From assembly GCA_035628535.1 (NCBI GenBank), contig DASPJQ010000833.1:1-38586 (forward strand): a DNA stretch of 38,586 nt. Direction: 5' to 3'. The position numbers and the translations under genes were made by a program. The first letter of the stretch is position 1. The number at the start of each line of letters is the position of its first letter. The notes beneath the pieces were generated by a model. It was not told the DNA's origin and did not search any database. It worked only from the letters and a program-made list of their open reading frames with translations. Positions 1 through 38,586 of the stretch are shown here, piece after piece. The stretch is from Flavobacteriales bacterium (GTDB taxonomy: Bacteria; Bacteroidota; Bacteroidia; Flavobacteriales_D; UBA2798).

Positions 1-1
1 T

Positions 2-232
2 TCACTCATGCTGTTGCTTGATATTGCTTTGGAACCCATCGCTTTTCAATACAATTACTGGCAATGGGACTTCAAAACAGTACCCCTGCAAAACTATGTG
101 GCCTGGTGGCTCGTATCTTTTATCATGTTGTTGGGTGTGTTCAGTTTCCTCAAAAACCCGCGAAACCGCATGGGCTACTGGGTTTATGTGGTGCAATTGG
201 CATTCTTTAGTTTACTTAATATATTGAACTGA
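2..232 (+). CDS. carotenoid-biosynthesis-associated membrane protein, C-terminal fragment (open at window edge)
   Basis: The reading frame is open to position 2. The tail is hydrophobic (LEPIAFQYNYWQW...VAWWLVSFIMLLGVF) and resembles the Caroten_synth/DUF422 family from memory. It lies beside crtZ and a lycopene cyclase gene. Confidence 0.45.
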   Translation, partial: SLMLLLDIALEPIAFQYNYWQWDFKTVPLQNYVAWWLVSFIMLLGVFSFLKNPRNRMGYWVYVVQLAFFSLLNILN

Positions 233-412
233 TTTTAAATAGTGAAATTTTGGATAATGAAATATAAGTATACATTAAGACCAACTATAAACAGCGCAAA
301 AATCTCTGAAATATTCTCTAATTTATCTCTATATTTGAAAGTGTTTTTATAGGGTAACAATGGCTAATCTTTACATTTCACTATCCAAAATTTCATTGAT
401 TAACATCAAATC

Positions 413-892
413 TTGATATTCGTCATCTATATATTAATTTCTTTAGCAACATTCCTTTTAATGGAAGGCATCACCTGGTTCACCCATAAATTCATTATGC
501 ACGGCCTTATGTGGTATTTCCACCGTGACCATCACCAGCCCCAACCCGGATTTTTTGAAAAAAATGATTTTTTCTTTTTGATTTTTGCTGTTCCCAGTTG
601 GTTGTGTATCATGCTTGGTCTGATGTATCAGTATTATTATGCCGTTTGCACAGGTGCGGGCATTGCCTTGTACGGTCTCGCCTATTTTTTGGTGCATGAT
701 GTTTTCATTCACCAGCGCTTTAAATTTTTGCGGAATACCGATAGCGTGTACTTTCGTGCTTTGCGTAAAGCGCACAAAGTCCATCACAAACATTTAGGTA
801 AGGAAGACGGTGAATGTTTTGGAATGTTATGGGTCCCGCGCAAATATTTTCGCGAAGCACGGCAATCAATGGAAAAAAACATCTATGAATAA
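413..892 (+). CDS. crtZ: beta-carotene hydroxylase (fatty-acid hydroxylase superfamily)
   Basis: His boxes HKFIMH, HRDHH, HDVFIH and HKVHHKH are present. The product is ~160 aa with several TM helices. The ORF track gives a TTG start; the ATG at 461 would remove the first helix. Confidence 0.85.
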   Translation: MIFVIYILISLATFLLMEGITWFTHKFIMHGLMWYFHRDHHQPQPGFFEKNDFFFLIFAVPSWLCIMLGLMYQYYYAVCTGAGIALYGLAYFLVHDVFIHQRFKFLRNTDSVYFRALRKAHKVHHKHLGKEDGECFGMLWVPRKYFREARQSMEKNIYE

Positions 893-1099
893 GTCGGCAG
901 CAGGCGGTTCCACTCAATCGGTTAAGGCCACACCAACATTAACATTCATTCATAAAATCAACACACCCATTTTGTACGTTTTCCCGGGGCACACGCAATC
1001 TCACCAGGAACAAAGAATGCTGAAGGGCACAACACAATTACAGCGCTGCCAGCATCATGACAGGCTTTGCTTGGTCATAACACAGAACGGGGAGCGATT

Positions 1100-1825
1100 A
1101 TGAAGTCACTTTATCTTATTCTGGATAGTATCGTCTTTACGGGTCCACTGTTGCTCAGCTTCGATAAAAAAGTCGCTTTTTATACAAAATTCAGGTACCT
1201 TGTTCCTGCCATCCTGTGCATGATGCTTATTTTTATTCCCATCGACAGCATTTTTACCTATTACGGCATATGGGGATTCAATCCAAACTATACATTGGGA
1301 ATTTATTCAGCTTACCTTCCCCTGGAAGAATGGTTGTTTTTTCCTGCCACGCATTTTGCAGTTATTTTCATTTATGAATGCCTTAATGCATATGTAAAAA
1401 AAGATCTTCCGGCCCTTGCTTACAAATACATACTCATAACCATTTCCCTTATTGGTATAGTGGTTCTTGTTTTTTATCCCTCACAACTGTACAGCAGCCT
1501 TAAAATGGGCGGGGCTTCGGTTTTTACCCTACTTGTATTGTTTATTGGGAAACCCAAATGGCTAAGCCGCTTCACGCTTTGCTTCCTGGTTTCACTCATC
1601 CCTTTTTTTATCATGAACAGCATCCTTACAGGTTCATTGTTGGCCGAACCCATTGTTTGGTACAACCCGTTGCATATTTTCAACATACGTTTGGGCACTA
1701 TTCCGGTTGAAGACATTTACTACAATTTGTTCATGCTTTTAACCACTGTATGTTTTTACGAATGGTTCAAATCATGGAAAAACGACCCGGTTATTCCGCC
1801 ACAGTCCCCAAAAGAGCATATATAG
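1100..1825 (+). CDS. lycopene cyclase domain-containing protein (fused CrtYc/CrtYd-type)
   Basis: Two internal repeats carry the hallmark acidic motif (LPLEEWLFF and IPVEDIYYNLF) in a polytopic ~240-aa membrane protein. The ATG at 1100 (MKSLYLILD) is preferred over the TTG at 1067. Confidence 0.8.
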   Translation: MKSLYLILDSIVFTGPLLLSFDKKVAFYTKFRYLVPAILCMMLIFIPIDSIFTYYGIWGFNPNYTLGIYSAYLPLEEWLFFPATHFAVIFIYECLNAYVKKDLPALAYKYILITISLIGIVVLVFYPSQLYSSLKMGGASVFTLLVLFIGKPKWLSRFTLCFLVSLIPFFIMNSILTGSLLAEPIVWYNPLHIFNIRLGTIPVEDIYYNLFMLLTTVCFYEWFKSWKNDPVIPPQSPKEHI

Positions 1826-1829
1826 CCCA

Positions 1830-4256
1830 TTATTTTTTCATGTCAATTGGAATGAACAATTTAAAACTGATGTTCCTTCCCATATTAAAAATACCCGTGC
1901 GGCCGGTTACCGGGTTTACCGCAGCATACCGTATGCGGCTCAAATGCTGCTGATAGGCCACATCAAACACATTGTTCACGCTGCACACAAAATTAAAAAG
2001 TGTAGTTCCTTTTTTGTTTACAACCGTTGTTCCAAGGCTAACGTTCACCAATGTATAAGCTGCCGAGGGTGTTTCAGTATCATACGCTTCGTAAACCCTG
2101 GGCTGGGCAAAAAAATGGTTTACGTTTACGGCTGCAAATACATCGCGCAATTTTCCGGCTTTTTCAATTTCCATCCTTAGTTCTCCCTGGTAACGCGTTG
2201 CCGGAATAAACGGCAAATGCGTCATGCTGTCAGGCATGTTTTTTTGAATACCGTACACGGCCGATATGGAATTTTCAATGTGCAACCAGTCAAGCGGGTG
2301 CGGGTGCACATCAATAAAATACTCGCCTCCGTACAACATGGCGTTGCCCTGTGTAAACCGGTATACACTTGCGGGATCATTTGCATCGGCAATACTGTCA
2401 CCACCAAAAGCACTTTGCAATTTTTCGGTATAAATATAATTTTGAATGTCGTTATAAAACACCGAGAGTTCGCTTGAAACATGCTCAGTATTCAATGCCA
2501 ATCCTATGTCTTCCTGCAAACTGGTTTCGGCTTTCAGGTTCACATCGCCTATTTCATAACGCAGTGTTCCTTCATGTTTGCCGTTCGAGGCAATTTCAGC
2601 CATGTTGGGCGCTCGAAATCCGCGGGCCACATTCACTTTAAGGCTGAACACAGGTGTAAATTGTATAGCAAAACCTAAACTGCCGGTTACCGCACTGTAT
2701 GTTCCTTTCACCGCTTTGAACTTCTCGGTTGTATAGGCGGTAGGTGTTGCTGTTAAAGCGTCAAGGGTGTCAATGTACAAAGCATCCGTATTGACAAAAC
2801 GCGTATCATACCGTATGCCGCCAACCCAATTGGCTTTTGCCCCGGCCGACCGTTTAAAGAAAAGGTAACCGCCTGCATCAAACAAATTGTAATCGGGAAT
2901 CAAGGCTTCCTCGCCTTCATTTTTATTTTGCTGCTGCATACCGCTTGCTCCCAGCGTAAAAACCCATTTATGAATTTGCGGCAGTTGGAAACGCACATCG
3001 TAATTAATGGTTTGCAAATTAAAAAACAGTTCGGGCTCGTTTTCATCCAGTACATTGGCAAACTCCCTGCGTATGTTTTGTTGGTACGCGGTATTGAGGG
3101 TAATGTTTGATTTGCCAAAAAACAATTTGGTGCTGTTGCTGATGCGGTAATGGTTCACCTGCTGGCGGGGTACATCGTATACATATCCCCGCAATTCATT
3201 CCCGGTAACCGATTTTTCACCAACCAGCGTATCATTCACTTTGTATTCTTTTATAAAATTGCCTAAACTGTCGCGTTCACCTTCGGGCATTGCAATAACC
3301 TGGTTGAAACTGGCAAAGTGTACGTGCGAAAATCCCCAGCTCCGGTTTATGCCAAGGTACCCGTTGGCATTAAATTCTTTAAACCCCGAATTGTAAACAT
3401 ACCCGTCATATTTATTTTTATAATTACCGGCCATTTTCGTGCTTCCGCGCAGCAACCAGTTAATGCCGTTTAAATTTCCGGCATTGTGCACACTGTATCC
3501 CTGCAGCTGATTATTGGTTTGATAATTGGCCAGCACACTTGATTTAATGGTGCCCACCGGCAGCGGGTTTGGTCCTAAAAAATTTATAACGCCCGCAATG
3601 GCGTCTGATCCGTACATTAAACTTCCCGGTCCTTTAATGATCTCAACACGGTCAACGCTGTATTCATCAATTTCAATGCCGTGCTCATCGCCCCATTGCT
3701 GACCCTCCTGCCTTATGTTGTTGTTGAGTGTTACCAAACGGTTGAACCCTAATCCGCGTATGACAGGTTTTGAAACGGCCGCCCCGGTTGTAAGTTGGTT
3801 TACACCCGGATTTTTGCTTATGTTATCTATCAGGTTTGTGCTGGTGTTTTCAAACAGCTCTTCCTTTTTCATGGTTTTAATGGCAAGCGGGTTAAACCGT
3901 GCCCCGGTTGACTGCGTAGTGCCCGTAACTGTTATTTCATGCATTTCAACAACCGATGTTTCCAGGGCAAAATCAAATTTTACCATGCCGTCAATGTCAA
4001 CCCACGAAGCCGTAATGCCCATTCCTTTTTTGCGGCATTCAACCAAAAATTTTCCCTTCGGAAGTTCTGTAAACGCATAGTTGCCGCTGGTATCGCTGGT
4101 GGTTTCAAGGTGCAGATCGGGAATGGTAATGGTGGCGTACTTTACCGGGGTTTGCGAACCTGCAACGGTAACGTGGCCTTGCAAGCTGTTTTGGGCTCGG
4201 GCCTGAAAAACAAGAAATGCACAAAATAGATTTATAGTAATAAATTTCATTATCAT
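1830..4256 (-). CDS. TonB-dependent receptor with N-terminal carboxypeptidase-regulatory-like domain
   Basis: It has a signal peptide (FLVFQARAQ), a CarboxypepD_reg-like segment (GHVTVAGSQTPVKYATITIPDL) and a plug motif (IIKGPGSLMYGSDAIAGVINF). The 808-aa protein has a beta-barrel tail ending GRNISFKLFIPI. Confidence 0.9.
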   Translation of the reverse strand: MIMKFITINLFCAFLVFQARAQNSLQGHVTVAGSQTPVKYATITIPDLHLETTSDTSGNYAFTELPKGKFLVECRKKGMGITASWVDIDGMVKFDFALETSVVEMHEITVTGTTQSTGARFNPLAIKTMKKEELFENTSTNLIDNISKNPGVNQLTTGAAVSKPVIRGLGFNRLVTLNNNIRQEGQQWGDEHGIEIDEYSVDRVEIIKGPGSLMYGSDAIAGVINFLGPNPLPVGTIKSSVLANYQTNNQLQGYSVHNAGNLNGINWLLRGSTKMAGNYKNKYDGYVYNSGFKEFNANGYLGINRSWGFSHVHFASFNQVIAMPEGERDSLGNFIKEYKVNDTLVGEKSVTGNELRGYVYDVPRQQVNHYRISNSTKLFFGKSNITLNTAYQQNIRREFANVLDENEPELFFNLQTINYDVRFQLPQIHKWVFTLGASGMQQQNKNEGEEALIPDYNLFDAGGYLFFKRSAGAKANWVGGIRYDTRFVNTDALYIDTLDALTATPTAYTTEKFKAVKGTYSAVTGSLGFAIQFTPVFSLKVNVARGFRAPNMAEIASNGKHEGTLRYEIGDVNLKAETSLQEDIGLALNTEHVSSELSVFYNDIQNYIYTEKLQSAFGGDSIADANDPASVYRFTQGNAMLYGGEYFIDVHPHPLDWLHIENSISAVYGIQKNMPDSMTHLPFIPATRYQGELRMEIEKAGKLRDVFAAVNVNHFFAQPRVYEAYDTETPSAAYTLVNVSLGTTVVNKKGTTLFNFVCSVNNVFDVAYQQHLSRIRYAAVNPVTGRTGIFNMGRNISFKLFIPIDMKK

Positions 4257-4355
4257 ATTATTTTAAAAAAAAGAAATTGATTTTAAAAACTCACAGGCCG
4301 AACGCTTGTGCATACAGCCATTGCTTTTTTATACCAATAAAAAGGTGAGGAAATT

Positions 4356-4667
4356 TCAGGCTACAGGAGGACCCCGCGTGGTAAAATCAATGTGCGATAA
4401 TGAAAAAACAAATACTGTTGGAACGCATGGCTGTTCCTTTTCAAGTACAACCAGGTTGAGTTCGGGTTGTACAAAATGAAAACCATCGCTTAACTGGAAA
4501 TCAAATTCACAAATAAAGCAGGAGTGTTCTTTTTCGTGAAAGTGGGTGGCGCTTTCGGTACACAGTTCATCCTCGTGATGTTCAAACAACACGTGCACCG
4601 TTTTGCCCGACATGGCAAAAACCAATGCGGCTAAAAATAAACCGGCTGCTATGCGGTGAAGTTTCAC
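4356..4667 (-). CDS. small secreted Cys/His-rich protein (possibly HYC_CC_PP-type family), co-oriented upstream of the TonB-dependent receptor
   Basis: It has a signal/TM segment (AAGLFLAALVFAMS), a His/Cys cluster (HVLFEHHEDELC...HFHEKEHSCFICEF) and ends RGPP. The family name is recalled from memory only. Confidence 0.55.
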   Translation of the reverse strand: MKLHRIAAGLFLAALVFAMSGKTVHVLFEHHEDELCTESATHFHEKEHSCFICEFDFQLSDGFHFVQPELNLVVLEKEQPCVPTVFVFSLSHIDFTTRGPPVA

Positions 4668-4719
4668 GTTACAAAGATAAATAAAATAGAGTTGATTTAA
4701 AACACTGGTTTAAAGACAA

Positions 4720-5106
4720 TTATTTTACTATTATCAGTTTTACTGACTCAAATCCTATGCGCAAAAAGTATACACCATTACACAAATGGTTTAAATCAAT
4801 CGTATTATCCTCTATTACAATTGCTTCAATGAAAGTTCCTGCTGAACTATAAATATCTATTTCATTTACCGTTTTATATGGTATTATTTCAAATGATACC
4901 ATGCCAGTTGTAGGATTAGGAAAAATTTTACATGTTCTGGTAACGTTTGTTTCATCAATTCCTATAGGCGGGTAGTATTCATCGGCTCCAATATCCTGTA
5001 AAGGCTCTCTTAATTCACCGTCAATGTCATTAGTGATCCCTAATGAATCACCAACATCGCGGGCTGGTGAAGACGCTGAAAGGTGTAAATTGGTTGTTGA
5101 GACCAT
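4720..5106 (-). pseudogene. 3-prime remnant of a T9SS-secreted protein gene (C-terminal sorting domain only)
   Basis: The C-terminal ~80 aa look like a Por/T9SS type A sorting domain (KIFPNPTTGMVSFEI ... NGVYFLRIGFESVKLIIVK). There is no signal peptide and no plausible N-terminal cargo domain; the ORF begins inside a beta-helix-like segment. Confidence 0.55.
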
Positions 5107-5132
5107 AAGTGGGTTTGCTTGAATACCAGTTG

Positions 5133-6554
5133 CTAAACCACTTCGCTCAACTTCAGCATGTTTGATTTTCCTTTCTCTTCAATGGGCATACTGGCAATGT
5201 TAATCACCAAATCACCCATCTTGATCCAGCCTTTTTTCTTGAGTAAATATTTAATGTCGGCAATGGTATGGTCAGTACTTACCATTTTATTGTAATACAC
5301 ACCCTCAACCCCCCAAACCAAACTCATAATGTTCAACAATTGCACATTGCCCGTGGCCACAAACGTTGCCGCTTTGGGCCGCTGGCTGCTCACTTTAAAA
5401 GCCGTATACCCGCTATGCGTCATGGTAATAATAGCCGTTGCACCCACGCGCTGCGCAAGCCGTGTGGCGTTGAAACAAATGCTGTCGCTTATAAAACGAT
5501 CGTCTCTTTTATCGTCAGGAATGGTTTCTTTAAAATAAATTTCATCGGTGCTTTCAACCGCGTTAATAATCTTGCACATGGTTTGTATCACGTTCACGGG
5601 GTCTTCCCCAACCGATGTTTCACCGCTCAGCATAACCGCATCGGCCCCGTCAAGTACGGCATTGGCCACATCGTTTACTTCAGCACGGGTGGGAAAAATG
5701 TTGTTGATCATGCTTTCCATCATTTGCGTAGCTACAATTACCGGTTTGGCATTGCGGGTACACTTTTTGATCAGCATTTTTTGAATAATCGGCACGTTTT
5801 CCAATGGAATTTCAACTCCCAAATCGCCACGGGCTATCATAATGGCATCGGTCTCGGCAATAATATCGTCAATGTCATCAATGGCCTCGGGTTTCTCAAT
5901 TTTGGCCACTATACGGGCGGCCTTGTGTTTGTTTGAAATATAATGCCGCAATTCAATAATGTCACGCGCACTGCGCACAAATGACAAGCCAATCCAATCC
6001 ACGTTAAGTTCCAAAGCAAAATCCAAATCTTCAATGTCCTTCGGGGTGAGCGAGGGCAGGCTTACTTTTGTATTGGGTAAATTCACCCCTTTTTTTGACG
6101 AAAGCACACCCCCGTGCAGCACCCGCGCCACCACTTCGTTCACACCATTGGTTGAAATACATTCCAGCGAGAGCTTCCCATCGTCAATCAAAATTTTATC
6201 GCCCCGCTTAACATCTTTGGCAAAGTCCTGGTAGGTCATGTATACCTTTTGGGCATTGCCCATGCATTTTTCATTGGTAAAAATCAACTGGCTGTCGTTG
6301 GCAATATACACGCTGTTGTTTTCCACCTCGCCAATGCGCAGCTTGGGGCCCTGCAGGTCAACCAGTATACCGGCACTGCACTGCAATTCCTTTGAAATGC
6401 TGCGCACGTGCTTAATTACCTCCTGGTGTATATCATGCTTGCCGTGGCTCGCGTTCAACCTGAAAACATTTACGCCTTCTATCATCAACTGTCTTAAAAT
6501 TTCAGGGCTTTGTGAGGCTGGTCCAACCGTAGCAACAATTTTGGTTTTCTTCAT
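5133..6554 (-). CDS. pyk: pyruvate kinase
   Basis: Motifs KTKIVATVGPAS, NVFRLNASHG, MIARGDLGVEIP and ATQMMESM are present, plus a C-terminal regulatory domain. The start is set at MKKTKIV (6554), 4 nt after the upstream stop. Confidence 0.95.
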   Translation of the reverse strand: MKKTKIVATVGPASQSPEILRQLMIEGVNVFRLNASHGKHDIHQEVIKHVRSISKELQCSAGILVDLQGPKLRIGEVENNSVYIANDSQLIFTNEKCMGNAQKVYMTYQDFAKDVKRGDKILIDDGKLSLECISTNGVNEVVARVLHGGVLSSKKGVNLPNTKVSLPSLTPKDIEDLDFALELNVDWIGLSFVRSARDIIELRHYISNKHKAARIVAKIEKPEAIDDIDDIIAETDAIMIARGDLGVEIPLENVPIIQKMLIKKCTRNAKPVIVATQMMESMINNIFPTRAEVNDVANAVLDGADAVMLSGETSVGEDPVNVIQTMCKIINAVESTDEIYFKETIPDDKRDDRFISDSICFNATRLAQRVGATAIITMTHSGYTAFKVSSQRPKAATFVATGNVQLLNIMSLVWGVEGVYYNKMVSTDHTIADIKYLLKKKGWIKMGDLVINIASMPIEEKGKSNMLKLSEVV

Positions 6555-6558
6555 AGCA

Positions 6559-6984
6559 CTAAAATAACAAATTTTCAATTGATCTCACTTCCTGCGTATT
6601 TATTTCAAAAGCCGTAAGCACCTGGTCACTTAGCCTTAACTTTCCAATAACATCATCAGTATTAACAAGTAGGTTCTCTTTGAGCATCATCAGGTAGTCA
6701 ATATGCTTCAGTTCGGGCAATAAAAATCCGTTGGCATGCTTGTTCGGCATCAGGTAAAAGTCAATCCGGGTTTCCTCATCAGGGTAATTGTACACATCAA
6801 AAACCAGCTTGATTTTTTTCCGGTTATCAATAATTTCTATGGGCTTGTTGGTGTTGGCAAGCTTTAACCGCATAACCTGGTTCAGGCTCCAGCAAAGGCG
6901 GTAAATTTTGGCGTGGCTGCTTATACCAATCAGTAAAAAATCAACCAAAGCATCATCGTCTTCGTCAAGCGTGAATTTTGCCAT
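6559..6984 (-). CDS. IPExxxVDY family protein
   Basis: A 141-aa protein with LPELKHIDYLM matches the IPExxxVDY signature. As I recall, this family usually sits immediately upstream of pyruvate kinase in Bacteroidota. Confidence 0.65.
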   Translation of the reverse strand: MAKFTLDEDDDALVDFLLIGISSHAKIYRLCWSLNQVMRLKLANTNKPIEIIDNRKKIKLVFDVYNYPDEETRIDFYLMPNKHANGFLLPELKHIDYLMMLKENLLVNTDDVIGKLRLSDQVLTAFEINTQEVRSIENLLF

Positions 6985-7271
6985 GCATGAAAGGTACGAG
7001 GTTAATCTGTATCGCTGAAAATAGATACAGGTAAATAGTTAATAGTTATTAGTCAATATTGCCTAAACACATTAATATTCAATAATTTGTCAGGTGTTAC
7101 TAAAAAGTCAAGTGACAGACTGGTGACAAATATAGCAGAAAAGCACATAAAGAAAGGCTAGGAACTGCTAAGGTGTTTTTAGATTGGTTTTGGTTTAGGT
7201 GTATTATCTAAACCCGGCAATATTTCAAAGAGCTAAGCAAATATAATTAAAAAAATTGATTCTACAAACAC

Positions 7272-7345
7272 CTATTTAGGCTGCCTTTTATACCAGCTAT
7301 AGAGTATATACCTGTGCAATACTTTTAGTTCATCTTGTGTTATAA
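7272..7345 (-). pseudogene. remnant of the 3-prime end of an excisionase-like HTH gene (copy A of a 4-member repeat family)
   Basis: The minus strand reads LITQDELKVLHRYILYSWYKRQPK*, compared with IRTQDEIQSTAQVYNLYNRHKKAS* at the end of the intact gene 12958-13296. At DNA level 7304-7340 matches 12991-13028 at about 32 of 38 positions (tatatacctgYgcaRtacttt...tcatcYtgtgt). Confidence 0.45.
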
Positions 7346-7353
7346 GGAAGGTC

Positions 7354-7629
7354 ATGTCGTATTTTTGTTGGGACATGACTCTAAATATTAAAACTAAAAT
7401 TGAGGCTGAAAAAAGAATTAAGGTCTCCCCCTTCAGAAAGGAGATCAGGAAAACTACGCCTCATAAACGCAATAGTTATTTCGAGATTATTTATTTAACA
7501 GCCGGTAAAGGCTATCATAGGATTGATTCAAAAAAATATATCGTATGTGTTCGTAAAGAGAATGTACCTTTTATCCAATCTGACATCCCTCAGCTAAGAT
7601 TATCTCCTATCAGATACAATAAACAATGA
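7354..7629 (+). pseudogene. AraC-family regulator, N-terminal fragment only
   Basis: SPFRKEIRKTTPHKRNSYFEIIYLTAGKGYHRIDSKKY is the cupin-like ligand-binding start of a Bacteroidota AraC subfamily. The ORF stops after ~90 aa and has no HTH domain. Confidence 0.55.
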
Positions 7630-8066
7630 GGCTGCTCTCGAAAATAACTCACACAGACAATTCTAAAACTAGCATTTTGATTCGGTTAATGGTAGGTGCT
7701 GTTTTTTTATCCGAAGGAATTCAGAAATTTCTTTTTCCTGACGCGGTGGGAGCCGGGCGTTTTGAAAAGATCGGATTTGATAATCCTGAATTTTGGGCAG
7801 CCTTTACCGGCTGCTCTGAAATTATCTGTGGTAGTCTTGTTTTAATAGGATTTCTAACAAGGCTTGCTGCCTTTCCTTTGTTTTTTATTATGATCGTGGC
7901 ATTTATCACCACAAAATATCCCATTCTTATAAATAAAGGGTTTTGGTCTATGGCGCACGAATACCGAACAGATTTTGCCATGACCATTGGAAGTATATTT
8001 CTTTTGATTAGAGGTGGAAGAGCATTAAGTATTGATAAACTGATCACGAATAAGCTATGGAAATAG
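7626..8066 (+). CDS. DoxX family membrane protein
   Basis: The product is 146 aa with four TM helices. LIRLMVGAVFLSEGIQKF and FTGCSEIICGSLVLIGFLTRLAA are typical of DoxX. Confidence 0.75.
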   Translation: MRLLSKITHTDNSKTSILIRLMVGAVFLSEGIQKFLFPDAVGAGRFEKIGFDNPEFWAAFTGCSEIICGSLVLIGFLTRLAAFPLFFIMIVAFITTKYPILINKGFWSMAHEYRTDFAMTIGSIFLLIRGGRALSIDKLITNKLWK

Positions 8067-8830
8067 TTATTATTTCAATTGTGGCATTTGTTGTCGCAAT
8101 TCTTACATTCTTCTCCGGCTTTGGACTTGGAACGATTCTCACTCCCGTATTTATGATATTTTTTCCGGTAGATCTTGCGATTGCGCTTACCGGAATTGTT
8201 CACTTTTTAAATAATATATTTAAACTGGCTTTAGTTGGAAGGAAAGCTGATAAAGAAATTCTGATCCGGTTCGGGATTCCTGCAATTATAGCCGCTGCAA
8301 TAGGCGCATGGTTGCTATTAAAGATTCCTGACGTTAAGCCTCTGTTTTCCTATCAGTTATCAGGGAAAACCTTTGAGGTTTACCCTGTAAAGTTTATTAT
8401 TTCTCTTCTTTTAATATTTTTTGCCATCCTTGATCTTGTTCCTTTTTTGAATAAGTTACATTTCGGAAAGGAAAAGTTACCGCTAGGAGGAATACTAAGC
8501 GGATTCTTCGGTGGTCTCTCCGGCAATCAAGGCGCATTGAGAAGTGCATTCCTGATTAAAGCAGGATTGGCAAAAGAAGTATTTGTCGCAACCACTGTCG
8601 TAATTTCTTGTTTTGTTGATCTCACAAGGCTATCCGTTTATGCAACAAGATTTATAAAGTCGGGATTGGAAGAAAATATTGGATTAATAAGCATTGCCAC
8701 TCTATCTGCCATTGCAGGGTCGTTTATAGGCAATAGATTATTGAAGAAGGTCACTTTAAAATTCATTCAGATACTTGTAGCAATAATGCTTATTATGATA
8801 TCAATAGCCTTGGGTGCAGGATTAATATAA
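8057..8830 (+). CDS. TauE/SafE (TSUP) family anion permease
   Basis: The product is 257 aa and polytopic, with an internal duplication carrying G-rich motifs (FFSGFGLGTILTP and GFFGGLSGNQGALRSAFL). Confidence 0.8.
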   Translation: MEIVIISIVAFVVAILTFFSGFGLGTILTPVFMIFFPVDLAIALTGIVHFLNNIFKLALVGRKADKEILIRFGIPAIIAAAIGAWLLLKIPDVKPLFSYQLSGKTFEVYPVKFIISLLLIFFAILDLVPFLNKLHFGKEKLPLGGILSGFFGGLSGNQGALRSAFLIKAGLAKEVFVATTVVISCFVDLTRLSVYATRFIKSGLEENIGLISIATLSAIAGSFIGNRLLKKVTLKFIQILVAIMLIMISIALGAGLI

Positions 8831-8847
8831 AAACAAAAGACAGAAAT

Positions 8848-9552
8848 ATGAGAAAATCAAATCGAACATTTTTTAAAGGAACTTTTCTTTTAATACTTTT
8901 AACTTTTACCACCGAAAGTTTCGGTTTTTGGGTGGTAAATTTTGGAACAGCGAGAACATTAGCACCCAGGAAAGTTGGTTTTGCAGCGGGAATGGGCGGA
9001 CAAATGGTATTTTTAGGCGATCCCCAACTTACCAGTGCATTTTTCACAATACCTCATGCAGGCTTCCGGTTCGGTCTTATCAATAGACTTGACGCAGGCT
9101 TACGCCTTGCACCAATACCGCTTCCGTTTTCCACAGTCGGTCCGGGTTTTGGAGTTAATTTAGATGTAAAGGTTTGCCTTACGAAACCTGAAAGCAAGAT
9201 AGATTTTGCTGTGGTTGTCGGTGCCGGAGGTGCTCACGTATTAATTGAAGACAAGACGCGATACGCTTACAGTCCTAACGTTGCCATTTTAACCACATAT
9301 AATATTAACGAAACAACGCACTTTACCACGATGGGCCGTTTTGTAAATCTTGCTATTCCAACAGCTCCTTTGGGCGCAAATAAAAATTTCGTTAACATAT
9401 CCGGAGTTTCGTTTGGTCTTAAAAAAGACATTCGTTCAAATATTTCCATCCTACCTGAAGTGGGTGCATATTGGTATGATGGTCAAATTGGCGGTACGGG
9501 AAAAAGCGGGCCAGGATTTCAGTATGGATTGATGATAGCGACAAGCTTTTAA
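8848..9552 (+). CDS. putative outer-membrane beta-barrel protein
   Basis: It has a signal peptide (FLLILLTFTTESFG), alternating beta-strand-like segments and a C-terminal aromatic residue (LMIATSF). Confidence 0.5.
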   Translation: MRKSNRTFFKGTFLLILLTFTTESFGFWVVNFGTARTLAPRKVGFAAGMGGQMVFLGDPQLTSAFFTIPHAGFRFGLINRLDAGLRLAPIPLPFSTVGPGFGVNLDVKVCLTKPESKIDFAVVVGAGGAHVLIEDKTRYAYSPNVAILTTYNINETTHFTTMGRFVNLAIPTAPLGANKNFVNISGVSFGLKKDIRSNISILPEVGAYWYDGQIGGTGKSGPGFQYGLMIATSF

Positions 9553-9699
9553 AAAAATATTAGTTTTAGCGACAACTTTTTTCCGAAAAGCCAATTTTAG
9601 TTTCCCAAATCGAATGTTTATGACAATTTGACACACTTGTGCCTTGTAATAGTAACGGCCTGATATTTGTCCCATTGACATACAAAACCACCTAAATTT

Positions 9700-11148
9700 A
9701 TGGCCAAATTTGACCAGCCTATTGAAAGTTTTATTAAAAAGTTTGTTACTGACTTAGAGGAGGGCAATGTTGCCATTTTTGCGGGAGCCGGCATGTCAGT
9801 ATCTGCTGGATTTGTAAACTGGTCCGAACTATTACGCGACATCGCGAACGATCTGCATTTAGATGTTGATAGGGAATGGGATTTAATCTCTATTGCCCAA
9901 TATCATTTTAACGAAAAGCGCAATAGAGATGCCATCAATCGAGCAATTTTAGAAGAGTTTTCAGCAAAAACCGAATCAACGGAAAACCACAGAATTTTAG
10001 CCAAACTGCCAATCCATACTTACTGGACTACCAATTATGACATTTTAATTGAGCAGGCATTGAAAGAGGCGTTTAAGATTGTTGATGTAAAATATGACAA
10101 AGACCAGCTTCAACTAGCCAAGCCTCGCAGAAACGCTACAGTCTATAAAATGCACGGTGATGTTGAGCATCCTACAAAGGCAATTATCACAAAACAAGAT
10201 TTTGAGACTTACCATAGGACCCATGAACCATTTATTACGGCTTTAAGCAGCGATCTCACATTCAAAACTTTTTTGTTTATAGGTTTCAGCTTTACAGACC
10301 CTAATCTGGACTACGTGCTTAGCAGGTTAAGCATCCAGTTTGGTGATAATGGCAGGCAGCACTACTGTTTTATTCGTAAGTGCAGCCGGGCAGATTATAA
10401 AACTGAGGACGAATATAACTATGAATTAAGGAAACAGACTTTAAAAGTAAATGATCTCAAACGATATAAAATTGAGGCTCTACTGATTGACAAGTATTCT
10501 CAAATTACTGAGATATTAAGTGAGATCGAGCAGCGTTTTAAAAAGCGAACAATTTTTATCTCAGGAAGCGCAGAAGAATATGGTACAATGGATTCTCATG
10601 CGGCCCAGAATTTTATTCATCAGCTCACTAAACAACTGGTCTTTAATGGAAACACAATAGTAAACGGTTTTGGCTTAGGAGTTGGTAGTGCGGTAATTAA
10701 CGGTGCTTTAGATGCCGTGTATGAGAAACCGCACAAGCATAGCGAAGAACAGTTAATAATGCGTCCATTCCCTCAATTTCCTACGGGTGATAAAGACCTC
10801 AAGGTTCTCTGGCGCGAATACAGATATAAAATGATCCCCTATGCGGGAATTTCTATTTTTATTTTTGGGAACAAGAAAGATCCTAAAACGGGTAAAATAA
10901 TTATTGCTAATGGTGTCCGGCAGGAATTTGAAATCGCCACTGAATTAGGACTTATTCCTATACCTGTTGCGGCCACTGGTTACATGGCTCAACAGATTTA
11001 TGAAATTGTAATGGCTGAACCTGGCAAATATTATAAGGCGTACGAACACCAGGTGGTGCCTATCATTAAGGAACTGTCGGACCCAAATCTTCAATCGGAA
11101 GAAATAATAAAAAAAATAATAGACATCATTAAAATTCTTAAAACCTAA
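9700..11148 (+). CDS. thsA: Thoeris ThsA, SIR2 NADase domain fused to a SLOG ligand-binding domain
   Basis: The N-terminal half carries SIR2 motifs FAGAGMSVSAGF, TTNYD and YKMHGD. The C-terminal half is a Rossmann-like SLOG domain (TIFISGSAEEYG, VNGFGLGVGSAVINGAL, FIFGN). The 482-aa size is ThsA-like, and three TIR genes follow. Confidence 0.85.
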   Translation: MAKFDQPIESFIKKFVTDLEEGNVAIFAGAGMSVSAGFVNWSELLRDIANDLHLDVDREWDLISIAQYHFNEKRNRDAINRAILEEFSAKTESTENHRILAKLPIHTYWTTNYDILIEQALKEAFKIVDVKYDKDQLQLAKPRRNATVYKMHGDVEHPTKAIITKQDFETYHRTHEPFITALSSDLTFKTFLFIGFSFTDPNLDYVLSRLSIQFGDNGRQHYCFIRKCSRADYKTEDEYNYELRKQTLKVNDLKRYKIEALLIDKYSQITEILSEIEQRFKKRTIFISGSAEEYGTMDSHAAQNFIHQLTKQLVFNGNTIVNGFGLGVGSAVINGALDAVYEKPHKHSEEQLIMRPFPQFPTGDKDLKVLWREYRYKMIPYAGISIFIFGNKKDPKTGKIIIANGVRQEFEIATELGLIPIPVAATGYMAQQIYEIVMAEPGKYYKAYEHQVVPIIKELSDPNLQSEEIIKKIIDIIKILKT

Positions 11149-11154
11149 AAATCT

Positions 11155-11643
11155 ATGGCTAGAAGAGTATTTTACAGCTTCCATTACGATAATGATAGCT
11201 GGCGTACCTCACAAGTACGTAACATTGGGGTTATTGAAGGTAACAGACCTGCACCAGACAATGACTGGGAAGCTGTTAAAAAAGGCGGTGATCCAGCAAT
11301 TAAAAGATGGATTGACAACCAAATGTATGGTCGATCCTGTACCATTGTTCTTGTAGGGTCCAATACTGCGGGAAGAAAATGGATTGAATACGAAATAAAG
11401 AAGTCCTGGGAAGAAGGAATGGGTGTTGTTGGAATTAGAATCCACAATCTTAAAAACTATGCTCAACAACAATCATATTGGGGGAATAATCCGTTCGCTT
11501 TAAGCGCAAATGGCATCTGGTTGGAGGACAAAATCAGTTTACATAATCCACCATATGTTGACAGTAAGGATGTTTATAATTATATAGCAGATAACATTGG
11601 AAATTGGACTGAGGAAGCAGTTAGAAACCGTAATAGGTATTAA
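11155..11643 (+). CDS. thsB: Thoeris ThsB, TIR-like (MTH538/DUF1863-type) protein
   Basis: It starts MARRVFYSFHYDND, with TIVLVGSNTAGRKWIEYEI carrying the conserved Glu context. It begins 7 nt after the thsA stop. Confidence 0.75.
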   Translation: MARRVFYSFHYDNDSWRTSQVRNIGVIEGNRPAPDNDWEAVKKGGDPAIKRWIDNQMYGRSCTIVLVGSNTAGRKWIEYEIKKSWEEGMGVVGIRIHNLKNYAQQQSYWGNNPFALSANGIWLEDKISLHNPPYVDSKDVYNYIADNIGNWTEEAVRNRNRY

Positions 11644-11645
11644 GT

Positions 11646-12194
11646 ATGTCAATTTTTACTAAAGCAAGTTTTGAGGCAGCAGCGAATAGAAATGCAGGAT
11701 ATAAAAATTTCAGGGCCTACCTTGAGGAAAACAGGAAGTCATATAGATCAACTAAAACAACTAGTGTTTTTTTATCGCACGCACATACTGATAAAGACAT
11801 TGTACAGCAAGCTGTGACTTTTTTTAGCACCCTTGGAATAAGTATCTATGTGGATTGGATGGATGAAACTATGCCTGATAAGCCCAACGGTGATACTGCT
11901 AAACGGATTAAAGACAGAATTCAAGCCAATGATAAATTCATTCTATTGGCTACGAATGCTGCGGTTGCCTCCAAATGGTGCAACTGGGAGTTAGGTATTG
12001 GCGATTTAAACAAATTCGATAAAGGAAAGCTAGCCGTTTTGCCTTTGGCGGATAACAGTGGCACATGGCAAGGAAATGAATACTTGCGGCTTTATCCGAG
12101 GATAGAGTACGGTTCCACGAATTCTAGTGATTTATGGGTTTGGCACCCAGATCGGTTTTTACCAGAATATTTAAGAACTTGGTTAATGAAATAA
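11646..12194 (+). CDS. thsB: Thoeris ThsB, classical TIR-domain protein
   Basis: Motifs VFLSHAHTDKD, FILLATNAAVASKWCNWELG and a TIR beta-alpha pattern are present. It starts 3 nt after the preceding stop. Confidence 0.75.
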   Translation: MSIFTKASFEAAANRNAGYKNFRAYLEENRKSYRSTKTTSVFLSHAHTDKDIVQQAVTFFSTLGISIYVDWMDETMPDKPNGDTAKRIKDRIQANDKFILLATNAAVASKWCNWELGIGDLNKFDKGKLAVLPLADNSGTWQGNEYLRLYPRIEYGSTNSSDLWVWHPDRFLPEYLRTWLMK

Positions 12195-12195
12195 T

Positions 12196-12813
12196 ATGGC
12201 AAGAAAGGTATTTTTCAGTTTTGCTTATGACGATGTCAAGAACTTTAAGGTTAATGTTGTTCGCCAAAGTTGGCTTTTAAATAAAGAAAATACATTTGTT
12301 GATGGTTCTATTTGGGAAACGGCAAAAAAAAAGGACCCTGAATCTCTCAAAAAACTGATAAATGAAGGGTTAAATAATACATCGGTTACCACCGTTTTAA
12401 TTGGAGAAGATACCGCAAATAGGACATGGGTCAACTATGAAATAATAAAGAGTTTTGACCGGGGAAATGGAATTCTTGGTATTCATATTAATAGAATAAA
12501 GGGGCGAACCGGATTAACAACCAGGGGACAAAATCCACTTGATCGCCTTGGACTTAAAATAGCTGAAGATGGCAGTAAAATATATTTCTTTGAGTTGTTA
12601 AAAAACAAATGGGTTCCCTATAATTATTTACCTGTGATTAACAATAAACAGTCGAACACTATTTATTTTGGGGATAGTTGGTGGAGTGGCAACCAGTGGG
12701 GTGAGTCTTTCCGATTCTCAGAACTTTTTGAAACGTACTGTTGGGCTTTCAATGAGGGATATACAAACTTTTCGGATTGGGTGGAGGCCGCAGCCAAGCA
12801 GGCCGGTAGATAA
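12196..12813 (+). CDS. thsB: Thoeris ThsB, TIR-like (MTH538/DUF1863-type) protein with C-terminal extension
   Basis: MARKVFFSFAYDD and TTVLIGEDTANRTWVNYEI make it a paralog of 11155-11643. It starts 2 nt after the preceding stop. Confidence 0.75.
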   Translation: MARKVFFSFAYDDVKNFKVNVVRQSWLLNKENTFVDGSIWETAKKKDPESLKKLINEGLNNTSVTTVLIGEDTANRTWVNYEIIKSFDRGNGILGIHINRIKGRTGLTTRGQNPLDRLGLKIAEDGSKIYFFELLKNKWVPYNYLPVINNKQSNTIYFGDSWWSGNQWGESFRFSELFETYCWAFNEGYTNFSDWVEAAAKQAGR

Positions 12814-12815
12814 AT

Positions 12816-12860
12816 ATTTATGTTCTACTAGTTTTCATATTTAGGAAGAAGTTAGATTGT
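12816..12860 (-). repeat. degenerate copy (S1) of the xis-like gene 3-prime-end repeat family
   Basis: agttttcatatttaggaagaagttag matches agttttcatagtttgaagaaggttag at 32509-32534. The minus-strand reading NFFLNMKTSRT* compares with NLLQTMKTYCKYIL in the other copy. Confidence 0.4.
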
Positions 12861-12957
12861 AAAAATATGTGTTTTGTATTGCCACATTTCTAATACTTTC
12901 GAAGGAAAAAAGTGGTTGAATTAACTCTAATAATACTGAACCGCGACTCAAAAAACG

Positions 12958-13296
12958 CTATGATGCCTTTTTATGTCGGTTATACAGGTTATATACCTGC
13001 GCAGTACTTTGAATCTCATCCTGTGTCCTGATCTTCCCGCTTTTTACCCATTCGGTTAATTCCTGTTTGTCAAAGTACAATTTGTTGCCCTTTTTGGAAT
13101 GGGGGATAAGTCTTTTGGATGTCTTTTCGTAGATAGTATTTACCTCCAGCTTTAAGAATTTTGCGGCTTCCTGTATATCCATCGGTTCACTGGATGGTTT
13201 TGTATCCCCGTTTAGCCCGGTGAGCACCTCGCTGACGATTGATTTCAAAAGTGTCCTAAATTCTTCCTCTGTGAAACTGGTTAAAATTGTTGCCAT
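12958..13296 (-). CDS. helix-turn-helix DNA-binding protein, excisionase (MerR-like) family
   Basis: The central segment MDIQEAAKFLKLEVNTIYEKTSKRLIPHSKKGNKLYFDKQELTEWV is the typical excisionase-family HTH of Bacteroidota mobile elements. Confidence 0.75.
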   Translation of the reverse strand: MATILTSFTEEEFRTLLKSIVSEVLTGLNGDTKPSSEPMDIQEAAKFLKLEVNTIYEKTSKRLIPHSKKGNKLYFDKQELTEWVKSGKIRTQDEIQSTAQVYNLYNRHKKAS

Positions 13297-13297
13297 G

Positions 13298-14104
13298 TTA
13301 TTTGATAGATTTATTTGTAATGTCTTGGTTAACCTGTATGGATAGCTTGATTATGGAGTTATACAGTGCTGTCAAGTTATTTTTGTCTGAAATTTCCTGC
13401 AATTGTTCCTGAGTAAGCGATTTTCTTATTTTTTCCGCACTGTAGCCTGTAAGCAGTTCAAATGCCTGGGCAGCCTTATTGTTATTTAGGTAATCGCCCG
13501 AAAAAGTGATTTGTGTTTTTTGCAAGTAATGAATAAGCAGCGTTGTCTGCTCCTGACTAAGACAAGTAAGCCTGTCACCTTTTTGCCGTTTCGGCCTTCC
13601 CTTAATTACCGGAAAACCGCTTGGAACTTTATATTCGGGTTGTTTAATACACTCTGACCACAGGTTGACAGCCTGCAATTGCAAAGGAGTAAGCAAAGAA
13701 CCATGTTTGAGCAGTAAGAGAGATATGAAACGCTGGGTTAATCCGGCATCAAGAGCGCATTGTAAAAATTGTCCGATTTGCAACAAGTCCAATTGCCTCA
13801 CACGATATGCAAACAGCGTATCAAAAAAAGGATCTGTTGAAACAATTGGCACATTTGCCCAAATATCCAGCCATTGCCCACGACCCAGATTAATAAACCG
13901 TTCAGGATAGACAGGCATTATATCGGCCATTGATGCTGACCTTTCAGAAGCTAAAATATCCTTCTCCGATGCAACCAGTCTCTTTGCATGTAAAAAACAG
14001 ATAATTACCTCTTTATAATCACGGAAACTACCTTTAAAGTTTAGATATTCCCAAGTGGTCAGATGGTTTAAGTTGATTTGTACCATAACGCTGCAAACCA
14101 ACAC
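13298..14104 (-). CDS. hypothetical protein co-transcribed with the xis-like gene (possible regulatory protein)
   Basis: This 268-aa ORF ends 1 nt before the xis-like start. An alternative start is at 14086 (MVQINL). I recognised no motif with confidence; a loose resemblance to RteC-like C-termini is not claimed. Confidence 0.55.
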   Translation of the reverse strand: MLVCSVMVQINLNHLTTWEYLNFKGSFRDYKEVIICFLHAKRLVASEKDILASERSASMADIMPVYPERFINLGRGQWLDIWANVPIVSTDPFFDTLFAYRVRQLDLLQIGQFLQCALDAGLTQRFISLLLLKHGSLLTPLQLQAVNLWSECIKQPEYKVPSGFPVIKGRPKRQKGDRLTCLSQEQTTLLIHYLQKTQITFSGDYLNNNKAAQAFELLTGYSAEKIRKSLTQEQLQEISDKNNLTALYNSIIKLSIQVNQDITNKSIK

Positions 14105-14171
14105 AAACCTGCTTATACGTTTTGCTGGTTTGCAACTTTTTACTATGAATTTAGAAAATGTTTAAGAAATT

Positions 14172-14446
14172 TTACTTTTTTGGGTTGATTTGCATTTTAC
14201 ATTTACCATACAAATAAGTATGGTCTTCATCAATTTTTCCGCATGAAGCGTTTGCGAGCAAAGCAATAATCCAAAAATTAACTATGTATATTCCGCTTTC
14301 CAAATCAGTAATTGAAATTTCCTCCTTTTCACCAGTAAACGTGCGGTTAATCACCATTTTCCATCGCTTGTAAGCACTTTAATGTTTTGGTTAGGGTTGG
14401 GAGTGCCAAAAGACACTGTAATTTTGTCGGTTGCTGGATTCGGATA
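14172..14446 (-). pseudogene. frameshifted remnant of a T9SS C-terminal sorting domain
   Basis: The minus strand reads YPNPATDKITVSFGTPNPNQNIKVLTSDGKW*. After a one-frame shift near 14350 it continues VINRTFTGEKEEISITDLESGIYIVNF. No upstream cargo ORF is present. Confidence 0.5.
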
Positions 14447-14561
14447 AATTCAATGATGCAGAAAATTAATGTTGTCCAAATAAACCAGGTATGAAAATAA
14501 ACATGAGTGTTGAAGAATTTTTGTGAGTTAATTACTCGTTTCAGGAAAACCATATCGTTCA

Positions 14562-14597
14562 ATGCAAAAAGAAAGCCAGCATTAACAATGCTGGCCT
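14562..14597 (-). terminator. rho-independent terminator of the lipoprotein/small-membrane-protein operon
   Basis: A perfect 9-bp stem (gccagcatt / aatgctggc, 14575-14595) with a 3-nt loop is followed on the minus strand by tttcttttt. Confidence 0.6.
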
Positions 14598-14612
14598 TAA
14601 ATTGATTTTACT

Positions 14613-14831
14613 TTATTCCTTTATCTGACCCTTTTTTATTGCTGTTTTAAACCCGTAATAACTTATAAGGTAAACAAAGGCATATCCAACAATATGACCT
14701 AAAATAAGAAAAGGAATTCTATCATTCGGCCCTGGATTGATTAATCGGTATGTCATTCCTGTTGATGCAGATGCAATCAAAAAAAACAAGTTTGTCTGCA
14801 TCCATACTTTTTTCTTTGTTTCTTTTGTCAT
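14613..14831 (-). CDS. small two-TM membrane protein (immunity-like position)
   Basis: From MTKETKKK there are two hydrophobic helices (LFFLIASASTGMTY and FLILGHIVGYAFVYLISYY). It lies 4 nt downstream of the lipoprotein gene. Confidence 0.5.
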   Translation of the reverse strand: MTKETKKKVWMQTNLFFLIASASTGMTYRLINPGPNDRIPFLILGHIVGYAFVYLISYYGFKTAIKKGQIKE

Positions 14832-14888
14832 AATGCTTAAATGTTGGTTGGTATTAAAATTACGAAATATTTTTAACGTAACCAATGG

Positions 14889-15743
14889 CTAGCCAAAAAA
14901 ATAATCCCAAACATTAGATACAATGGCATACGATGAGCCTAAGAAACCACCTGCGAGTCCTCCTCCAAGCCAACCAGCAAAGGTGCCTACGCCCGGCAGA
15001 GTGACTGTGCCACCAGTATAACCTACATGGGCACCATAACAAAACCCCGCAGCATCGGCACCTGCAATACTTGCTTTTGCCGCATTACTATTGTCGCCAC
15101 CCTGACCGTTTGTTAACAAATCATTCCAATCATCAATATTGTCATTCCAGTAAGCGAAAGAGGCTTCAAAAACATCTGCTGTACCTTTACCTATTTCCTT
15201 TTCAGGCGATGACAGGTTGCTATTGCACCATGTTTTAAAGCCATTAGCAAGCGTGGTAGCCCCTGATGTACTCGTTACATTTAACGCATTATTCATAAAC
15301 GTGTTAAATCCGGTTCTGAAAGTTTGCGATAATGAGGTGCCAGCAATTGCAGTTCTTAAATCTGATAAGTTTGTAATACAACCGTCATTGTCATCAAAAT
15401 AATCACTGACAGCTATGGCATTATTGCGGTGATATGTTGCATCGTCACCTCCAATATTTTCATTAAGAATCGTTCTAATTGAGTTATCTAATTCGGTTTC
15501 ATCCATATTGCCAAAACCCTCCTCAGCCACATCAGCCGAAAGCTGGTCATATATAAGACCCATATAATAGTTATGCCATTCGCCTGCTCCATTTTCATCA
15601 AGAGTAACTTGTGGCATGTCTTTTAATACCATGTTAAAATGGCCACCGGTTTGTGATGGATTAGCAGACATTGGTTTTTCTTCCTTTGAGCAAGCCGCAA
15701 GTAAAAGGCTGCCCACAAATAAACTTAAAATTGATTTTTTCAT
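14889..15743 (-). CDS. lipoprotein with C-terminal glycine-zipper segment
   Basis: It has a lipobox (LLLAACS) and an acidic, Asn-rich body. The last ~60 aa read AGFCYGAHVGYTGGTVTLPGVGTFAGWLGGGLAGGFLGSSYAIVSNVW (GxxxG repeats). Confidence 0.7.
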   Translation of the reverse strand: MKKSILSLFVGSLLLAACSKEEKPMSANPSQTGGHFNMVLKDMPQVTLDENGAGEWHNYYMGLIYDQLSADVAEEGFGNMDETELDNSIRTILNENIGGDDATYHRNNAIAVSDYFDDNDGCITNLSDLRTAIAGTSLSQTFRTGFNTFMNNALNVTSTSGATTLANGFKTWCNSNLSSPEKEIGKGTADVFEASFAYWNDNIDDWNDLLTNGQGGDNSNAAKASIAGADAAGFCYGAHVGYTGGTVTLPGVGTFAGWLGGGLAGGFLGSSYAIVSNVWDYFFG

Positions 15744-15882
15744 TTTTGGATTTTTTAATTAAATACTTTGTTGCTTAGAGACTTTTTTCTGGCAGAAAAA
15801 AGTCAAAATTTTTACATAGCTCGCTTTGTAATTACCTCCTTTCTTTACTTAATTTAAATAAGGAGCGAGGGTACTTACATAA

Positions 15883-15997
15883 CCTGTGAGTGCGGAGTCA
15901 AAGCCGTTGTAACAGATTAAAGTAATACCCACGCCATAATGTGCGTATTGCCTAATTCTCCCGTTACAATTGTAAACTTTGACTTTTCACTCCCAGG
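15883..15997 (+). ncRNA. candidate structured RNA (or DNA hairpin) element, copy 1
   Basis: The hairpin has four tiers. P1 is cctgtgagtg/cactcccagg. P2 is agtcaaag/ctttgact. P3 is gttgtaac/gttacaat. The apical stem is aatacccacg/tgtgcgtatt. It has the same architecture as copy 2 but different stem sequences. Strand is uncertain; G-U pairs slightly favour plus. Confidence 0.45.
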
Positions 15998-16091
15998 AGA
16001 AGCAATATTTAATTTTTTCTTTCTTAATTATTTTATGCGTTTATATCTTTTAAATATCCCCTAAAAAAATCAGCGTGGGTTAGTTACAATG

Positions 16092-16209
16092 CTTGTTGTA
16101 GAAGGGGTACGAAACCCTTGCAGACAAGTAAAGTAACGCCCACGCCTTACGTGAGCGTTAACCATAACTCGCCTGTCTGCTTTGAAATTTCGTACTTTTC
16201 TACAACAGG
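16092..16209 (+). ncRNA. candidate structured RNA (or DNA hairpin) element, copy 2
   Basis: P1 is cttgttgtagaa/ttctacaacagg. P2 is gtacgaaa/tttcgtac. P3 is gcagacaag/cctgtctgc. The apical stem is aacgcccacg/cgtgagcgtt. The junction TAAAGT, the apical CCCACGCC, the NGG bulge and the TT(T) bulge are shared with copy 1. Confidence 0.45.
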
Positions 16210-16315
16210 TCCGCTTTAGCTAAACGCTATTCCTTAATATTATCTATGCAGCTCTTTGCTGCTCCTTGCATCAACTAAATAAAGAAAAAAAAGAGTATCT
16301 CCAACAAGACACTCA

Positions 16316-16357
16316 AAAAATGCGTAGAAATACGGTAAAAATGCGTAGAAATACGGT
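16316..16357. promoter_or_regulatory. perfect 21-bp tandem direct repeat (aaaaatgcgtagaaatacggt x2), iteron/operator-like
   Basis: The two units span 16316-16336 and 16337-16357, a 21-bp period equal to two helical turns. Confidence 0.6.
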
Positions 16358-16457
16358 TGTCCATATTTTTAAATTCCTTCACTAAACATTTGATTTTCTT
16401 TATACAAATCTTTTTTTTCTTTTAACCATATTAAATACAATTTGTAGTGGTTAGGAA

Positions 16458-16489
16458 TTACGGTAAACGACCGTATTTTGCGCATTTTT
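16458..16489. promoter_or_regulatory. inverted copy of the 21-bp repeat overlapping a tacggt/accgta palindrome
   Basis: accgtattttgcgcattttt (16470-16489) is the near reverse complement of the repeat unit. tacggtaaacgaccgta forms a palindrome. A further TACGGT lies at 16535-16540. Confidence 0.5.
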
Positions 16490-16541
16490 CGGACTTGCTT
16501 TTAGCACTTAAATTTTTTTAGGACGGGACATTGTTACGGTC

Positions 16542-16579
16542 ATGTGATAAGTATGTGAAGGGAATGTGAAGGGCATGTG
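16542..16579. repeat. four ATGTG motifs phased at exactly 11 bp
   Basis: ATGTG starts at 16542, 16553, 16564 and 16575 (catgtgataagt atgtgaaggga atgtgaagggc atgtgt). Confidence 0.55.
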
Positions 16580-16818
16580 TATTTAATGCGTTACGATGCG
16601 ATAAGCATTTGTCTGCCAAGTGTTAAAATTAGCGAAACCACAATTCAGTTGCGCCTGGAGAATTACACATGTAAGAAATCAGAAAAAAATGTATTTCGCA
16701 CGTCTAAACCATTAACTTATTTTGCTGTAATAATGCAGGATAAATGAAAGTACCGCTAACTGCTTTGAAATCCAGTTATTATTTTTAAATTTTGTATAAA
16801 CCTAAATTAAACTATATT

Positions 16819-17106
16819 ATGTTAGTAGTTACTGAAACACCTGTAGAAGTCCGCAATTACACTATCGGAGAACTGGCGCAAAAGTACGGCATTGATCCAC
16901 GAACCTTGCGTAAGAGACTGGAGCCATTTTCAGAAAAACTTGGAAAGATTATCCGCGGGCAACTGGATTACCACCAGGTATTGATTATCTTTAAGGAATT
17001 AGGCCCGCCCGGTGTAAAGGTTGTAGAGGAATCGTTAGTGGATGGATTTACCGTTGTATGCCTTGAAAAAAACAAAACAATGTACGTGTTGCCAAAAGTG
17101 GCATAA
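16819..17106 (+). CDS. small HTH-like protein (DUF4248-like), first gene of the rightward block
   Basis: YTIGELAQKYGIDPRTLRKRLEPFSEKLGK...QVLIIFKELGPP is paralogous to 17680-17910. The ATG at 16819 is preferred to the TTG at 16792. Confidence 0.6.
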   Translation: MLVVTETPVEVRNYTIGELAQKYGIDPRTLRKRLEPFSEKLGKIIRGQLDYHQVLIIFKELGPPGVKVVEESLVDGFTVVCLEKNKTMYVLPKVA

Positions 17107-17136
17107 ATTAATATCAAACACCTTTAACTCTCTTTA

Positions 17137-17165
17137 ACCTGCCTTTGACAAGGCAGGTTTTTTTA
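17137..17165 (+). terminator. rho-independent terminator
   Basis: An 8-bp stem (acctgcct/aggcaggt) with a 6-nt loop is followed by ttttttt. Confidence 0.7.
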
Positions 17166-17299
17166 TGCTTTAAAATTGCACGAAACAACATCTTTCCGCA
17201 AAATACAGCATAATTCAGCAAAACCCTTTAAATGCAGTGCAATCCGGTAAACACTTACCCGGCTTTTACACAACCTTTGCATAACAATTACACAATACA

Positions 17300-17656
17300 A
17301 TGAAATATCAAAACACCCGTGTTGTACATCCCCAGACTATGCGTTTCTGGGTAAACAATACATTAGATTTCGCTTGCGGCCTGTTGTGGCCGGGTCAAAA
17401 ATTTTCACTCCTGGAAATGCGCTGCGCCCGCAAAGGCATTGAGGAGTATTACAATCAAATCCCGCCAGAAGATTTTGCCGGGCAGATCGAAAATGAATTT
17501 TCCATTATGTGTCTGCGGATTAGTTTTCTGTCTCTTTCCTCCAGTCACATATTACCGCCATCGGAACTGTTCAGCCCTAGTCATCCCGGCAACATCGTTT
17601 ATAAAAAGCGTAATATTTTCACCACGTTCGGCCCGGTATACTATAGCCTGAACTAA
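17300..17656 (+). CDS. hypothetical protein (weakly supported ORF)
   Basis: This 118-aa ORF lies between the two HTH paralogs. I recognised no motifs and there is an overlapping alternative-frame ORF, so coding status is uncertain. Confidence 0.35.
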   Translation: MKYQNTRVVHPQTMRFWVNNTLDFACGLLWPGQKFSLLEMRCARKGIEEYYNQIPPEDFAGQIENEFSIMCLRISFLSLSSSHILPPSELFSPSHPGNIVYKKRNIFTTFGPVYYSLN

Positions 17657-17679
17657 CTAAACCAAACCATTTTTCTCTT

Positions 17680-17910
17680 ATGGAATTAACACCCAAACAG
17701 GGTGAAGGGACTACTATTGCCCTGAAACCCTACTCCACGCAGGAGCTGGCAGACCTGTACGGCATATCGGTACATACATTCAAAAAGTGGATCGCGCCTT
17801 TCAAAGAATCGCTCGGAAAAAAAATAGGCTGGTACTGGAGCATTCCCCAGGTGAAGATCATTTTTCAAAAACTTGACCTGCCCAGCGTGATTGTCATACC
17901 AAACAACTAA
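17680..17910 (+). CDS. small HTH-like protein (DUF4248-like), paralog of 16819-17106
   Basis: YSTQELADLYGISVHTFKKWIAPFKESLGK...QVKIIFQKLDLP aligns motif for motif with the first copy. Confidence 0.6.
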   Translation: MELTPKQGEGTTIALKPYSTQELADLYGISVHTFKKWIAPFKESLGKKIGWYWSIPQVKIIFQKLDLPSVIVIPNN

Positions 17911-18052
17911 GAAGTACATGCAATTTTCTAAAACAGTTTATACAAAACGATACAAAAACAAAAGTACTGAGCAAAGCGCAAACCCATGTCAGGACACGGT
18001 TTCATCTTTGTACCCTGAATTGATAACAACACATAAACACACACCTCAAATT

Positions 18053-18247
18053 ATGGACATGAGAACGCAACAGGACACCAGCACCAATATATTTCTCACC
18101 GCAGCCGTGGTGCTGGCTAACGTAGATTATTCGGGCCTGCTCGAATACGGGTTAAAGGCAGCAATAGGCGGCATGATATGGATGGGCTTTAAGCTGGCAG
18201 GCGATGGTATCAGCAATTACTTACGCAAACGCAACACAAAAAAATGA
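18053..18247 (+). CDS. small membrane protein
   Basis: From MDMRTQQD there is one hydrophobic/glycine-zipper helix (AAIGGMIWMGFKLAGDG) and a basic tail. Its stop overlaps the next start (ATGA). Confidence 0.45.
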   Translation: MDMRTQQDTSTNIFLTAAVVLANVDYSGLLEYGLKAAIGGMIWMGFKLAGDGISNYLRKRNTKK

Positions 18248-18738
18248 AGACCTGGGCAAAGTGGACCATTGGTTTGGGAACAGTTGGTGTAGGTACATTA
18301 TGCGTGTACCTGTACAGGCTCAGTAAAACCAATAACGGGCTTGATGTTATTCCAAGTGTGCGTGTGCATTCCCTTTACCCTTTCACGCTGGCGATTGATG
18401 CTGAAATCAAGAATCCGACCAACACAGCCATTACAGTTATGCAACCTTATGTAAAACTGTTTTACAAAGATACCCCGGTAGGTACATCAAACCTTGTGAA
18501 TACTGAAATACCCATACCCAAATACGGAAGTGTCAAACTGCCTCAGCCGATCATGCTGACTATACCGCTGCTTGGGTTGTTTTCCATTGGTGGTACGCTG
18601 CTGAATGATCTTACAAGCGGGCAGCCCATCAAATTAAAAGTTCAGCCCTTTACGAGCCTGAAAACACCCGTGGCGTGGAAAACAATTACGCTTGACCCGC
18701 TTGAAATAACCCTGAATAACCCTGCGCCCAAAGCATGA
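18244..18738 (+). CDS. membrane-anchored LEA_2/NDR1-like beta-sandwich protein
   Basis: An N-terminal TM (WTIGLGTVGVGTLCVYLY) is followed by a beta-rich domain with the pattern IDAEIKNPTN...V...LFYKDTPVG typical of LEA14-like folds. The call is from memory. Confidence 0.5.
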   Translation: MKTWAKWTIGLGTVGVGTLCVYLYRLSKTNNGLDVIPSVRVHSLYPFTLAIDAEIKNPTNTAITVMQPYVKLFYKDTPVGTSNLVNTEIPIPKYGSVKLPQPIMLTIPLLGLFSIGGTLLNDLTSGQPIKLKVQPFTSLKTPVAWKTITLDPLEITLNNPAPKA

Positions 18739-20717
18739 CCGCAACCGAAGGAAAATATAACACGCTAAGTCTTGCGCCCTACAGGCGCCTGTTCCCGCCT
18801 GCGCGCGTGGTTGACATCACGGTGAAAAAAAGTGCAGACGTGTCGGACACGGTGGCCTTCATTCCTGAGATCATCAGTCAAACGCGCTGGCAGGTAAAGG
18901 ATTTTGTGGAGACAGAACTGAGGGGCATGTCAACCGAGGATGCACTAATTAAATTATGGTATTGGGTCAAATGCCACATTCCATACGCGCCTGACCAGCG
19001 CGGTAAAGAGCAGGTAAAAACCCCGCGCAGGACGGTGCATGATGCCTGGCAGGGCAAAGGCTCGGATTGTGACGACATGACCACATTTGTTTCCTGCTGC
19101 GCAAGCTGGCTGGGTGGAATTAAAGAAATAATTCATACGATCTCCAAATACGGAGGCTCTGGCTGGCAGCACATTTACCCAACGGTCATTTTACGCAATG
19201 GCAAAAGGATTATCATGGACTGCGTAACAGATGCCTACAATTATGAAAAACCACCAACACAAAGAGAAGAACACATTATGGACTTAGAATTATTAGATGG
19301 AATTGACGACTGGAACGAGCTTGGCAAACTGAATTTAAAGAGCGTTGTTCAGAATGTTACCAGTGCTGTAAAAACCGCTGCCAGCAATGCGGGTAATGCC
19401 ATCCAGACAGCCGTTAAGAAAACAGGCGAAGCAATCAAGGATAAAGCGGATGATATACTGCACGCTGTCAACAAGGTTAATCCTGCAACTGTCCTTCTGC
19501 GCAACGGTGTGCTGGCTGCCATGAAGGTAAACATGATGAATGTGGCGGGCCGCCTGCGCTGGGCATACCTGTCTGATGCCAACGTTGCCAAAAGCGGCAT
19601 TGACAAAGGCAAACACGACAAACTCAAAAGCATTATGGCTAAACTGGAAGATATTTTCCACGGAGCCGGGGGCGAACCCAAAAACCTGAAAGCGGCTATA
19701 CTGGAAGGTAAGGGCAACAAAGATCATTCAGTCGCGGGACTGGACACCTTGAGTATTTATTCGCCCCTGTCTGAAGTACTGGGACCTGAGATATACCACG
19801 AAGAATATGCCAGCGTGCAGGGATTAGGTGAGCTGGGTGAAGTGGCAACAGCCACCAGCATGGCAGCAGCCACGGGAGCCATAGCCACGATTGCGGCATT
19901 GATTAAGCAGATTGGGAACCTGTTTCCCAAGGGAACGCCTGGGGCAGCAGATTTTGATGCAGGAGACTCAGAAACACCCGATGCACCCGGCACCCCTTCC
20001 ACTGCCTCGATCCTCACCACGATTAGCAGTGCAGTCAATACCGTTAAACAGGTTTTGCCTGTTGTGCCCGGCAAACCTGTAGTGCCGCCTCCAACGCACG
20101 GGCCGGTATATGTGACAAAAGAACTGCCCGCGTTGGTTGCTCCCGCTAAAACAGGTGTTTCATTGACTCAGCAGCGTAACGGGGCCGTCCCAGCAGCACC
20201 CGCAGTCACTACACAGTTTTCCCCTCAAACCCTTCCCGTGCAAGACGAAAACACGCAGGTTTTTGTAAAGCCCACGGTTGCACCGCCACAAAATTTTGTG
20301 CCCATGCCCGATGATGCTGTAAAACCTGCCACAAACACCGATGATAAAAAACCTGCCGCAAAACCTTCGTGGGTGCTGCCCCTTGCCATCGGGGGCGGAA
20401 TCCTTGTACTGGCAGGAGCAGGCTACATGATCTACCGTGCCTCGCAAAAAAAGAAGCTGAAAGGCCATAGCAGCGATGCTGTAGACGGAACGGGTGATGA
20501 GATGGGCTATGTACTGGTTGAGGAAACAAGCCCGTCAGAAACGCCCAAAAAGCCTGAAACGGAAACAAGCCCGCTTGAAGGTTTTGTACTGGTAGAAGAA
20601 ACAAACCCCACGCAAGCACCACTAAAAGCAGAATCCAGCCCGCCCGAAGGTTTTGTACTGGTTGAGGAAACAAGCAACGAAGAACCTGAGCAGCTAACGG
20701 CAGTACCACTTATGTAA
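18735..20717 (+). CDS. transglutaminase-like cysteine protease domain protein with Pro/Ala-rich linker, TM anchor and triple (G/E)G(Y/F)VLVEET tail
   Basis: A Cys-His-Asp context is present (GKGSDCDDMTTF ... WQHIYP ... IIMDCVTD). The TM helix WVLPLAIGGGILVLAGAGYMIY is followed by RASQKKKLK. Three repeats read GYVLVEETS, GFVLVEETN and GFVLVEETS. Confidence 0.65.
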   Translation: MTATEGKYNTLSLAPYRRLFPPARVVDITVKKSADVSDTVAFIPEIISQTRWQVKDFVETELRGMSTEDALIKLWYWVKCHIPYAPDQRGKEQVKTPRRTVHDAWQGKGSDCDDMTTFVSCCASWLGGIKEIIHTISKYGGSGWQHIYPTVILRNGKRIIMDCVTDAYNYEKPPTQREEHIMDLELLDGIDDWNELGKLNLKSVVQNVTSAVKTAASNAGNAIQTAVKKTGEAIKDKADDILHAVNKVNPATVLLRNGVLAAMKVNMMNVAGRLRWAYLSDANVAKSGIDKGKHDKLKSIMAKLEDIFHGAGGEPKNLKAAILEGKGNKDHSVAGLDTLSIYSPLSEVLGPEIYHEEYASVQGLGELGEVATATSMAAATGAIATIAALIKQIGNLFPKGTPGAADFDAGDSETPDAPGTPSTASILTTISSAVNTVKQVLPVVPGKPVVPPPTHGPVYVTKELPALVAPAKTGVSLTQQRNGAVPAAPAVTTQFSPQTLPVQDENTQVFVKPTVAPPQNFVPMPDDAVKPATNTDDKKPAAKPSWVLPLAIGGGILVLAGAGYMIYRASQKKKLKGHSSDAVDGTGDEMGYVLVEETSPSETPKKPETETSPLEGFVLVEETNPTQAPLKAESSPPEGFVLVEETSNEEPEQLTAVPLM

Positions 20718-20745
20718 AAACATTTAAACACGAAATAAAACAAAT

Positions 20746-21408
20746 ATGAGCAATAATTCTTACGAAAAGAAAGCCGTCAAAAAAGGTCTGCTTGGCTCGG
20801 TCAACGAAAGCCCGGCAACCAAGGGCAATATTTCATCCACACTCACACAAACCGGGCTTGACCTGCTTTTGGGAGGCATTGCAGGCAGCTTTGTGGGGAG
20901 CCTTGCAGGACGATATTCCCTGCTTGGCGGGGCAGTGGTAACTGGCGCAAGCTATTACATGGGAAGCCGCTTAGGAGCATCCTTTGGCATCGGTATCATG
21001 TCGGGAGGATATTTCAGCATCGTAAACGGTGTAGGTAGTCTTGAAGGGACAACAATGGACAACATCAAAGCGCGCTCCAAGGTGTTTGCCGAAGGTCTGA
21101 AACAAAAACTATTCCTGGACAAGATTCTCAAAAGCAAAAAAACCGATGCTGCCACAACAACCACTTCTGCGACTGCGGCACAATCCCAGCCTGTAAGCGG
21201 AACCGAACAGGTACGGTATTTCATGTACCCCCAAAGCGATGCGCAGGTGCAGGGACCGGGCGAGCTGGATATGTCTGCCCTTGACCGCCTCAATGCACAG
21301 GTAGCCGAAAGCGCAAAGGCATATAAAGCCCAGTCCAAAGAGAATCCGCAGCAGGTTTCAGGACTTGCAGGCGTACTTGGTGACCTGCTCACAGAACGCA
21401 TACTCTAA
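20746..21408 (+). CDS. glycine-zipper membrane protein
   Basis: LLLGGIAGSFVGSLAGRYSLLGGAVVTGASYYMGSRLGASFGIGIMSGG is followed by a Thr/Ala-rich, helical C-terminal half. Confidence 0.6.
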   Translation: MSNNSYEKKAVKKGLLGSVNESPATKGNISSTLTQTGLDLLLGGIAGSFVGSLAGRYSLLGGAVVTGASYYMGSRLGASFGIGIMSGGYFSIVNGVGSLEGTTMDNIKARSKVFAEGLKQKLFLDKILKSKKTDAATTTTSATAAQSQPVSGTEQVRYFMYPQSDAQVQGPGELDMSALDRLNAQVAESAKAYKAQSKENPQQVSGLAGVLGDLLTERIL

Positions 21409-21516
21409 CCCCCGAAGAAAATATCAAAACACTTTCCCGCTGGGGCCAACACCTATAGCGAGCAGGGATAACTCACGCATAAAAATTTAAAAAACACACA
21501 TTAAAACACACACATT

Positions 21517-22236
21517 ATGTTAGGATTATTAGAAGGCATTGACGAGTACAACAACGCAGGTGCGTTGCTCGGACTTGAAGGATTGGACAACGATGAGCTG
21601 CTTGGCGCGCTCAGGCAAATGAATCCTTTGCAGCGGCAAAAGACCATCAACAAACTGACCGCCCCTCCGGTAGCCTCCAAAGGCTCAAGGGCCGAAATGG
21701 AAAAACATTTCGCTGAACTACCCGACCACATCCGGGAAGGACTGCTCAAAGGTGAACTACGTTTGGCCGACACCGTTATTTACAGCATCAAACCCGTGCT
21801 TGGCCTGACCACAAAATTTTTTGAGACGCAGGATGATATGGAGAAGGGACTGCGCTCGGTGAGCAACGCCAAGCTCCAACGCGGACAGGCGCTGCTGGTT
21901 TCAGGTATCATCATGCTTGCGGGCGTTTCAGCAGACGCAACCAAGGCAAAAGTAATCGGCACCGCATATGACAAAATTGAAACGTTCCCGGCTATTGCCA
22001 ATGGTGAATTTTCCCTGAAGGCAAACAAAAAGCAGATCGTACCTGACACCTCCAACAACGTCTTCAAGACCTCCAACATGAACATGGTCCCCATCGGGTA
22101 TTACAAGCTGGCAAACCCGCGCATCATTCCCGATGATGTCCAGATCGAATTCACTATGGAACTTGGGTCGATGGAAGCCATCGCAGCCAATACACACGTG
22201 TTTGTCGGATTGCACGGCACAATTACAACACCTTAA
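21517..22236 (+). CDS. candidate major structural (capsid-like) protein
   Basis: This 239-aa protein has a helical acidic N-terminus and a beta-rich C-terminal ~150 aa (ANGEFSLKANKKQIV...YYKLANPRIIPDDVQIEFTMELG...HVFVGLHGTITTP). It follows a 108-bp gap and is followed by a hairpin. The function is inferred only. Confidence 0.45.
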   Translation: MLGLLEGIDEYNNAGALLGLEGLDNDELLGALRQMNPLQRQKTINKLTAPPVASKGSRAEMEKHFAELPDHIREGLLKGELRLADTVIYSIKPVLGLTTKFFETQDDMEKGLRSVSNAKLQRGQALLVSGIIMLAGVSADATKAKVIGTAYDKIETFPAIANGEFSLKANKKQIVPDTSNNVFKTSNMNMVPIGYYKLANPRIIPDDVQIEFTMELGSMEAIAANTHVFVGLHGTITTP

Positions 22237-22263
22237 CCCACACACCATACCCACACACACTAG

Positions 22264-22300
22264 CAGACCCGCTATCTGGAAAAAGACGCGGGTTTGCTTT
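22264..22300 (+). terminator. possible terminator/attenuator hairpin
   Basis: The stem is cagacccgc/gcgggtttg with one G-U pair and a 14-nt loop. The downstream T-tract (ctttc) is weak. Confidence 0.3.
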
Positions 22301-22319
22301 CACCAAAAACACTTAAACA

Positions 22320-22694
22320 ATGAGTAAAACGCTTAAAAAACGCTTCGATATTCTGGTTACCGATGAGGAAGGCAAGTTTTCAGAAACCTTTGAACTGGAC
22401 AAGGACATTACGGCAGTTAAAGGTCTGCTGCTGGCTTCTGACCGTGATGACCTGCTTTATTTCAGGGGCAGCCAGAAAATCCAGATCAATTCCGAAGAAA
22501 TTTTCCCCGAAGACTACGAATCAAAACTGCTCATGTCGGGCATTAACGTAGCCCCTGGCGAACGGTTTTATGACTTAGGTGGAGTTGGCACGGGCAACCG
22601 CGTAGTTAAGGTGGAATTTAAAGACAACCAAACCACTCAGGCAAGTTTTGAGCCTTACAGGGTATCGCTTTACCTGGACTGTATCACCAATTAG
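22320..22694 (+). CDS. hypothetical beta-rich protein (candidate structural)
   Basis: This 124-aa product shows an alternating beta-strand pattern (VVKVEFKDNQTTQASFEPYRVSLYLDC). Confidence 0.55.
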   Translation: MSKTLKKRFDILVTDEEGKFSETFELDKDITAVKGLLLASDRDDLLYFRGSQKIQINSEEIFPEDYESKLLMSGINVAPGERFYDLGGVGTGNRVVKVEFKDNQTTQASFEPYRVSLYLDCITN

Positions 22695-22704
22695 TTGTAA
22701 GATC

Positions 22705-23175
22705 ATGTTCAGGGATAAAGTCATATCACGTAAAATCATAGTCAACAATCAGGAAATGGTGTATTTCTCCATTCGCCTGCCGGATAATGCCACTCAGATG
22801 ATCGGTGTTGAATATGGCGTAAGGTTTTTAGGAGACGTGTCATTACCGGAGTCAGCCGATAGCCACGTCAGCAGTTTTGCAATTGCGCTGCCTGTAACTG
22901 TGGGCAACTTAAGGCTGGAGCATCCCGGATGCAGCGGACTGTTTTATTCAACAAGCGTAAAAGCTCCTGATACCCTTATAGGCTTCGGTGATTTTTCTAT
23001 AGCGGCCTTGTTTAAGCCGCAGGTTTTCACCCACGCAAAAAAAAACCTTGAAGATCCTGTACTGGTTCCAAAACAGGCAAGATTGATTACTGGTATTTAC
23101 CAAAACATAGCACGCACCAGACATGAACTTTTGGTGCACCTGTGGTATGCTATCGGAAAAGGAGGTACAGCATGA
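22705..23175 (+). CDS. hypothetical beta-rich protein (candidate structural)
   Basis: The ATG at 22705 (MFRDKVISRK) lies 11 nt after the previous stop. The stop overlaps the next start. Confidence 0.55.
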   Translation: MFRDKVISRKIIVNNQEMVYFSIRLPDNATQMIGVEYGVRFLGDVSLPESADSHVSSFAIALPVTVGNLRLEHPGCSGLFYSTSVKAPDTLIGFGDFSIAALFKPQVFTHAKKNLEDPVLVPKQARLITGIYQNIARTRHELLVHLWYAIGKGGTA

Positions 23176-23525
23176 ATGCCGCTATCATTCCTTTTTACAT
23201 CGACAGCCGCATGAAAGAGCAGGGCCATTGCAACGGTTACGTCATGCGGGTAAAACATTACGTGATTGGCCCGCGCCAGACTGTTAAGGTCCCGGCTTAC
23301 GGTGAAATTTTTATCCTGCTCGAACCTGTACCCGATGTGAAGATAGAAAGTGATTTAGGTGTTTTCTCCAATACTGGAATGGCACCGGAGCAGCAGCATG
23401 AACACACCGGGCAGATTCTACTAACCAACCTGAGCAGTAACGGTAATTGCGACGTGCAGTTTGTTCAGGCCATTCCTTTAGATGCACACCCTGAGGATTG
23501 CACACCCTGTAATAATACCCAATAA
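23172..23525 (+). CDS. hypothetical beta-rich protein (candidate structural)
   Basis: The ATG at 23172 is preceded by aaggagg and overlaps the upstream stop (ATGA). The product has a cupin/jelly-roll-like strand pattern (GEIFILLEPVPDVKIESDLGVF...GQILLTNLSS...VQFVQAIP). Confidence 0.55.
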   Translation: MNAAIIPFYIDSRMKEQGHCNGYVMRVKHYVIGPRQTVKVPAYGEIFILLEPVPDVKIESDLGVFSNTGMAPEQQHEHTGQILLTNLSSNGNCDVQFVQAIPLDAHPEDCTPCNNTQ

Positions 23526-23527
23526 CC

Positions 23528-24340
23528 ATGAGAGAAAAATTTGAACAAAATAAAGTAAACCTGCTCCAGCGCTATTTACAACAGCAGGCAGAAAAGAATG
23601 CCTCAAGGTATTTTGAAATATACGTGGACAACCTCAAGGTCGTGCCAAAGACCAATGACGTAAACGAGTTTGAGACCTATCATGAGTTTATTACGCCCGA
23701 TACTAAGCTGCTCAAAATATTGATTTATTCCACCTCTGCTACTTCTCCCAGGAACGAGCCGCATTATTACTATTTTGCTGACGAAAACCCTGTGCAGCCT
23801 GCGGTGCAGACATTAAGCGGGGTTGAGATTGACCAGCGGCTGAGTGAAAAAATTTCAGCCGAACGGCAAAAGTGGGAGGCAGACCAGCAGGCGAAAGAAT
23901 TTTCCGAAACACGTAAAAAACTTTCCGAAGCCGAAGAATACATAGAGAAGCTGGAAAGCCAGCTAAGCGAATACAAAGGCAAAAAGTTGCACTGGGGCGA
24001 TGTGAATCTGGGGGAACTGGCCTCAGTGATGCTCGAAGGTTTTGTAAGGCGCAACCCGCAACTGCTCGCCAAACTGCCGGGAGGTGAAAATCTGGCAGGC
24101 ATTATTGAGATGGACAACAAGGAAAAATTACAGATTTCCCAGCAGCCCGTTGCAGAAGCCAGTTTTTCAAAAAAGAGCGATGAAGTCTCGGCAGAACACG
24201 GGCCGTACATCCAACTGTTAAAACAGCTTGAAACCTGTTTTTCGCAAGGGGATTTAAACACGGTCATGAAAATACTCGGTGTGCTCATTGAGCAACCCCA
24301 GCACCTTCCCACAGTAGCAGACCTGTTAGGCATCAACTAA
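23528..24340 (+). CDS. coiled-coil protein (scaffold-like)
   Basis: The central region is a long charged helix (SEKISAERQKWEADQQAKEFSETRKKLSEAEEYIEKLESQLSEYKGKK). The function is inferred. Confidence 0.55.
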   Translation: MREKFEQNKVNLLQRYLQQQAEKNASRYFEIYVDNLKVVPKTNDVNEFETYHEFITPDTKLLKILIYSTSATSPRNEPHYYYFADENPVQPAVQTLSGVEIDQRLSEKISAERQKWEADQQAKEFSETRKKLSEAEEYIEKLESQLSEYKGKKLHWGDVNLGELASVMLEGFVRRNPQLLAKLPGGENLAGIIEMDNKEKLQISQQPVAEASFSKKSDEVSAEHGPYIQLLKQLETCFSQGDLNTVMKILGVLIEQPQHLPTVADLLGIN

Positions 24341-24378
24341 CCGCAACTCCATCACCATTCACGCACAAATAATTCAAT

Positions 24379-24561
24379 ATGAGCAAATTTACCTACAACA
24401 TCACCCTTTCAGCGGTGAGTGAAAAAGAAGCTGAATCAAAAATGCGCGCGCTTACAGTGCTGGCAGCGCGCCTTACTGAAAAGGAAATTTCCAAACTGGC
24501 CGACATCATTCAAAACGACCCGCAAAAAACTGCCCTGGCAAAAAAAGCACTCGGAGTTTAA
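24379..24561 (+). CDS. small helical hypothetical protein
   Basis: This 60-aa ORF is in the operon frame and lies 3 nt before the next start. Confidence 0.45.
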   Translation: MSKFTYNITLSAVSEKEAESKMRALTVLAARLTEKEISKLADIIQNDPQKTALAKKALGV

Positions 24562-24564
24562 TCC

Positions 24565-25356
24565 ATGACCACACCCGCAACCACATATCCATCCGTTCCC
24601 GCCCAGACTGGCATTGCACCCGTATCGCCCAATGCAGTGCCAATGCCTGCTGTGGTTCCTGCGCAATATGTGGCGCCTTACGCTACTGTGCCACCTGCTA
24701 ATGCAGCAAGTCAAAAATCCTCTATAAAGGAAACGGTGATTTACGGATTGATTGGTGTGGCGGGTGCAGGGATTACTTTTTTACTGCTGCGCAAGGTGTT
24801 CCGTGATTTCCGCTCAGGACTGGAAGAAAAAAAGAGTATGGACACGGGCAGCGAAGCCAACACAGCCAAGCAGATTAACAAAGCCCTGTACGATTACTGG
24901 ACCGGAACTGACGAGGAAGAACTGCGCAGGATACTGAGCAGTGTCAAATCACAGCAGCAATGGCAAAAGATCGGGAATTCCTACCACAGCATGTACAACA
25001 AATACCTGATGACGGCACTGGAGGAGGAATTGTCAACCACGGAGTTTAACGAAATGAACGCGATCATAAACTCCAAGCCGGACAAGGAAGGCGGTGCCGT
25101 GGCTTCGGAGGTGCAGATAGCCAACTGGGCAAAACGCCTCAATGCCGCAGTCAACCTTTGGTACTTGGGAATGATACCGGGAACGGATGAGGCAGCGATT
25201 AAAGCCGTGTTCATGGAAATACCTTCCCAATCGGTTTACGCTAAGGTTGCGGGCAAATACGAAGCGGAGTATGGCACCAAATGGCTCGATGACTTAAAAG
25301 GTGATATGGACGATTGGGACGATTATATAAAGATCATTACAGCAAAACCACATTAA
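24565..25356 (+). CDS. single-pass membrane protein
   Basis: A Pro/Ala-rich N-terminus precedes a TM helix (VIYGLIGVAGAGITFLLL) and a helical C-terminal domain. Confidence 0.6.
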   Translation: MTTPATTYPSVPAQTGIAPVSPNAVPMPAVVPAQYVAPYATVPPANAASQKSSIKETVIYGLIGVAGAGITFLLLRKVFRDFRSGLEEKKSMDTGSEANTAKQINKALYDYWTGTDEEELRRILSSVKSQQQWQKIGNSYHSMYNKYLMTALEEELSTTEFNEMNAIINSKPDKEGGAVASEVQIANWAKRLNAAVNLWYLGMIPGTDEAAIKAVFMEIPSQSVYAKVAGKYEAEYGTKWLDDLKGDMDDWDDYIKIITAKPH

Positions 25357-25358
25357 AC

Positions 25359-26339
25359 ATGCAAACAGTACAAACCCATGATACAGTTATGCCGGGTGCA
25401 ACCTCTGCGGCAAATCCGGCAACCGCTGCGCTGGTTCCTGAAAAAAAGAAGAACAGTAAAGTAAGAGCAGCCATCATTGGGGTGAGTGTGGTGGCGGCTG
25501 GGGTTTGCGGGTATTATTTTTTGTGGCCGCTTTTCAGGCGCAAAGGCACCTCAAATAACAGCAGCGTTGCACCGCAAGCCACCAGTAACACTTCAACCCA
25601 AACCAACAGCTACACCCCTTCCCAAACCAGCACTGCACCTGCAAAATCTGTTACCCCGGCACGAAACGATAATTTTCCTCTGAAGCAAGGCAGTAAAGGA
25701 CCAAACGTAACCATGCTTCAAAACGCGCTTATTGCCAGATATGGCAAAAGTATCCTGCCCAAATACGGTGCTGATGGAGATTTTGGAGCAGAAACAGTTG
25801 CCGCATTGAAAAGCAGGGGACTTTCCACGCCAGTAGATCAGGCAACATTTATTTCACTCACCGAAGGAACTAAAATAGATCCTGTTCAGTACGCCAAAAA
25901 CATTGCAGCGGCTGTACTATTGGGATTCGATAAAGTGCTGCCCTTGCTTCAAAAGATTAAAACAGCCCAGCAGTACAAGGACGTTTCCAACCAGTTCAAG
26001 GAAATACGTATAGGACTTATCCGTTACCAAAGCCTGCTTTCTGCCATGTTTCGCCTTTATACAGAATCAGGCCAGCAAAGCCAGTTAAGAAAGGCATTCA
26101 CAAACATGGGCTTAATCTATAAACCCGATGAGGATACCTGGAAGCTGCCTGATAATCTTTCGGGGTTTGAATTAATCACTACGCAGATCACGCACGTGTG
26201 GCCCGATCCCCAAACTGCTGTCCAGGTACCACCCAACATGGTACTGGGGCAGGAAATCGGGCGGCAGGATGATTTTGTCGCATTTGAAAACGGGGGACGC
26301 AGATTCCTTGTACCTGCTGCACATGTGCGCTATACCTGA
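25359..26339 (+). CDS. membrane-anchored peptidoglycan-binding domain protein
   Basis: A TM helix (AAIIGVSVVAAGVCGYYFLW) and a Ser/Thr linker are followed by a PG_binding_1-like repeat (LKQGSKGPNVTMLQNALIARYG...DGDFGAETVAALKS). Confidence 0.7.
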   Translation: MQTVQTHDTVMPGATSAANPATAALVPEKKKNSKVRAAIIGVSVVAAGVCGYYFLWPLFRRKGTSNNSSVAPQATSNTSTQTNSYTPSQTSTAPAKSVTPARNDNFPLKQGSKGPNVTMLQNALIARYGKSILPKYGADGDFGAETVAALKSRGLSTPVDQATFISLTEGTKIDPVQYAKNIAAAVLLGFDKVLPLLQKIKTAQQYKDVSNQFKEIRIGLIRYQSLLSAMFRLYTESGQQSQLRKAFTNMGLIYKPDEDTWKLPDNLSGFELITTQITHVWPDPQTAVQVPPNMVLGQEIGRQDDFVAFENGGRRFLVPAAHVRYT

Positions 26340-26371
26340 CACTTTTTTTAAACACCTAAAATCTATCAATT

Positions 26372-26824
26372 ATGAGGCTAATACGCTACATCGCGGTACA
26401 CTGTACCGACACCCTTGCATCAGCAACGGTTGAATCCATTAAGAACTACTGGAAAAATCACCTGAAATGGAAACGTCCCGGCTATCACTACATCATCAAG
26501 GCCGATGGCGAGGTGGTAAAGCTGCTTGACGAAGAAAAAATTTCAAATGGCGTTTTGGGTTTTAACCCTGTTACGGTAAACATTTGCTACATCGGTGGCC
26601 GCACAAAGGAAAAAACCAAAATTGATACGCGTACCGAGGCGCAAAAAGAATCCATGTTTGACCTGCTGGTTGAACTTTCCGAGCGATACCCTGAAGCAGA
26701 GATCAAGGGACATTGCGAGTTTCCCGGTCAGGGGGGCAGGACCTGTCCCAACTTCAATGTGAAGGAATGGCTTAGGAATTACACGCCTAAACTGGAGGAC
26801 AACGACCTGGATATTGCCGCTTAA
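26372..26824 (+). CDS. N-acetylmuramoyl-L-alanine amidase (amidase_2/PGRP, T7-lysozyme-like)
   Basis: Motifs IAVHCTDT, GYHYIIKADGEV, NICYIGG and GHCEF...TCPNFNV are present. Confidence 0.85.
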   Translation: MRLIRYIAVHCTDTLASATVESIKNYWKNHLKWKRPGYHYIIKADGEVVKLLDEEKISNGVLGFNPVTVNICYIGGRTKEKTKIDTRTEAQKESMFDLLVELSERYPEAEIKGHCEFPGQGGRTCPNFNVKEWLRNYTPKLEDNDLDIAA

Positions 26825-27480
26825 TGCTTGGAGACCTAAAAGCCATATTGTCCGAGAAAAGTTTTGTGCTGTACACACGGCCCTACGAACTGAATATTGT
26901 GGGCCTGCGGGGCAATTCCACGGTGCCAAACAGGTTTGATGACCAGATACACGTGTTCTATAAAACCGGGCCTGTAGCGTGGAATTACCATGTTTACAAC
27001 GCCACCACAGATCCGGGTACCTACTGGCTGAAAAACCCAATGATGCAAAAAGGCACTGCCATACTTGAGCAGGGACAATACCTGAACTGCTATGCACTGG
27101 GAATGCACAGGGGCGAATACAATGCGCTGGTACAGGTTGGGCCGGTGGTGGTCATAAGGGATTATGACCGCGATGCGGTGCTGGACTTTTTCAATGGCTC
27201 GCGTGACAAGGGCTATCATGGTATAAACATCCACCGCGCTTCTGTGAACGGTACAACAAAATACGTTGACAAATATTCTGCCGGGTGCCAGGTCTTTGAG
27301 AACGCCAGTGATTTCAACCAGTTTATACGGCTTTGCGGTGAGCATTCCACGCGTTACGGAAACCGCTTTACCTATACCCTGCTTGATTTCAGAAGCGTGC
27401 AAAGGCAAAAACTAAAGCGCATAGCTGTGGGTTCTCTATTCGCTGCTTCGGGCCTTACAGCTTACATCTATTTGAGTTAA
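26824..27480 (+). CDS. putative cell-wall peptidase with YkuD-like His/Cys motif and C-terminal TM anchor
   Basis: GINIHRAS...KYSAGCQVF resembles the L,D-transpeptidase-fold catalytic H...GC motif. The C-terminal helix is IAVGSLFAASGLTAYIYL. The TAATG start overlaps the amidase stop. Confidence 0.5.
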   Translation: MLGDLKAILSEKSFVLYTRPYELNIVGLRGNSTVPNRFDDQIHVFYKTGPVAWNYHVYNATTDPGTYWLKNPMMQKGTAILEQGQYLNCYALGMHRGEYNALVQVGPVVVIRDYDRDAVLDFFNGSRDKGYHGINIHRASVNGTTKYVDKYSAGCQVFENASDFNQFIRLCGEHSTRYGNRFTYTLLDFRSVQRQKLKRIAVGSLFAASGLTAYIYLS

Positions 27481-27499
27481 ACTTTTAAATCCATACACA

Positions 27500-27721
27500 A
27501 TGAAACAAAACGAAAAAAACAAAACAAAACGCGATGAACTGAATGCCTTCCTTGATGAACTCAGCCAAATCCTGCTTGGTTCACTCAGGGAAATTCTTTC
27601 AACTGAGCCGTCAAGGGAACAACAGTCACCGCCATCGCCTGAACCCCCGCTGGTGATACAGGTCGTTTTCAAACCAAAGAAAGGGGGAATTCTGCGCAGG
27701 TTTATCAACTGGCTCTGGTAA
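27500..27721 (+). CDS. small hypothetical protein
   Basis: This 73-aa product has a charged N-terminus and an SPPSPEPP segment. It is adjacent to the next start. Confidence 0.4.
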   Translation: MKQNEKNKTKRDELNAFLDELSQILLGSLREILSTEPSREQQSPPSPEPPLVIQVVFKPKKGGILRRFINWLW

Positions 27722-27970
27722 ATGAAAAAGGGCTTTGACATTTTAAGGGACAAGAACGGGTATTTCAATATCCGGGAAACAGTGACGCTTGTATTTGTTG
27801 TTGTGATCCTTGTTAGCTGGATTGGGCAGCAGTTCTTCGGACTTGCTGTACCGGAATATATATTTTACTCGTTCGTGTCCCTTGTCGGGAGTGGCTGTTT
27901 TGGATACTCCTTTGAACGAAAACAGATAAAAAACAAATTCAAAAATTTAAAAGAAGATGACAGCGATTAA
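27722..27970 (+). CDS. holin-like two-TM protein
   Basis: Two TM helices (TLVFVVVILVSWIG and IFYSFVSLVGSGCFGY) precede a highly charged tail (KQIKNKFKNLKEDDSD). It sits within the lysis block. Confidence 0.45.
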   Translation: MKKGFDILRDKNGYFNIRETVTLVFVVVILVSWIGQQFFGLAVPEYIFYSFVSLVGSGCFGYSFERKQIKNKFKNLKEDDSD

Positions 27971-28604
27971 ACAATTATTATTTACCGCACTTGCATTAAG
28001 CCTTTTGGTGAGCCTGTATTTCTTTTCCTGCTCCCCGGCTAATGATCCTTCCACTCCCAGCACAAACGTCCCTGCAAAGCAGATCAGGGCAAAGCAACAA
28101 AACATTGCAAAGGTTTATCAGCTAAGGGCGCAAGGGCTACAGGCCAAAAATGACAGCCTGCAAATGCAGATTTCTCGTAGCCAAGTCGATTTAAAAGTAT
28201 TGCGCAAACAAGTACGCGAATTGAAATTTTCGCTTTCTCAAAAACTGAAGGTTAAAACTGAAAATGATACGGGACAGTTGGCACCAGAACGCGCTAGTTT
28301 AAAAACGGAAGTGGCCAGCCTCATTAGTTTAACAGACCAGCAGGACAGTATTTGCCAGCAAACTATCGGGCAATACCAGCAGCTTGTATCAGTTAAGGAC
28401 ACAATCATTCAAAGCTGTATGTACCGCACATTTCAGACTGACAGCCTGCTTTCCGAATCACTGGGAGTACAGCTTCAACTGGAAAAACAGTTTAATGCGC
28501 AGGCCAGACAGCTAAAAAGAAGAGGGAATGCCGTCAGTGCTTTAAGTGCCGGGCTGCTTGTATTCTCTACTTCGTCACTCATTCTTCTGTTAACCCGCCA
28601 CTAA
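27957..28604 (+). CDS. unimolecular-spanin-like protein (lipoprotein signal, coiled coil, C-terminal TM)
   Basis: It has an N-terminal signal with Cys (LLVSLYFFSCSP), a long Gln/Leu-rich coiled coil and a terminal TM helix (LSAGLLVFSTSSLILLL). Confidence 0.45.
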   Translation: MTAIKQLLFTALALSLLVSLYFFSCSPANDPSTPSTNVPAKQIRAKQQNIAKVYQLRAQGLQAKNDSLQMQISRSQVDLKVLRKQVRELKFSLSQKLKVKTENDTGQLAPERASLKTEVASLISLTDQQDSICQQTIGQYQQLVSVKDTIIQSCMYRTFQTDSLLSESLGVQLQLEKQFNAQARQLKRRGNAVSALSAGLLVFSTSSLILLLTRH

Positions 28605-28610
28605 AAAAAT

Positions 28611-28793
28611 ATGAAGGAAAAATTGATTGTTTCCTCCTGTTCCCTGATCGCCTCGCTGGCCTGTTATTTCTATGCCCGGCATGTAGGTAAGGATGAAGTG
28701 CCCTATGTGATGATTGGCGGCTTTATCGGGGCTTACATCGGGGAAACGCTGGTAAGTTTCATCAGTAAAGACAACGATAATAACCCTGACTGA
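28611..28793 (+). CDS. small two-TM membrane protein
   Basis: IVSSCSLIASLACYFY and VMIGGFIGAYIGETLV are followed by an acidic tail. Confidence 0.4.
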   Translation: MKEKLIVSSCSLIASLACYFYARHVGKDEVPYVMIGGFIGAYIGETLVSFISKDNDNNPD

Positions 28794-28800
28794 AAACGCT

Positions 28801-29565
28801 ATGGCTATAAAAATTACAGACCAAGGTTCCAACCTCAAAATTGAAGTTGATGATTCGGCAAGGCTGGTTGCAAAGTCTTCGGTAAAAAGTGTTGCCATTA
28901 TCGGGGATTTTATCAAGATTCAAAGTGACGCATGTTGCGCGCCCTGGGATTATTTGCCTTTCAGTGAAATCAACGAACCGGAAACTGAAACCATTGAGCA
29001 AATGCGCGATGCAATAGGCGACCTGTTATTTCAGTACCAACCCTCAACACCAACGGAGGCCGGACTAGCAACCGAGGCCCGGCAAAATGAAGCTATTGGC
29101 AAGCTGGAGGAGATAAAGACTACAATTACAACCAACCTTTCGGGAAAAGCTACCGAGGCATTGCAGAACGACCAGGCAACCGCGCTGCAAAATATTTTCA
29201 CGCTTCTGGGAGCAATCCAGACCACTGTCACCAGCGCAGCGGCCGCGCAGGCTACCATTGGTAAGCAAAATGATACCATCACCTTAATTAGCAACCTTGG
29301 CGCACAGCTCACCTTGCTACAGGGGCTTTTGATTTCGCTCATTGATGAACACCTGTTTTTGCTGCCTCCTTCGCGCACAGAGGACGTAACTGCTGAATTA
29401 CGCTATGAAGGTTTTGCCTTGCCCGGCTCACTCGATGCTGCGCCTGTCTGGGCAATCCGAAAACGGGCTGTATTCCCGCCTAACATAGTGGTTTATTCCT
29501 GGGCAGCCGGCTCGCGGACTAAATCACAGGTTTGGAACAATCGCGCAATGCTGGCCTATATGTAG
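28801..29565 (+). CDS. fibre/spike-like protein with three-fold ATEA(R/L)QN-type repeats
   Basis: The central segments ATEARQNEAIGKLEEIKTTITTNL, ATEALQNDQATALQNIFTLLGAIQTTVTS and ATIGKQNDTITLISNLGAQLTLLQ resemble repeats seen in phage fibre proteins. The C-terminal domain is beta-rich. Confidence 0.5.
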   Translation: MAIKITDQGSNLKIEVDDSARLVAKSSVKSVAIIGDFIKIQSDACCAPWDYLPFSEINEPETETIEQMRDAIGDLLFQYQPSTPTEAGLATEARQNEAIGKLEEIKTTITTNLSGKATEALQNDQATALQNIFTLLGAIQTTVTSAAAAQATIGKQNDTITLISNLGAQLTLLQGLLISLIDEHLFLLPPSRTEDVTAELRYEGFALPGSLDAAPVWAIRKRAVFPPNIVVYSWAAGSRTKSQVWNNRAMLAYM

Positions 29566-29605
29566 AATTTTTTACTCAATTATCTAACCTCTTAACACCA
29601 TTCAC

Positions 29606-30019
29606 ATGAAATCAAAAAGTAAATCCCGCAAATGTGCAACACCCCTGCATATCCGGCAGGCTGGTCATAACCTGAAGGTCAGGCACAGTTCAAAGGCGGG
29701 AACAATTCTTGCCACACTTGGCAAACGCGACAAGATCAGGCGTGTCAATGCCGGGTGCGTGGACGGGCTGGCAGGGGTGGTAAAACTCAAAACCACCCGA
29801 ACAAAGAATGCCACCAAAACCCTGTATGCTGTACCTGTCAGCGAATTTAAAAAAATTCAGGGATGTTCGATGAAAACTACGCGTAAAGGCCGCAGGCTTG
29901 CAGGTACAACAGGCGGAACTTTCAGCCTGAGTGCAAAACAAAAGCGTAACCTGCCTCCTCAACTGCAAAAGGCAATTATCAACCATCACCGAAAGCAAGG
30001 TAAACGAATTGTGAATTAA
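29606..30019 (+). CDS. highly basic Lys/Arg-rich protein (possible nucleic-acid-binding)
   Basis: This 137-aa product is very rich in K/R throughout (KSKSKSRK, KGRRLAG, HHRKQGKR). A strong terminator follows it. Confidence 0.5.
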   Translation: MKSKSKSRKCATPLHIRQAGHNLKVRHSSKAGTILATLGKRDKIRRVNAGCVDGLAGVVKLKTTRTKNATKTLYAVPVSEFKKIQGCSMKTTRKGRRLAGTTGGTFSLSAKQKRNLPPQLQKAIINHHRKQGKRIVN

Positions 30020-30027
30020 TCACCAAC

Positions 30028-30070
30028 AACCTGCTGCAATGAAATAGTTGCAGCAGGTTTTAATCTTTTG
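30028..30070 (+). terminator. rho-independent terminator
   Basis: A perfect 12-bp stem (aacctgctgcaa/ttgcagcaggtt) with an 8-nt loop is followed by a T-rich tail. Confidence 0.75.
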
Positions 30071-30073
30071 AAC

Positions 30074-30673
30074 ATGCAGCAGGAAGAAAACTTAAACCAG
30101 CAGGTCAGGGAGGAAATCAAAAAGCTGAAAGAGGAATTAGGATACAAAAGCCTCTCAGGTGACAAGCCTGATAAAACACCCGAAGCTGAAAACGAAGGTG
30201 AGAAGATAACCGAAGGCCCTCATATTCCTCAGATGAAACTCTCCTATAACCGCCCGCCTTTAACCGATATGGTCCAGATCGACCGCAGCGAGGTAGCGGC
30301 AAAATACCTGAAAGCCCTTTTTGAACCCGGCAGTATTGATCTTCAGGAACGGTTTATTGTTCTTTTTCTCAACAGGGCAAATTACGTGCTGGGTTATCAG
30401 ACGCTGGCTTTCGGGGGATTGACAAGCGTGGTAGTTGATGTAAGGCTCATACTGGCTTCGGCCATTAAGTGCCTTTGCACTTCCCTTATCCTTTGCCATA
30501 ACCATCCAAGCGGGAACTTAAAGCCCAGTACAGGCGACCGCCTTGTTACCGACCAGCTTAGAAATGCGGCCAAATACCATGAGATTTCCGTTGTAGACCA
30601 TATTATTCTCACCAGTGAAGGTTACTTCTCAATGGCTGATGAAGGAATAATTAATGCCGAATATTATGTATAA
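30074..30673 (+). CDS. radC: RadC-like JAB/MPN domain protein (DUF2466)
   Basis: FIVLFLNRANYVLGYQTLAFGGLTSVVVDVR ... LILCHNHPSGNLKPSTGD is the JAMM-like HxHPSG motif of RadC. Confidence 0.85.
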   Translation: MQQEENLNQQVREEIKKLKEELGYKSLSGDKPDKTPEAENEGEKITEGPHIPQMKLSYNRPPLTDMVQIDRSEVAAKYLKALFEPGSIDLQERFIVLFLNRANYVLGYQTLAFGGLTSVVVDVRLILASAIKCLCTSLILCHNHPSGNLKPSTGDRLVTDQLRNAAKYHEISVVDHIILTSEGYFSMADEGIINAEYYV

Positions 30674-32456
30674 AGTACAGCAATACGAAAAATACCTGCC
30701 GGAATTTACCGAATCAATGCTCCACCGTTATAATCTTCTGAAATCATTCAGCAATAATTTTAAAGAGGAAAGCGTGGCAGCGAGGGAGCTTGACAGGTTA
30801 TTGAGTGAACAACTGGAACAAAAATTCAAAGGCAGGGCGAGCAGCAGTAATCCCAAAGTGTCAACAAAACGAAATAACGGCTCAAAAACAGATGAAGCAG
30901 CAGCGTATGCAGCCATGCGTAAGTACCTGGAACCTTTGGTCGGACAGGATTACAGCATCAGGGACATTCAGGACATCGCAAAAGATTCAACGCCTGAAAT
31001 TACATTTAACATCAGGGGTGATAAAATTCATGTTACCAAACTGGCAGGCCGGAAAGTAAAATACAATTTCGGCCTTCGCGCATTTTATGTTCAACTGCGT
31101 GATGCGCTGGGCATTGCTCCTGCCAGCCTTCCGGAACTGGATAAAATTTCAAAACAAGAGACAACGGCGAAAAAAAAGCCTGTGCCGCAGAAAAAACAAA
31201 CGGATGCTGCCGCGGAGTCCGAAATTCTGCCAGACAAGCAGGAGAAAACCCCTGAAATGGTAGAAAGACTCAGTGAAGAGGTGCGTTTTATCAAGCGGTA
31301 TGCTTTGCTGGATGGAAAAGTAAAGACCCCTGAGCAGATGCGGGCATTTACCAATGCTGTTAGAAAGGCCATACTGGAAAAGCGCATCAGGAAGTTTTCG
31401 CCCTATGCCGAACAGATCATTTACATTCAGGACAGGCTTGTGAATTGGTGCAATTCGGTTAAAACCCCTGAAACTGTCGCAGTCAATCCCGAAGTGTTGC
31501 AGGAGTTCAGGAACATTGCCAGCACCGAACAATTGCTTCTGTCAGGAACCTATCTCAAACGGTACATGAACATTCAGGGCAAAGAACTGGACAAGGAAAA
31601 AGCCGGGCGCCTGCACGATCTAATTAAAAAAGCAATTCAGCAGGATAAGATCACCAAAAGCGATCCATACCGCCAAAGGCTCGAAAATGCCCTTAAATCG
31701 CTTCACAGATTCGTAAAATCGGCCAAGGCTACCGATACCCTCAAAATGCACCCAACGGCCTTAAATGGCATAAAAACGGCCCTTGAAGGCTGTCCCTGTG
31801 AGGAGGAGGATTTGGGATACATGGGAAAAAAGGCCGGGGCACATGCAGGTGTTACGCCACATGTGCCCCAAATAGTAATAAGCAGCGTTGATTTTGAAAA
31901 CTTTCAAATCCAGACCCTCGGCCTTTTTGGCCGCTGGTATAATTTTATCGGAGATGCCAGCCGGGGATTCAATGCCATGATCTTTGGCAAACCCAAGCTG
32001 GGAAAAACCTACCTCGCTATTGACTTCGCAGGCTATCTGGCTCATTTTTTCGGTCCTGTTTTGTACGTAACAAGGGAGGAAGGGTTTAGCGGAACGTTCC
32101 AGCAAAAGATCATCGAACAGGGCGTGGCTCACCCGGAGTTATATATTGCCAGCGAAATACCGGAAGATTTTGCCCCTTATGATTTTGTATTTTTTGATTC
32201 GGCAACCAGGTTAAACTTTGTTCCCGGTGATATCGGCCATTACAAGCGTCTTTATCCTGGCAAAACCTTCGTGTACGTGTTTCAGGCCACCAAAGACGGT
32301 AATTTCAGGGGCTCGCAGGAGTTTGAGCATGATGTAGACGTTGTTATTGAAGTTTATGATCTTGGTAAAGCGCGGCAGTATGGCAGATTCAATCAGGGCA
32401 GTGAGATGAATATTTTCGACAATGACGAAACGATAGATTTTCAGCAGGCTGCGTAA
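30654..32456 (+). CDS. 600-aa protein with C-terminal RecA/RadA-like P-loop ATPase domain (replication/recombination candidate)
   Basis: Walker A is GKPKLGKT and Walker B is YDFVFFDS. The RadA/Sms-like strand FQATKDGNFRGSQEFEHDVDVVIEV is present. I recognised nothing in the N-terminal ~400 aa. Confidence 0.65.
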   Translation: MPNIMYKVQQYEKYLPEFTESMLHRYNLLKSFSNNFKEESVAARELDRLLSEQLEQKFKGRASSSNPKVSTKRNNGSKTDEAAAYAAMRKYLEPLVGQDYSIRDIQDIAKDSTPEITFNIRGDKIHVTKLAGRKVKYNFGLRAFYVQLRDALGIAPASLPELDKISKQETTAKKKPVPQKKQTDAAAESEILPDKQEKTPEMVERLSEEVRFIKRYALLDGKVKTPEQMRAFTNAVRKAILEKRIRKFSPYAEQIIYIQDRLVNWCNSVKTPETVAVNPEVLQEFRNIASTEQLLLSGTYLKRYMNIQGKELDKEKAGRLHDLIKKAIQQDKITKSDPYRQRLENALKSLHRFVKSAKATDTLKMHPTALNGIKTALEGCPCEEEDLGYMGKKAGAHAGVTPHVPQIVISSVDFENFQIQTLGLFGRWYNFIGDASRGFNAMIFGKPKLGKTYLAIDFAGYLAHFFGPVLYVTREEGFSGTFQQKIIEQGVAHPELYIASEIPEDFAPYDFVFFDSATRLNFVPGDIGHYKRLYPGKTFVYVFQATKDGNFRGSQEFEHDVDVVIEVYDLGKARQYGRFNQGSEMNIFDNDETIDFQQAA

Positions 32457-32489
32457 ATGCAGCATAACGTTCTTTGAAATATTGACATA

Positions 32490-32535
32490 TAAGTATATAC
32501 TTGCAGTAAGTTTTCATAGTTTGAAGAAGGTTAGG
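32490..32535 (-). repeat. degenerate copy (S2) of the xis-like gene 3-prime-end repeat family
   Basis: aagtatatacttgcagtaagttttcatagtttgaagaaggttag has a minus-strand reading NLLQTMKTYCKYILICQYFKER, compared with ...KVLHRYILYSWYKRQ in copy A. It shares agtatatac with copy A and agttttcata...gaagaag.ttag with S1. Confidence 0.4.
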
Positions 32536-32562
32536 CGGGTTTTTCGTCTAACCTTTTTCTTT
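32528..32562 (+). terminator. possible rho-independent terminator after the rightward gene block
   Basis: A 7-bp stem (aggttag/ctaacct) with a 13-nt loop is followed by ttttcttt. Confidence 0.45.
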
Positions 32563-32731
32563 GAAGTGAGATTTTACTAATTAATATAAATTATCAAAAG
32601 GTAAATTTTGTATCAAAAAAAGTAAAGTGTCTAGTTTTCTCCTCATCATAAATCATGATTTTTTTGCTTTTTTTTGTAAAAATTTTGAATTTAACGATCA
32701 AAATACTCTTTTTGAAGTAAATTCTATTATC

Positions 32732-33187
32732 ATGAAGAAAGTACTTTTGATGCTGATTGGGCTTTTCGCTCTAAACATTCATGTGAAATCTCAAACGACC
32801 TTTCACAACGCTTATGTAACCAGGTTGTATTTTGTTGATTCAGCAGACAACTTGCTGTGGCTTCAACCCTCCGAAATCTGGATGACAGTAGACGATTCTG
32901 CGGCTGTTTCGGGATTTTCCAATCATATGGATATGTATTATACCATCGTTGATGAAATGGACCTTACGGGAGTTGACAACCCTGTTATTCCTGAAGAAGA
33001 AAGACTTTCTTGTGCATATGCAAGATGGCTATTTGGAAAAAGTAAGGTCTCTTGTTTGCCTTGGATAGCCACTGGCGGCTGTTTTTTATGCGGATACTGT
33101 GGCAATTCGTCTTTGAATGATGCTTGTGCTATCGATATGGGCAATGGAGTTGTACAAATTGCTCCTGATGGAGATTTTAAATTTTAA
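32732..33187 (+). CDS. small secreted Cys-rich protein
   Basis: It has a signal peptide (MKKVLLMLIGLFALNIHVKSQ) and a C-terminal Cys cluster (CLPWIATGGCFLCGYCGNSSLNDAC). The gene is very AT-rich. Confidence 0.55.
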   Translation: MKKVLLMLIGLFALNIHVKSQTTFHNAYVTRLYFVDSADNLLWLQPSEIWMTVDDSAAVSGFSNHMDMYYTIVDEMDLTGVDNPVIPEEERLSCAYARWLFGKSKVSCLPWIATGGCFLCGYCGNSSLNDACAIDMGNGVVQIAPDGDFKF

Positions 33188-33207
33188 TAAAAATACATTA
33201 ATTCAAT

Positions 33208-34716
33208 TTGTTTCGGATTCTATTCATAATTTTCTTAACTGTTTCTAATGCTTTTTCACAAACCAAGAGTATTATAAGTATTCTTGATGCGGGAAACTGC
33301 AACAGTGTCATGATGTATGATGACTTTACGGATACTTTGTGTAAAAAATATGGGTTCAAGCATTTGTATTTAATTAAAGATGTCAGAAGAGAAGAACTAT
33401 TGGAATTTTCCGAAAAACTCTTTTCAAAACGGATTGATACATCACAAATAGTTAGTGAGCAATTAAGCAAGAAGTTGCATATTGACCAAATTCAATCTTT
33501 TTCAGTCGCTATAATTATTGATGAAAAAATAGTAAAAGTACTGCCATTTGATAAAATCTCGGATTTGGCGTTACTAAATGCTCTGGATTTCAATAACGCT
33601 GGAGCACCATTAGTAGCAAAAAAGAACATTATCAAAGATTCGATTACATTGTCAAACAGGAAAAAATATAGGTTATCAAAAAGAATACGACTTTCAGAAT
33701 CCAGTTCAATAGTCAAAAGAGGATCAAGTATGTACATTCTTGATCCTCTTTTTAGAGAAGAAGTATATAAAATTAATCTTTCGGATACTGCATTTTTATT
33801 GACGCAAAAAATCAAGCCGTTAATTAATTATGATAGTTTGCATTATTATTATTACAAGCACTTGATTCCTCAAAACAAGCGGTTGTATGATACGATTATA
33901 GCTTTGTATCGTTCAGATATAAGCCAAGCCCCATATCGTTTAATAATGCACCAAATATATTATTATGAGTCTTATATATATCTTTTGGGTGCTGTCGAAT
34001 TGTTTACTTACGTTGAAGGAAAATTCGAGTCTGGTAATCATAACTTAGTAATTAAGTTGGATAGCAATTTACATTTTGTCAATTATTATTTTGATCCGAA
34101 ATTTGAATATAACGGTTATTTTCCATTCTTTGTAGGTCGGTCATCCGTTCGTAATAATGATGCTACCGTTTATGCACTAGCTGTTAAAGCCCGGAACGAA
34201 GTGATAAGCGTTAAAAAGAATATGATATACAAATATGATGAGAATAATCATCATTTGGTTGCGGTTAATAAAGATACTCTGGTTATTCCCATAAGTTTAA
34301 GTGGTAAATTTAGTTCTAATGTTATAAGCTCCTTTTTTAACCTTAATGACTTTGAGCAGCCAGTATGGTTTGTTGACCCGTTTCTTTATCTTTATTATCC
34401 AATGGATTCGGTTTATCTGGATTTGCTAAACGATACGCTTATAAAAGCGCTTCCGGCAATCGCTTACACGAGTAATAATTTAGGACCTTTTTACAACAGT
34501 GTTGTAAAAACTGGCTCTGTAGTCCATTTGGTAGGGGATTATTTGAACTTCTCCTTTTCTTTTTCTGTTGATATATCAAACAAAAAGGTTATTCAAAAGC
34601 AAAAATACCCGTTGCTGAGCAAATTCAAAATTCGTTTGATTTGCGATTCGGATGGTAACCGTGTTTTCATCCCACTTAATTCGGGCCCGTCAAATGATTT
34701 GATTTATTATGATTAA
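33208..34716 (+). CDS. secreted hypothetical protein (502 aa)
   Basis: It has a signal peptide (ILFIIFLTVSNAFSQ) and a TTG start per the ORF track. It is AT-rich with Asn/Tyr/Lys-biased composition and no motifs I recognised. Confidence 0.55.
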   Translation: MFRILFIIFLTVSNAFSQTKSIISILDAGNCNSVMMYDDFTDTLCKKYGFKHLYLIKDVRREELLEFSEKLFSKRIDTSQIVSEQLSKKLHIDQIQSFSVAIIIDEKIVKVLPFDKISDLALLNALDFNNAGAPLVAKKNIIKDSITLSNRKKYRLSKRIRLSESSSIVKRGSSMYILDPLFREEVYKINLSDTAFLLTQKIKPLINYDSLHYYYYKHLIPQNKRLYDTIIALYRSDISQAPYRLIMHQIYYYESYIYLLGAVELFTYVEGKFESGNHNLVIKLDSNLHFVNYYFDPKFEYNGYFPFFVGRSSVRNNDATVYALAVKARNEVISVKKNMIYKYDENNHHLVAVNKDTLVIPISLSGKFSSNVISSFFNLNDFEQPVWFVDPFLYLYYPMDSVYLDLLNDTLIKALPAIAYTSNNLGPFYNSVVKTGSVVHLVGDYLNFSFSFSVDISNKKVIQKQKYPLLSKFKIRLICDSDGNRVFIPLNSGPSNDLIYYD

Positions 34717-34723
34717 TTAAGAA

Positions 34724-35800
34724 ATGCGAATACGTGGTTGGGTCTGTTTACTGTTACTGTTATCTGCGAATGGGGTTTTCTCCCAGCGTATATGCGGTAT
34801 TAGTTATGATGAAATTGGTAATATTGTTTATTATGCTTACGGAAAAACTATTGAATGTCAAAATATTGAATCAAAAAAAGTTCTTTTTTACAAAAAGCTA
34901 TCGGATGACTCGGTTTTGTTAAAGCAAATCGCCAAAAAAGCATGTCTGCTATTTAAAATTAAAGAGGTAGATGCAAAACAAGAGTTAAGGAAAACTATAA
35001 AAGAATTAAAAATCATTAATGTAACATTCAAAAATTTAAAAGTTTACGTTGGAATAGGGTTTAATTCCCGCTTAACAGAAAACTCTACGGTTATATATGG
35101 AATAATAGCATTATCCAAAAATCTAAAACCAACCAATTTTTATTTGTTTCCAAATACTTCTTCAAAAGAAGTGATGACCCTTACCCCATATTGTGAACTT
35201 GAATTTGTTAGTCCAGATAAGATTGTGTTGCCATTACTTCTAAACGGTGATGTATTAATTTCAAAATACTATTTGAATAAAAATAATGAGGCTCGCAGAT
35301 CCGATACCATCAGGAGAATTAAAATTCCTGCTACAAAGAAAATAGCGAATCCTCAAAAAATCTTATTATCCCCTTTGATTTTTCCAATTACCAATTCTGG
35401 ATACAGCGTTTTTTATCAGTATCCGTATCCAGTGGTATATGGTGCTATAAAAGCTATTGACCCATATAATAAAAAACAATTAATAGATAGCCTGAATACT
35501 GTTCGAAGTAAAAGCAGCGAAGCAAGCAACTGGATCAATCCGTTCAGATTAAATTTTTCGACTGACCATCACGGCTTTTTCCCTTCAATTCTGAGCACAT
35601 ATAAGATTGGAGACACTATCAAAATGCTTGTTTTAAAAGATAATGAGCAAATTGAAATTATCAGCATATCTAGGACGGGAATGAATATTAGACCTTTGCG
35701 GGAGCATATCCCAGACAGTTATTATCTTTTGCGCAGGAATTTTTTATTGCTACTAAAAAGTGAATCCGATAAGTGGATTCTAGAGAGAATAGACACTTAA
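34724..35800 (+). CDS. secreted hypothetical protein (358 aa)
   Basis: It has a signal peptide (WVCLLLLLSANGVFSQ) and starts 8 nt after the previous stop. It shares the compositional bias of its neighbour. Confidence 0.55.
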   Translation: MRIRGWVCLLLLLSANGVFSQRICGISYDEIGNIVYYAYGKTIECQNIESKKVLFYKKLSDDSVLLKQIAKKACLLFKIKEVDAKQELRKTIKELKIINVTFKNLKVYVGIGFNSRLTENSTVIYGIIALSKNLKPTNFYLFPNTSSKEVMTLTPYCELEFVSPDKIVLPLLLNGDVLISKYYLNKNNEARRSDTIRRIKIPATKKIANPQKILLSPLIFPITNSGYSVFYQYPYPVVYGAIKAIDPYNKKQLIDSLNTVRSKSSEASNWINPFRLNFSTDHHGFFPSILSTYKIGDTIKMLVLKDNEQIEIISISRTGMNIRPLREHIPDSYYLLRRNFLLLLKSESDKWILERIDT

Positions 35801-35893
35801 TCTCACCCCAAATATGCAGCCGAACTCACCTAACTGAGATATTCAAGTGATAAATATAATAATAATATTCTTATTGTACGCTTTAAAAATAAT

Positions 35894-36638
35894 TTGAGAA
35901 TTTTTGGAACCATTTTAATTTTCACTTATTGTTTGGGTTGTCCGGCTCGGAAAAAATACGATAAACCAATTGAATTAATTCCTTTCGTTACAGTTGGTTT
36001 TCATTTTCCAAATTATCAAATACCTCCGATCAACAGTTCTCTTCTCCAGCATCATTCAATTATTCAAATTATGGAATTAAAATTGAAAGACAATTTTTCA
36101 AAGATTCGTACCGTCTTTACTTAAACACTACCATTTCAGATATAAGTTTATCAGTAAGCGGTAGCTATTACCTGAAAGCTGATCGCAGATCCACAAAGGC
36201 TACAATGACTGTTAGTCCTAATTATTCAGTCTGGTCTGATTATTCAGTCTGGTCTGTAGGAGCAAGAAAGACAATTGGTAAATGGAATAAAAGAAAAATT
36301 TGCATTTGGAATCAGGAATCAGAATGTTTTTTGCTATTCCTTCAACCGGGACAAATTTTTACGCGAATTATTCAATCTCAGACACTTTGGTTCAATCACA
36401 ATTTACTTACGATAAAATTCGGCCATTTACCATTGTGCCGTATATAGGTGTAGCTTATGACTGTCATTATAAAAGGATAAGGGTCGGTGTTCAATTGTGG
36501 TTTCAAAGGGCATTGCAACCAATGAATCAATATGATTTCAAGGTTAAGTTTGGAAGCAATTTAAATTTTCAGGCTAAAAGCATTACATATGGCATGGCCT
36601 TGGGGACGAATCTGTATTTTAGGTTATTATCATTCTAG
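35894..36638 (+). pseudogene. frameshifted outer-membrane beta-barrel gene
   Basis: Three partial frames read in series: a signal-like start (ILIFTYCLGC), then SFNYSNYGIKIERQFFKDSYRLYLNTTISDISLSVSGSYYLKA, then GVAYDCHYKRIRVGVQLWF...YGMALGTNLYFRLLSF (terminal Phe). At least two frame changes are needed. Confidence 0.5.
36221..36256 (+). repeat. perfect 18-bp tandem duplication (attattcagtctggtctg x2) inside the decayed barrel gene
   Basis: The units 36221-36238 and 36239-36256 are identical. They encode the duplicated peptide (N/D)YSVWS. Confidence 0.8.
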
Positions 36639-36671
36639 CGGTCATTTTTGTTTGACCCATATTTTTAAATA

Positions 36672-36704
36672 AAAAAGTCCCCGGAAGTACCGGGGACTTT
36701 TATT
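36672..36704. terminator. bidirectional rho-independent terminator
   Basis: A 12-bp stem (aaaagtccccgg/ccggggactttt) with a 5-nt loop is flanked by A-tracts and T-tracts. It lies between convergent genes. Confidence 0.7.
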
Positions 36705-37877
36705 TTAGGCTGCAACTGCTGTTACAACTTGCTGGAATGCCATTTGTAGTTTTGGCATTGATTGAACTACTGCCAGTTTCTTTTTGTCTCTTATGTGGGC
36801 ATAAATCATAGTGGCTTCTATGGTCTTATGACCTAACAGCTTTGACAATAACCATAAATCCGCTTCTGGGCAATGTTCTAACACATTGGTAGCAAATGTA
36901 TGCCTAGCCACATGATAGTTCATTTGTTTGGGGTCTAATCCTGCCGCTTTTGCCCATTTTTTAATAGCCCTTTTGACAATTTGATACATTTGCTTACCTT
37001 TTTGATTAGTTTCCTTTATATAGGGAAAAACATAAGGACTTGGAGGTTCTGTTTCACTGACTTTTTTCCTTGCTTTCAGGATTTCTGCCGCTTGATCTGA
37101 AATAGGGATATATTCCAAATCCTCAGTTTTTTCCTGATTGAAGTATAAGAAATACTGTTCCCTACTGTCAAAGGTTTTAACAACTACCTGTTCCCAAGTG
37201 AAGCAATTGGCATCAGACCACCTCAGACCTGTAAAGCAACTGAATAAGTACGACTGTCTTATTTGCTCGTGGATTTTGCAAGGGGTATCTATCAGCAATT
37301 GCAATTCCTCTAGGGTATAAGCATAGATTTTGGTTTTCTGCTTTTTTATCCAGTCCTTTTTTTCTAACTGCTCAAAGGGATTTTGAGGGATAAGCTTTTG
37401 TTTGGCTGCATACTTCAAGGCAAAGTGCAAAGCTTTAAAATAGTCCATAGCACCATTGTTATGCAGATTTGACAGCAAATAGTCCCTGTACTTGATTATC
37501 CAATCCCTGTCAATATGGATAAACAACAAGGTTTTGTTACCCACATATTCTTTCAAATAGTTAAGGTTAAACTTTTGCTGTGGGTATTTGGGGTTGTCCT
37601 CTGCATATTTGGTGTACCAGTCTACAAAATCTGTTCTTAGCAAATTCTTTGCAGCAATACCATTATCCCTTCTCAGTAACTCCAATTCTTTTTTATCCCT
37701 TATTTCCTTAGCAATTATCCATTTTTCTTTGTCAATGTTTCCAGGCTTTGACTTTTTTACATGGATGTCCAAAAATTCTGGATAGCGGTTGCCATAGTGG
37801 TTGATGTCCAAATACAGGGACACATAACCTTTTTGCCCCAAAAGGGGTTTTTCTCGAAGTGTGACACTTAAACTCAT
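36705..37877 (-). CDS. int: tyrosine site-specific recombinase/integrase (Bacteroidota type with N-terminal arm-binding domain)
   Basis: The N-terminus is VSLYLDINHYGNRYPEFLDIHV. Catalytic residues sit in TGLRWSDA (Arg), HVARHTFAT (HxxR) and LLGHKTIEATMIYAHI (His, Tyr). Confidence 0.9.
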   Translation of the reverse strand: MSLSVTLREKPLLGQKGYVSLYLDINHYGNRYPEFLDIHVKKSKPGNIDKEKWIIAKEIRDKKELELLRRDNGIAAKNLLRTDFVDWYTKYAEDNPKYPQQKFNLNYLKEYVGNKTLLFIHIDRDWIIKYRDYLLSNLHNNGAMDYFKALHFALKYAAKQKLIPQNPFEQLEKKDWIKKQKTKIYAYTLEELQLLIDTPCKIHEQIRQSYLFSCFTGLRWSDANCFTWEQVVVKTFDSREQYFLYFNQEKTEDLEYIPISDQAAEILKARKKVSETEPPSPYVFPYIKETNQKGKQMYQIVKRAIKKWAKAAGLDPKQMNYHVARHTFATNVLEHCPEADLWLLSKLLGHKTIEATMIYAHIRDKKKLAVVQSMPKLQMAFQQVVTAVAA

Positions 37878-38222
37878 TTTTTTTTTAATTTAGGGGTTGA
37901 TTTTAGTCCTAAACCCGCAAGAAAATGTAGGCTTGGGAATTTGGTGGGGTACTTGTCCCGCACATGGACCCTTTAAAGAATGTGAGTGACAATACAGTGA
38001 CAAAAACCACCTAAAAAACCCTAAATTTGCCTAAACAGACATGAAAAGAATTTGACGGGACCGCCTGAATATTAATGGAGAACCAAGTTTTATTAACTTT
38101 GTTTGGGCATCAACTAATAATTAAGAGTTATTTGTTATTAGTGCATTGGAATATAACACCGGCATACTGATACACTGATATACTGAATATTGATAGTGAA
38201 TAGTTAATCATTATCTGGCCGC

Positions 38223-38289
38223 CCCCTGAAGCGCAAAGCGAAAGCATCCCGTTTAAAAACACAATAAGCAATCGCTTTCCGCTTCAGGG
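38223..38289. repeat. 18-bp imperfect inverted repeat with ~31-nt spacer
   Basis: ccctgaagcgcaaagcga (38223-38240) and tcgctttccgcttcaggg (38272-38289) are complementary at 17 of 18 positions. Confidence 0.4.
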
Positions 38290-38586
38290 CCGGGTTATCG
38301 CCTATAGTCCTCCTAAAATTTTTCTTAAAAAAAGCCTTGAACAGTCCGGGCTATTTGGCTCTACCCCTGGCGGAAATCTTTCTCATTTAAATTACACTTA
38401 AAATCCCATTAACTGCACCTTGCCTGATAACGAATAGCTGTTAACAAATAACGCCTCCCTAATCAATCACCAACCCTGTAGTAATCTTTATAAAACAATT
38501 ATTTATGAATTTGTCAAAGCTATACGCCCCGTAACGGCAGCCTACCGCCACACCCAATCGTGAGAAACCCGATTTAACCAGGCTGT

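What the first reader, a model, noticed from the sequence alone, without database searches (positions are those of the whole stretch)
7272..32535. Four same-orientation copies of the 3-prime end of an excisionase-like gene mark the junctions between accessory modules
The last ~70 nt of the intact xis-like gene (12958-13030) recur in degenerate form at 7272-7345. There the match is about 32 of 38 positions over the core tatatacctgYgcaRtacttt..tcatcYtgtgt, and the minus-strand reading is still ...TQDELKVLHRYILYSWYKRQPK*. Further copies lie at 12816-12860 and 32490-32535, which resemble each other (agttttcata..gaagaag.ttag), and 32490-32535 also shares agtatatac with the 7272-7345 copy. Each copy coincides with a change of gene content. 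Core genes give way to the AraC remnant at 7.3 kb. The Thoeris operon ends at 12.8 kb. The phage-like gene block ends and very AT-rich cargo begins at 32.5 kb. One reading follows from integrative elements that target the 3-prime end of a gene: these leave the displaced old end at the far side of the insert. The layout [remnant 7272-7345][DoxX...Thoeris][rebuilt 3-prime end plus gene body 12958-13296] is exactly what insertion of the Thoeris-bearing block into the xis-like gene end would give. A second reading is serial accretion and decay of related elements at one hotspot.
Basis: seen in the sequence. Interest (0 to 1): 0.65.

Follow-up and report, generated by a model that had tools for sequence, protein, structure and literature searches.

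The report
Gene-end scar beside a defence-cargo hotspot
Only two of the four claimed repeats are real: an intact excisionase-like gene and a 60-base broken leftover of the same gene end bracket a 5.6-kb Thoeris-carrying cargo block, sitting in a slot where related Bacteroidota genomic islands carry other cargo or none.

Summary
Two of the four "copies" are real. The segment 7281-7340 matches the 3' end of the intact xis-like gene (12963-13026): gapped score 51, against 26 +/- 2.4 for shuffled queries searched over the whole window. It is a frameshifted pseudogene relic. The copies at 12816-12860 and 32490-32535 do not resemble the xis end above chance (p 0.05-0.7), and their likeness to each other is not significant.

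The relic lies next to a ~245-nt conserved non-coding arm (7031-7276). That arm is the left end of a ~31-kb tyrosine-integrase island (about 7034-38208), which is absent as a whole from one soil metagenome that carries the same core genes.

Related islands show the same arm in three states:
- directly after an intact xis (L008, no cargo);
- after a Hachiman operon that follows xis (L006);
- 8.9 kb downstream of xis (L024).

The gap between xis and the arm is therefore a family-wide cargo hotspot. The relic marks where xis once abutted the arm.

No other occupied hotspot (L006, L024), and none of 40 related loci scanned, shows such a relic. The cargo block encodes no recombinase. The island's own att repeats are different sequences.

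The best reading is a scar of recombination between related islands, not a recurring attachment site.

The parts
7015..7049 (.). Candidate attL. It is an imperfect direct repeat of 38183-38214 and holds the identical 10-mer AATAGTTAAT at 7034-7043. Homology with the L008 island ends at about 7033.
   Evidence: score 30, p=0.002 in an end-limited search. (only two matches in the window, one at each end). (divergence point from L008).
7031..7276 (-). Conserved non-coding end of the island, inferred to be the P' arm. It contains TCTTTGAAATATTGCCGGG, the paired motif GTGACA-N5-GTGACAA (7112-7129) and TTGCCTAAACA (7059-7069).
   Evidence: nhmmer with a 3-arm profile hits the window only here (E 1e-64). 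It also hits L008 (5e-65), L006 (1e-40) and L024 (3e-12). The motif occurs exactly twice in the window, at 7112 and 37986.
7281..7340 (-). Frameshifted relic of the last ~64 nt of an xis-like (HTH_17) gene, colinear with the arm exactly as the intact gene is in L008.
7346..12957 (+). Cargo block in the hotspot:
- unverified ORF 7354-7629
- DoxX 7626-8066
- TauE 8057-8830
- 234-aa unknown 8848-9552
- Thoeris type I: ThsA (SIR2+SLOG) 9700-11148 and three ThsB (TIR) at 11155-11643, 11646-12194 and 12196-12813
No recombinase gene is present.
   Evidence: Pfam, PADLOC, NCBIfam.
12958..13296 (-). Intact xis-like gene, 112 aa, with HTH_17 and the TIGR01764 excisionase-family domain. Its last ~64 nt (12963-13026) are the second real copy.
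   Evidence: It aligns full-length with 37 homologs.
13298..14104 (-). 268-aa protein of unknown function. In relatives it is the conserved partner of the integrase and xis.
   Evidence: blastp/tblastn. 135 clusters at 50% identity in 1.84 billion proteins. No Pfam, PHROG or NCBIfam hit. The structure model was too poor to use (pLDDT 46).
36705..37877 (-). Tyrosine integrase (Arm-DNA-bind_5, SAM_5 and Phage_integrase domains), 47% identical to the integrases adjacent to p28x-xis in relatives.
37986..38003 (+). Second copy of the paired motif GTGACA-N5-GTGACAA, on the integrase side. Inferred to be an arm-type site.
38183..38214 (.). Candidate attR, the partner of 7015-7049.

Best explanation
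The window holds a ~31-kb integrative island (about 7034-38208) of a Bacteroidota family. The family is built around three genes: a tyrosine integrase, a ~280-aa unknown protein and an HTH_17 xis-like gene.

In this family the xis-like gene points at a conserved ~245-nt non-coding end of the island (inferred P' arm). The gap between the xis stop codon and that arm is a cargo hotspot. Here the hotspot holds DoxX, TauE, an unknown gene and a type I Thoeris operon.

The 60-nt segment at 7281-7340 is what remains of an xis gene that once abutted the arm. It was cut off when the cargo, together with a closely related intact xis, was joined in. This happened by recombination between two related islands, in one of two ways:
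- replacement, with one homologous crossover in the shared backbone and one illegitimate joint at 7341-7353; or
- tandem integration followed by a single deletion that removed the first island from mid-xis onward, including the internal att.

The relic is a one-off scar, not a recombination site that recurs at module borders.

Shown: the repeat, its position, the conserved arm, the variable cargo, and the whole-island presence/absence. Inferred: the arm's role in integration, the att core, and the recombination route.
For: - The A-C homology is far above chance, and A is frameshifted.
- Relic plus arm are colinear with L008, where an intact xis is followed at once by the arm.
- The same arm lies after Hachiman in L006 and 8.9 kb after xis in L024.
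- Other relatives carry a DnaE-like gene (L077) or a CRISPR array (L038) after xis.
- The integrase, the ~280-aa protein and xis are contiguous in most of the 20-odd related loci long enough to show all three genes.
- No second copy of the xis 3' end occurs in 40 related loci totalling 324 kb.
- The cargo block has no recombinase.
- Only two copies of the end repeat and of the GTGACA pair exist, one at each island end, and none is internal.
- Run X2 covers the core at 1-6902 and 38430-38586 but none of 6912-38430. Runs X1 and X3 carry the whole island. No run carries part of it.
- A and C are closer to each other than either is to any homolog's 3' end (scores 51 vs <=30). This fits two close alleles.
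- Tandem accretion followed by decay is a documented route for integrative elements (PMC5704250, section 2.3).
Against: - No donor or intermediate was found. The closest xis homolog is only 63% identical, so the recombination route is inferred from the end product.
- The same structure would arise from site-specific insertion into the xis end.
- The empty chromosomal site was not captured, because the X2 contigs stop short of the junction. The att core is therefore a candidate only.
- The comparison loci are metagenomic contigs, and two of them end inside or just after the arm.
Confidence: 0.6

Rival explanations
1. First reader's reading 1. A small integrative element carrying DoxX...Thoeris inserted site-specifically into the 3' end of xis. 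It brought a replacement gene end (12958-13026) and displaced the old end to 7281-7340. The two copies are then attL/attR-like sites of that element, which has since lost its integrase or uses one in trans.
For: - There are direct repeats at both ends of the block, in the same orientation, and the gene is restored to full length.
- The similarity stops at the stop codon on one side and ~64 nt into the gene on the other, as expected for an attP that mimics a gene end.
- An identical 10-mer, TATATACCTG, lies in the middle.
- L008 shows the uninterrupted arrangement.
- Elements that target gene 3' ends, and even genes of other mobile elements, are known (PMC5704250).
Against: - No recombinase of any kind is found in 7346-12957.
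- The island integrase's end repeats and arm motifs are unrelated to the xis end and have no third copy.
- L006 and L024 have cargo in the same slot without any duplicated xis end, and the L006 junction lies at the stop codon rather than 64 nt upstream.
- The copies are only 83% identical, with three indels.
- No joint was seen in the contigs of three runs, though contigs would miss rare forms.
Confidence: 0.15
2. In-situ duplication. The cargo entered a single island by illegitimate recombination or repair synthesis that duplicated ~64 nt of the target. The outer copy then decayed as a pseudogene.
For: - A and C are closer to each other than to any database homolog.
- A carries frameshifts, as expected for a decaying copy.
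Against: - A 64-nt target duplication is not produced by known transposition or integration chemistry.
- 17% substitutions plus three indels in 60 nt would need long neutral decay, yet every neighbouring cargo gene is intact.
Confidence: 0.1
3. All four segments are degenerate copies of the xis end and mark every module junction. This is the finding's headline claim.
For: - D shares AGTATATAC with A, and a gapped alignment of about 25 matches can be drawn by eye. A-D p=0.047 before correction.
- B and D share 24 of 28 positions.
Against: - C-B p=0.70, A-B p=0.38 and C-D p=0.13.
- B-D with flanks gives p=0.21. The B-D score lies within the range of shuffled controls.
- The arm profile and the family proteins find nothing at 12.8 kb or 32.5 kb.
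Confidence: 0.03

Closest known systems
Cargo and defence hotspots at fixed positions in families of integrative elements (SXT/R391 ICE hotspots, P2/P4-like prophage and satellite hotspots, pipolins). This comparison rests on general knowledge; for pipolins see PMC11551731, listed.
   Same: - A conserved backbone gene lies on one side and a conserved element end on the other.
- Content between them differs among relatives: nothing, Hachiman, Thoeris, a CRISPR array, or non-defence genes.
   Different: - The backbone here is a Bacteroidota set of integrase, ~280-aa unknown protein and HTH_17 gene. I found no description of it in the papers searched.
- The slot lies at the very end of the island, between xis and the arm.
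- One occupant left a gene-end scar.
Tandem accretion and decay of integrative elements (CIME-ICE/IME arrays, ICESt1/ICESt3 at the fda 3' end; reviewed in PMC5704250, section 2.3)
   Same: - A truncated copy of a gene end lies at the far side of inserted DNA.
- Related elements share one site.
- Decay removes the mobility genes.
   Different: - In those arrays the duplicated gene end belongs to the chromosomal target and each unit keeps att sites. Here the duplicated end belongs to the island's own xis gene.
- No internal att copy survives.
- The block has no att-like borders recognised by the island's integrase.
Bacteroides mobilizable elements of the NBU1 type (tyrosine integrase IntN1 plus the small Orf2x excisionase and further excision genes; PMC5704250 and references in it)
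   Same: - Bacteroidota tyrosine integrase with an N-terminal arm-binding domain.
- A small excisionase-family HTH protein and an extra conserved protein are encoded next to it.
   Different: - No relaxase, oriT or primase gene was recognised in the window.
- The integration site is not a tRNA gene.
- Homology of the ~280-aa protein to NBU1 genes was not tested.

Membership tests
Integrative element that targets a gene 3' end and leaves the displaced end (attL/attR direct repeats) | Direct repeats of the gene end at both borders of the insert | tested here: met
   7281-7340 vs 12963-13026, same orientation, score 51 against a null of 26 +/- 2.4.
Integrative element that targets a gene 3' end and leaves the displaced end (attL/attR direct repeats) | A site-specific recombinase encoded inside the insert | tested here: not met
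   No recombinase or transposase family was found in any ORF of 7346-12957 (Pfam, PADLOC, NCBIfam).
Integrative element that targets a gene 3' end and leaves the displaced end (attL/attR direct repeats) | The same repeats recur at independent insertions in relatives | tested here: not met
   There is no second xis 3' end in 40 related loci totalling 324 kb. L006 and L024 carry cargo in the slot without one.
Integrative element that targets a gene 3' end and leaves the displaced end (attL/attR direct repeats) | Excision joint or circle detectable | not testable with these tools
   Only assembled contigs of three runs were available. No joint was seen, but contigs drop rare forms.
Cargo hotspot of an integrative-island family | Conserved flanks on both sides in several independent islands | tested here: met
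   An xis homolog lies on one side and the arm profile hits on the other in the window, L008, L006 and L024.
Cargo hotspot of an integrative-island family | Unrelated content between the flanks, including an empty state | tested here: met
   0 nt in L008; Hachiman (HamA plus helicase) in L006/L007; 8.9 kb of T9SS, PKD and HTH genes in L024; DoxX, TauE and Thoeris here.
Tyrosine-integrase genomic island | Integrase with catalytic and arm-binding domains at one end | tested here: met
   36705-37877 matches Phage_integrase, Phage_int_SAM_5 and Arm-DNA-bind_5.
Tyrosine-integrase genomic island | Flanking direct repeats and an empty site in related genomes | tested here: inconclusive
   The repeat 7015-7049 / 38183-38214 has p=0.002 and occurs only at the ends. 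Run X2 has the core but none of 6912-38430. The empty junction itself was not covered.
Thoeris type I defence system | ThsA with SIR2 and SLOG (STALD) domains, plus one or more TIR-domain ThsB | tested here: met
   ThsA matches PDLC00407 at E 3e-205, with Pfam SIR2_2 and STALD. Three ThsB match at E 1e-51 to 1e-67.
Excisionase (recombination directionality factor) | Excisionase-family HTH domain and genetic linkage to an integrase | tested here: met
   TIGR01764 scores 30.3 bits against a cut-off of 28.8, and HTH_17 matches. The gene is adjacent to the integrase in most relatives. Activity in excision was not tested.

The most novel reading that the evidence does not exclude
The last ~60 nt of xis could be a working secondary recombination site. 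The island's own integrase and xis would use it to capture and release cargo cassettes, an integron-like slot in Bacteroidota islands. On that view the relic and the intact gene end are the two borders of a still-mobilisable Thoeris cassette.
Probability: 0.06. Interest if true: 0.75.

Novelty: new member of a known kind. Interest (0 to 1): 0.35.

Why it matters
- It shows where cargo enters a family of Bacteroidota integrative islands that I did not find described. The slot is between the xis-like gene and the conserved island end, and the conserved ~245-nt arm gives a simple search handle for it.
- The slot carries known defence systems (Thoeris, Hachiman, a CRISPR array). Unknown genes found there in other members are therefore reasonable candidates for new defence functions.
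- The relic is a rare preserved footprint of how such cargo is exchanged.
- For the scan itself, it is a caution: short AT-rich resemblances at module borders (copies B and D) fell within chance.

Tried and rejected
- Copies B and D as xis ends: rejected by pair-limited and window-wide nulls.
- Extension of the A-C homology into the flanks or the gene body: none found.
- TTGCCTAAACA (7059 / 38027) as the att core: set aside, because homology with L008 continues through it to ~7033. It probably lies inside the arms.
- Further relics of xis, the ~280-aa protein or the integrase in the window, sought by tblastn with 155 family proteins: only noise. A weak integrase-like hit in the 358-aa ORF did not hold up.
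- Close relatives of the island: a genome-contig scan gave only two distant hits. IMG/VR gave none for the 600-aa ATPase and one distant xis. Exact-protein look-ups returned only the source sample.
- Excision joints in contigs: none credible. One 20-nt-sided joint, 21732/37372, looks spurious.
- tRNA and Rfam targets at the island ends: none.
- 'AraC remnant': no support from Pfam, NCBIfam, homolog search or PDB.
- Function of the 268-aa protein: the AlphaFold model was too poor to search (pLDDT 46).
- 'Phage-like' block: the 660-aa protein has no hit in 50,697 phage records. The label rests only on endolysin-like genes and RadC.
- Similarity of the junction and intergenic segments to any related locus: none.
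Full report
**Observation**

The window was mapped first.
- 1-6984 holds chromosomal genes: lycopene cyclase, a TonB-dependent receptor, a protein with a T9SS sorting domain, pyruvate kinase and a 141-aa ORF.
- From 7354 come an unverified 91-aa ORF, DoxX, TauE, a 234-aa unknown and a type I Thoeris operon, with ThsA (SIR2+SLOG) and three TIR-domain ThsB.
- A minus-strand operon runs from 15743 to 12958 and ends with a 112-aa HTH_17 / excisionase-family gene at 12958-13296.
- A plus-strand block at 16792-32456 contains three endolysin-like genes, RadC and an ATPase.
- An AT-rich block at 32627-36447 has no family hits.
- A tyrosine integrase lies at 36705-37877.

**Which of the four copies are real**

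The copy at 7272-7345 is real.
- It aligns with the end of the xis-like gene over 7281-7340 / 12963-13026, with 83% identity, four gap positions and a score of 51.
- Shuffled queries searched against the whole window give 26 +/- 2.4, with a maximum of 33. None of 300 random real segments reaches 51.
- The homology stops at the stop codon on one side and ~64 nt into the gene on the other. Neither flank is shared.
With the three indels removed, the relic reads ...IAQVY.LYSWYKKAA*, the tail typical of the family. It is therefore a decayed gene fragment.

The copies at 12816-12860 and 32490-32535 are not copies of the xis end.
- Even with the search space limited to each pair, p is 0.70, 0.38, 0.13 and 0.047, uncorrected for 28 tests.
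- Their resemblance to each other (score 31) lies within the range of shuffled controls. It is reached by about 1% of random segments, and it disappears when flanks are included, p=0.21.

**What the surroundings are**

Homologs of the xis-like protein are at most 63% identical. Their contexts, from 77 fetched loci, show a conserved set of three genes: integrase, a ~280-aa protein of unknown function, and the HTH_17 gene. In most relatives the three are contiguous and co-directional. In the window this set is split: 22.6 kb lies between the integrase and the 268-aa gene.

The paired motif GTGACA-N5-GTGACAA occurs exactly twice in the window, at 7112 and at 37986. An imperfect 32-35-nt direct repeat containing AATAGTTAAT occurs only at 7015-7049 and 38183-38214.

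Three soil metagenomes hold the core genes.
- Two of them (X1, the source, and X3) hold the whole 7-38 kb region.
- The third (X2) covers 1-6902 and 38430-38586 but none of 6912-38430.
- No run holds part of the island.

The unit that comes and goes is therefore the whole ~31-kb island, and its left border is at ~7034, not at 7.3 kb.

**The key comparison**

The 245 nt between the island border and the relic (7031-7276) are conserved in related islands.
- In L008 this arm follows the stop codon of an intact xis homolog with nothing in between.
- In L006 it follows a Hachiman operon (HamA plus helicase) that itself follows xis.
- In L024 it lies 8.9 kb downstream of xis, after genes for secreted PKD/T9SS proteins and an HTH protein.
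- A profile built from three arms hits the window only at 7031-7276. It hits L008, L006 and L024 at E values of 5e-65, 1e-40 and 3e-12.
- Two further relatives carry other cargo after xis: an HTH gene and a DnaE-like polymerase in L077, and a CRISPR array in L038.

The gap between xis and the arm is thus a cargo hotspot of this island family. The relic in the window sits exactly where the intact gene sits in the empty state.

**Mechanism**

The end product is [arm][xis relic][cargo][intact xis][backbone]. It could arise in three ways:
1. recombination between two related islands, with one homologous crossover in the backbone and one illegitimate joint;
2. tandem integration followed by a single deletion;
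3. site-specific insertion into the xis end.

I favour the first two, for these reasons.
- The cargo block has no recombinase.
- The island's own att repeats and arm motifs are different sequences, and there is no internal copy of them.
- Neither of the two other occupied hotspots whose far end is visible (L006, L024), nor any of 40 related loci (324 kb), has a duplicated xis end.
- In L006 the outer cargo junction lies at the stop codon rather than 64 nt upstream.
- The two copies differ by 17% plus three indels. That is what two close alleles would show, and it is more than a recent duplication would.

Tandem accretion and decay is a documented route for integrative elements (PMC5704250, section 2.3). 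The site-specific reading is not excluded. It predicts a 5.7-kb circle or a recombinant joint, which assembled contigs cannot show.

**Comparison with known systems, and novelty**

The arrangement works like the variable hotspots of other integrative elements, and the scar resembles the truncated gene ends seen in accretion arrays. It differs in three ways: the duplicated end belongs to the island's own xis gene, no internal att survives, and the backbone is a Bacteroidota gene set for which I found no description in the papers searched. The 268-aa partner protein forms a modest family of 135 clusters at 50% identity, without annotation or a usable structure model.

I rate this as a new member of a known kind, of moderate interest. 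It gives a usable handle on a defence-carrying slot and corrects the finding's claim of four junction markers.

**Limits**

- All comparison loci are metagenomic contigs.
- The role of the arm and the att core are inferred from position, repetition and conservation.
- The empty chromosomal site was not captured.
- No close relative of this particular island exists in the collections searched.

Noticed in passing
L038:2670-3293: A CRISPR array starts inside the 3' tail of the xis homolog's ORF. It has a 47-nt repeat, GTTGTGATTTGCTTTCAAAACGTATCTTTGAGCTACTGATAAACAAC, with 30-nt spacers and at least 8 units running to the contig end. This is another kind of defence cargo in the same slot.
   Followed up: partly
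window 16318-16357: AAAAATGCGTAGAAATACGGT occurs twice in tandem, and its core CGTA-GAAA-TACG is palindromic. Assembly depth here is about 70, against about 9 for the neighbours. Contigs of all three soil runs diverge on both sides, so the motif is shared by many other sequences in those soils. It is absent from the 77 related loci.
   Followed up: partly
window 15744-16791: A 1-kb intergenic region between divergent operons holds two copies of a ~30-nt motif, AAGTAA[TC][AG]CCCACGCC...GTG.GCGT, at about 15920 and about 16130. There is no Rfam match. It could be a regulatory or non-coding RNA region.
   Followed up: no
window 32627-36447: An AT-rich block (GC about 32%, against about 46% to its left) lies between the endolysin/RadC block and the integrase. 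Its ORFs are 186, 502, 358, 76 and 80 aa, with no Pfam, PADLOC or NCBIfam hit. Given where it sits, these are candidate unknown cargo or defence genes.
   Followed up: partly
window 7346-7629: The ORF called an 'AraC remnant' has no homolog or family hit. The hairpin GTCATGTC-N13-GACATGAC (7352-7380) straddles its start codon, right at the relic/cargo joint. A minus-strand terminator-like hairpin lies at 7444-7406.
   Followed up: partly
window 14105-36704: In relatives the integrase and the ~280-aa gene are adjacent. Here 22.6 kb lies between them, and L024/L026 have 3.7 kb there. This suggests a second cargo site in the family.
   Followed up: partly
window 16792-32456: Support for the 'phage-like' label is thin. 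There are three endolysin-like genes, RadC, a weak tape-measure-like hit and an ATPase. The 660-aa protein has no tblastn hit in 50,697 phage records, and the 600-aa ATPase has no relative in IMG/VR. No capsid, portal or terminase gene was recognised.
   Followed up: partly
window 20505-20675: Three tandem repeats of 69-75 nt lie in the C-terminal part of the 660-aa ORF.
   Followed up: no
window 38224-38289: An inverted repeat (CCCTGAAGCGCAAAGCGA ... TCGCTTTCCGCTTCAGGG) lies just outside the candidate attR, in a stretch with no ORF.
   Followed up: no
L009, L013, L073, L075: These show a second island architecture: xis faces the ~280-aa gene and the integrase, and the cargo lies upstream of xis. 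That cargo includes type I restriction-modification, SMODS nucleotidyltransferases, KAP NTPase and HEPN/nucleotidyltransferase pairs. Weak arm-profile hits lie next to the integrase.
   Followed up: partly

Follow-up and report, generated by a model that had tools for sequence, protein, structure and literature searches.

A small family of covarying structured RNAs in Bacteroidota, candidate leaders of genes for exported proteins

Transcription attenuators and riboswitch platforms place a leader between promoter and gene, in which two mutually exclusive pairings compete and one of them ends in a U-tract, and some riboswitches are known to be arranged in tandem. A long imperfect duplex is present in the 5' leaders controlled by RNase III, among them those of E. 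coli pnp and rnc and of lambda N; in the pnp and rnc leaders, cleavage sets the half-life or the translation of the downstream mRNA. Stand-alone RNAs of the 6S type (6S and 6S-Flavo, RF00013 and RF01685, and Ms1) are ~200 nt in length, fold into a long, interrupted helix in which the two ends of the RNA pair with each other, have their own promoter, and can be followed by a co-directional gene, as in the ssrS-ygfA arrangement of E. coli. At the DNA level, integron attC sites are imperfect hairpins of about 60-130 nt in which structure is conserved over stem sequence and certain unpaired bases are fixed. Phylum-restricted structured motifs, often located in 5' regions, are represented in Rfam for the Bacteroidota as well, and matches to one of these, Flavo-1, were found in 5' transcribed regions of Flavobacterium psychrophilum (PMC9723704).

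The window (the whole stretch of 38,586 nt analysed here, from a Flavobacteriales bacterium) contains two tandem hairpins, el1 and el2 (Table 1), which an original prediction made from the sequence had described as four-tier structures of identical layout, and every sequence feature that it listed was found in place. The P1, P2, P3 and apical stems are present in both hairpins with stem sequences that are unrelated between the two, the unpaired TAAAGT, the apical CCCACGCC and the change from aatac/gtatt to aacgc/gcgtt were all verified, and the surrounding gap, given as 15744-16791 in the re-analysis, is free of ORFs of at least 60 aa. The apical mismatch shares one position in el1 and el2, and what is C.A on the plus strand reads as a U.G wobble in minus sense. 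The NGG and TTT sequences described as two bulges are also there, but they face one another as the two sides of a single internal loop, with G.U pairs on the plus strand and A/C mismatches on the minus strand. Folded as plus-strand RNA, el1 and el2 reach minimum free energies of -42.3 and -48.3 kcal/mol, whereas their shuffles average -18.8 and -24.3 (z = -7.6 and -7.2) and none of 200 equalled the native value for either hairpin; the minus-strand energies are -42.9 and -54.0 kcal/mol. The two are only 58% identical, as distant as any two members of the family described below, and their structural integrity despite 42% divergence argues that both have been maintained.

As the original prediction had supposed, no known RNA family accounts for these hairpins. 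Rfam 15 gave no match at the gathering threshold across the whole window, only chance-level miRNA and snoRNA matches at E <=10 in the interval 15700-16850, and none at E <=1 for the element in 12 homologous loci; Flavo-1 and the other Bacteroidota motifs were thus unmatched in the window and in those 12 loci. Neither a reverse transcriptase nor a TnpB domain, both of which had been reported missing from the vicinity, was present in the set of neighbouring ORFs, most but not all of the small ones included, that was scanned near el1 and el2 and in the homologous loci; within this set, the adjacent RT gene that a retron msr/msd would require was not found.

To find relatives, the conserved junction and apex were combined into an exact search pattern (TAAAGTAANNCCCACGCC...YGTG). 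A scan of 185,579 species-representative genomes gave six matches, all in Bacteroidota MAGs and all folding as a four-tier hairpin with different stem sequences; the metagenome scan yielded seven more true copies and one GC-rich chance match, and an extra copy (L148) was located later via synteny. The alignments comprise 14 distinct copies, el1 and el2 included (L016 is a duplicate of L015), which correspond to about eight lineages at <=80% identity; the 12 beyond the window pair all come from Bacteroidota MAGs or metagenome contigs. A covariance model (R1, run with cmsearch) recovered every known copy at 104-185 bits and gave no additional match in the window or in the carrier loci, where the copy number is one per locus and 89 kb of carrier sequence held no extra copies. 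The model had no match in 678 kb of viral DNA bearing the apex motif by chance, pattern scans of viral contigs returned chance matches only, and blastn against phage and plasmid records found no copy. Searches with the HTH protein encoded at 16819-17106 found no homologue, and searches of viral contigs with this protein and the lipoprotein encoded beside the hairpins returned nothing useful. The hairpins of el1 and el2 are real and belong to a small structured-RNA family, so far confined to Bacteroidota, of a familiar general kind but with no Rfam 15 counterpart.

The homologues show the covariation that the original prediction had proposed to look for. RNAalifold found compensatory double changes in 20 of 35 pairs. 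In the model-based alignment, 92.5% of cells hold standard pairs, compared with 36-43% when the partners are slid by 1-3 columns; 23 of 43 pairs have changed on both sides (shuffle mean 13.6, with none of 500 shuffles reaching 23), and the covariation score is 0.442 versus 0.156 in shuffles, again with none of 500 as high. Nearly all of the double changes fall in P1, P2 and P3. The apical stem and several loops, in minus-strand sense GAAA/CCUC, UUCAA/GGG and UUACUUUA, are almost invariant. Because stems P1-P3 covary strongly across the 14 copies while the apex and loops remain nearly unchanged, the claim that the structure itself is under selection was borne out.

The strand on which the hairpins had been drawn and folded, the plus strand, was not the one favoured by our tests, which point instead to the minus strand, that of the lipoprotein gene. 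In minus sense the fold is as stable as the plus fold or more so in all 14 copies, by a mean of 5.5 kcal/mol, a comparison that is independent of any alignment and hence unbiased by one. The minus sense also has 49 G.U cells versus 14 A.C cells, a count that depends in part on the model having been constructed in minus sense; two invariant G.U pairs (GG opposite UU) are peculiar to the plus strand. The sequence TAnnTTTG, which we take to be the Bacteroidota -7 promoter motif, occurs exactly, upstream and in minus sense, in nine of the ten non-window loci that have a full 220-nt flank, at a distance of 68-92 nt in seven of the nine and with TTG about 20 nt before it in several, against a background of 0.11 per 220 nt. 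Upstream in the opposite sense it is found in one of 14 copies, and exact matches are absent from the leader between the conserved box (see below) and the start codon, as well as from the region upstream of el1 or el2. Furthermore, the gene beside the element, on the 5' side of the hairpin as first drawn, has the minus-sense strand in essentially every locus, so that in minus sense the element lies immediately upstream of a gene pointing the same way; all 14 copies have a single orientation relative to the gene. Because of the neighbouring gene, the fold stability, the wobble pairs and the promoter motif, the evidence points to the window minus strand as the strand that encodes the RNA.

The original prediction took the hairpin as the whole element. 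The hairpins stand, but each unit extends further, as the covariance-model matches in Table 1 indicate, and its box, U-tract, small 5' hairpin and closing helix had been overlooked. Units measure about 175-200 nt, more than the ~115-nt hairpin. In minus-strand sense, a small hairpin, UUAGC-GUUU-GCUAA (arms S1 and S2), precedes the long hairpin, and UUGUCCCACGCU and a U-run follow it at a constant distance from the apex core (+46 to +54 nt). The minimum-free-energy structure of the whole unit is, in most copies including el2, a single long rod of about 55-60 base pairs with conserved internal loops, the largest about 8-10 by 3-5 nt, in which the ends are joined by two further helices. In P0a, the box and U-run pair with the small hairpin's 5' arm together with the A-rich stretch that precedes it (S1:S6, for example AAUUAGCGU/ACGCUGAUU, and in another sequence group CAUAAAAAGCGU/ACGCUUUUUUAUG), whereas in P0b the 3' arm pairs with the linker that follows the long hairpin (S2:S5, for example UUGCUAAGC/GUUUGGUGA and CUUUUA/UAAAGG); UUGUCCC is a conserved 7-nt bulge between the two. 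The small hairpin S1:S2 is mutually exclusive with P0a and P0b. Measured on an alignment to which neither P0a nor P0b had been fitted, pairing amounts to 84% in P0a and 72-80% in P0b, and seven of their pairs show double changes; in the model-based alignment, the small hairpin is 98.5% paired, with double changes at two pairs. A single split between two sequence groups accounts for most of these changes in all three helices, so that few independent events lie behind them. P0a thus offers both a helix that runs into a U-tract and a competing pairing that shares one of its strands, as in an attenuator, but as a helix of the terminator type it is atypical, being long-range with strands about 170 nt apart, and part of the U-tract is taken up by the closing helix instead of trailing it.

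Complementarity to the bulge and box is also found in a G-rich segment, GxGGGACA, that precedes the start codon by 20-35 nt. This partner of the box lies 19-38 nt further on and scores about 2 to 5 standard deviations above shuffles in nine of the 12 box-bearing copies; complementary G-rich partners were not found in L026, L027 and el2, and L019 has no box. Two other pairings of the box were rejected. Pairing with the 3' arm of the apex as a terminator would yield -13 to -19 kcal/mol, but both partners are almost invariant, and the sole variants, el1 and L027, are uncompensated. A plus-strand pseudoknot of the upstream GCGTGGG with the apical CCCACGC was abandoned after the strand tests, the box being better explained, on the minus strand, as the 3' strand of the closing helix. 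Conserved small ORFs inside the unit are limited to one of 9 codons in one clade.

The layout of the window pair is given in Table 1. The two units are separated by a 48-nt AU-rich stretch, and el1, the copy nearest the gene, has a degenerate 5' part, the box variant CCCUCGC and no clean U-tract. Judged from its sequence, the hairpin directly upstream of el2 would insulate the units from minus-strand transcription arriving from further upstream, and the near-consensus -7 box between el1 and the gene suggests that the lipoprotein gene may have a proximal promoter of its own. Because the units have no exact -7 box upstream, follow a terminator-like hairpin and are succeeded by this proximal box, they may be weakly transcribed, or the lipoprotein gene may be expressed independently of them; the promoter-like site nearest the gene may be its main source of transcription.

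Table 1. Features of the hairpin region of the window; coordinates are window positions.
Feature	Position	Strand	Evidence
Intrinsic-terminator-like hairpin followed by eight U, directly upstream of el2	16293-16314	minus	
el2 unit, upstream copy, from 5' segment to U-tract	16062-16235	minus	cmsearch R1, 124 bits, E 2e-22
el2 small 5' hairpin, UAGC-GUUUA-GCUA; 5' arm also in P0a; candidate anti-terminator	16217-16229	minus	
el2 long hairpin: P1, P2, P3, apical stem GCUCACG/CGUGGGC, then invariant UUACUUUA	16092-16209	minus	
el2 3' segment, the 3' strand of P0a, candidate terminator: bulge CUAAC; conserved CCCACGC box (plus-strand 16073-16079); seven U (plus-strand A-run 16063-16069)	16063-16084	minus	
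el1 unit, downstream copy nearest the gene	15854-16013	minus	cmsearch R1, 103.8 bits, E 2e-18
el1 long hairpin	15883-15997	minus	
el1 box variant CCCUCGCU (plus-strand 15864-15871) pairing with AGCGAG (plus-strand 15820-15825)	15820-15871	minus	sequence, duplex energy
Nested helix CUCCUU/AAGGAG within the el1 box pairing	15860-15865 with 15836-15841	minus	
One-mismatch -7 promoter box AAATTTTG between el1 and the gene	15804-15811	minus	
Perfect 12-bp palindrome GACTTTTTTCTG-G-CAGAAAAAAGTC in the 5' region of the gene, operator-like or hairpin	15780-15804		
Lipoprotein gene, 284 aa, lipobox LLLAAC, Gly-rich C-terminus, ATG at 15743-15741	14889-15743	minus	

In the homologous loci, a same-strand ORF begins 40-110 nt after the U-run, and the RNA is positioned between the promoter motif and the start codon of this co-directional gene; the window pair has the gene and no exact -7 box. 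Every downstream product except that of the degenerate L019 starts with a signal peptide, a lipobox or a membrane segment. The products include proteins with LamG, Ig and T9SS-sorting domains (Pfam), a BNR-like and an LRR-like T9SS protein, small lipoproteins, an outer-membrane-like protein, a zinc-ribbon membrane protein and the 284-aa lipoprotein of the window, and the T9SS cargo includes proteins with variable N-terminal domains. These gene families are mutually unrelated, and the RNA is tied to exported proteins generally, not to one gene. The sole homologue of the window lipoprotein (50% identity) has no such RNA upstream. The pair L017 and L024 had appeared to be a case of one leader before different genes; they are the same locus, in which L024 merely has an extra small gene.

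In one clade, recO lies on one side of the RNA and its gene and two aldehyde dehydrogenase genes lie on the other, and a HigBA pair may or may not be present. Four loci were compared from related organisms whose RecO proteins are 60-67% identical: recO is followed directly by other genes, which include the dehydrogenase pair at two loci, and searches with filters off found the RNA at none of the four. RNA and gene together form an accessory module, and the idea of a housekeeping RNA beside recO was discarded, as the RNA and gene are an insertion that is missing from sister lineages. The RNA adjoins recO again in a distant lineage whose RecO is 33% identical, and the recO neighbourhood may be an insertion hot spot. 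In general, the homologues lie in ordinary chromosomal surroundings (recO, purD, aldehyde dehydrogenase) on contigs of up to 340 kb, and for most of them replication or transfer genes were not found nearby. The window pair sits inside a probable 28-kb island with an integrase. This sole integrase, a phage-type tyrosine recombinase, is encoded about 20 kb from the hairpins, and a comparison of the hairpin region with the integrase end for attachment-site repeats turned up nothing beyond a weak pair of 13-mers (9684 and 38003). Repeat-rich non-coding DNA adjoins the window pair, and the neighbourhoods of the RNA contain further long inverted repeats.

The explanation that we favour, to which we would give an even chance, is that each hairpin forms the core of a minus-strand RNA of roughly 175-200 nt that acts in cis as a 5' leader or attenuator. 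A tandem cis-regulatory leader of a divergent lipoprotein gene had been among the readings of the original prediction; its cis-acting character is retained here, and its strand is exchanged for that of the gene. The model takes its parts from the structure, covariation, strand preference, promoter motif, gene association and competing helices described above, and adds transcription, termination and a switch as steps that we infer. A full member comprises, in order, the canonical Bacteroidota promoter TTG...TAnnTTTG, about 45 nt, S1:S2 (UUAGC/GCUAA), the long hairpin, the linker S5, the bulge UUGUCCC, S6 (CACGCU) with the U-tract, GxGGGACA 20-35 nt before the AUG, and the gene for the exported protein. 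Of the two conserved folds, one pairs S1 locally with S2. In the other, S1:S6 and S2:S5 zip the RNA into one rod, which has the shape of an intrinsic terminator because its closing helix runs into the U-tract. The rod is predicted to stop transcription, or otherwise to silence the message, before the gene, and RNA polymerase would read through when S1 is held in the small hairpin, possibly by a protein, a ligand or a kinetic effect at the conserved loops. This terminator/anti-terminator logic is suggested because the helix that runs into the U-tract competes with the upstream hairpin for one strand. In the read-through mRNA, the bulge and box could pair with the G-rich segment beside the start codon, and in the window el2 and el1 would act in series before the lipoprotein gene, like tandem attenuators. 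These RNAs share with attenuators and riboswitch platforms the leader position and the exclusive pairings, but differ in that they have no Rfam or aptamer match, that the putative terminator closes a ~150-nt rod rather than a local hairpin, and that the candidate targets are unrelated exported proteins rather than the genes of one pathway.

The strongest alternative, although we consider it unlikely, is a stand-alone, rod-shaped sRNA of ~200 nt that is expressed from the minus strand with its own promoter and terminator and acts in trans, either binding a protein as 6S and Ms1 do or base-pairing with targets, with the downstream gene a bystander that is perhaps transcribed by incidental read-through. 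Such an RNA would account for the consensus promoter upstream and for a closing helix that joins the ends and is followed by the U-tract, for conservation of the RNA between lineages whose downstream genes are unrelated, and for its position just downstream of recO in two lineages in which RecO is only 33% identical. However, the presence of a same-strand gene without an intervening promoter is too regular for a bystander, and neither the bias of these genes toward exported proteins nor the conserved complementary segment past the U-tract would be explained. The closing stem is shared with 6S-type RNAs; in contrast to these, the RNA has no match to the 6S or 6S-Flavo models at E <=10 and no large central bubble, it is sporadic and accessory rather than housekeeping in its distribution, and the window has two diverged copies adjacent to each other. 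Of the sRNA pair that the original prediction had also proposed, this minus-strand form is what persists as a rival.

A cis-acting leader might instead work through processing or stability, and by analogy with the pnp and rnc leaders the duplex would then be a target for RNase III, or for another nuclease or protein, that sets mRNA half-life or translation. The long rod with conserved internal loops, the leader position and the U-tract that is partly inside the closing helix are in agreement with this possibility, which we nevertheless regard as improbable: the RNase III-controlled leaders have no counterpart of the conserved box and U-run or of the competing 5' hairpin, the box and U-run look terminator-like, and a simple nuclease site would have no need of competing pairings.

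A pair of trans-acting sRNAs on the plus strand, divergent from the lipoprotein gene as originally drawn, was our first working reading and was given up after the strand tests. The plus strand does fold very well, the two invariant GG-opposite-UU wobbles exist on that strand only, and in plus sense the long hairpin is succeeded by a small one that has a U-rich tail. Against this, the plus fold is not the more stable in any of the 14 copies, the promoter box is nearly always missing upstream in that sense, and many G.U pairs of P0a and P0b turn into A.C on the plus strand, so that such a pair is now very improbable. Still less credit can be given to a hairpin acting as DNA, whether as a single-strand origin or priming site, a Frpo-like promoter, an attC-like site or a packaging site. 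As DNA, both strands are able to fold, and the window pair is inside the probable island with its integrase, beside repeat-rich non-coding DNA. However, the single-strand origin, packaging and recombination sites put forward in the original prediction went unsupported, since most homologues are chromosomal, away from replication and transfer genes, and none was found in the plasmid, phage or viral collections; the orientation of the copies is moreover fixed relative to promoter and gene. Integron attC is the system that most resembles the hairpins as first described, but their stem bases vary freely and carry no R'/R'' consensus (GTTRRRY/RYYYAAC), integron integrases and cassette arrays are missing, the apex is invariant where that of attC is variable, and the position is fixed with respect to promoter and start codon. 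A functionless repeat, such as a MITE, a REP-like palindrome or an invertible promoter segment, would fit an element that is itself an inverted repeat among other long inverted repeats, but its probability is negligible given one copy per locus with none extra in the 89 kb of carrier sequence, compensatory change in the stems with invariant loops, and an identical orientation to the gene in all 14 copies.

Shine-Dalgarno-led initiation is not known to operate in Bacteroidota, which also lack the majority of classical sRNA chaperones and in which characterised cis-regulatory RNAs are few. A bolder version of the favoured leader model, which we put forward tentatively and with more doubt than confidence, is that these RNAs are a new, Bacteroidota-specific class of switch that gates accessory surface and secreted proteins by means of a long-range terminator, with invariant loops that respond to a signal, and that the whole is a portable module. 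If this is true, the zipping shut of a rod of ~150 nt would unite the strands of a terminator, a protein or small-molecule signal would be read by the loops, and genomic islands and prophage-like elements would carry the promoter-leader module together with its gene. The covariance model can be used to annotate further copies, and a covarying RNA of ~200 nt that has two competing folds and regularly precedes genes for exported and surface proteins is a concrete, testable candidate for the switching of accessory surface genes in Bacteroidota.

The two hairpins, tandem units of the proposed minus-strand leader RNA family, may lie within a larger mobile segment of the contig. An exact 13-nt direct repeat, AAAACCACCTAAA, occurs at 9684-9696 and again at 38003-38015, a pairing that is statistically weak (E 0.24), with one copy just ahead of the Thoeris genes and the other just past a tyrosine integrase gene. 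The pair is a candidate attL/attR of a 28-kb island that would enclose the hairpins. The Thoeris anti-phage system itself occupies 9700-12813.

Tightly packed plus-strand genes fill the region from about 17300 to 32500, where GC content is raised (0.45-0.51) and AT skew is positive. Family matches are absent for almost all genes of this block, those with matches being listed in the table, and the block could be an unusual prophage-like element. Adjoining the ORF-poor gap that holds the hairpins is a MerR-like HTH protein gene (16819-17106), whose product has zero homologues besides itself among 5.8 billion clustered proteins. The region upstream of this gene contains a 21-nt direct repeat, AAAAATGCGTAGAAATACGGT, which occurs twice in identical form and once more, 100 nt off, as a partial copy in inverted orientation, as well as a doubled ATGTGAAGGG; these repeats look like operators or iterons.

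Coordinates of features in the window and in two homologous loci (L018, L148)
Feature	Position	Remarks
ThsA	9700-11148	SIR2 + SLOG (STALD) domains
ThsB, first gene	11155-11643	TIR-like
ORF	11646-12194	between both ThsB genes
ThsB, second gene	12196-12813	TIR-like
AAAAATGCGTAGAAATACGGT/ATGTGAAGGG repeat region	16316-16357, 16455-16489, about 16553-16577	upstream of small HTH gene 16819-17106
Endolysin-like or peptidoglycan-binding	25314-26339, 26824-27480	plus-strand block; family match
RadC	30068-30673	plus-strand block; family match
ATPase	30654-32456	plus-strand block; family match
Tyrosine integrase gene	36705-37877	
Inverted repeats beside recO	L018:3728-3816; L148:1640-1760	

Among homologous loci carrying a copy of the RNA, L018 and L148 also possess long, nearly perfect inverted repeats directly after recO (arms up to about 24 bp, z -8.5), which bear no relation to the RNA family; beside them lies a HigB/HigA pair (Gp49 + HTH_3), found in either insertion orientation in close relatives. 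In locus L025, a short ORF starting MKKLFLVDAYALIYRSYYAF lies some 200-300 nt before the RNA and ends abruptly just ahead of the RNA's promoter. Its start resembles the N-terminal end of the 5'-3' exonuclease of DNA polymerase I, and the ORF may represent part of a gene cut off where an insertion begins or ends.

Downstream of the RNA, several loci encode exported proteins with a T9SS sorting domain. L024 and L017 represent one locus in two samples and differ by a single gene: L024 has an additional one, for a 126-aa zinc-ribbon membrane protein, inserted after the leader and ahead of the T9SS gene. In L014, L016, and L018, leaders that are 92-96% identical precede T9SS genes whose products have C-terminal halves (Ig-like + sorting domain) in common, whereas their N-terminal domains differ, being BNR-like vs LamG. 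This pattern suggests that domains have been swapped in a surface protein.

Follow-up and report, generated by a model that had tools for sequence, protein, structure and literature searches.

The window, a 38,586-nucleotide contig from a Flavobacteriales bacterium, harbors between 16.8 and 32.5 kb a block of genes that belongs to a widespread, undescribed mobile element of Bacteroidota, for which a new virus family, temperate, tailless, and membrane-containing, is the most likely identity. We consider it probable that these genes form the backbone of a temperate virus specific to Bacteroidota, integrated, tailless, with an internal membrane and a predicted virion, from an unclassified virus family. 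An earlier sequence-only reading had proposed a non-tailed, membrane-containing virus or a new mobile element, distinct from the PRD1/PM2/FLiP groups and from tailed phages. This proposal is supported by capsid-type folds, by the lack of tailed-phage, FtsK/HerA and rolling-circle genes, and by a search of 50,697 deposited phage genomes in which the capsid candidate had no match.

The large conserved family to which the block belongs is a finding beyond that reading. We found about 280 loci of this strictly syntenic family in species-representative Bacteroidota genomes and 259 in metagenomes. The gene order was identical, amid unrelated flanks, in all 84 genome loci examined in detail and recurred in further metagenome and context loci, so the block is not a chance assemblage. 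Some genomes contain two or three diverged copies that are only 73 to 75% identical, and the relatives, too, differ in GC from their own flanks. Variable cargo, including restriction-modification and defence-like genes, occupies fixed positions in relatives, which also add an XRE-ImmA/IrrE regulator, cargo defence genes, giant RadC-methylase-helicase proteins, and Dam-type methylases. In Persicobacter, two 16- to 17-kb copies of a distant relative (93 to 97% identical, with sharp ends) are located on two replicons. Every copy seen was chromosomal or on a large plasmid; a circular or excised form was not found, as none of ∼170 loci had a terminal overlap and all long contigs had chromosomal flanks. 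A search for attachment-site repeats gave none that was convincing, no conserved integrase or replication initiator was identified in the family's loci, and the IMG/VR set yielded only 2 hits.

We then looked into the layout of the block in the window (Table 1). The ORF map and translations revealed ∼25 plus-strand ORFs from 16792/16819 to 32456, with a GC content of 44 to 51% versus 32 to 41% in the flanks. All the overlapping stops and starts listed by the sequence-only reading are present: ATGA at 18244 and 18735, corresponding to 4-nt overlaps of ORFs 17891-18247, 18244-18738, and 18735-20717; an internal ATG at 23172 overlapping the stop of ORF 22648-23175; and TAATG at 26824. That reading had also counted at least ten products with transmembrane (TM) helices or glycine zippers, and hydropathy likewise gives ∼10 membrane proteins, with TM segments under strict settings at 18244, 18735, 24565, 25314/25359, 27722, 27957 (two), and 28611, and weaker ones at 18053, 20746, and the C terminus of 26824. 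Its limits for the element (16819 to 32456, ∼16 kb) stood only in part: the block is real, but the conserved unit begins with the HTH/"fam16" genes (16792-17910). In many genomes the element probably exceeds 16 kb, reaching about 17 to 23 kb with regulator, cargo, and anti-restriction genes, and the right end of the window copy may lie as far out as the tyrosine integrase, with three cargo genes in between.

Table 1. Features of the element and its right flank in the window
Positions	Strand	Feature	Basis or remark
15744..16791		Left border, ∼1 kb, non-coding	21-nt tandem repeat and imperfect inverted copy
16819..17106	+	First small HTH protein, MerR/HTH_17-like	Family profile E 2.3e-17; paralogue of 17680-17910
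17300..17656	+	"fam16" homologue	E 2e-10, profile positions 20-87
17680..17910	+	Second small HTH protein; opens the long morphogenesis operon	Kept in 72/84 loci
18053..18247	+	Small hydrophobic protein	Within ORF 17891-18247; kept in 75/84 loci
18244..18738	+	164-aa membrane protein	Hydropathy; kept in 76/84 loci
18735..20717	+	660-aa protein, candidate virion-associated cell-wall or entry enzyme	Domain features, hydropathy
20746..21408	+	220-aa glycine-zipper membrane protein	Kept in 82/84 loci
21517..22236	+	Candidate major capsid protein, 239 aa	AlphaFold2 model, conservation
22320..22694	+	124-aa jelly-roll protein, the second of two; candidate for a second capsid or a penton protein	Compact 8-strand sandwich
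22705..23175	+	Candidate spike or host-recognition protein, 156 aa	Poorly conserved (27% median identity); 114-313 aa in relatives
23172..23525	+	Conserved 117-aa protein in structural cluster	Kept among compared loci
23528..24340	+	Candidate scaffold or assembly factor, 270 aa	Charged heptad-like sequence suggesting a coiled coil
24379..24561	+	Well conserved 60-aa protein	Median identity 58%
24565..25356	+	Membrane protein with Pro/Ala-rich N terminus, one TM segment, annexin-like repeat	Annexin 4.1e-8
25359..26339	+	Membrane-anchored protein with peptidoglycan-binding domain	PG_binding_1 weak; endolysin PHROGs 3e-9
26372..26824	+	N-Acetylmuramoyl-L-alanine amidase (endolysin)	Amidase_2 Pfam 1e-14; phrog_822 1e-41
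26824..27480	+	Second lysis-associated domain protein, C-terminal hydrophobic tail	phrog_3000/phrog_33083, 1.5e-37
27722..27970	+	Holin-like 82-aa protein	Two hydrophobic segments, charged C terminus
27957..28604	+	u-Spanin-like protein	Lipoprotein-type N-terminal signal ending ...FFSC, coiled-coil middle, C-terminal TM segment
28611..28793	+	60-aa membrane protein	Kept in 68/84 loci
28801..29565	+	Fibre-like protein, candidate receptor-binding fibre	Conserved N- and C-terminal domains, repeat-rich variable shaft
29606..30019	+	Very basic 137-aa protein	In only 2/84 relatives
30068..30673	+	RadC-like JAB protein	3.7e-35
30654..32456	+	600-aa protein with C-terminal RecA/RadA-type ATPase, candidate replication or recombination helicase	Profile searches
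32627..35800	+	Three low-GC (32-33%) secreted/lipoprotein-like genes, possible cargo between backbone and integrase (uncertain)	No family match
36705..37877	-	Tyrosine integrase	Phage_int_SAM_5 and Phage_integrase

The left border of the window copy contains two tandem copies of the 21-nt sequence AAAAATGCGTAGAAATACGGT (16316-16357) and, near 16471-16491, an imperfect inverted copy; these are potential operator or iteron sites. Relatives have the XRE-ImmA/IrrE regulator gene here, and an HTH_3 plus Peptidase_M78 regulator was found in 38 of the 84 loci. A profile search of the window's left border detected no remnant of the regulator, and an Rfam search of the same interval returned no family. 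A strong intrinsic terminator (17136-17159) follows the first HTH gene. The next gene matches "fam16" (∼187 aa in relatives) in the N-terminal half only and thus appears truncated or diverged. Since the window copy has no ImmA/IrrE regulator and only half of "fam16," it may be defective.

We then analyzed the candidate structural proteins. The fold comparison proposed by the sequence-only reading, run on the 239-aa and 124-aa models, gave jelly-roll sandwiches, with viral capsid and penton proteins as the top matches of the 239-aa model. This protein is the best conserved of the element (median identity, 69%; ∼70% across families), and its homologues form 1,595 clusters at 90% identity and 464 at 50% identity. 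Its AlphaFold2 model (pLDDT 77.8) has a helical N-terminal arm (residues 1 to 78) followed by an 8-strand jelly-roll-type beta-sandwich. The top Foldseek match in the PDB was the penton protein of FLiP (2e-4), followed by the EhV-201 capsid protein, BMV, the SPV1 capsid protein (TM 0.45 on target), SGIV, and CCMV; the TM-scores of 0.2 to 0.45 represent modest fold evidence. In BFVD, 23 matches fell below 1e-3, and the named ones were mostly capsids of CRESS viruses and iridovirus proteins; a pleolipovirus protein ranked 18th. The adjacent 124-aa protein is second in conservation (median identity, 59%) and is modeled with a pLDDT of 89.1. Its matches, all above 1e-3, are led by non-viral jelly-rolls (GOLD, CUB, and TasA) and include the capsid proteins of PR772, PBCV-1, BMV, and CCMV. 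Jelly-rolls are frequent outside viruses too, and the model predicts a confident but generic jelly-roll. Both neighboring proteins are thus modeled as single jelly-roll sandwiches, not as HK97 folds. The fibre-like repeat protein noted earlier holds up in the comparison with relatives, where it ranges from 186 to 988 aa, the ends being kept and the repeat-rich middle differing in length.

The 660-aa protein carries a transglutaminase-like Cys-His-Asp domain in its N-terminal part and EGFVLVEET repeats in its C-terminal part, with a low-complexity linker and a TM anchor (residues 548 to 566) between them; a relative of this protein weakly matches the transglutaminase-like Pfam family DUF553 (1.2e-3). 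In the lysis cassette, the family matches of the amidase agree with the endolysin named by the sequence-only reading, and homologues of the protein encoded downstream occur in crAss-like and Bacteroides phages. The sequence features expected of the holin-like and u-spanin-like proteins of that reading are present, and both assignments, made from these features only, are putative. A strong terminator (30028-30059) located after the gene for the very basic protein closes the morphogenesis/lysis operon.

The RadC-JAB protein and the RadA-like ATPase were also correctly recognized by that reading. In many relatives, RadC is the N-terminal domain of a 1,500- to 1,860-aa protein that also contains an N6-methylase and a strawberry-notch-type helicase, and this fusion suggests an anti-restriction or establishment function. 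The 600-aa protein consists of an N-terminal helical region with repeats, assigned to no family, and of an ATPase in its C-terminal ∼190 aa. The ATPase matched RadA/Sms in PDB sequences (1.7e-4 when the full-length profile was used; 2.4e-6, spanning the whole domain, for the domain profile) and also RecA. Its gene was the last co-oriented gene in every complete right end examined. The sole in-frame Walker A motif of the block, GKPKLGKT at 31986, lies in this domain, as the sequence-only reading had stated for the P-loop; the block's only ATPase is of the RecA/RadA type, not FtsK/HerA. As that reading had also held, neither an FtsK/HerA packaging ATPase in the block nor a rolling-circle Rep was found.

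The sequence-only reading had seen no terminase, portal, HK97 capsid, or tail genes, and our searches of the block against Pfam, PHROGs, and NCBIfam bore this out: no terminase, portal, HK97 capsid, tape-measure, sheath, or baseplate family was significant, the sole exception being a weak low-complexity match of the 660-aa protein to a tape-measure PHROG (1.3e-4). In relatives whose neighbor genes carry precomputed Pfam annotation, tailed-phage genes were likewise absent within ∼10 kb of the element. It is therefore very improbable that the block is part of a standard tailed prophage with unrecognizably diverged head and tail genes, even though most ORFs have no family match and the tape-measure hit exists. 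The only Walker A motif, being of the RecA/RadA type, leaves no large terminase; the only two ORFs above 350 aa encode the TM-anchored low-complexity protein and the RadA-like protein, neither of them portal- or terminase-like; the two best-conserved proteins are jelly-rolls; and the same compact gene set recurs in 84/84 loci without further head or tail genes in the neighborhood. The sequence-only reading had also raised a conjugative or secretion apparatus, and no relaxase, coupling protein, VirB4/TraG, or Tra family was found inside the conserved unit. This weighs against a satellite or other non-viral island with a lysis cassette and surface or appendage genes, whose transfer would depend on a helper phage or conjugative element. 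The missing packaging and replication hallmarks, the conjugative-transposon genes near one relative, and the island around the window copy would suit such an island, which we nevertheless regard as quite unlikely: candidate genes for a shell, spike, fibre, and lysis are present in the element itself, Tra or tailed-phage genes were not recurrent neighbors in the 84 loci, and the window's flank proteins had no homologues at other right ends.

Two viral alternatives deserve somewhat more weight. A module of viral origin that is domesticated or defective and has lost autonomous spread (a gene-transfer-agent-like or bacteriocin-like particle, or a prophage in decay) would explain why all copies seen are chromosomal or on large plasmids with no free form, why no conserved integrase or replication initiator was found, and why the window copy has no regulator and a truncated "fam16." We consider it unlikely, because the GC unlike that of the host, the unrelated insertion sites, the diverged copies coexisting within one genome, the variable cargo, the anti-restriction genes (useful only on entering a new cell), and the near-identical copies on two Persicobacter replicons point to ongoing horizontal movement. 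Slightly less probable still is a virus resembling plasmaviruses or pleolipoviruses, with pleomorphic membrane vesicles in place of a capsid; its genome would leave in host-derived membrane studded with element proteins, the jelly-rolls serving as spike or matrix. Many small membrane proteins and no packaging ATPase would fit, as would the jelly-roll domains, which are common in spikes, the adhesin- or fibre-type jelly-rolls that best match the 124-aa model, and the pleolipovirus protein among the BFVD matches. The full holin/endolysin/spanin-type cassette, however, argues for lytic release over budding, and in this element the spike and fibre roles already have variable candidates of their own. 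Spikes are usually the fastest-varying virion proteins, so the ∼70% identity of the 239-aa protein across bacterial families fits a lattice-forming shell better.

For the tailless, internal-membrane virus that we favor, we propose that the small HTH proteins silence the long operon, with participation of the XRE-HTH/ImmA-IrrE metallopeptidase regulator in most relatives, and that stress lifts this repression. The operon (17.3 to 30.0 kb) would then produce a particle with an internal lipid membrane that contains ∼10 small membrane proteins. The major shell would be built from the 239-aa protein, with its helical arm, and the 124-aa jelly-roll would add a second shell or vertex component. Host recognition would fall to the repeat-shaft fibre and the variable 156-aa protein; two of the membrane proteins, the anchored transglutaminase-like enzyme and the peptidoglycan-binding protein, would act at entry. 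As no FtsK/HerA packaging ATPase is present, the particle would assemble around its genome with no pumping step, a mode already proposed for the archaeal virus SPV1. Release would occur by lysis, involving the amidase, identified by family match, and putatively the second hydrolase-like, holin-like, and u-spanin-like proteins. The second transcription unit (30.07 to 32.46 kb) would act on DNA in the new host, RadC (fused in relatives to the methylase and helicase, or replaced by Dam-type methylases) in anti-restriction and the RecA/RadA-type ATPase in replication or recombination.

Integration is not encoded by the conserved backbone and appears to depend on host functions or on exchangeable modules, such as the tyrosine integrases of the window and of Flavisolibacter nicotianae. 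The window integrase may serve this copy for integration, but its place in the element is uncertain. In F. nicotianae, the integrase gene directly follows that of the ATPase, beside a tRNA-Leu, and its product is only distantly related to the window integrase (23.5% identity). The F. nicotianae element also lies near TraM/TraN-type conjugative-transposon genes, and the window element sits in an island with Thoeris, an HTH_17 gene, and the integrase.

About 25 ORFs, all on the plus strand, fill the region from 16.8 to 32.46 kb (hereafter the element), packed with the overlapping stop and start codons that a sequence-only reading of this DNA had pointed out. Their GC content is 44 to 51%, versus 32 to 41% in the flanks. 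Since two strong plus-strand terminators and a hairpin with a T-run after the ATPase gene punctuate the element, we divided it into a short regulatory unit, a long morphogenesis/lysis operon (17.3 to 30.0 kb), and a RadC-ATPase unit. A search upstream of the ORFs for the strict Bacteroidota -7 promoter motif (TAnnTTTG) found none. The 239-aa product, our candidate major capsid protein, is identical to NCBI protein VD905_19630.

We then looked into the surroundings of the element. By its gene content, the left third of the window is ordinary Bacteroidota chromosome. Next come a full type I Thoeris antiphage system, some 4 kb to the left of the element, whose ThsA combines SIR2 and STALD (PADLOC ThsA1, 3.4e-205), and a minus-strand cluster of which five ORFs lacked homologues both in the initial set of 84 genome loci and at the other right ends that we inspected (element ends after the ATPase gene). 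Together with the downstream integrase, these genes suggest that the element lies inside or beside a larger genomic island. The three genes between the backbone and the integrase have a very low GC content (32 to 33%) and N-terminal signal-like sequences; their products have no Pfam or PADLOC match and may be cargo. No tRNA genes or Rfam families were found in the window, including its noncoding left border. This border harbors a perfect 21-nt tandem repeat (AAAAATGCGTAGAAATACGGT, twice) and, 114 nt downstream, an imperfect inverted copy, which could be operators or iterons; no similar DNA was present at related loci. A pair of related units of ∼130 nt at 15850-16230 was only apparent, as BLAST self-comparison gave no support for it.

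Features of the window, with median protein identity across the 84 related loci examined in detail
Feature	Coordinates	Strand	Match or property	Median identity
TonB-dependent receptor	1830-4256	minus	left third of window	
T9SS sorting-domain protein	4720-5106	minus	left third of window	
Pyruvate kinase	5133-6578	minus	left third of window	
DoxX and TauE			left third of window	
Type I Thoeris	9700-12813		ThsA (9700-11148), then three ThsB TIR genes	
Minus-strand cluster	12958-15743	minus	HTH_17/excisionase-like gene and five ORFs without family match	
Noncoding left border	15744-16791		∼1 kb, before first HTH gene	
21-nt tandem repeat	16316-16357			
Inverted repeat copy	∼16471-16491			
Terminator	17136-17159	plus		
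ORF similar to half of fam16	17300-17656	plus		
HTH gene	17680 (start)	plus		
660-aa protein	18735-20717	plus		
239-aa protein	21517-22236	plus	candidate major capsid protein	69%
124-aa protein	22320-22694	plus	predicted second jelly-roll	59%
175-aa ORF	22648-23175	plus		27%
60-aa protein	24379 (start)	plus		58%
Annexin-like repeat protein	24565-25356	plus		
Peptidoglycan-binding domain	25359-26339	plus	weak match	
Amidase_2 endolysin	26372-26824	plus	Pfam, 1e-14; phrog_822, 1e-41	
218-aa lysis-associated protein	26824-27480	plus	phrog_3000, 1.5e-37	58%
Candidate holin-like protein	27722-27970	plus	82 aa	
Candidate u-spanin-like protein	27957-28604	plus	215 aa	
Fibre	28801-29565	plus		
Basic 137-aa protein	29606-30019	plus	Lys and Arg rich	
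Terminator	30028-30059	plus		
RadC	30068-30673	plus	3.7e-35	
RadA-like ATPase	30654-32456	plus	C-terminal P-loop domain	
Three co-oriented genes	32627-35800			
Tyrosine integrase	36705-37877	minus		

Family searches recovered the endolysin, RadC, and RadA-like ATPase that had been proposed earlier and added a second lysis-associated domain, which tblastn also found in crAss-like, Bacteroides, Pseudoalteromonas, and Bdellovibrio phages. The candidate holin-like protein has two hydrophobic segments, and the candidate u-spanin-like protein combines a lipoprotein-type signal at the N terminus with a coiled coil and, at the C terminus, a transmembrane segment; neither matches a family, and both assignments come from such sequence features. 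About 10 small membrane proteins predicted by hydropathy lie within the morphogenesis operon, in agreement with the earlier count; they are an indirect hint that a virion might contain an internal lipid membrane. The extremely basic 137-aa protein, present in 2 of the 84 related loci and followed by a terminator with a 13-bp stem, may serve to condense DNA. The block has a single in-frame Walker A motif, which is indeed that of the RecA/RadA-type ATPase. A profile of homologues of the full-length protein matched RadA/Sms in the PDB, covering the region of the KNRFG motif of RadA, and a profile of the ATPase domain matched RecA, RadA/Sms across the whole domain (2.4e-6), and RAD51 paralogues, with no FtsK/HerA and no viral packaging ATPase.

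We searched the block for terminase, portal, HK97 capsid, and tail families (Pfam, PHROGs, and NCBIfam) and found none, as the sequence-only reading had anticipated. The sole tail-gene match is weak and low-complexity and links the 660-aa protein with a tape-measure PHROG (1.3e-4); no tail genes turned up in the neighborhoods of relatives. No rolling-circle Rep family matched in the block. The possibility of a conjugative apparatus, which had also been raised, found no support, as the unit contains no relaxase, coupling protein, VirB4/TraG ATPase, Tra membrane protein, or other Tra-type family.

Homologues of the 239-aa protein form 1,595 clusters at 90% identity, the best 120 of which are all ∼239 aa long and 68 to 88% identical; those with a named source are nearly all from Bacteroidota. 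In an exhaustive search with a profile, we obtained 464 clusters at 50% identity, and for 270 of these the E value was <1e-10. Scanning one genome per species yielded 280 loci (in Chitinophagaceae, Ferruginibacter, Flavobacteriales, Sphingobacteriales, and Bacteroidia), and a metagenome scan yielded 259 more; cultured hosts include Flavisolibacter nicotianae X7X, Flaviaesturariibacter aridisoli, and Chitinophagaceae bacterium IBVUCB1, and the element-bearing genomes stem from soil, freshwater, and wastewater. When every window protein was compared by tblastn with the 84 loci, gene order from the HTH gene to the fibre was the same in essentially all of them, and the flanks were unrelated to one another. 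In the least conserved ORF listed in the table, translation from the probable start at 22705 gives 156 aa, and the relatives range from 114 to 313 aa.

Despite this spread, tblastn of the 239-aa protein against 50,697 deposited phage genomes gave no match, even at an E value of ≤1, and the IMG/VR set gave two matches only. The core proteins of the element family belong to no Pfam, PHROG, or NCBIfam family, and we found no description of the element in the published literature. A preprint on "Charybdis elements," considered as an earlier description, concerns unrelated 4.6-kb archaeal elements.

We then analyzed the two best-conserved proteins by structure prediction. The AlphaFold2 model of the 239-aa protein, built from a 69-sequence alignment (pLDDT, 77.8; pTM, 0.67), comprises ∼78 helical residues followed by an 8-strand β-sandwich. 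In a Foldseek search of the PDB, the top match was the FLiP penton protein (2e-4), followed in order by the Emiliania huxleyi virus 201 capsid protein, brome mosaic virus (BMV), Sulfolobus polyhedral virus 1 (SPV1), grouper iridovirus, and CCMV and CMV, with nonviral sandwiches interspersed among them. The SPV1 capsid protein (6oj0_A) matched with a probability of 0.98 and a TM-score of 0.45 on the target. The helical arm is part of the reason why TM-scores in this search are low. BFVD gave 23 matches at <1e-3, of which the named ones were mostly CRESS-virus capsids and iridovirus proteins. The adjacent 124-aa protein gave a confident (pLDDT, 89.1) and compact model of one 8-strand sandwich, which matched generic jelly-rolls (GOLD, CUB, TasA, and Ena) and also PR772, PBCV-1, BMV, and CCMV capsid proteins, all at >1e-3. 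At the sequence level, the 239-aa protein had no link to solved structures, and hhalign detected no paralogy among the small structural proteins, including between the 239-aa and 124-aa proteins. The two ORFs modeled thus appear as jelly-rolls, not HK97 folds; with one sandwich each, neither is a double jelly-roll candidate, and no ORF of the block matched a capsid family. We propose both as candidate shell proteins: two adjacent, highly conserved proteins of predicted jelly-roll type are what a tailless icosahedral virus would encode, which is support at the fold level rather than proof.

Clustering of all locus ORFs combined with Pfam scans revealed the parts added in relatives. At the left end, 38 of the 84 loci encode a regulator that combines XRE-HTH (HTH_3, 4.7e-7) and ImmA/IrrE (Peptidase_M78, 3e-19), as in temperate switches of the ImmR/ImmA type. 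Between this regulator and fam16, a conserved protein of ∼187 aa, relatives carry variable cargo (for example, loci L054, 763-5707; L037, 1-2504; and L073, 1372-5811), such as a 1,164-aa kinase-like and helicase protein with a PLD-like partner, or a histidine kinase; in L037, a type IIG restriction-modification enzyme is encoded immediately upstream of the regulator gene. Downstream of the fibre, relatives encode Dam/N4-N6 methylases or a fusion protein of 1,500 to 1,860 aa that joins RadC, an N6-methylase, and a strawberry-notch-type helicase (AAA_34, ResIII, and Helicase_C_4). The RadA-like protein was the last co-oriented gene in all complete right ends examined. The window has no ImmA/IrrE regulator or remnant of it, and its fam16-like ORF matches only the N-terminal half of the family; therefore, this copy may be impaired in regulation.

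We then examined how the element might integrate. The borders of the window and of five reconstructed complete relatives were compared for direct or inverted repeats as attachment sites, and only short AT-rich matches were obtained. The 12-nt TAAATTTTGTAT at 16786/32602 of the window has a length that chance matches also reach in other parts of the comparison, and a 15-nt repeat in F. nicotianae is borderline, its right copy lying inside a small ORF. Since no border repeat was consistent across loci, we accepted no attachment site. The 260 nt after the ATPase stop have no sequence in common among nine elements, except for an intrinsic terminator in several, and no whole contig of 9 to 22 kb had the terminal overlap of a circular or episomal form. 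Ortholog clustering of all flanking ORFs at the 84 loci gave no conserved integrase, and the element likewise yielded no conserved transposase, replication initiator, or packaging ATPase. In F. nicotianae, a tyrosine integrase directly follows the ATPase, together with tRNA-Leu and a small ORF that we read from its sequence as possibly Xis-like. The window integrase, 23.5% identical to that of F. nicotianae, lies 4.2 kb downstream of the ATPase, past the three low-GC genes. In tblastn searches, these two integrases had no match at eight further right-end and Persicobacter loci, and seven other right ends have no integrase within 10 kb and carry variable, often defence-like genes there. We rejected tRNA-linked insertion, since just 2 of 60 loci have tRNAs close to their right end. 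The simplest reading is that the integration modules are exchangeable and lie beyond a variable cargo region. The phiCjT23-like Flavobacterium prophages, which are tailless and have no integrase of their own, use the host XerC/D at dif (PMC9719478); the many unrelated insertion sites make dif integration of the element unlikely. In F. nicotianae, TraM, DUF4138/TraN-like, and HTH_17 genes lie ∼5 kb past the integrase and tRNA-Leu (locus L085, 16606-21458); these conjugative-transposon neighbors are outside the element, were seen in this one genome only, and did not turn up at the other right ends.

A distant match to the 239-aa protein came from PLSDB, in two replicons of Persicobacter psychrovividus (28% identity, 6e-11). 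The two copies (loci L092, L176, and L177) are on the 53-kb plasmid pPP10 and the 1.07-Mb replicon pPP1 of one strain, in a neighborhood that is syntenic but rearranged and comprises the capsid-like gene, a gene of ∼126 aa, a strawberry-notch helicase, and an amidase; a stand-alone 174-aa ATPase aligns with the ATPase domain of the window protein (29% identity). The two copies are 93 to 97% identical over a unit of 16 to 17 kb with sharp ends (left, AAWTTCTAC...; right, ...GCATTTGGGGGG), with no terminal inverted repeats and no target duplication, which indicates that a related unit of such size moves or recombines as a block. Their central 6- to 7-kb segments are nonhomologous and have been swapped, indicating modular exchange.

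We compared the element with known virus groups. The Helvetiavirae (Matsushitaviridae, including the Thermus phages P23-77 and IN93; Simuloviridae; and Sphaerolipoviridae) are tailless, with an internal membrane and a shell made of two small single jelly-roll proteins from neighboring genes. The element is like them in its two adjacent proteins of predicted jelly-roll type, which would be candidates for such a shell, its unit of 16 to 23 kb, its many membrane proteins, and its lysis cassette, but it differs in its host phylum, in the long helical N-terminal arm of the 239-aa protein, and in that we found no A32/FtsK-HerA-type packaging ATPase and no sequence similarity to deposited phages. According to the ICTV Simuloviridae profile (PMC12642351), the smaller Helvetiavirae have genomes of 16 to 19 kb and are temperate. 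The likeness to Portogloboviridae lies at the fold level only, in the single jelly-roll capsid proteins of SPV1 that are among the best structural matches. SPV1 has a genome of ∼20 kb, an internal membrane, and no recognizable packaging ATPase, but its host is an archaeon, it is not known to carry a bacterial-type lysis cassette, and it has no detectable sequence relationship to the element.

The Finnlakeviridae-type phages (FLiP and phiCjT23) also infect Bacteroidota, and one of their proteins is the best PDB match of our capsid candidate; their virions are tailless and contain lipid, and the phages are temperate (PMC9719478). However, they have ssDNA genomes of 7.6 to 9.2 kb, a rolling-circle Rep, and a double jelly-roll-type capsid protein, whereas the conserved unit of the element is at least 15.6 kb, with no Rep and no double jelly-roll candidate found. 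The overall repertoire of the element is similar to that of the Tectiviridae, Corticoviridae, and Autolykiviridae (PRD1, PM2, and relatives; Bamfordvirae), with candidates for a shell protein, a small vertex jelly-roll, a spike or fibre, and a wall-degrading enzyme of the virion, many small membrane proteins, an endolysin gene, and putative holin and spanin genes; unlike them, it has no recognized double jelly-roll capsid, FtsK/HerA ATPase, protein-primed polymerase, or rolling-circle Rep. Of the Caudoviricetes hallmarks (large terminase, portal, and HK97 capsid; tail genes), none was recognized in Pfam, PHROGs, or NCBIfam beyond the weak tape-measure match. The earlier view that it fits neither the PRD1/PM2/FLiP groups nor the tailed phages cleanly extends to every named group, with no double jelly-roll, FtsK/HerA ATPase, Rep, or sequence similarity recognized. 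Its architecture resembles that of the single jelly-roll, membrane-containing viruses and of the packaging-ATPase-less Portogloboviridae.

As a kind, the element probably falls among the tailless membrane-containing phages, and it is widespread, unannotated, and experimentally accessible. Our results support the cautious earlier proposal of a nontailed membrane-containing virus or a new mobile element, on fold matches that are modest and with particles that we infer. We consider it probable that the element is a temperate, tailless, internal-membrane virus, because of its host-independent GC content, scattered insertion sites, stress-type regulators, and anti-restriction genes, together with its lysis cassette, variable candidate spike and fibre genes, many membrane proteins, and two conserved proteins of predicted jelly-roll type. 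That it is instead a domesticated or defective derivative is unlikely. A pleomorphic vesicle-type virus, for which the abundance of membrane proteins might speak, is slightly less likely still. We regard a helper-dependent island as very doubtful. A diverged tailed prophage, with one low-complexity tape-measure match to its credit and none to a terminase, portal, or HK97 capsid, has next to no likelihood.

Beyond a temperate tailless virus in general, we tentatively suggest a more specific and less secure reading: the elements could be proviruses of an unrecognized, widespread Bacteroidota virus family, possibly a new higher-rank lineage, whose icosahedral membrane-containing virions would use a single jelly-roll with a helical arm and be assembled around the genome without a packaging ATPase. 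Virus detection tools would miss such elements because no structural gene is in any marker set. If true, this would be a bacterial counterpart to archaeal portoglobovirus or sphaerolipovirus architectures, and a bacterial lineage whose shells are built of single jelly-rolls and that manages without a packaging ATPase would bear directly on the evolution of jelly-roll capsids and of Varidnaviria. Tailless membrane-containing phages are badly undersampled, with a handful of families known; if virions are made, a whole temperate virus group of a major bacterial phylum is now annotated as "hypothetical proteins." The defense systems and very large anti-restriction proteins carried as cargo make the element relevant to gene flow and phage resistance in Bacteroidota. 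Hundreds of genomes carry it, cultured strains included; with such hosts in culture, it is open to testing now.

Some genomes contain two or three copies of the element, whose DNA is only 73 to 75% identical. A contig of a "Chitinophaga pinensis" MAG carries two elements at a distance of 34 kb (L006/L008), and another contig carries two at a distance of 44 kb (L119/L163). The fibre genes of the former pair (L006, 16793-19132; L008, 16855-19821) encode 779 to 988 aa, compared with 186 to 254 aa elsewhere, because of many internal tandem repeats of ∼110 to 150 nt. Some element-bearing contigs (L007, P0006, and L063) were binned into Synechococcus, Microcystis, and Brevifollis MAGs; since every other named host belongs to Bacteroidota, these are probably binning errors, the contigs coming, for example, from Bacteroidota living with cyanobacterial blooms.
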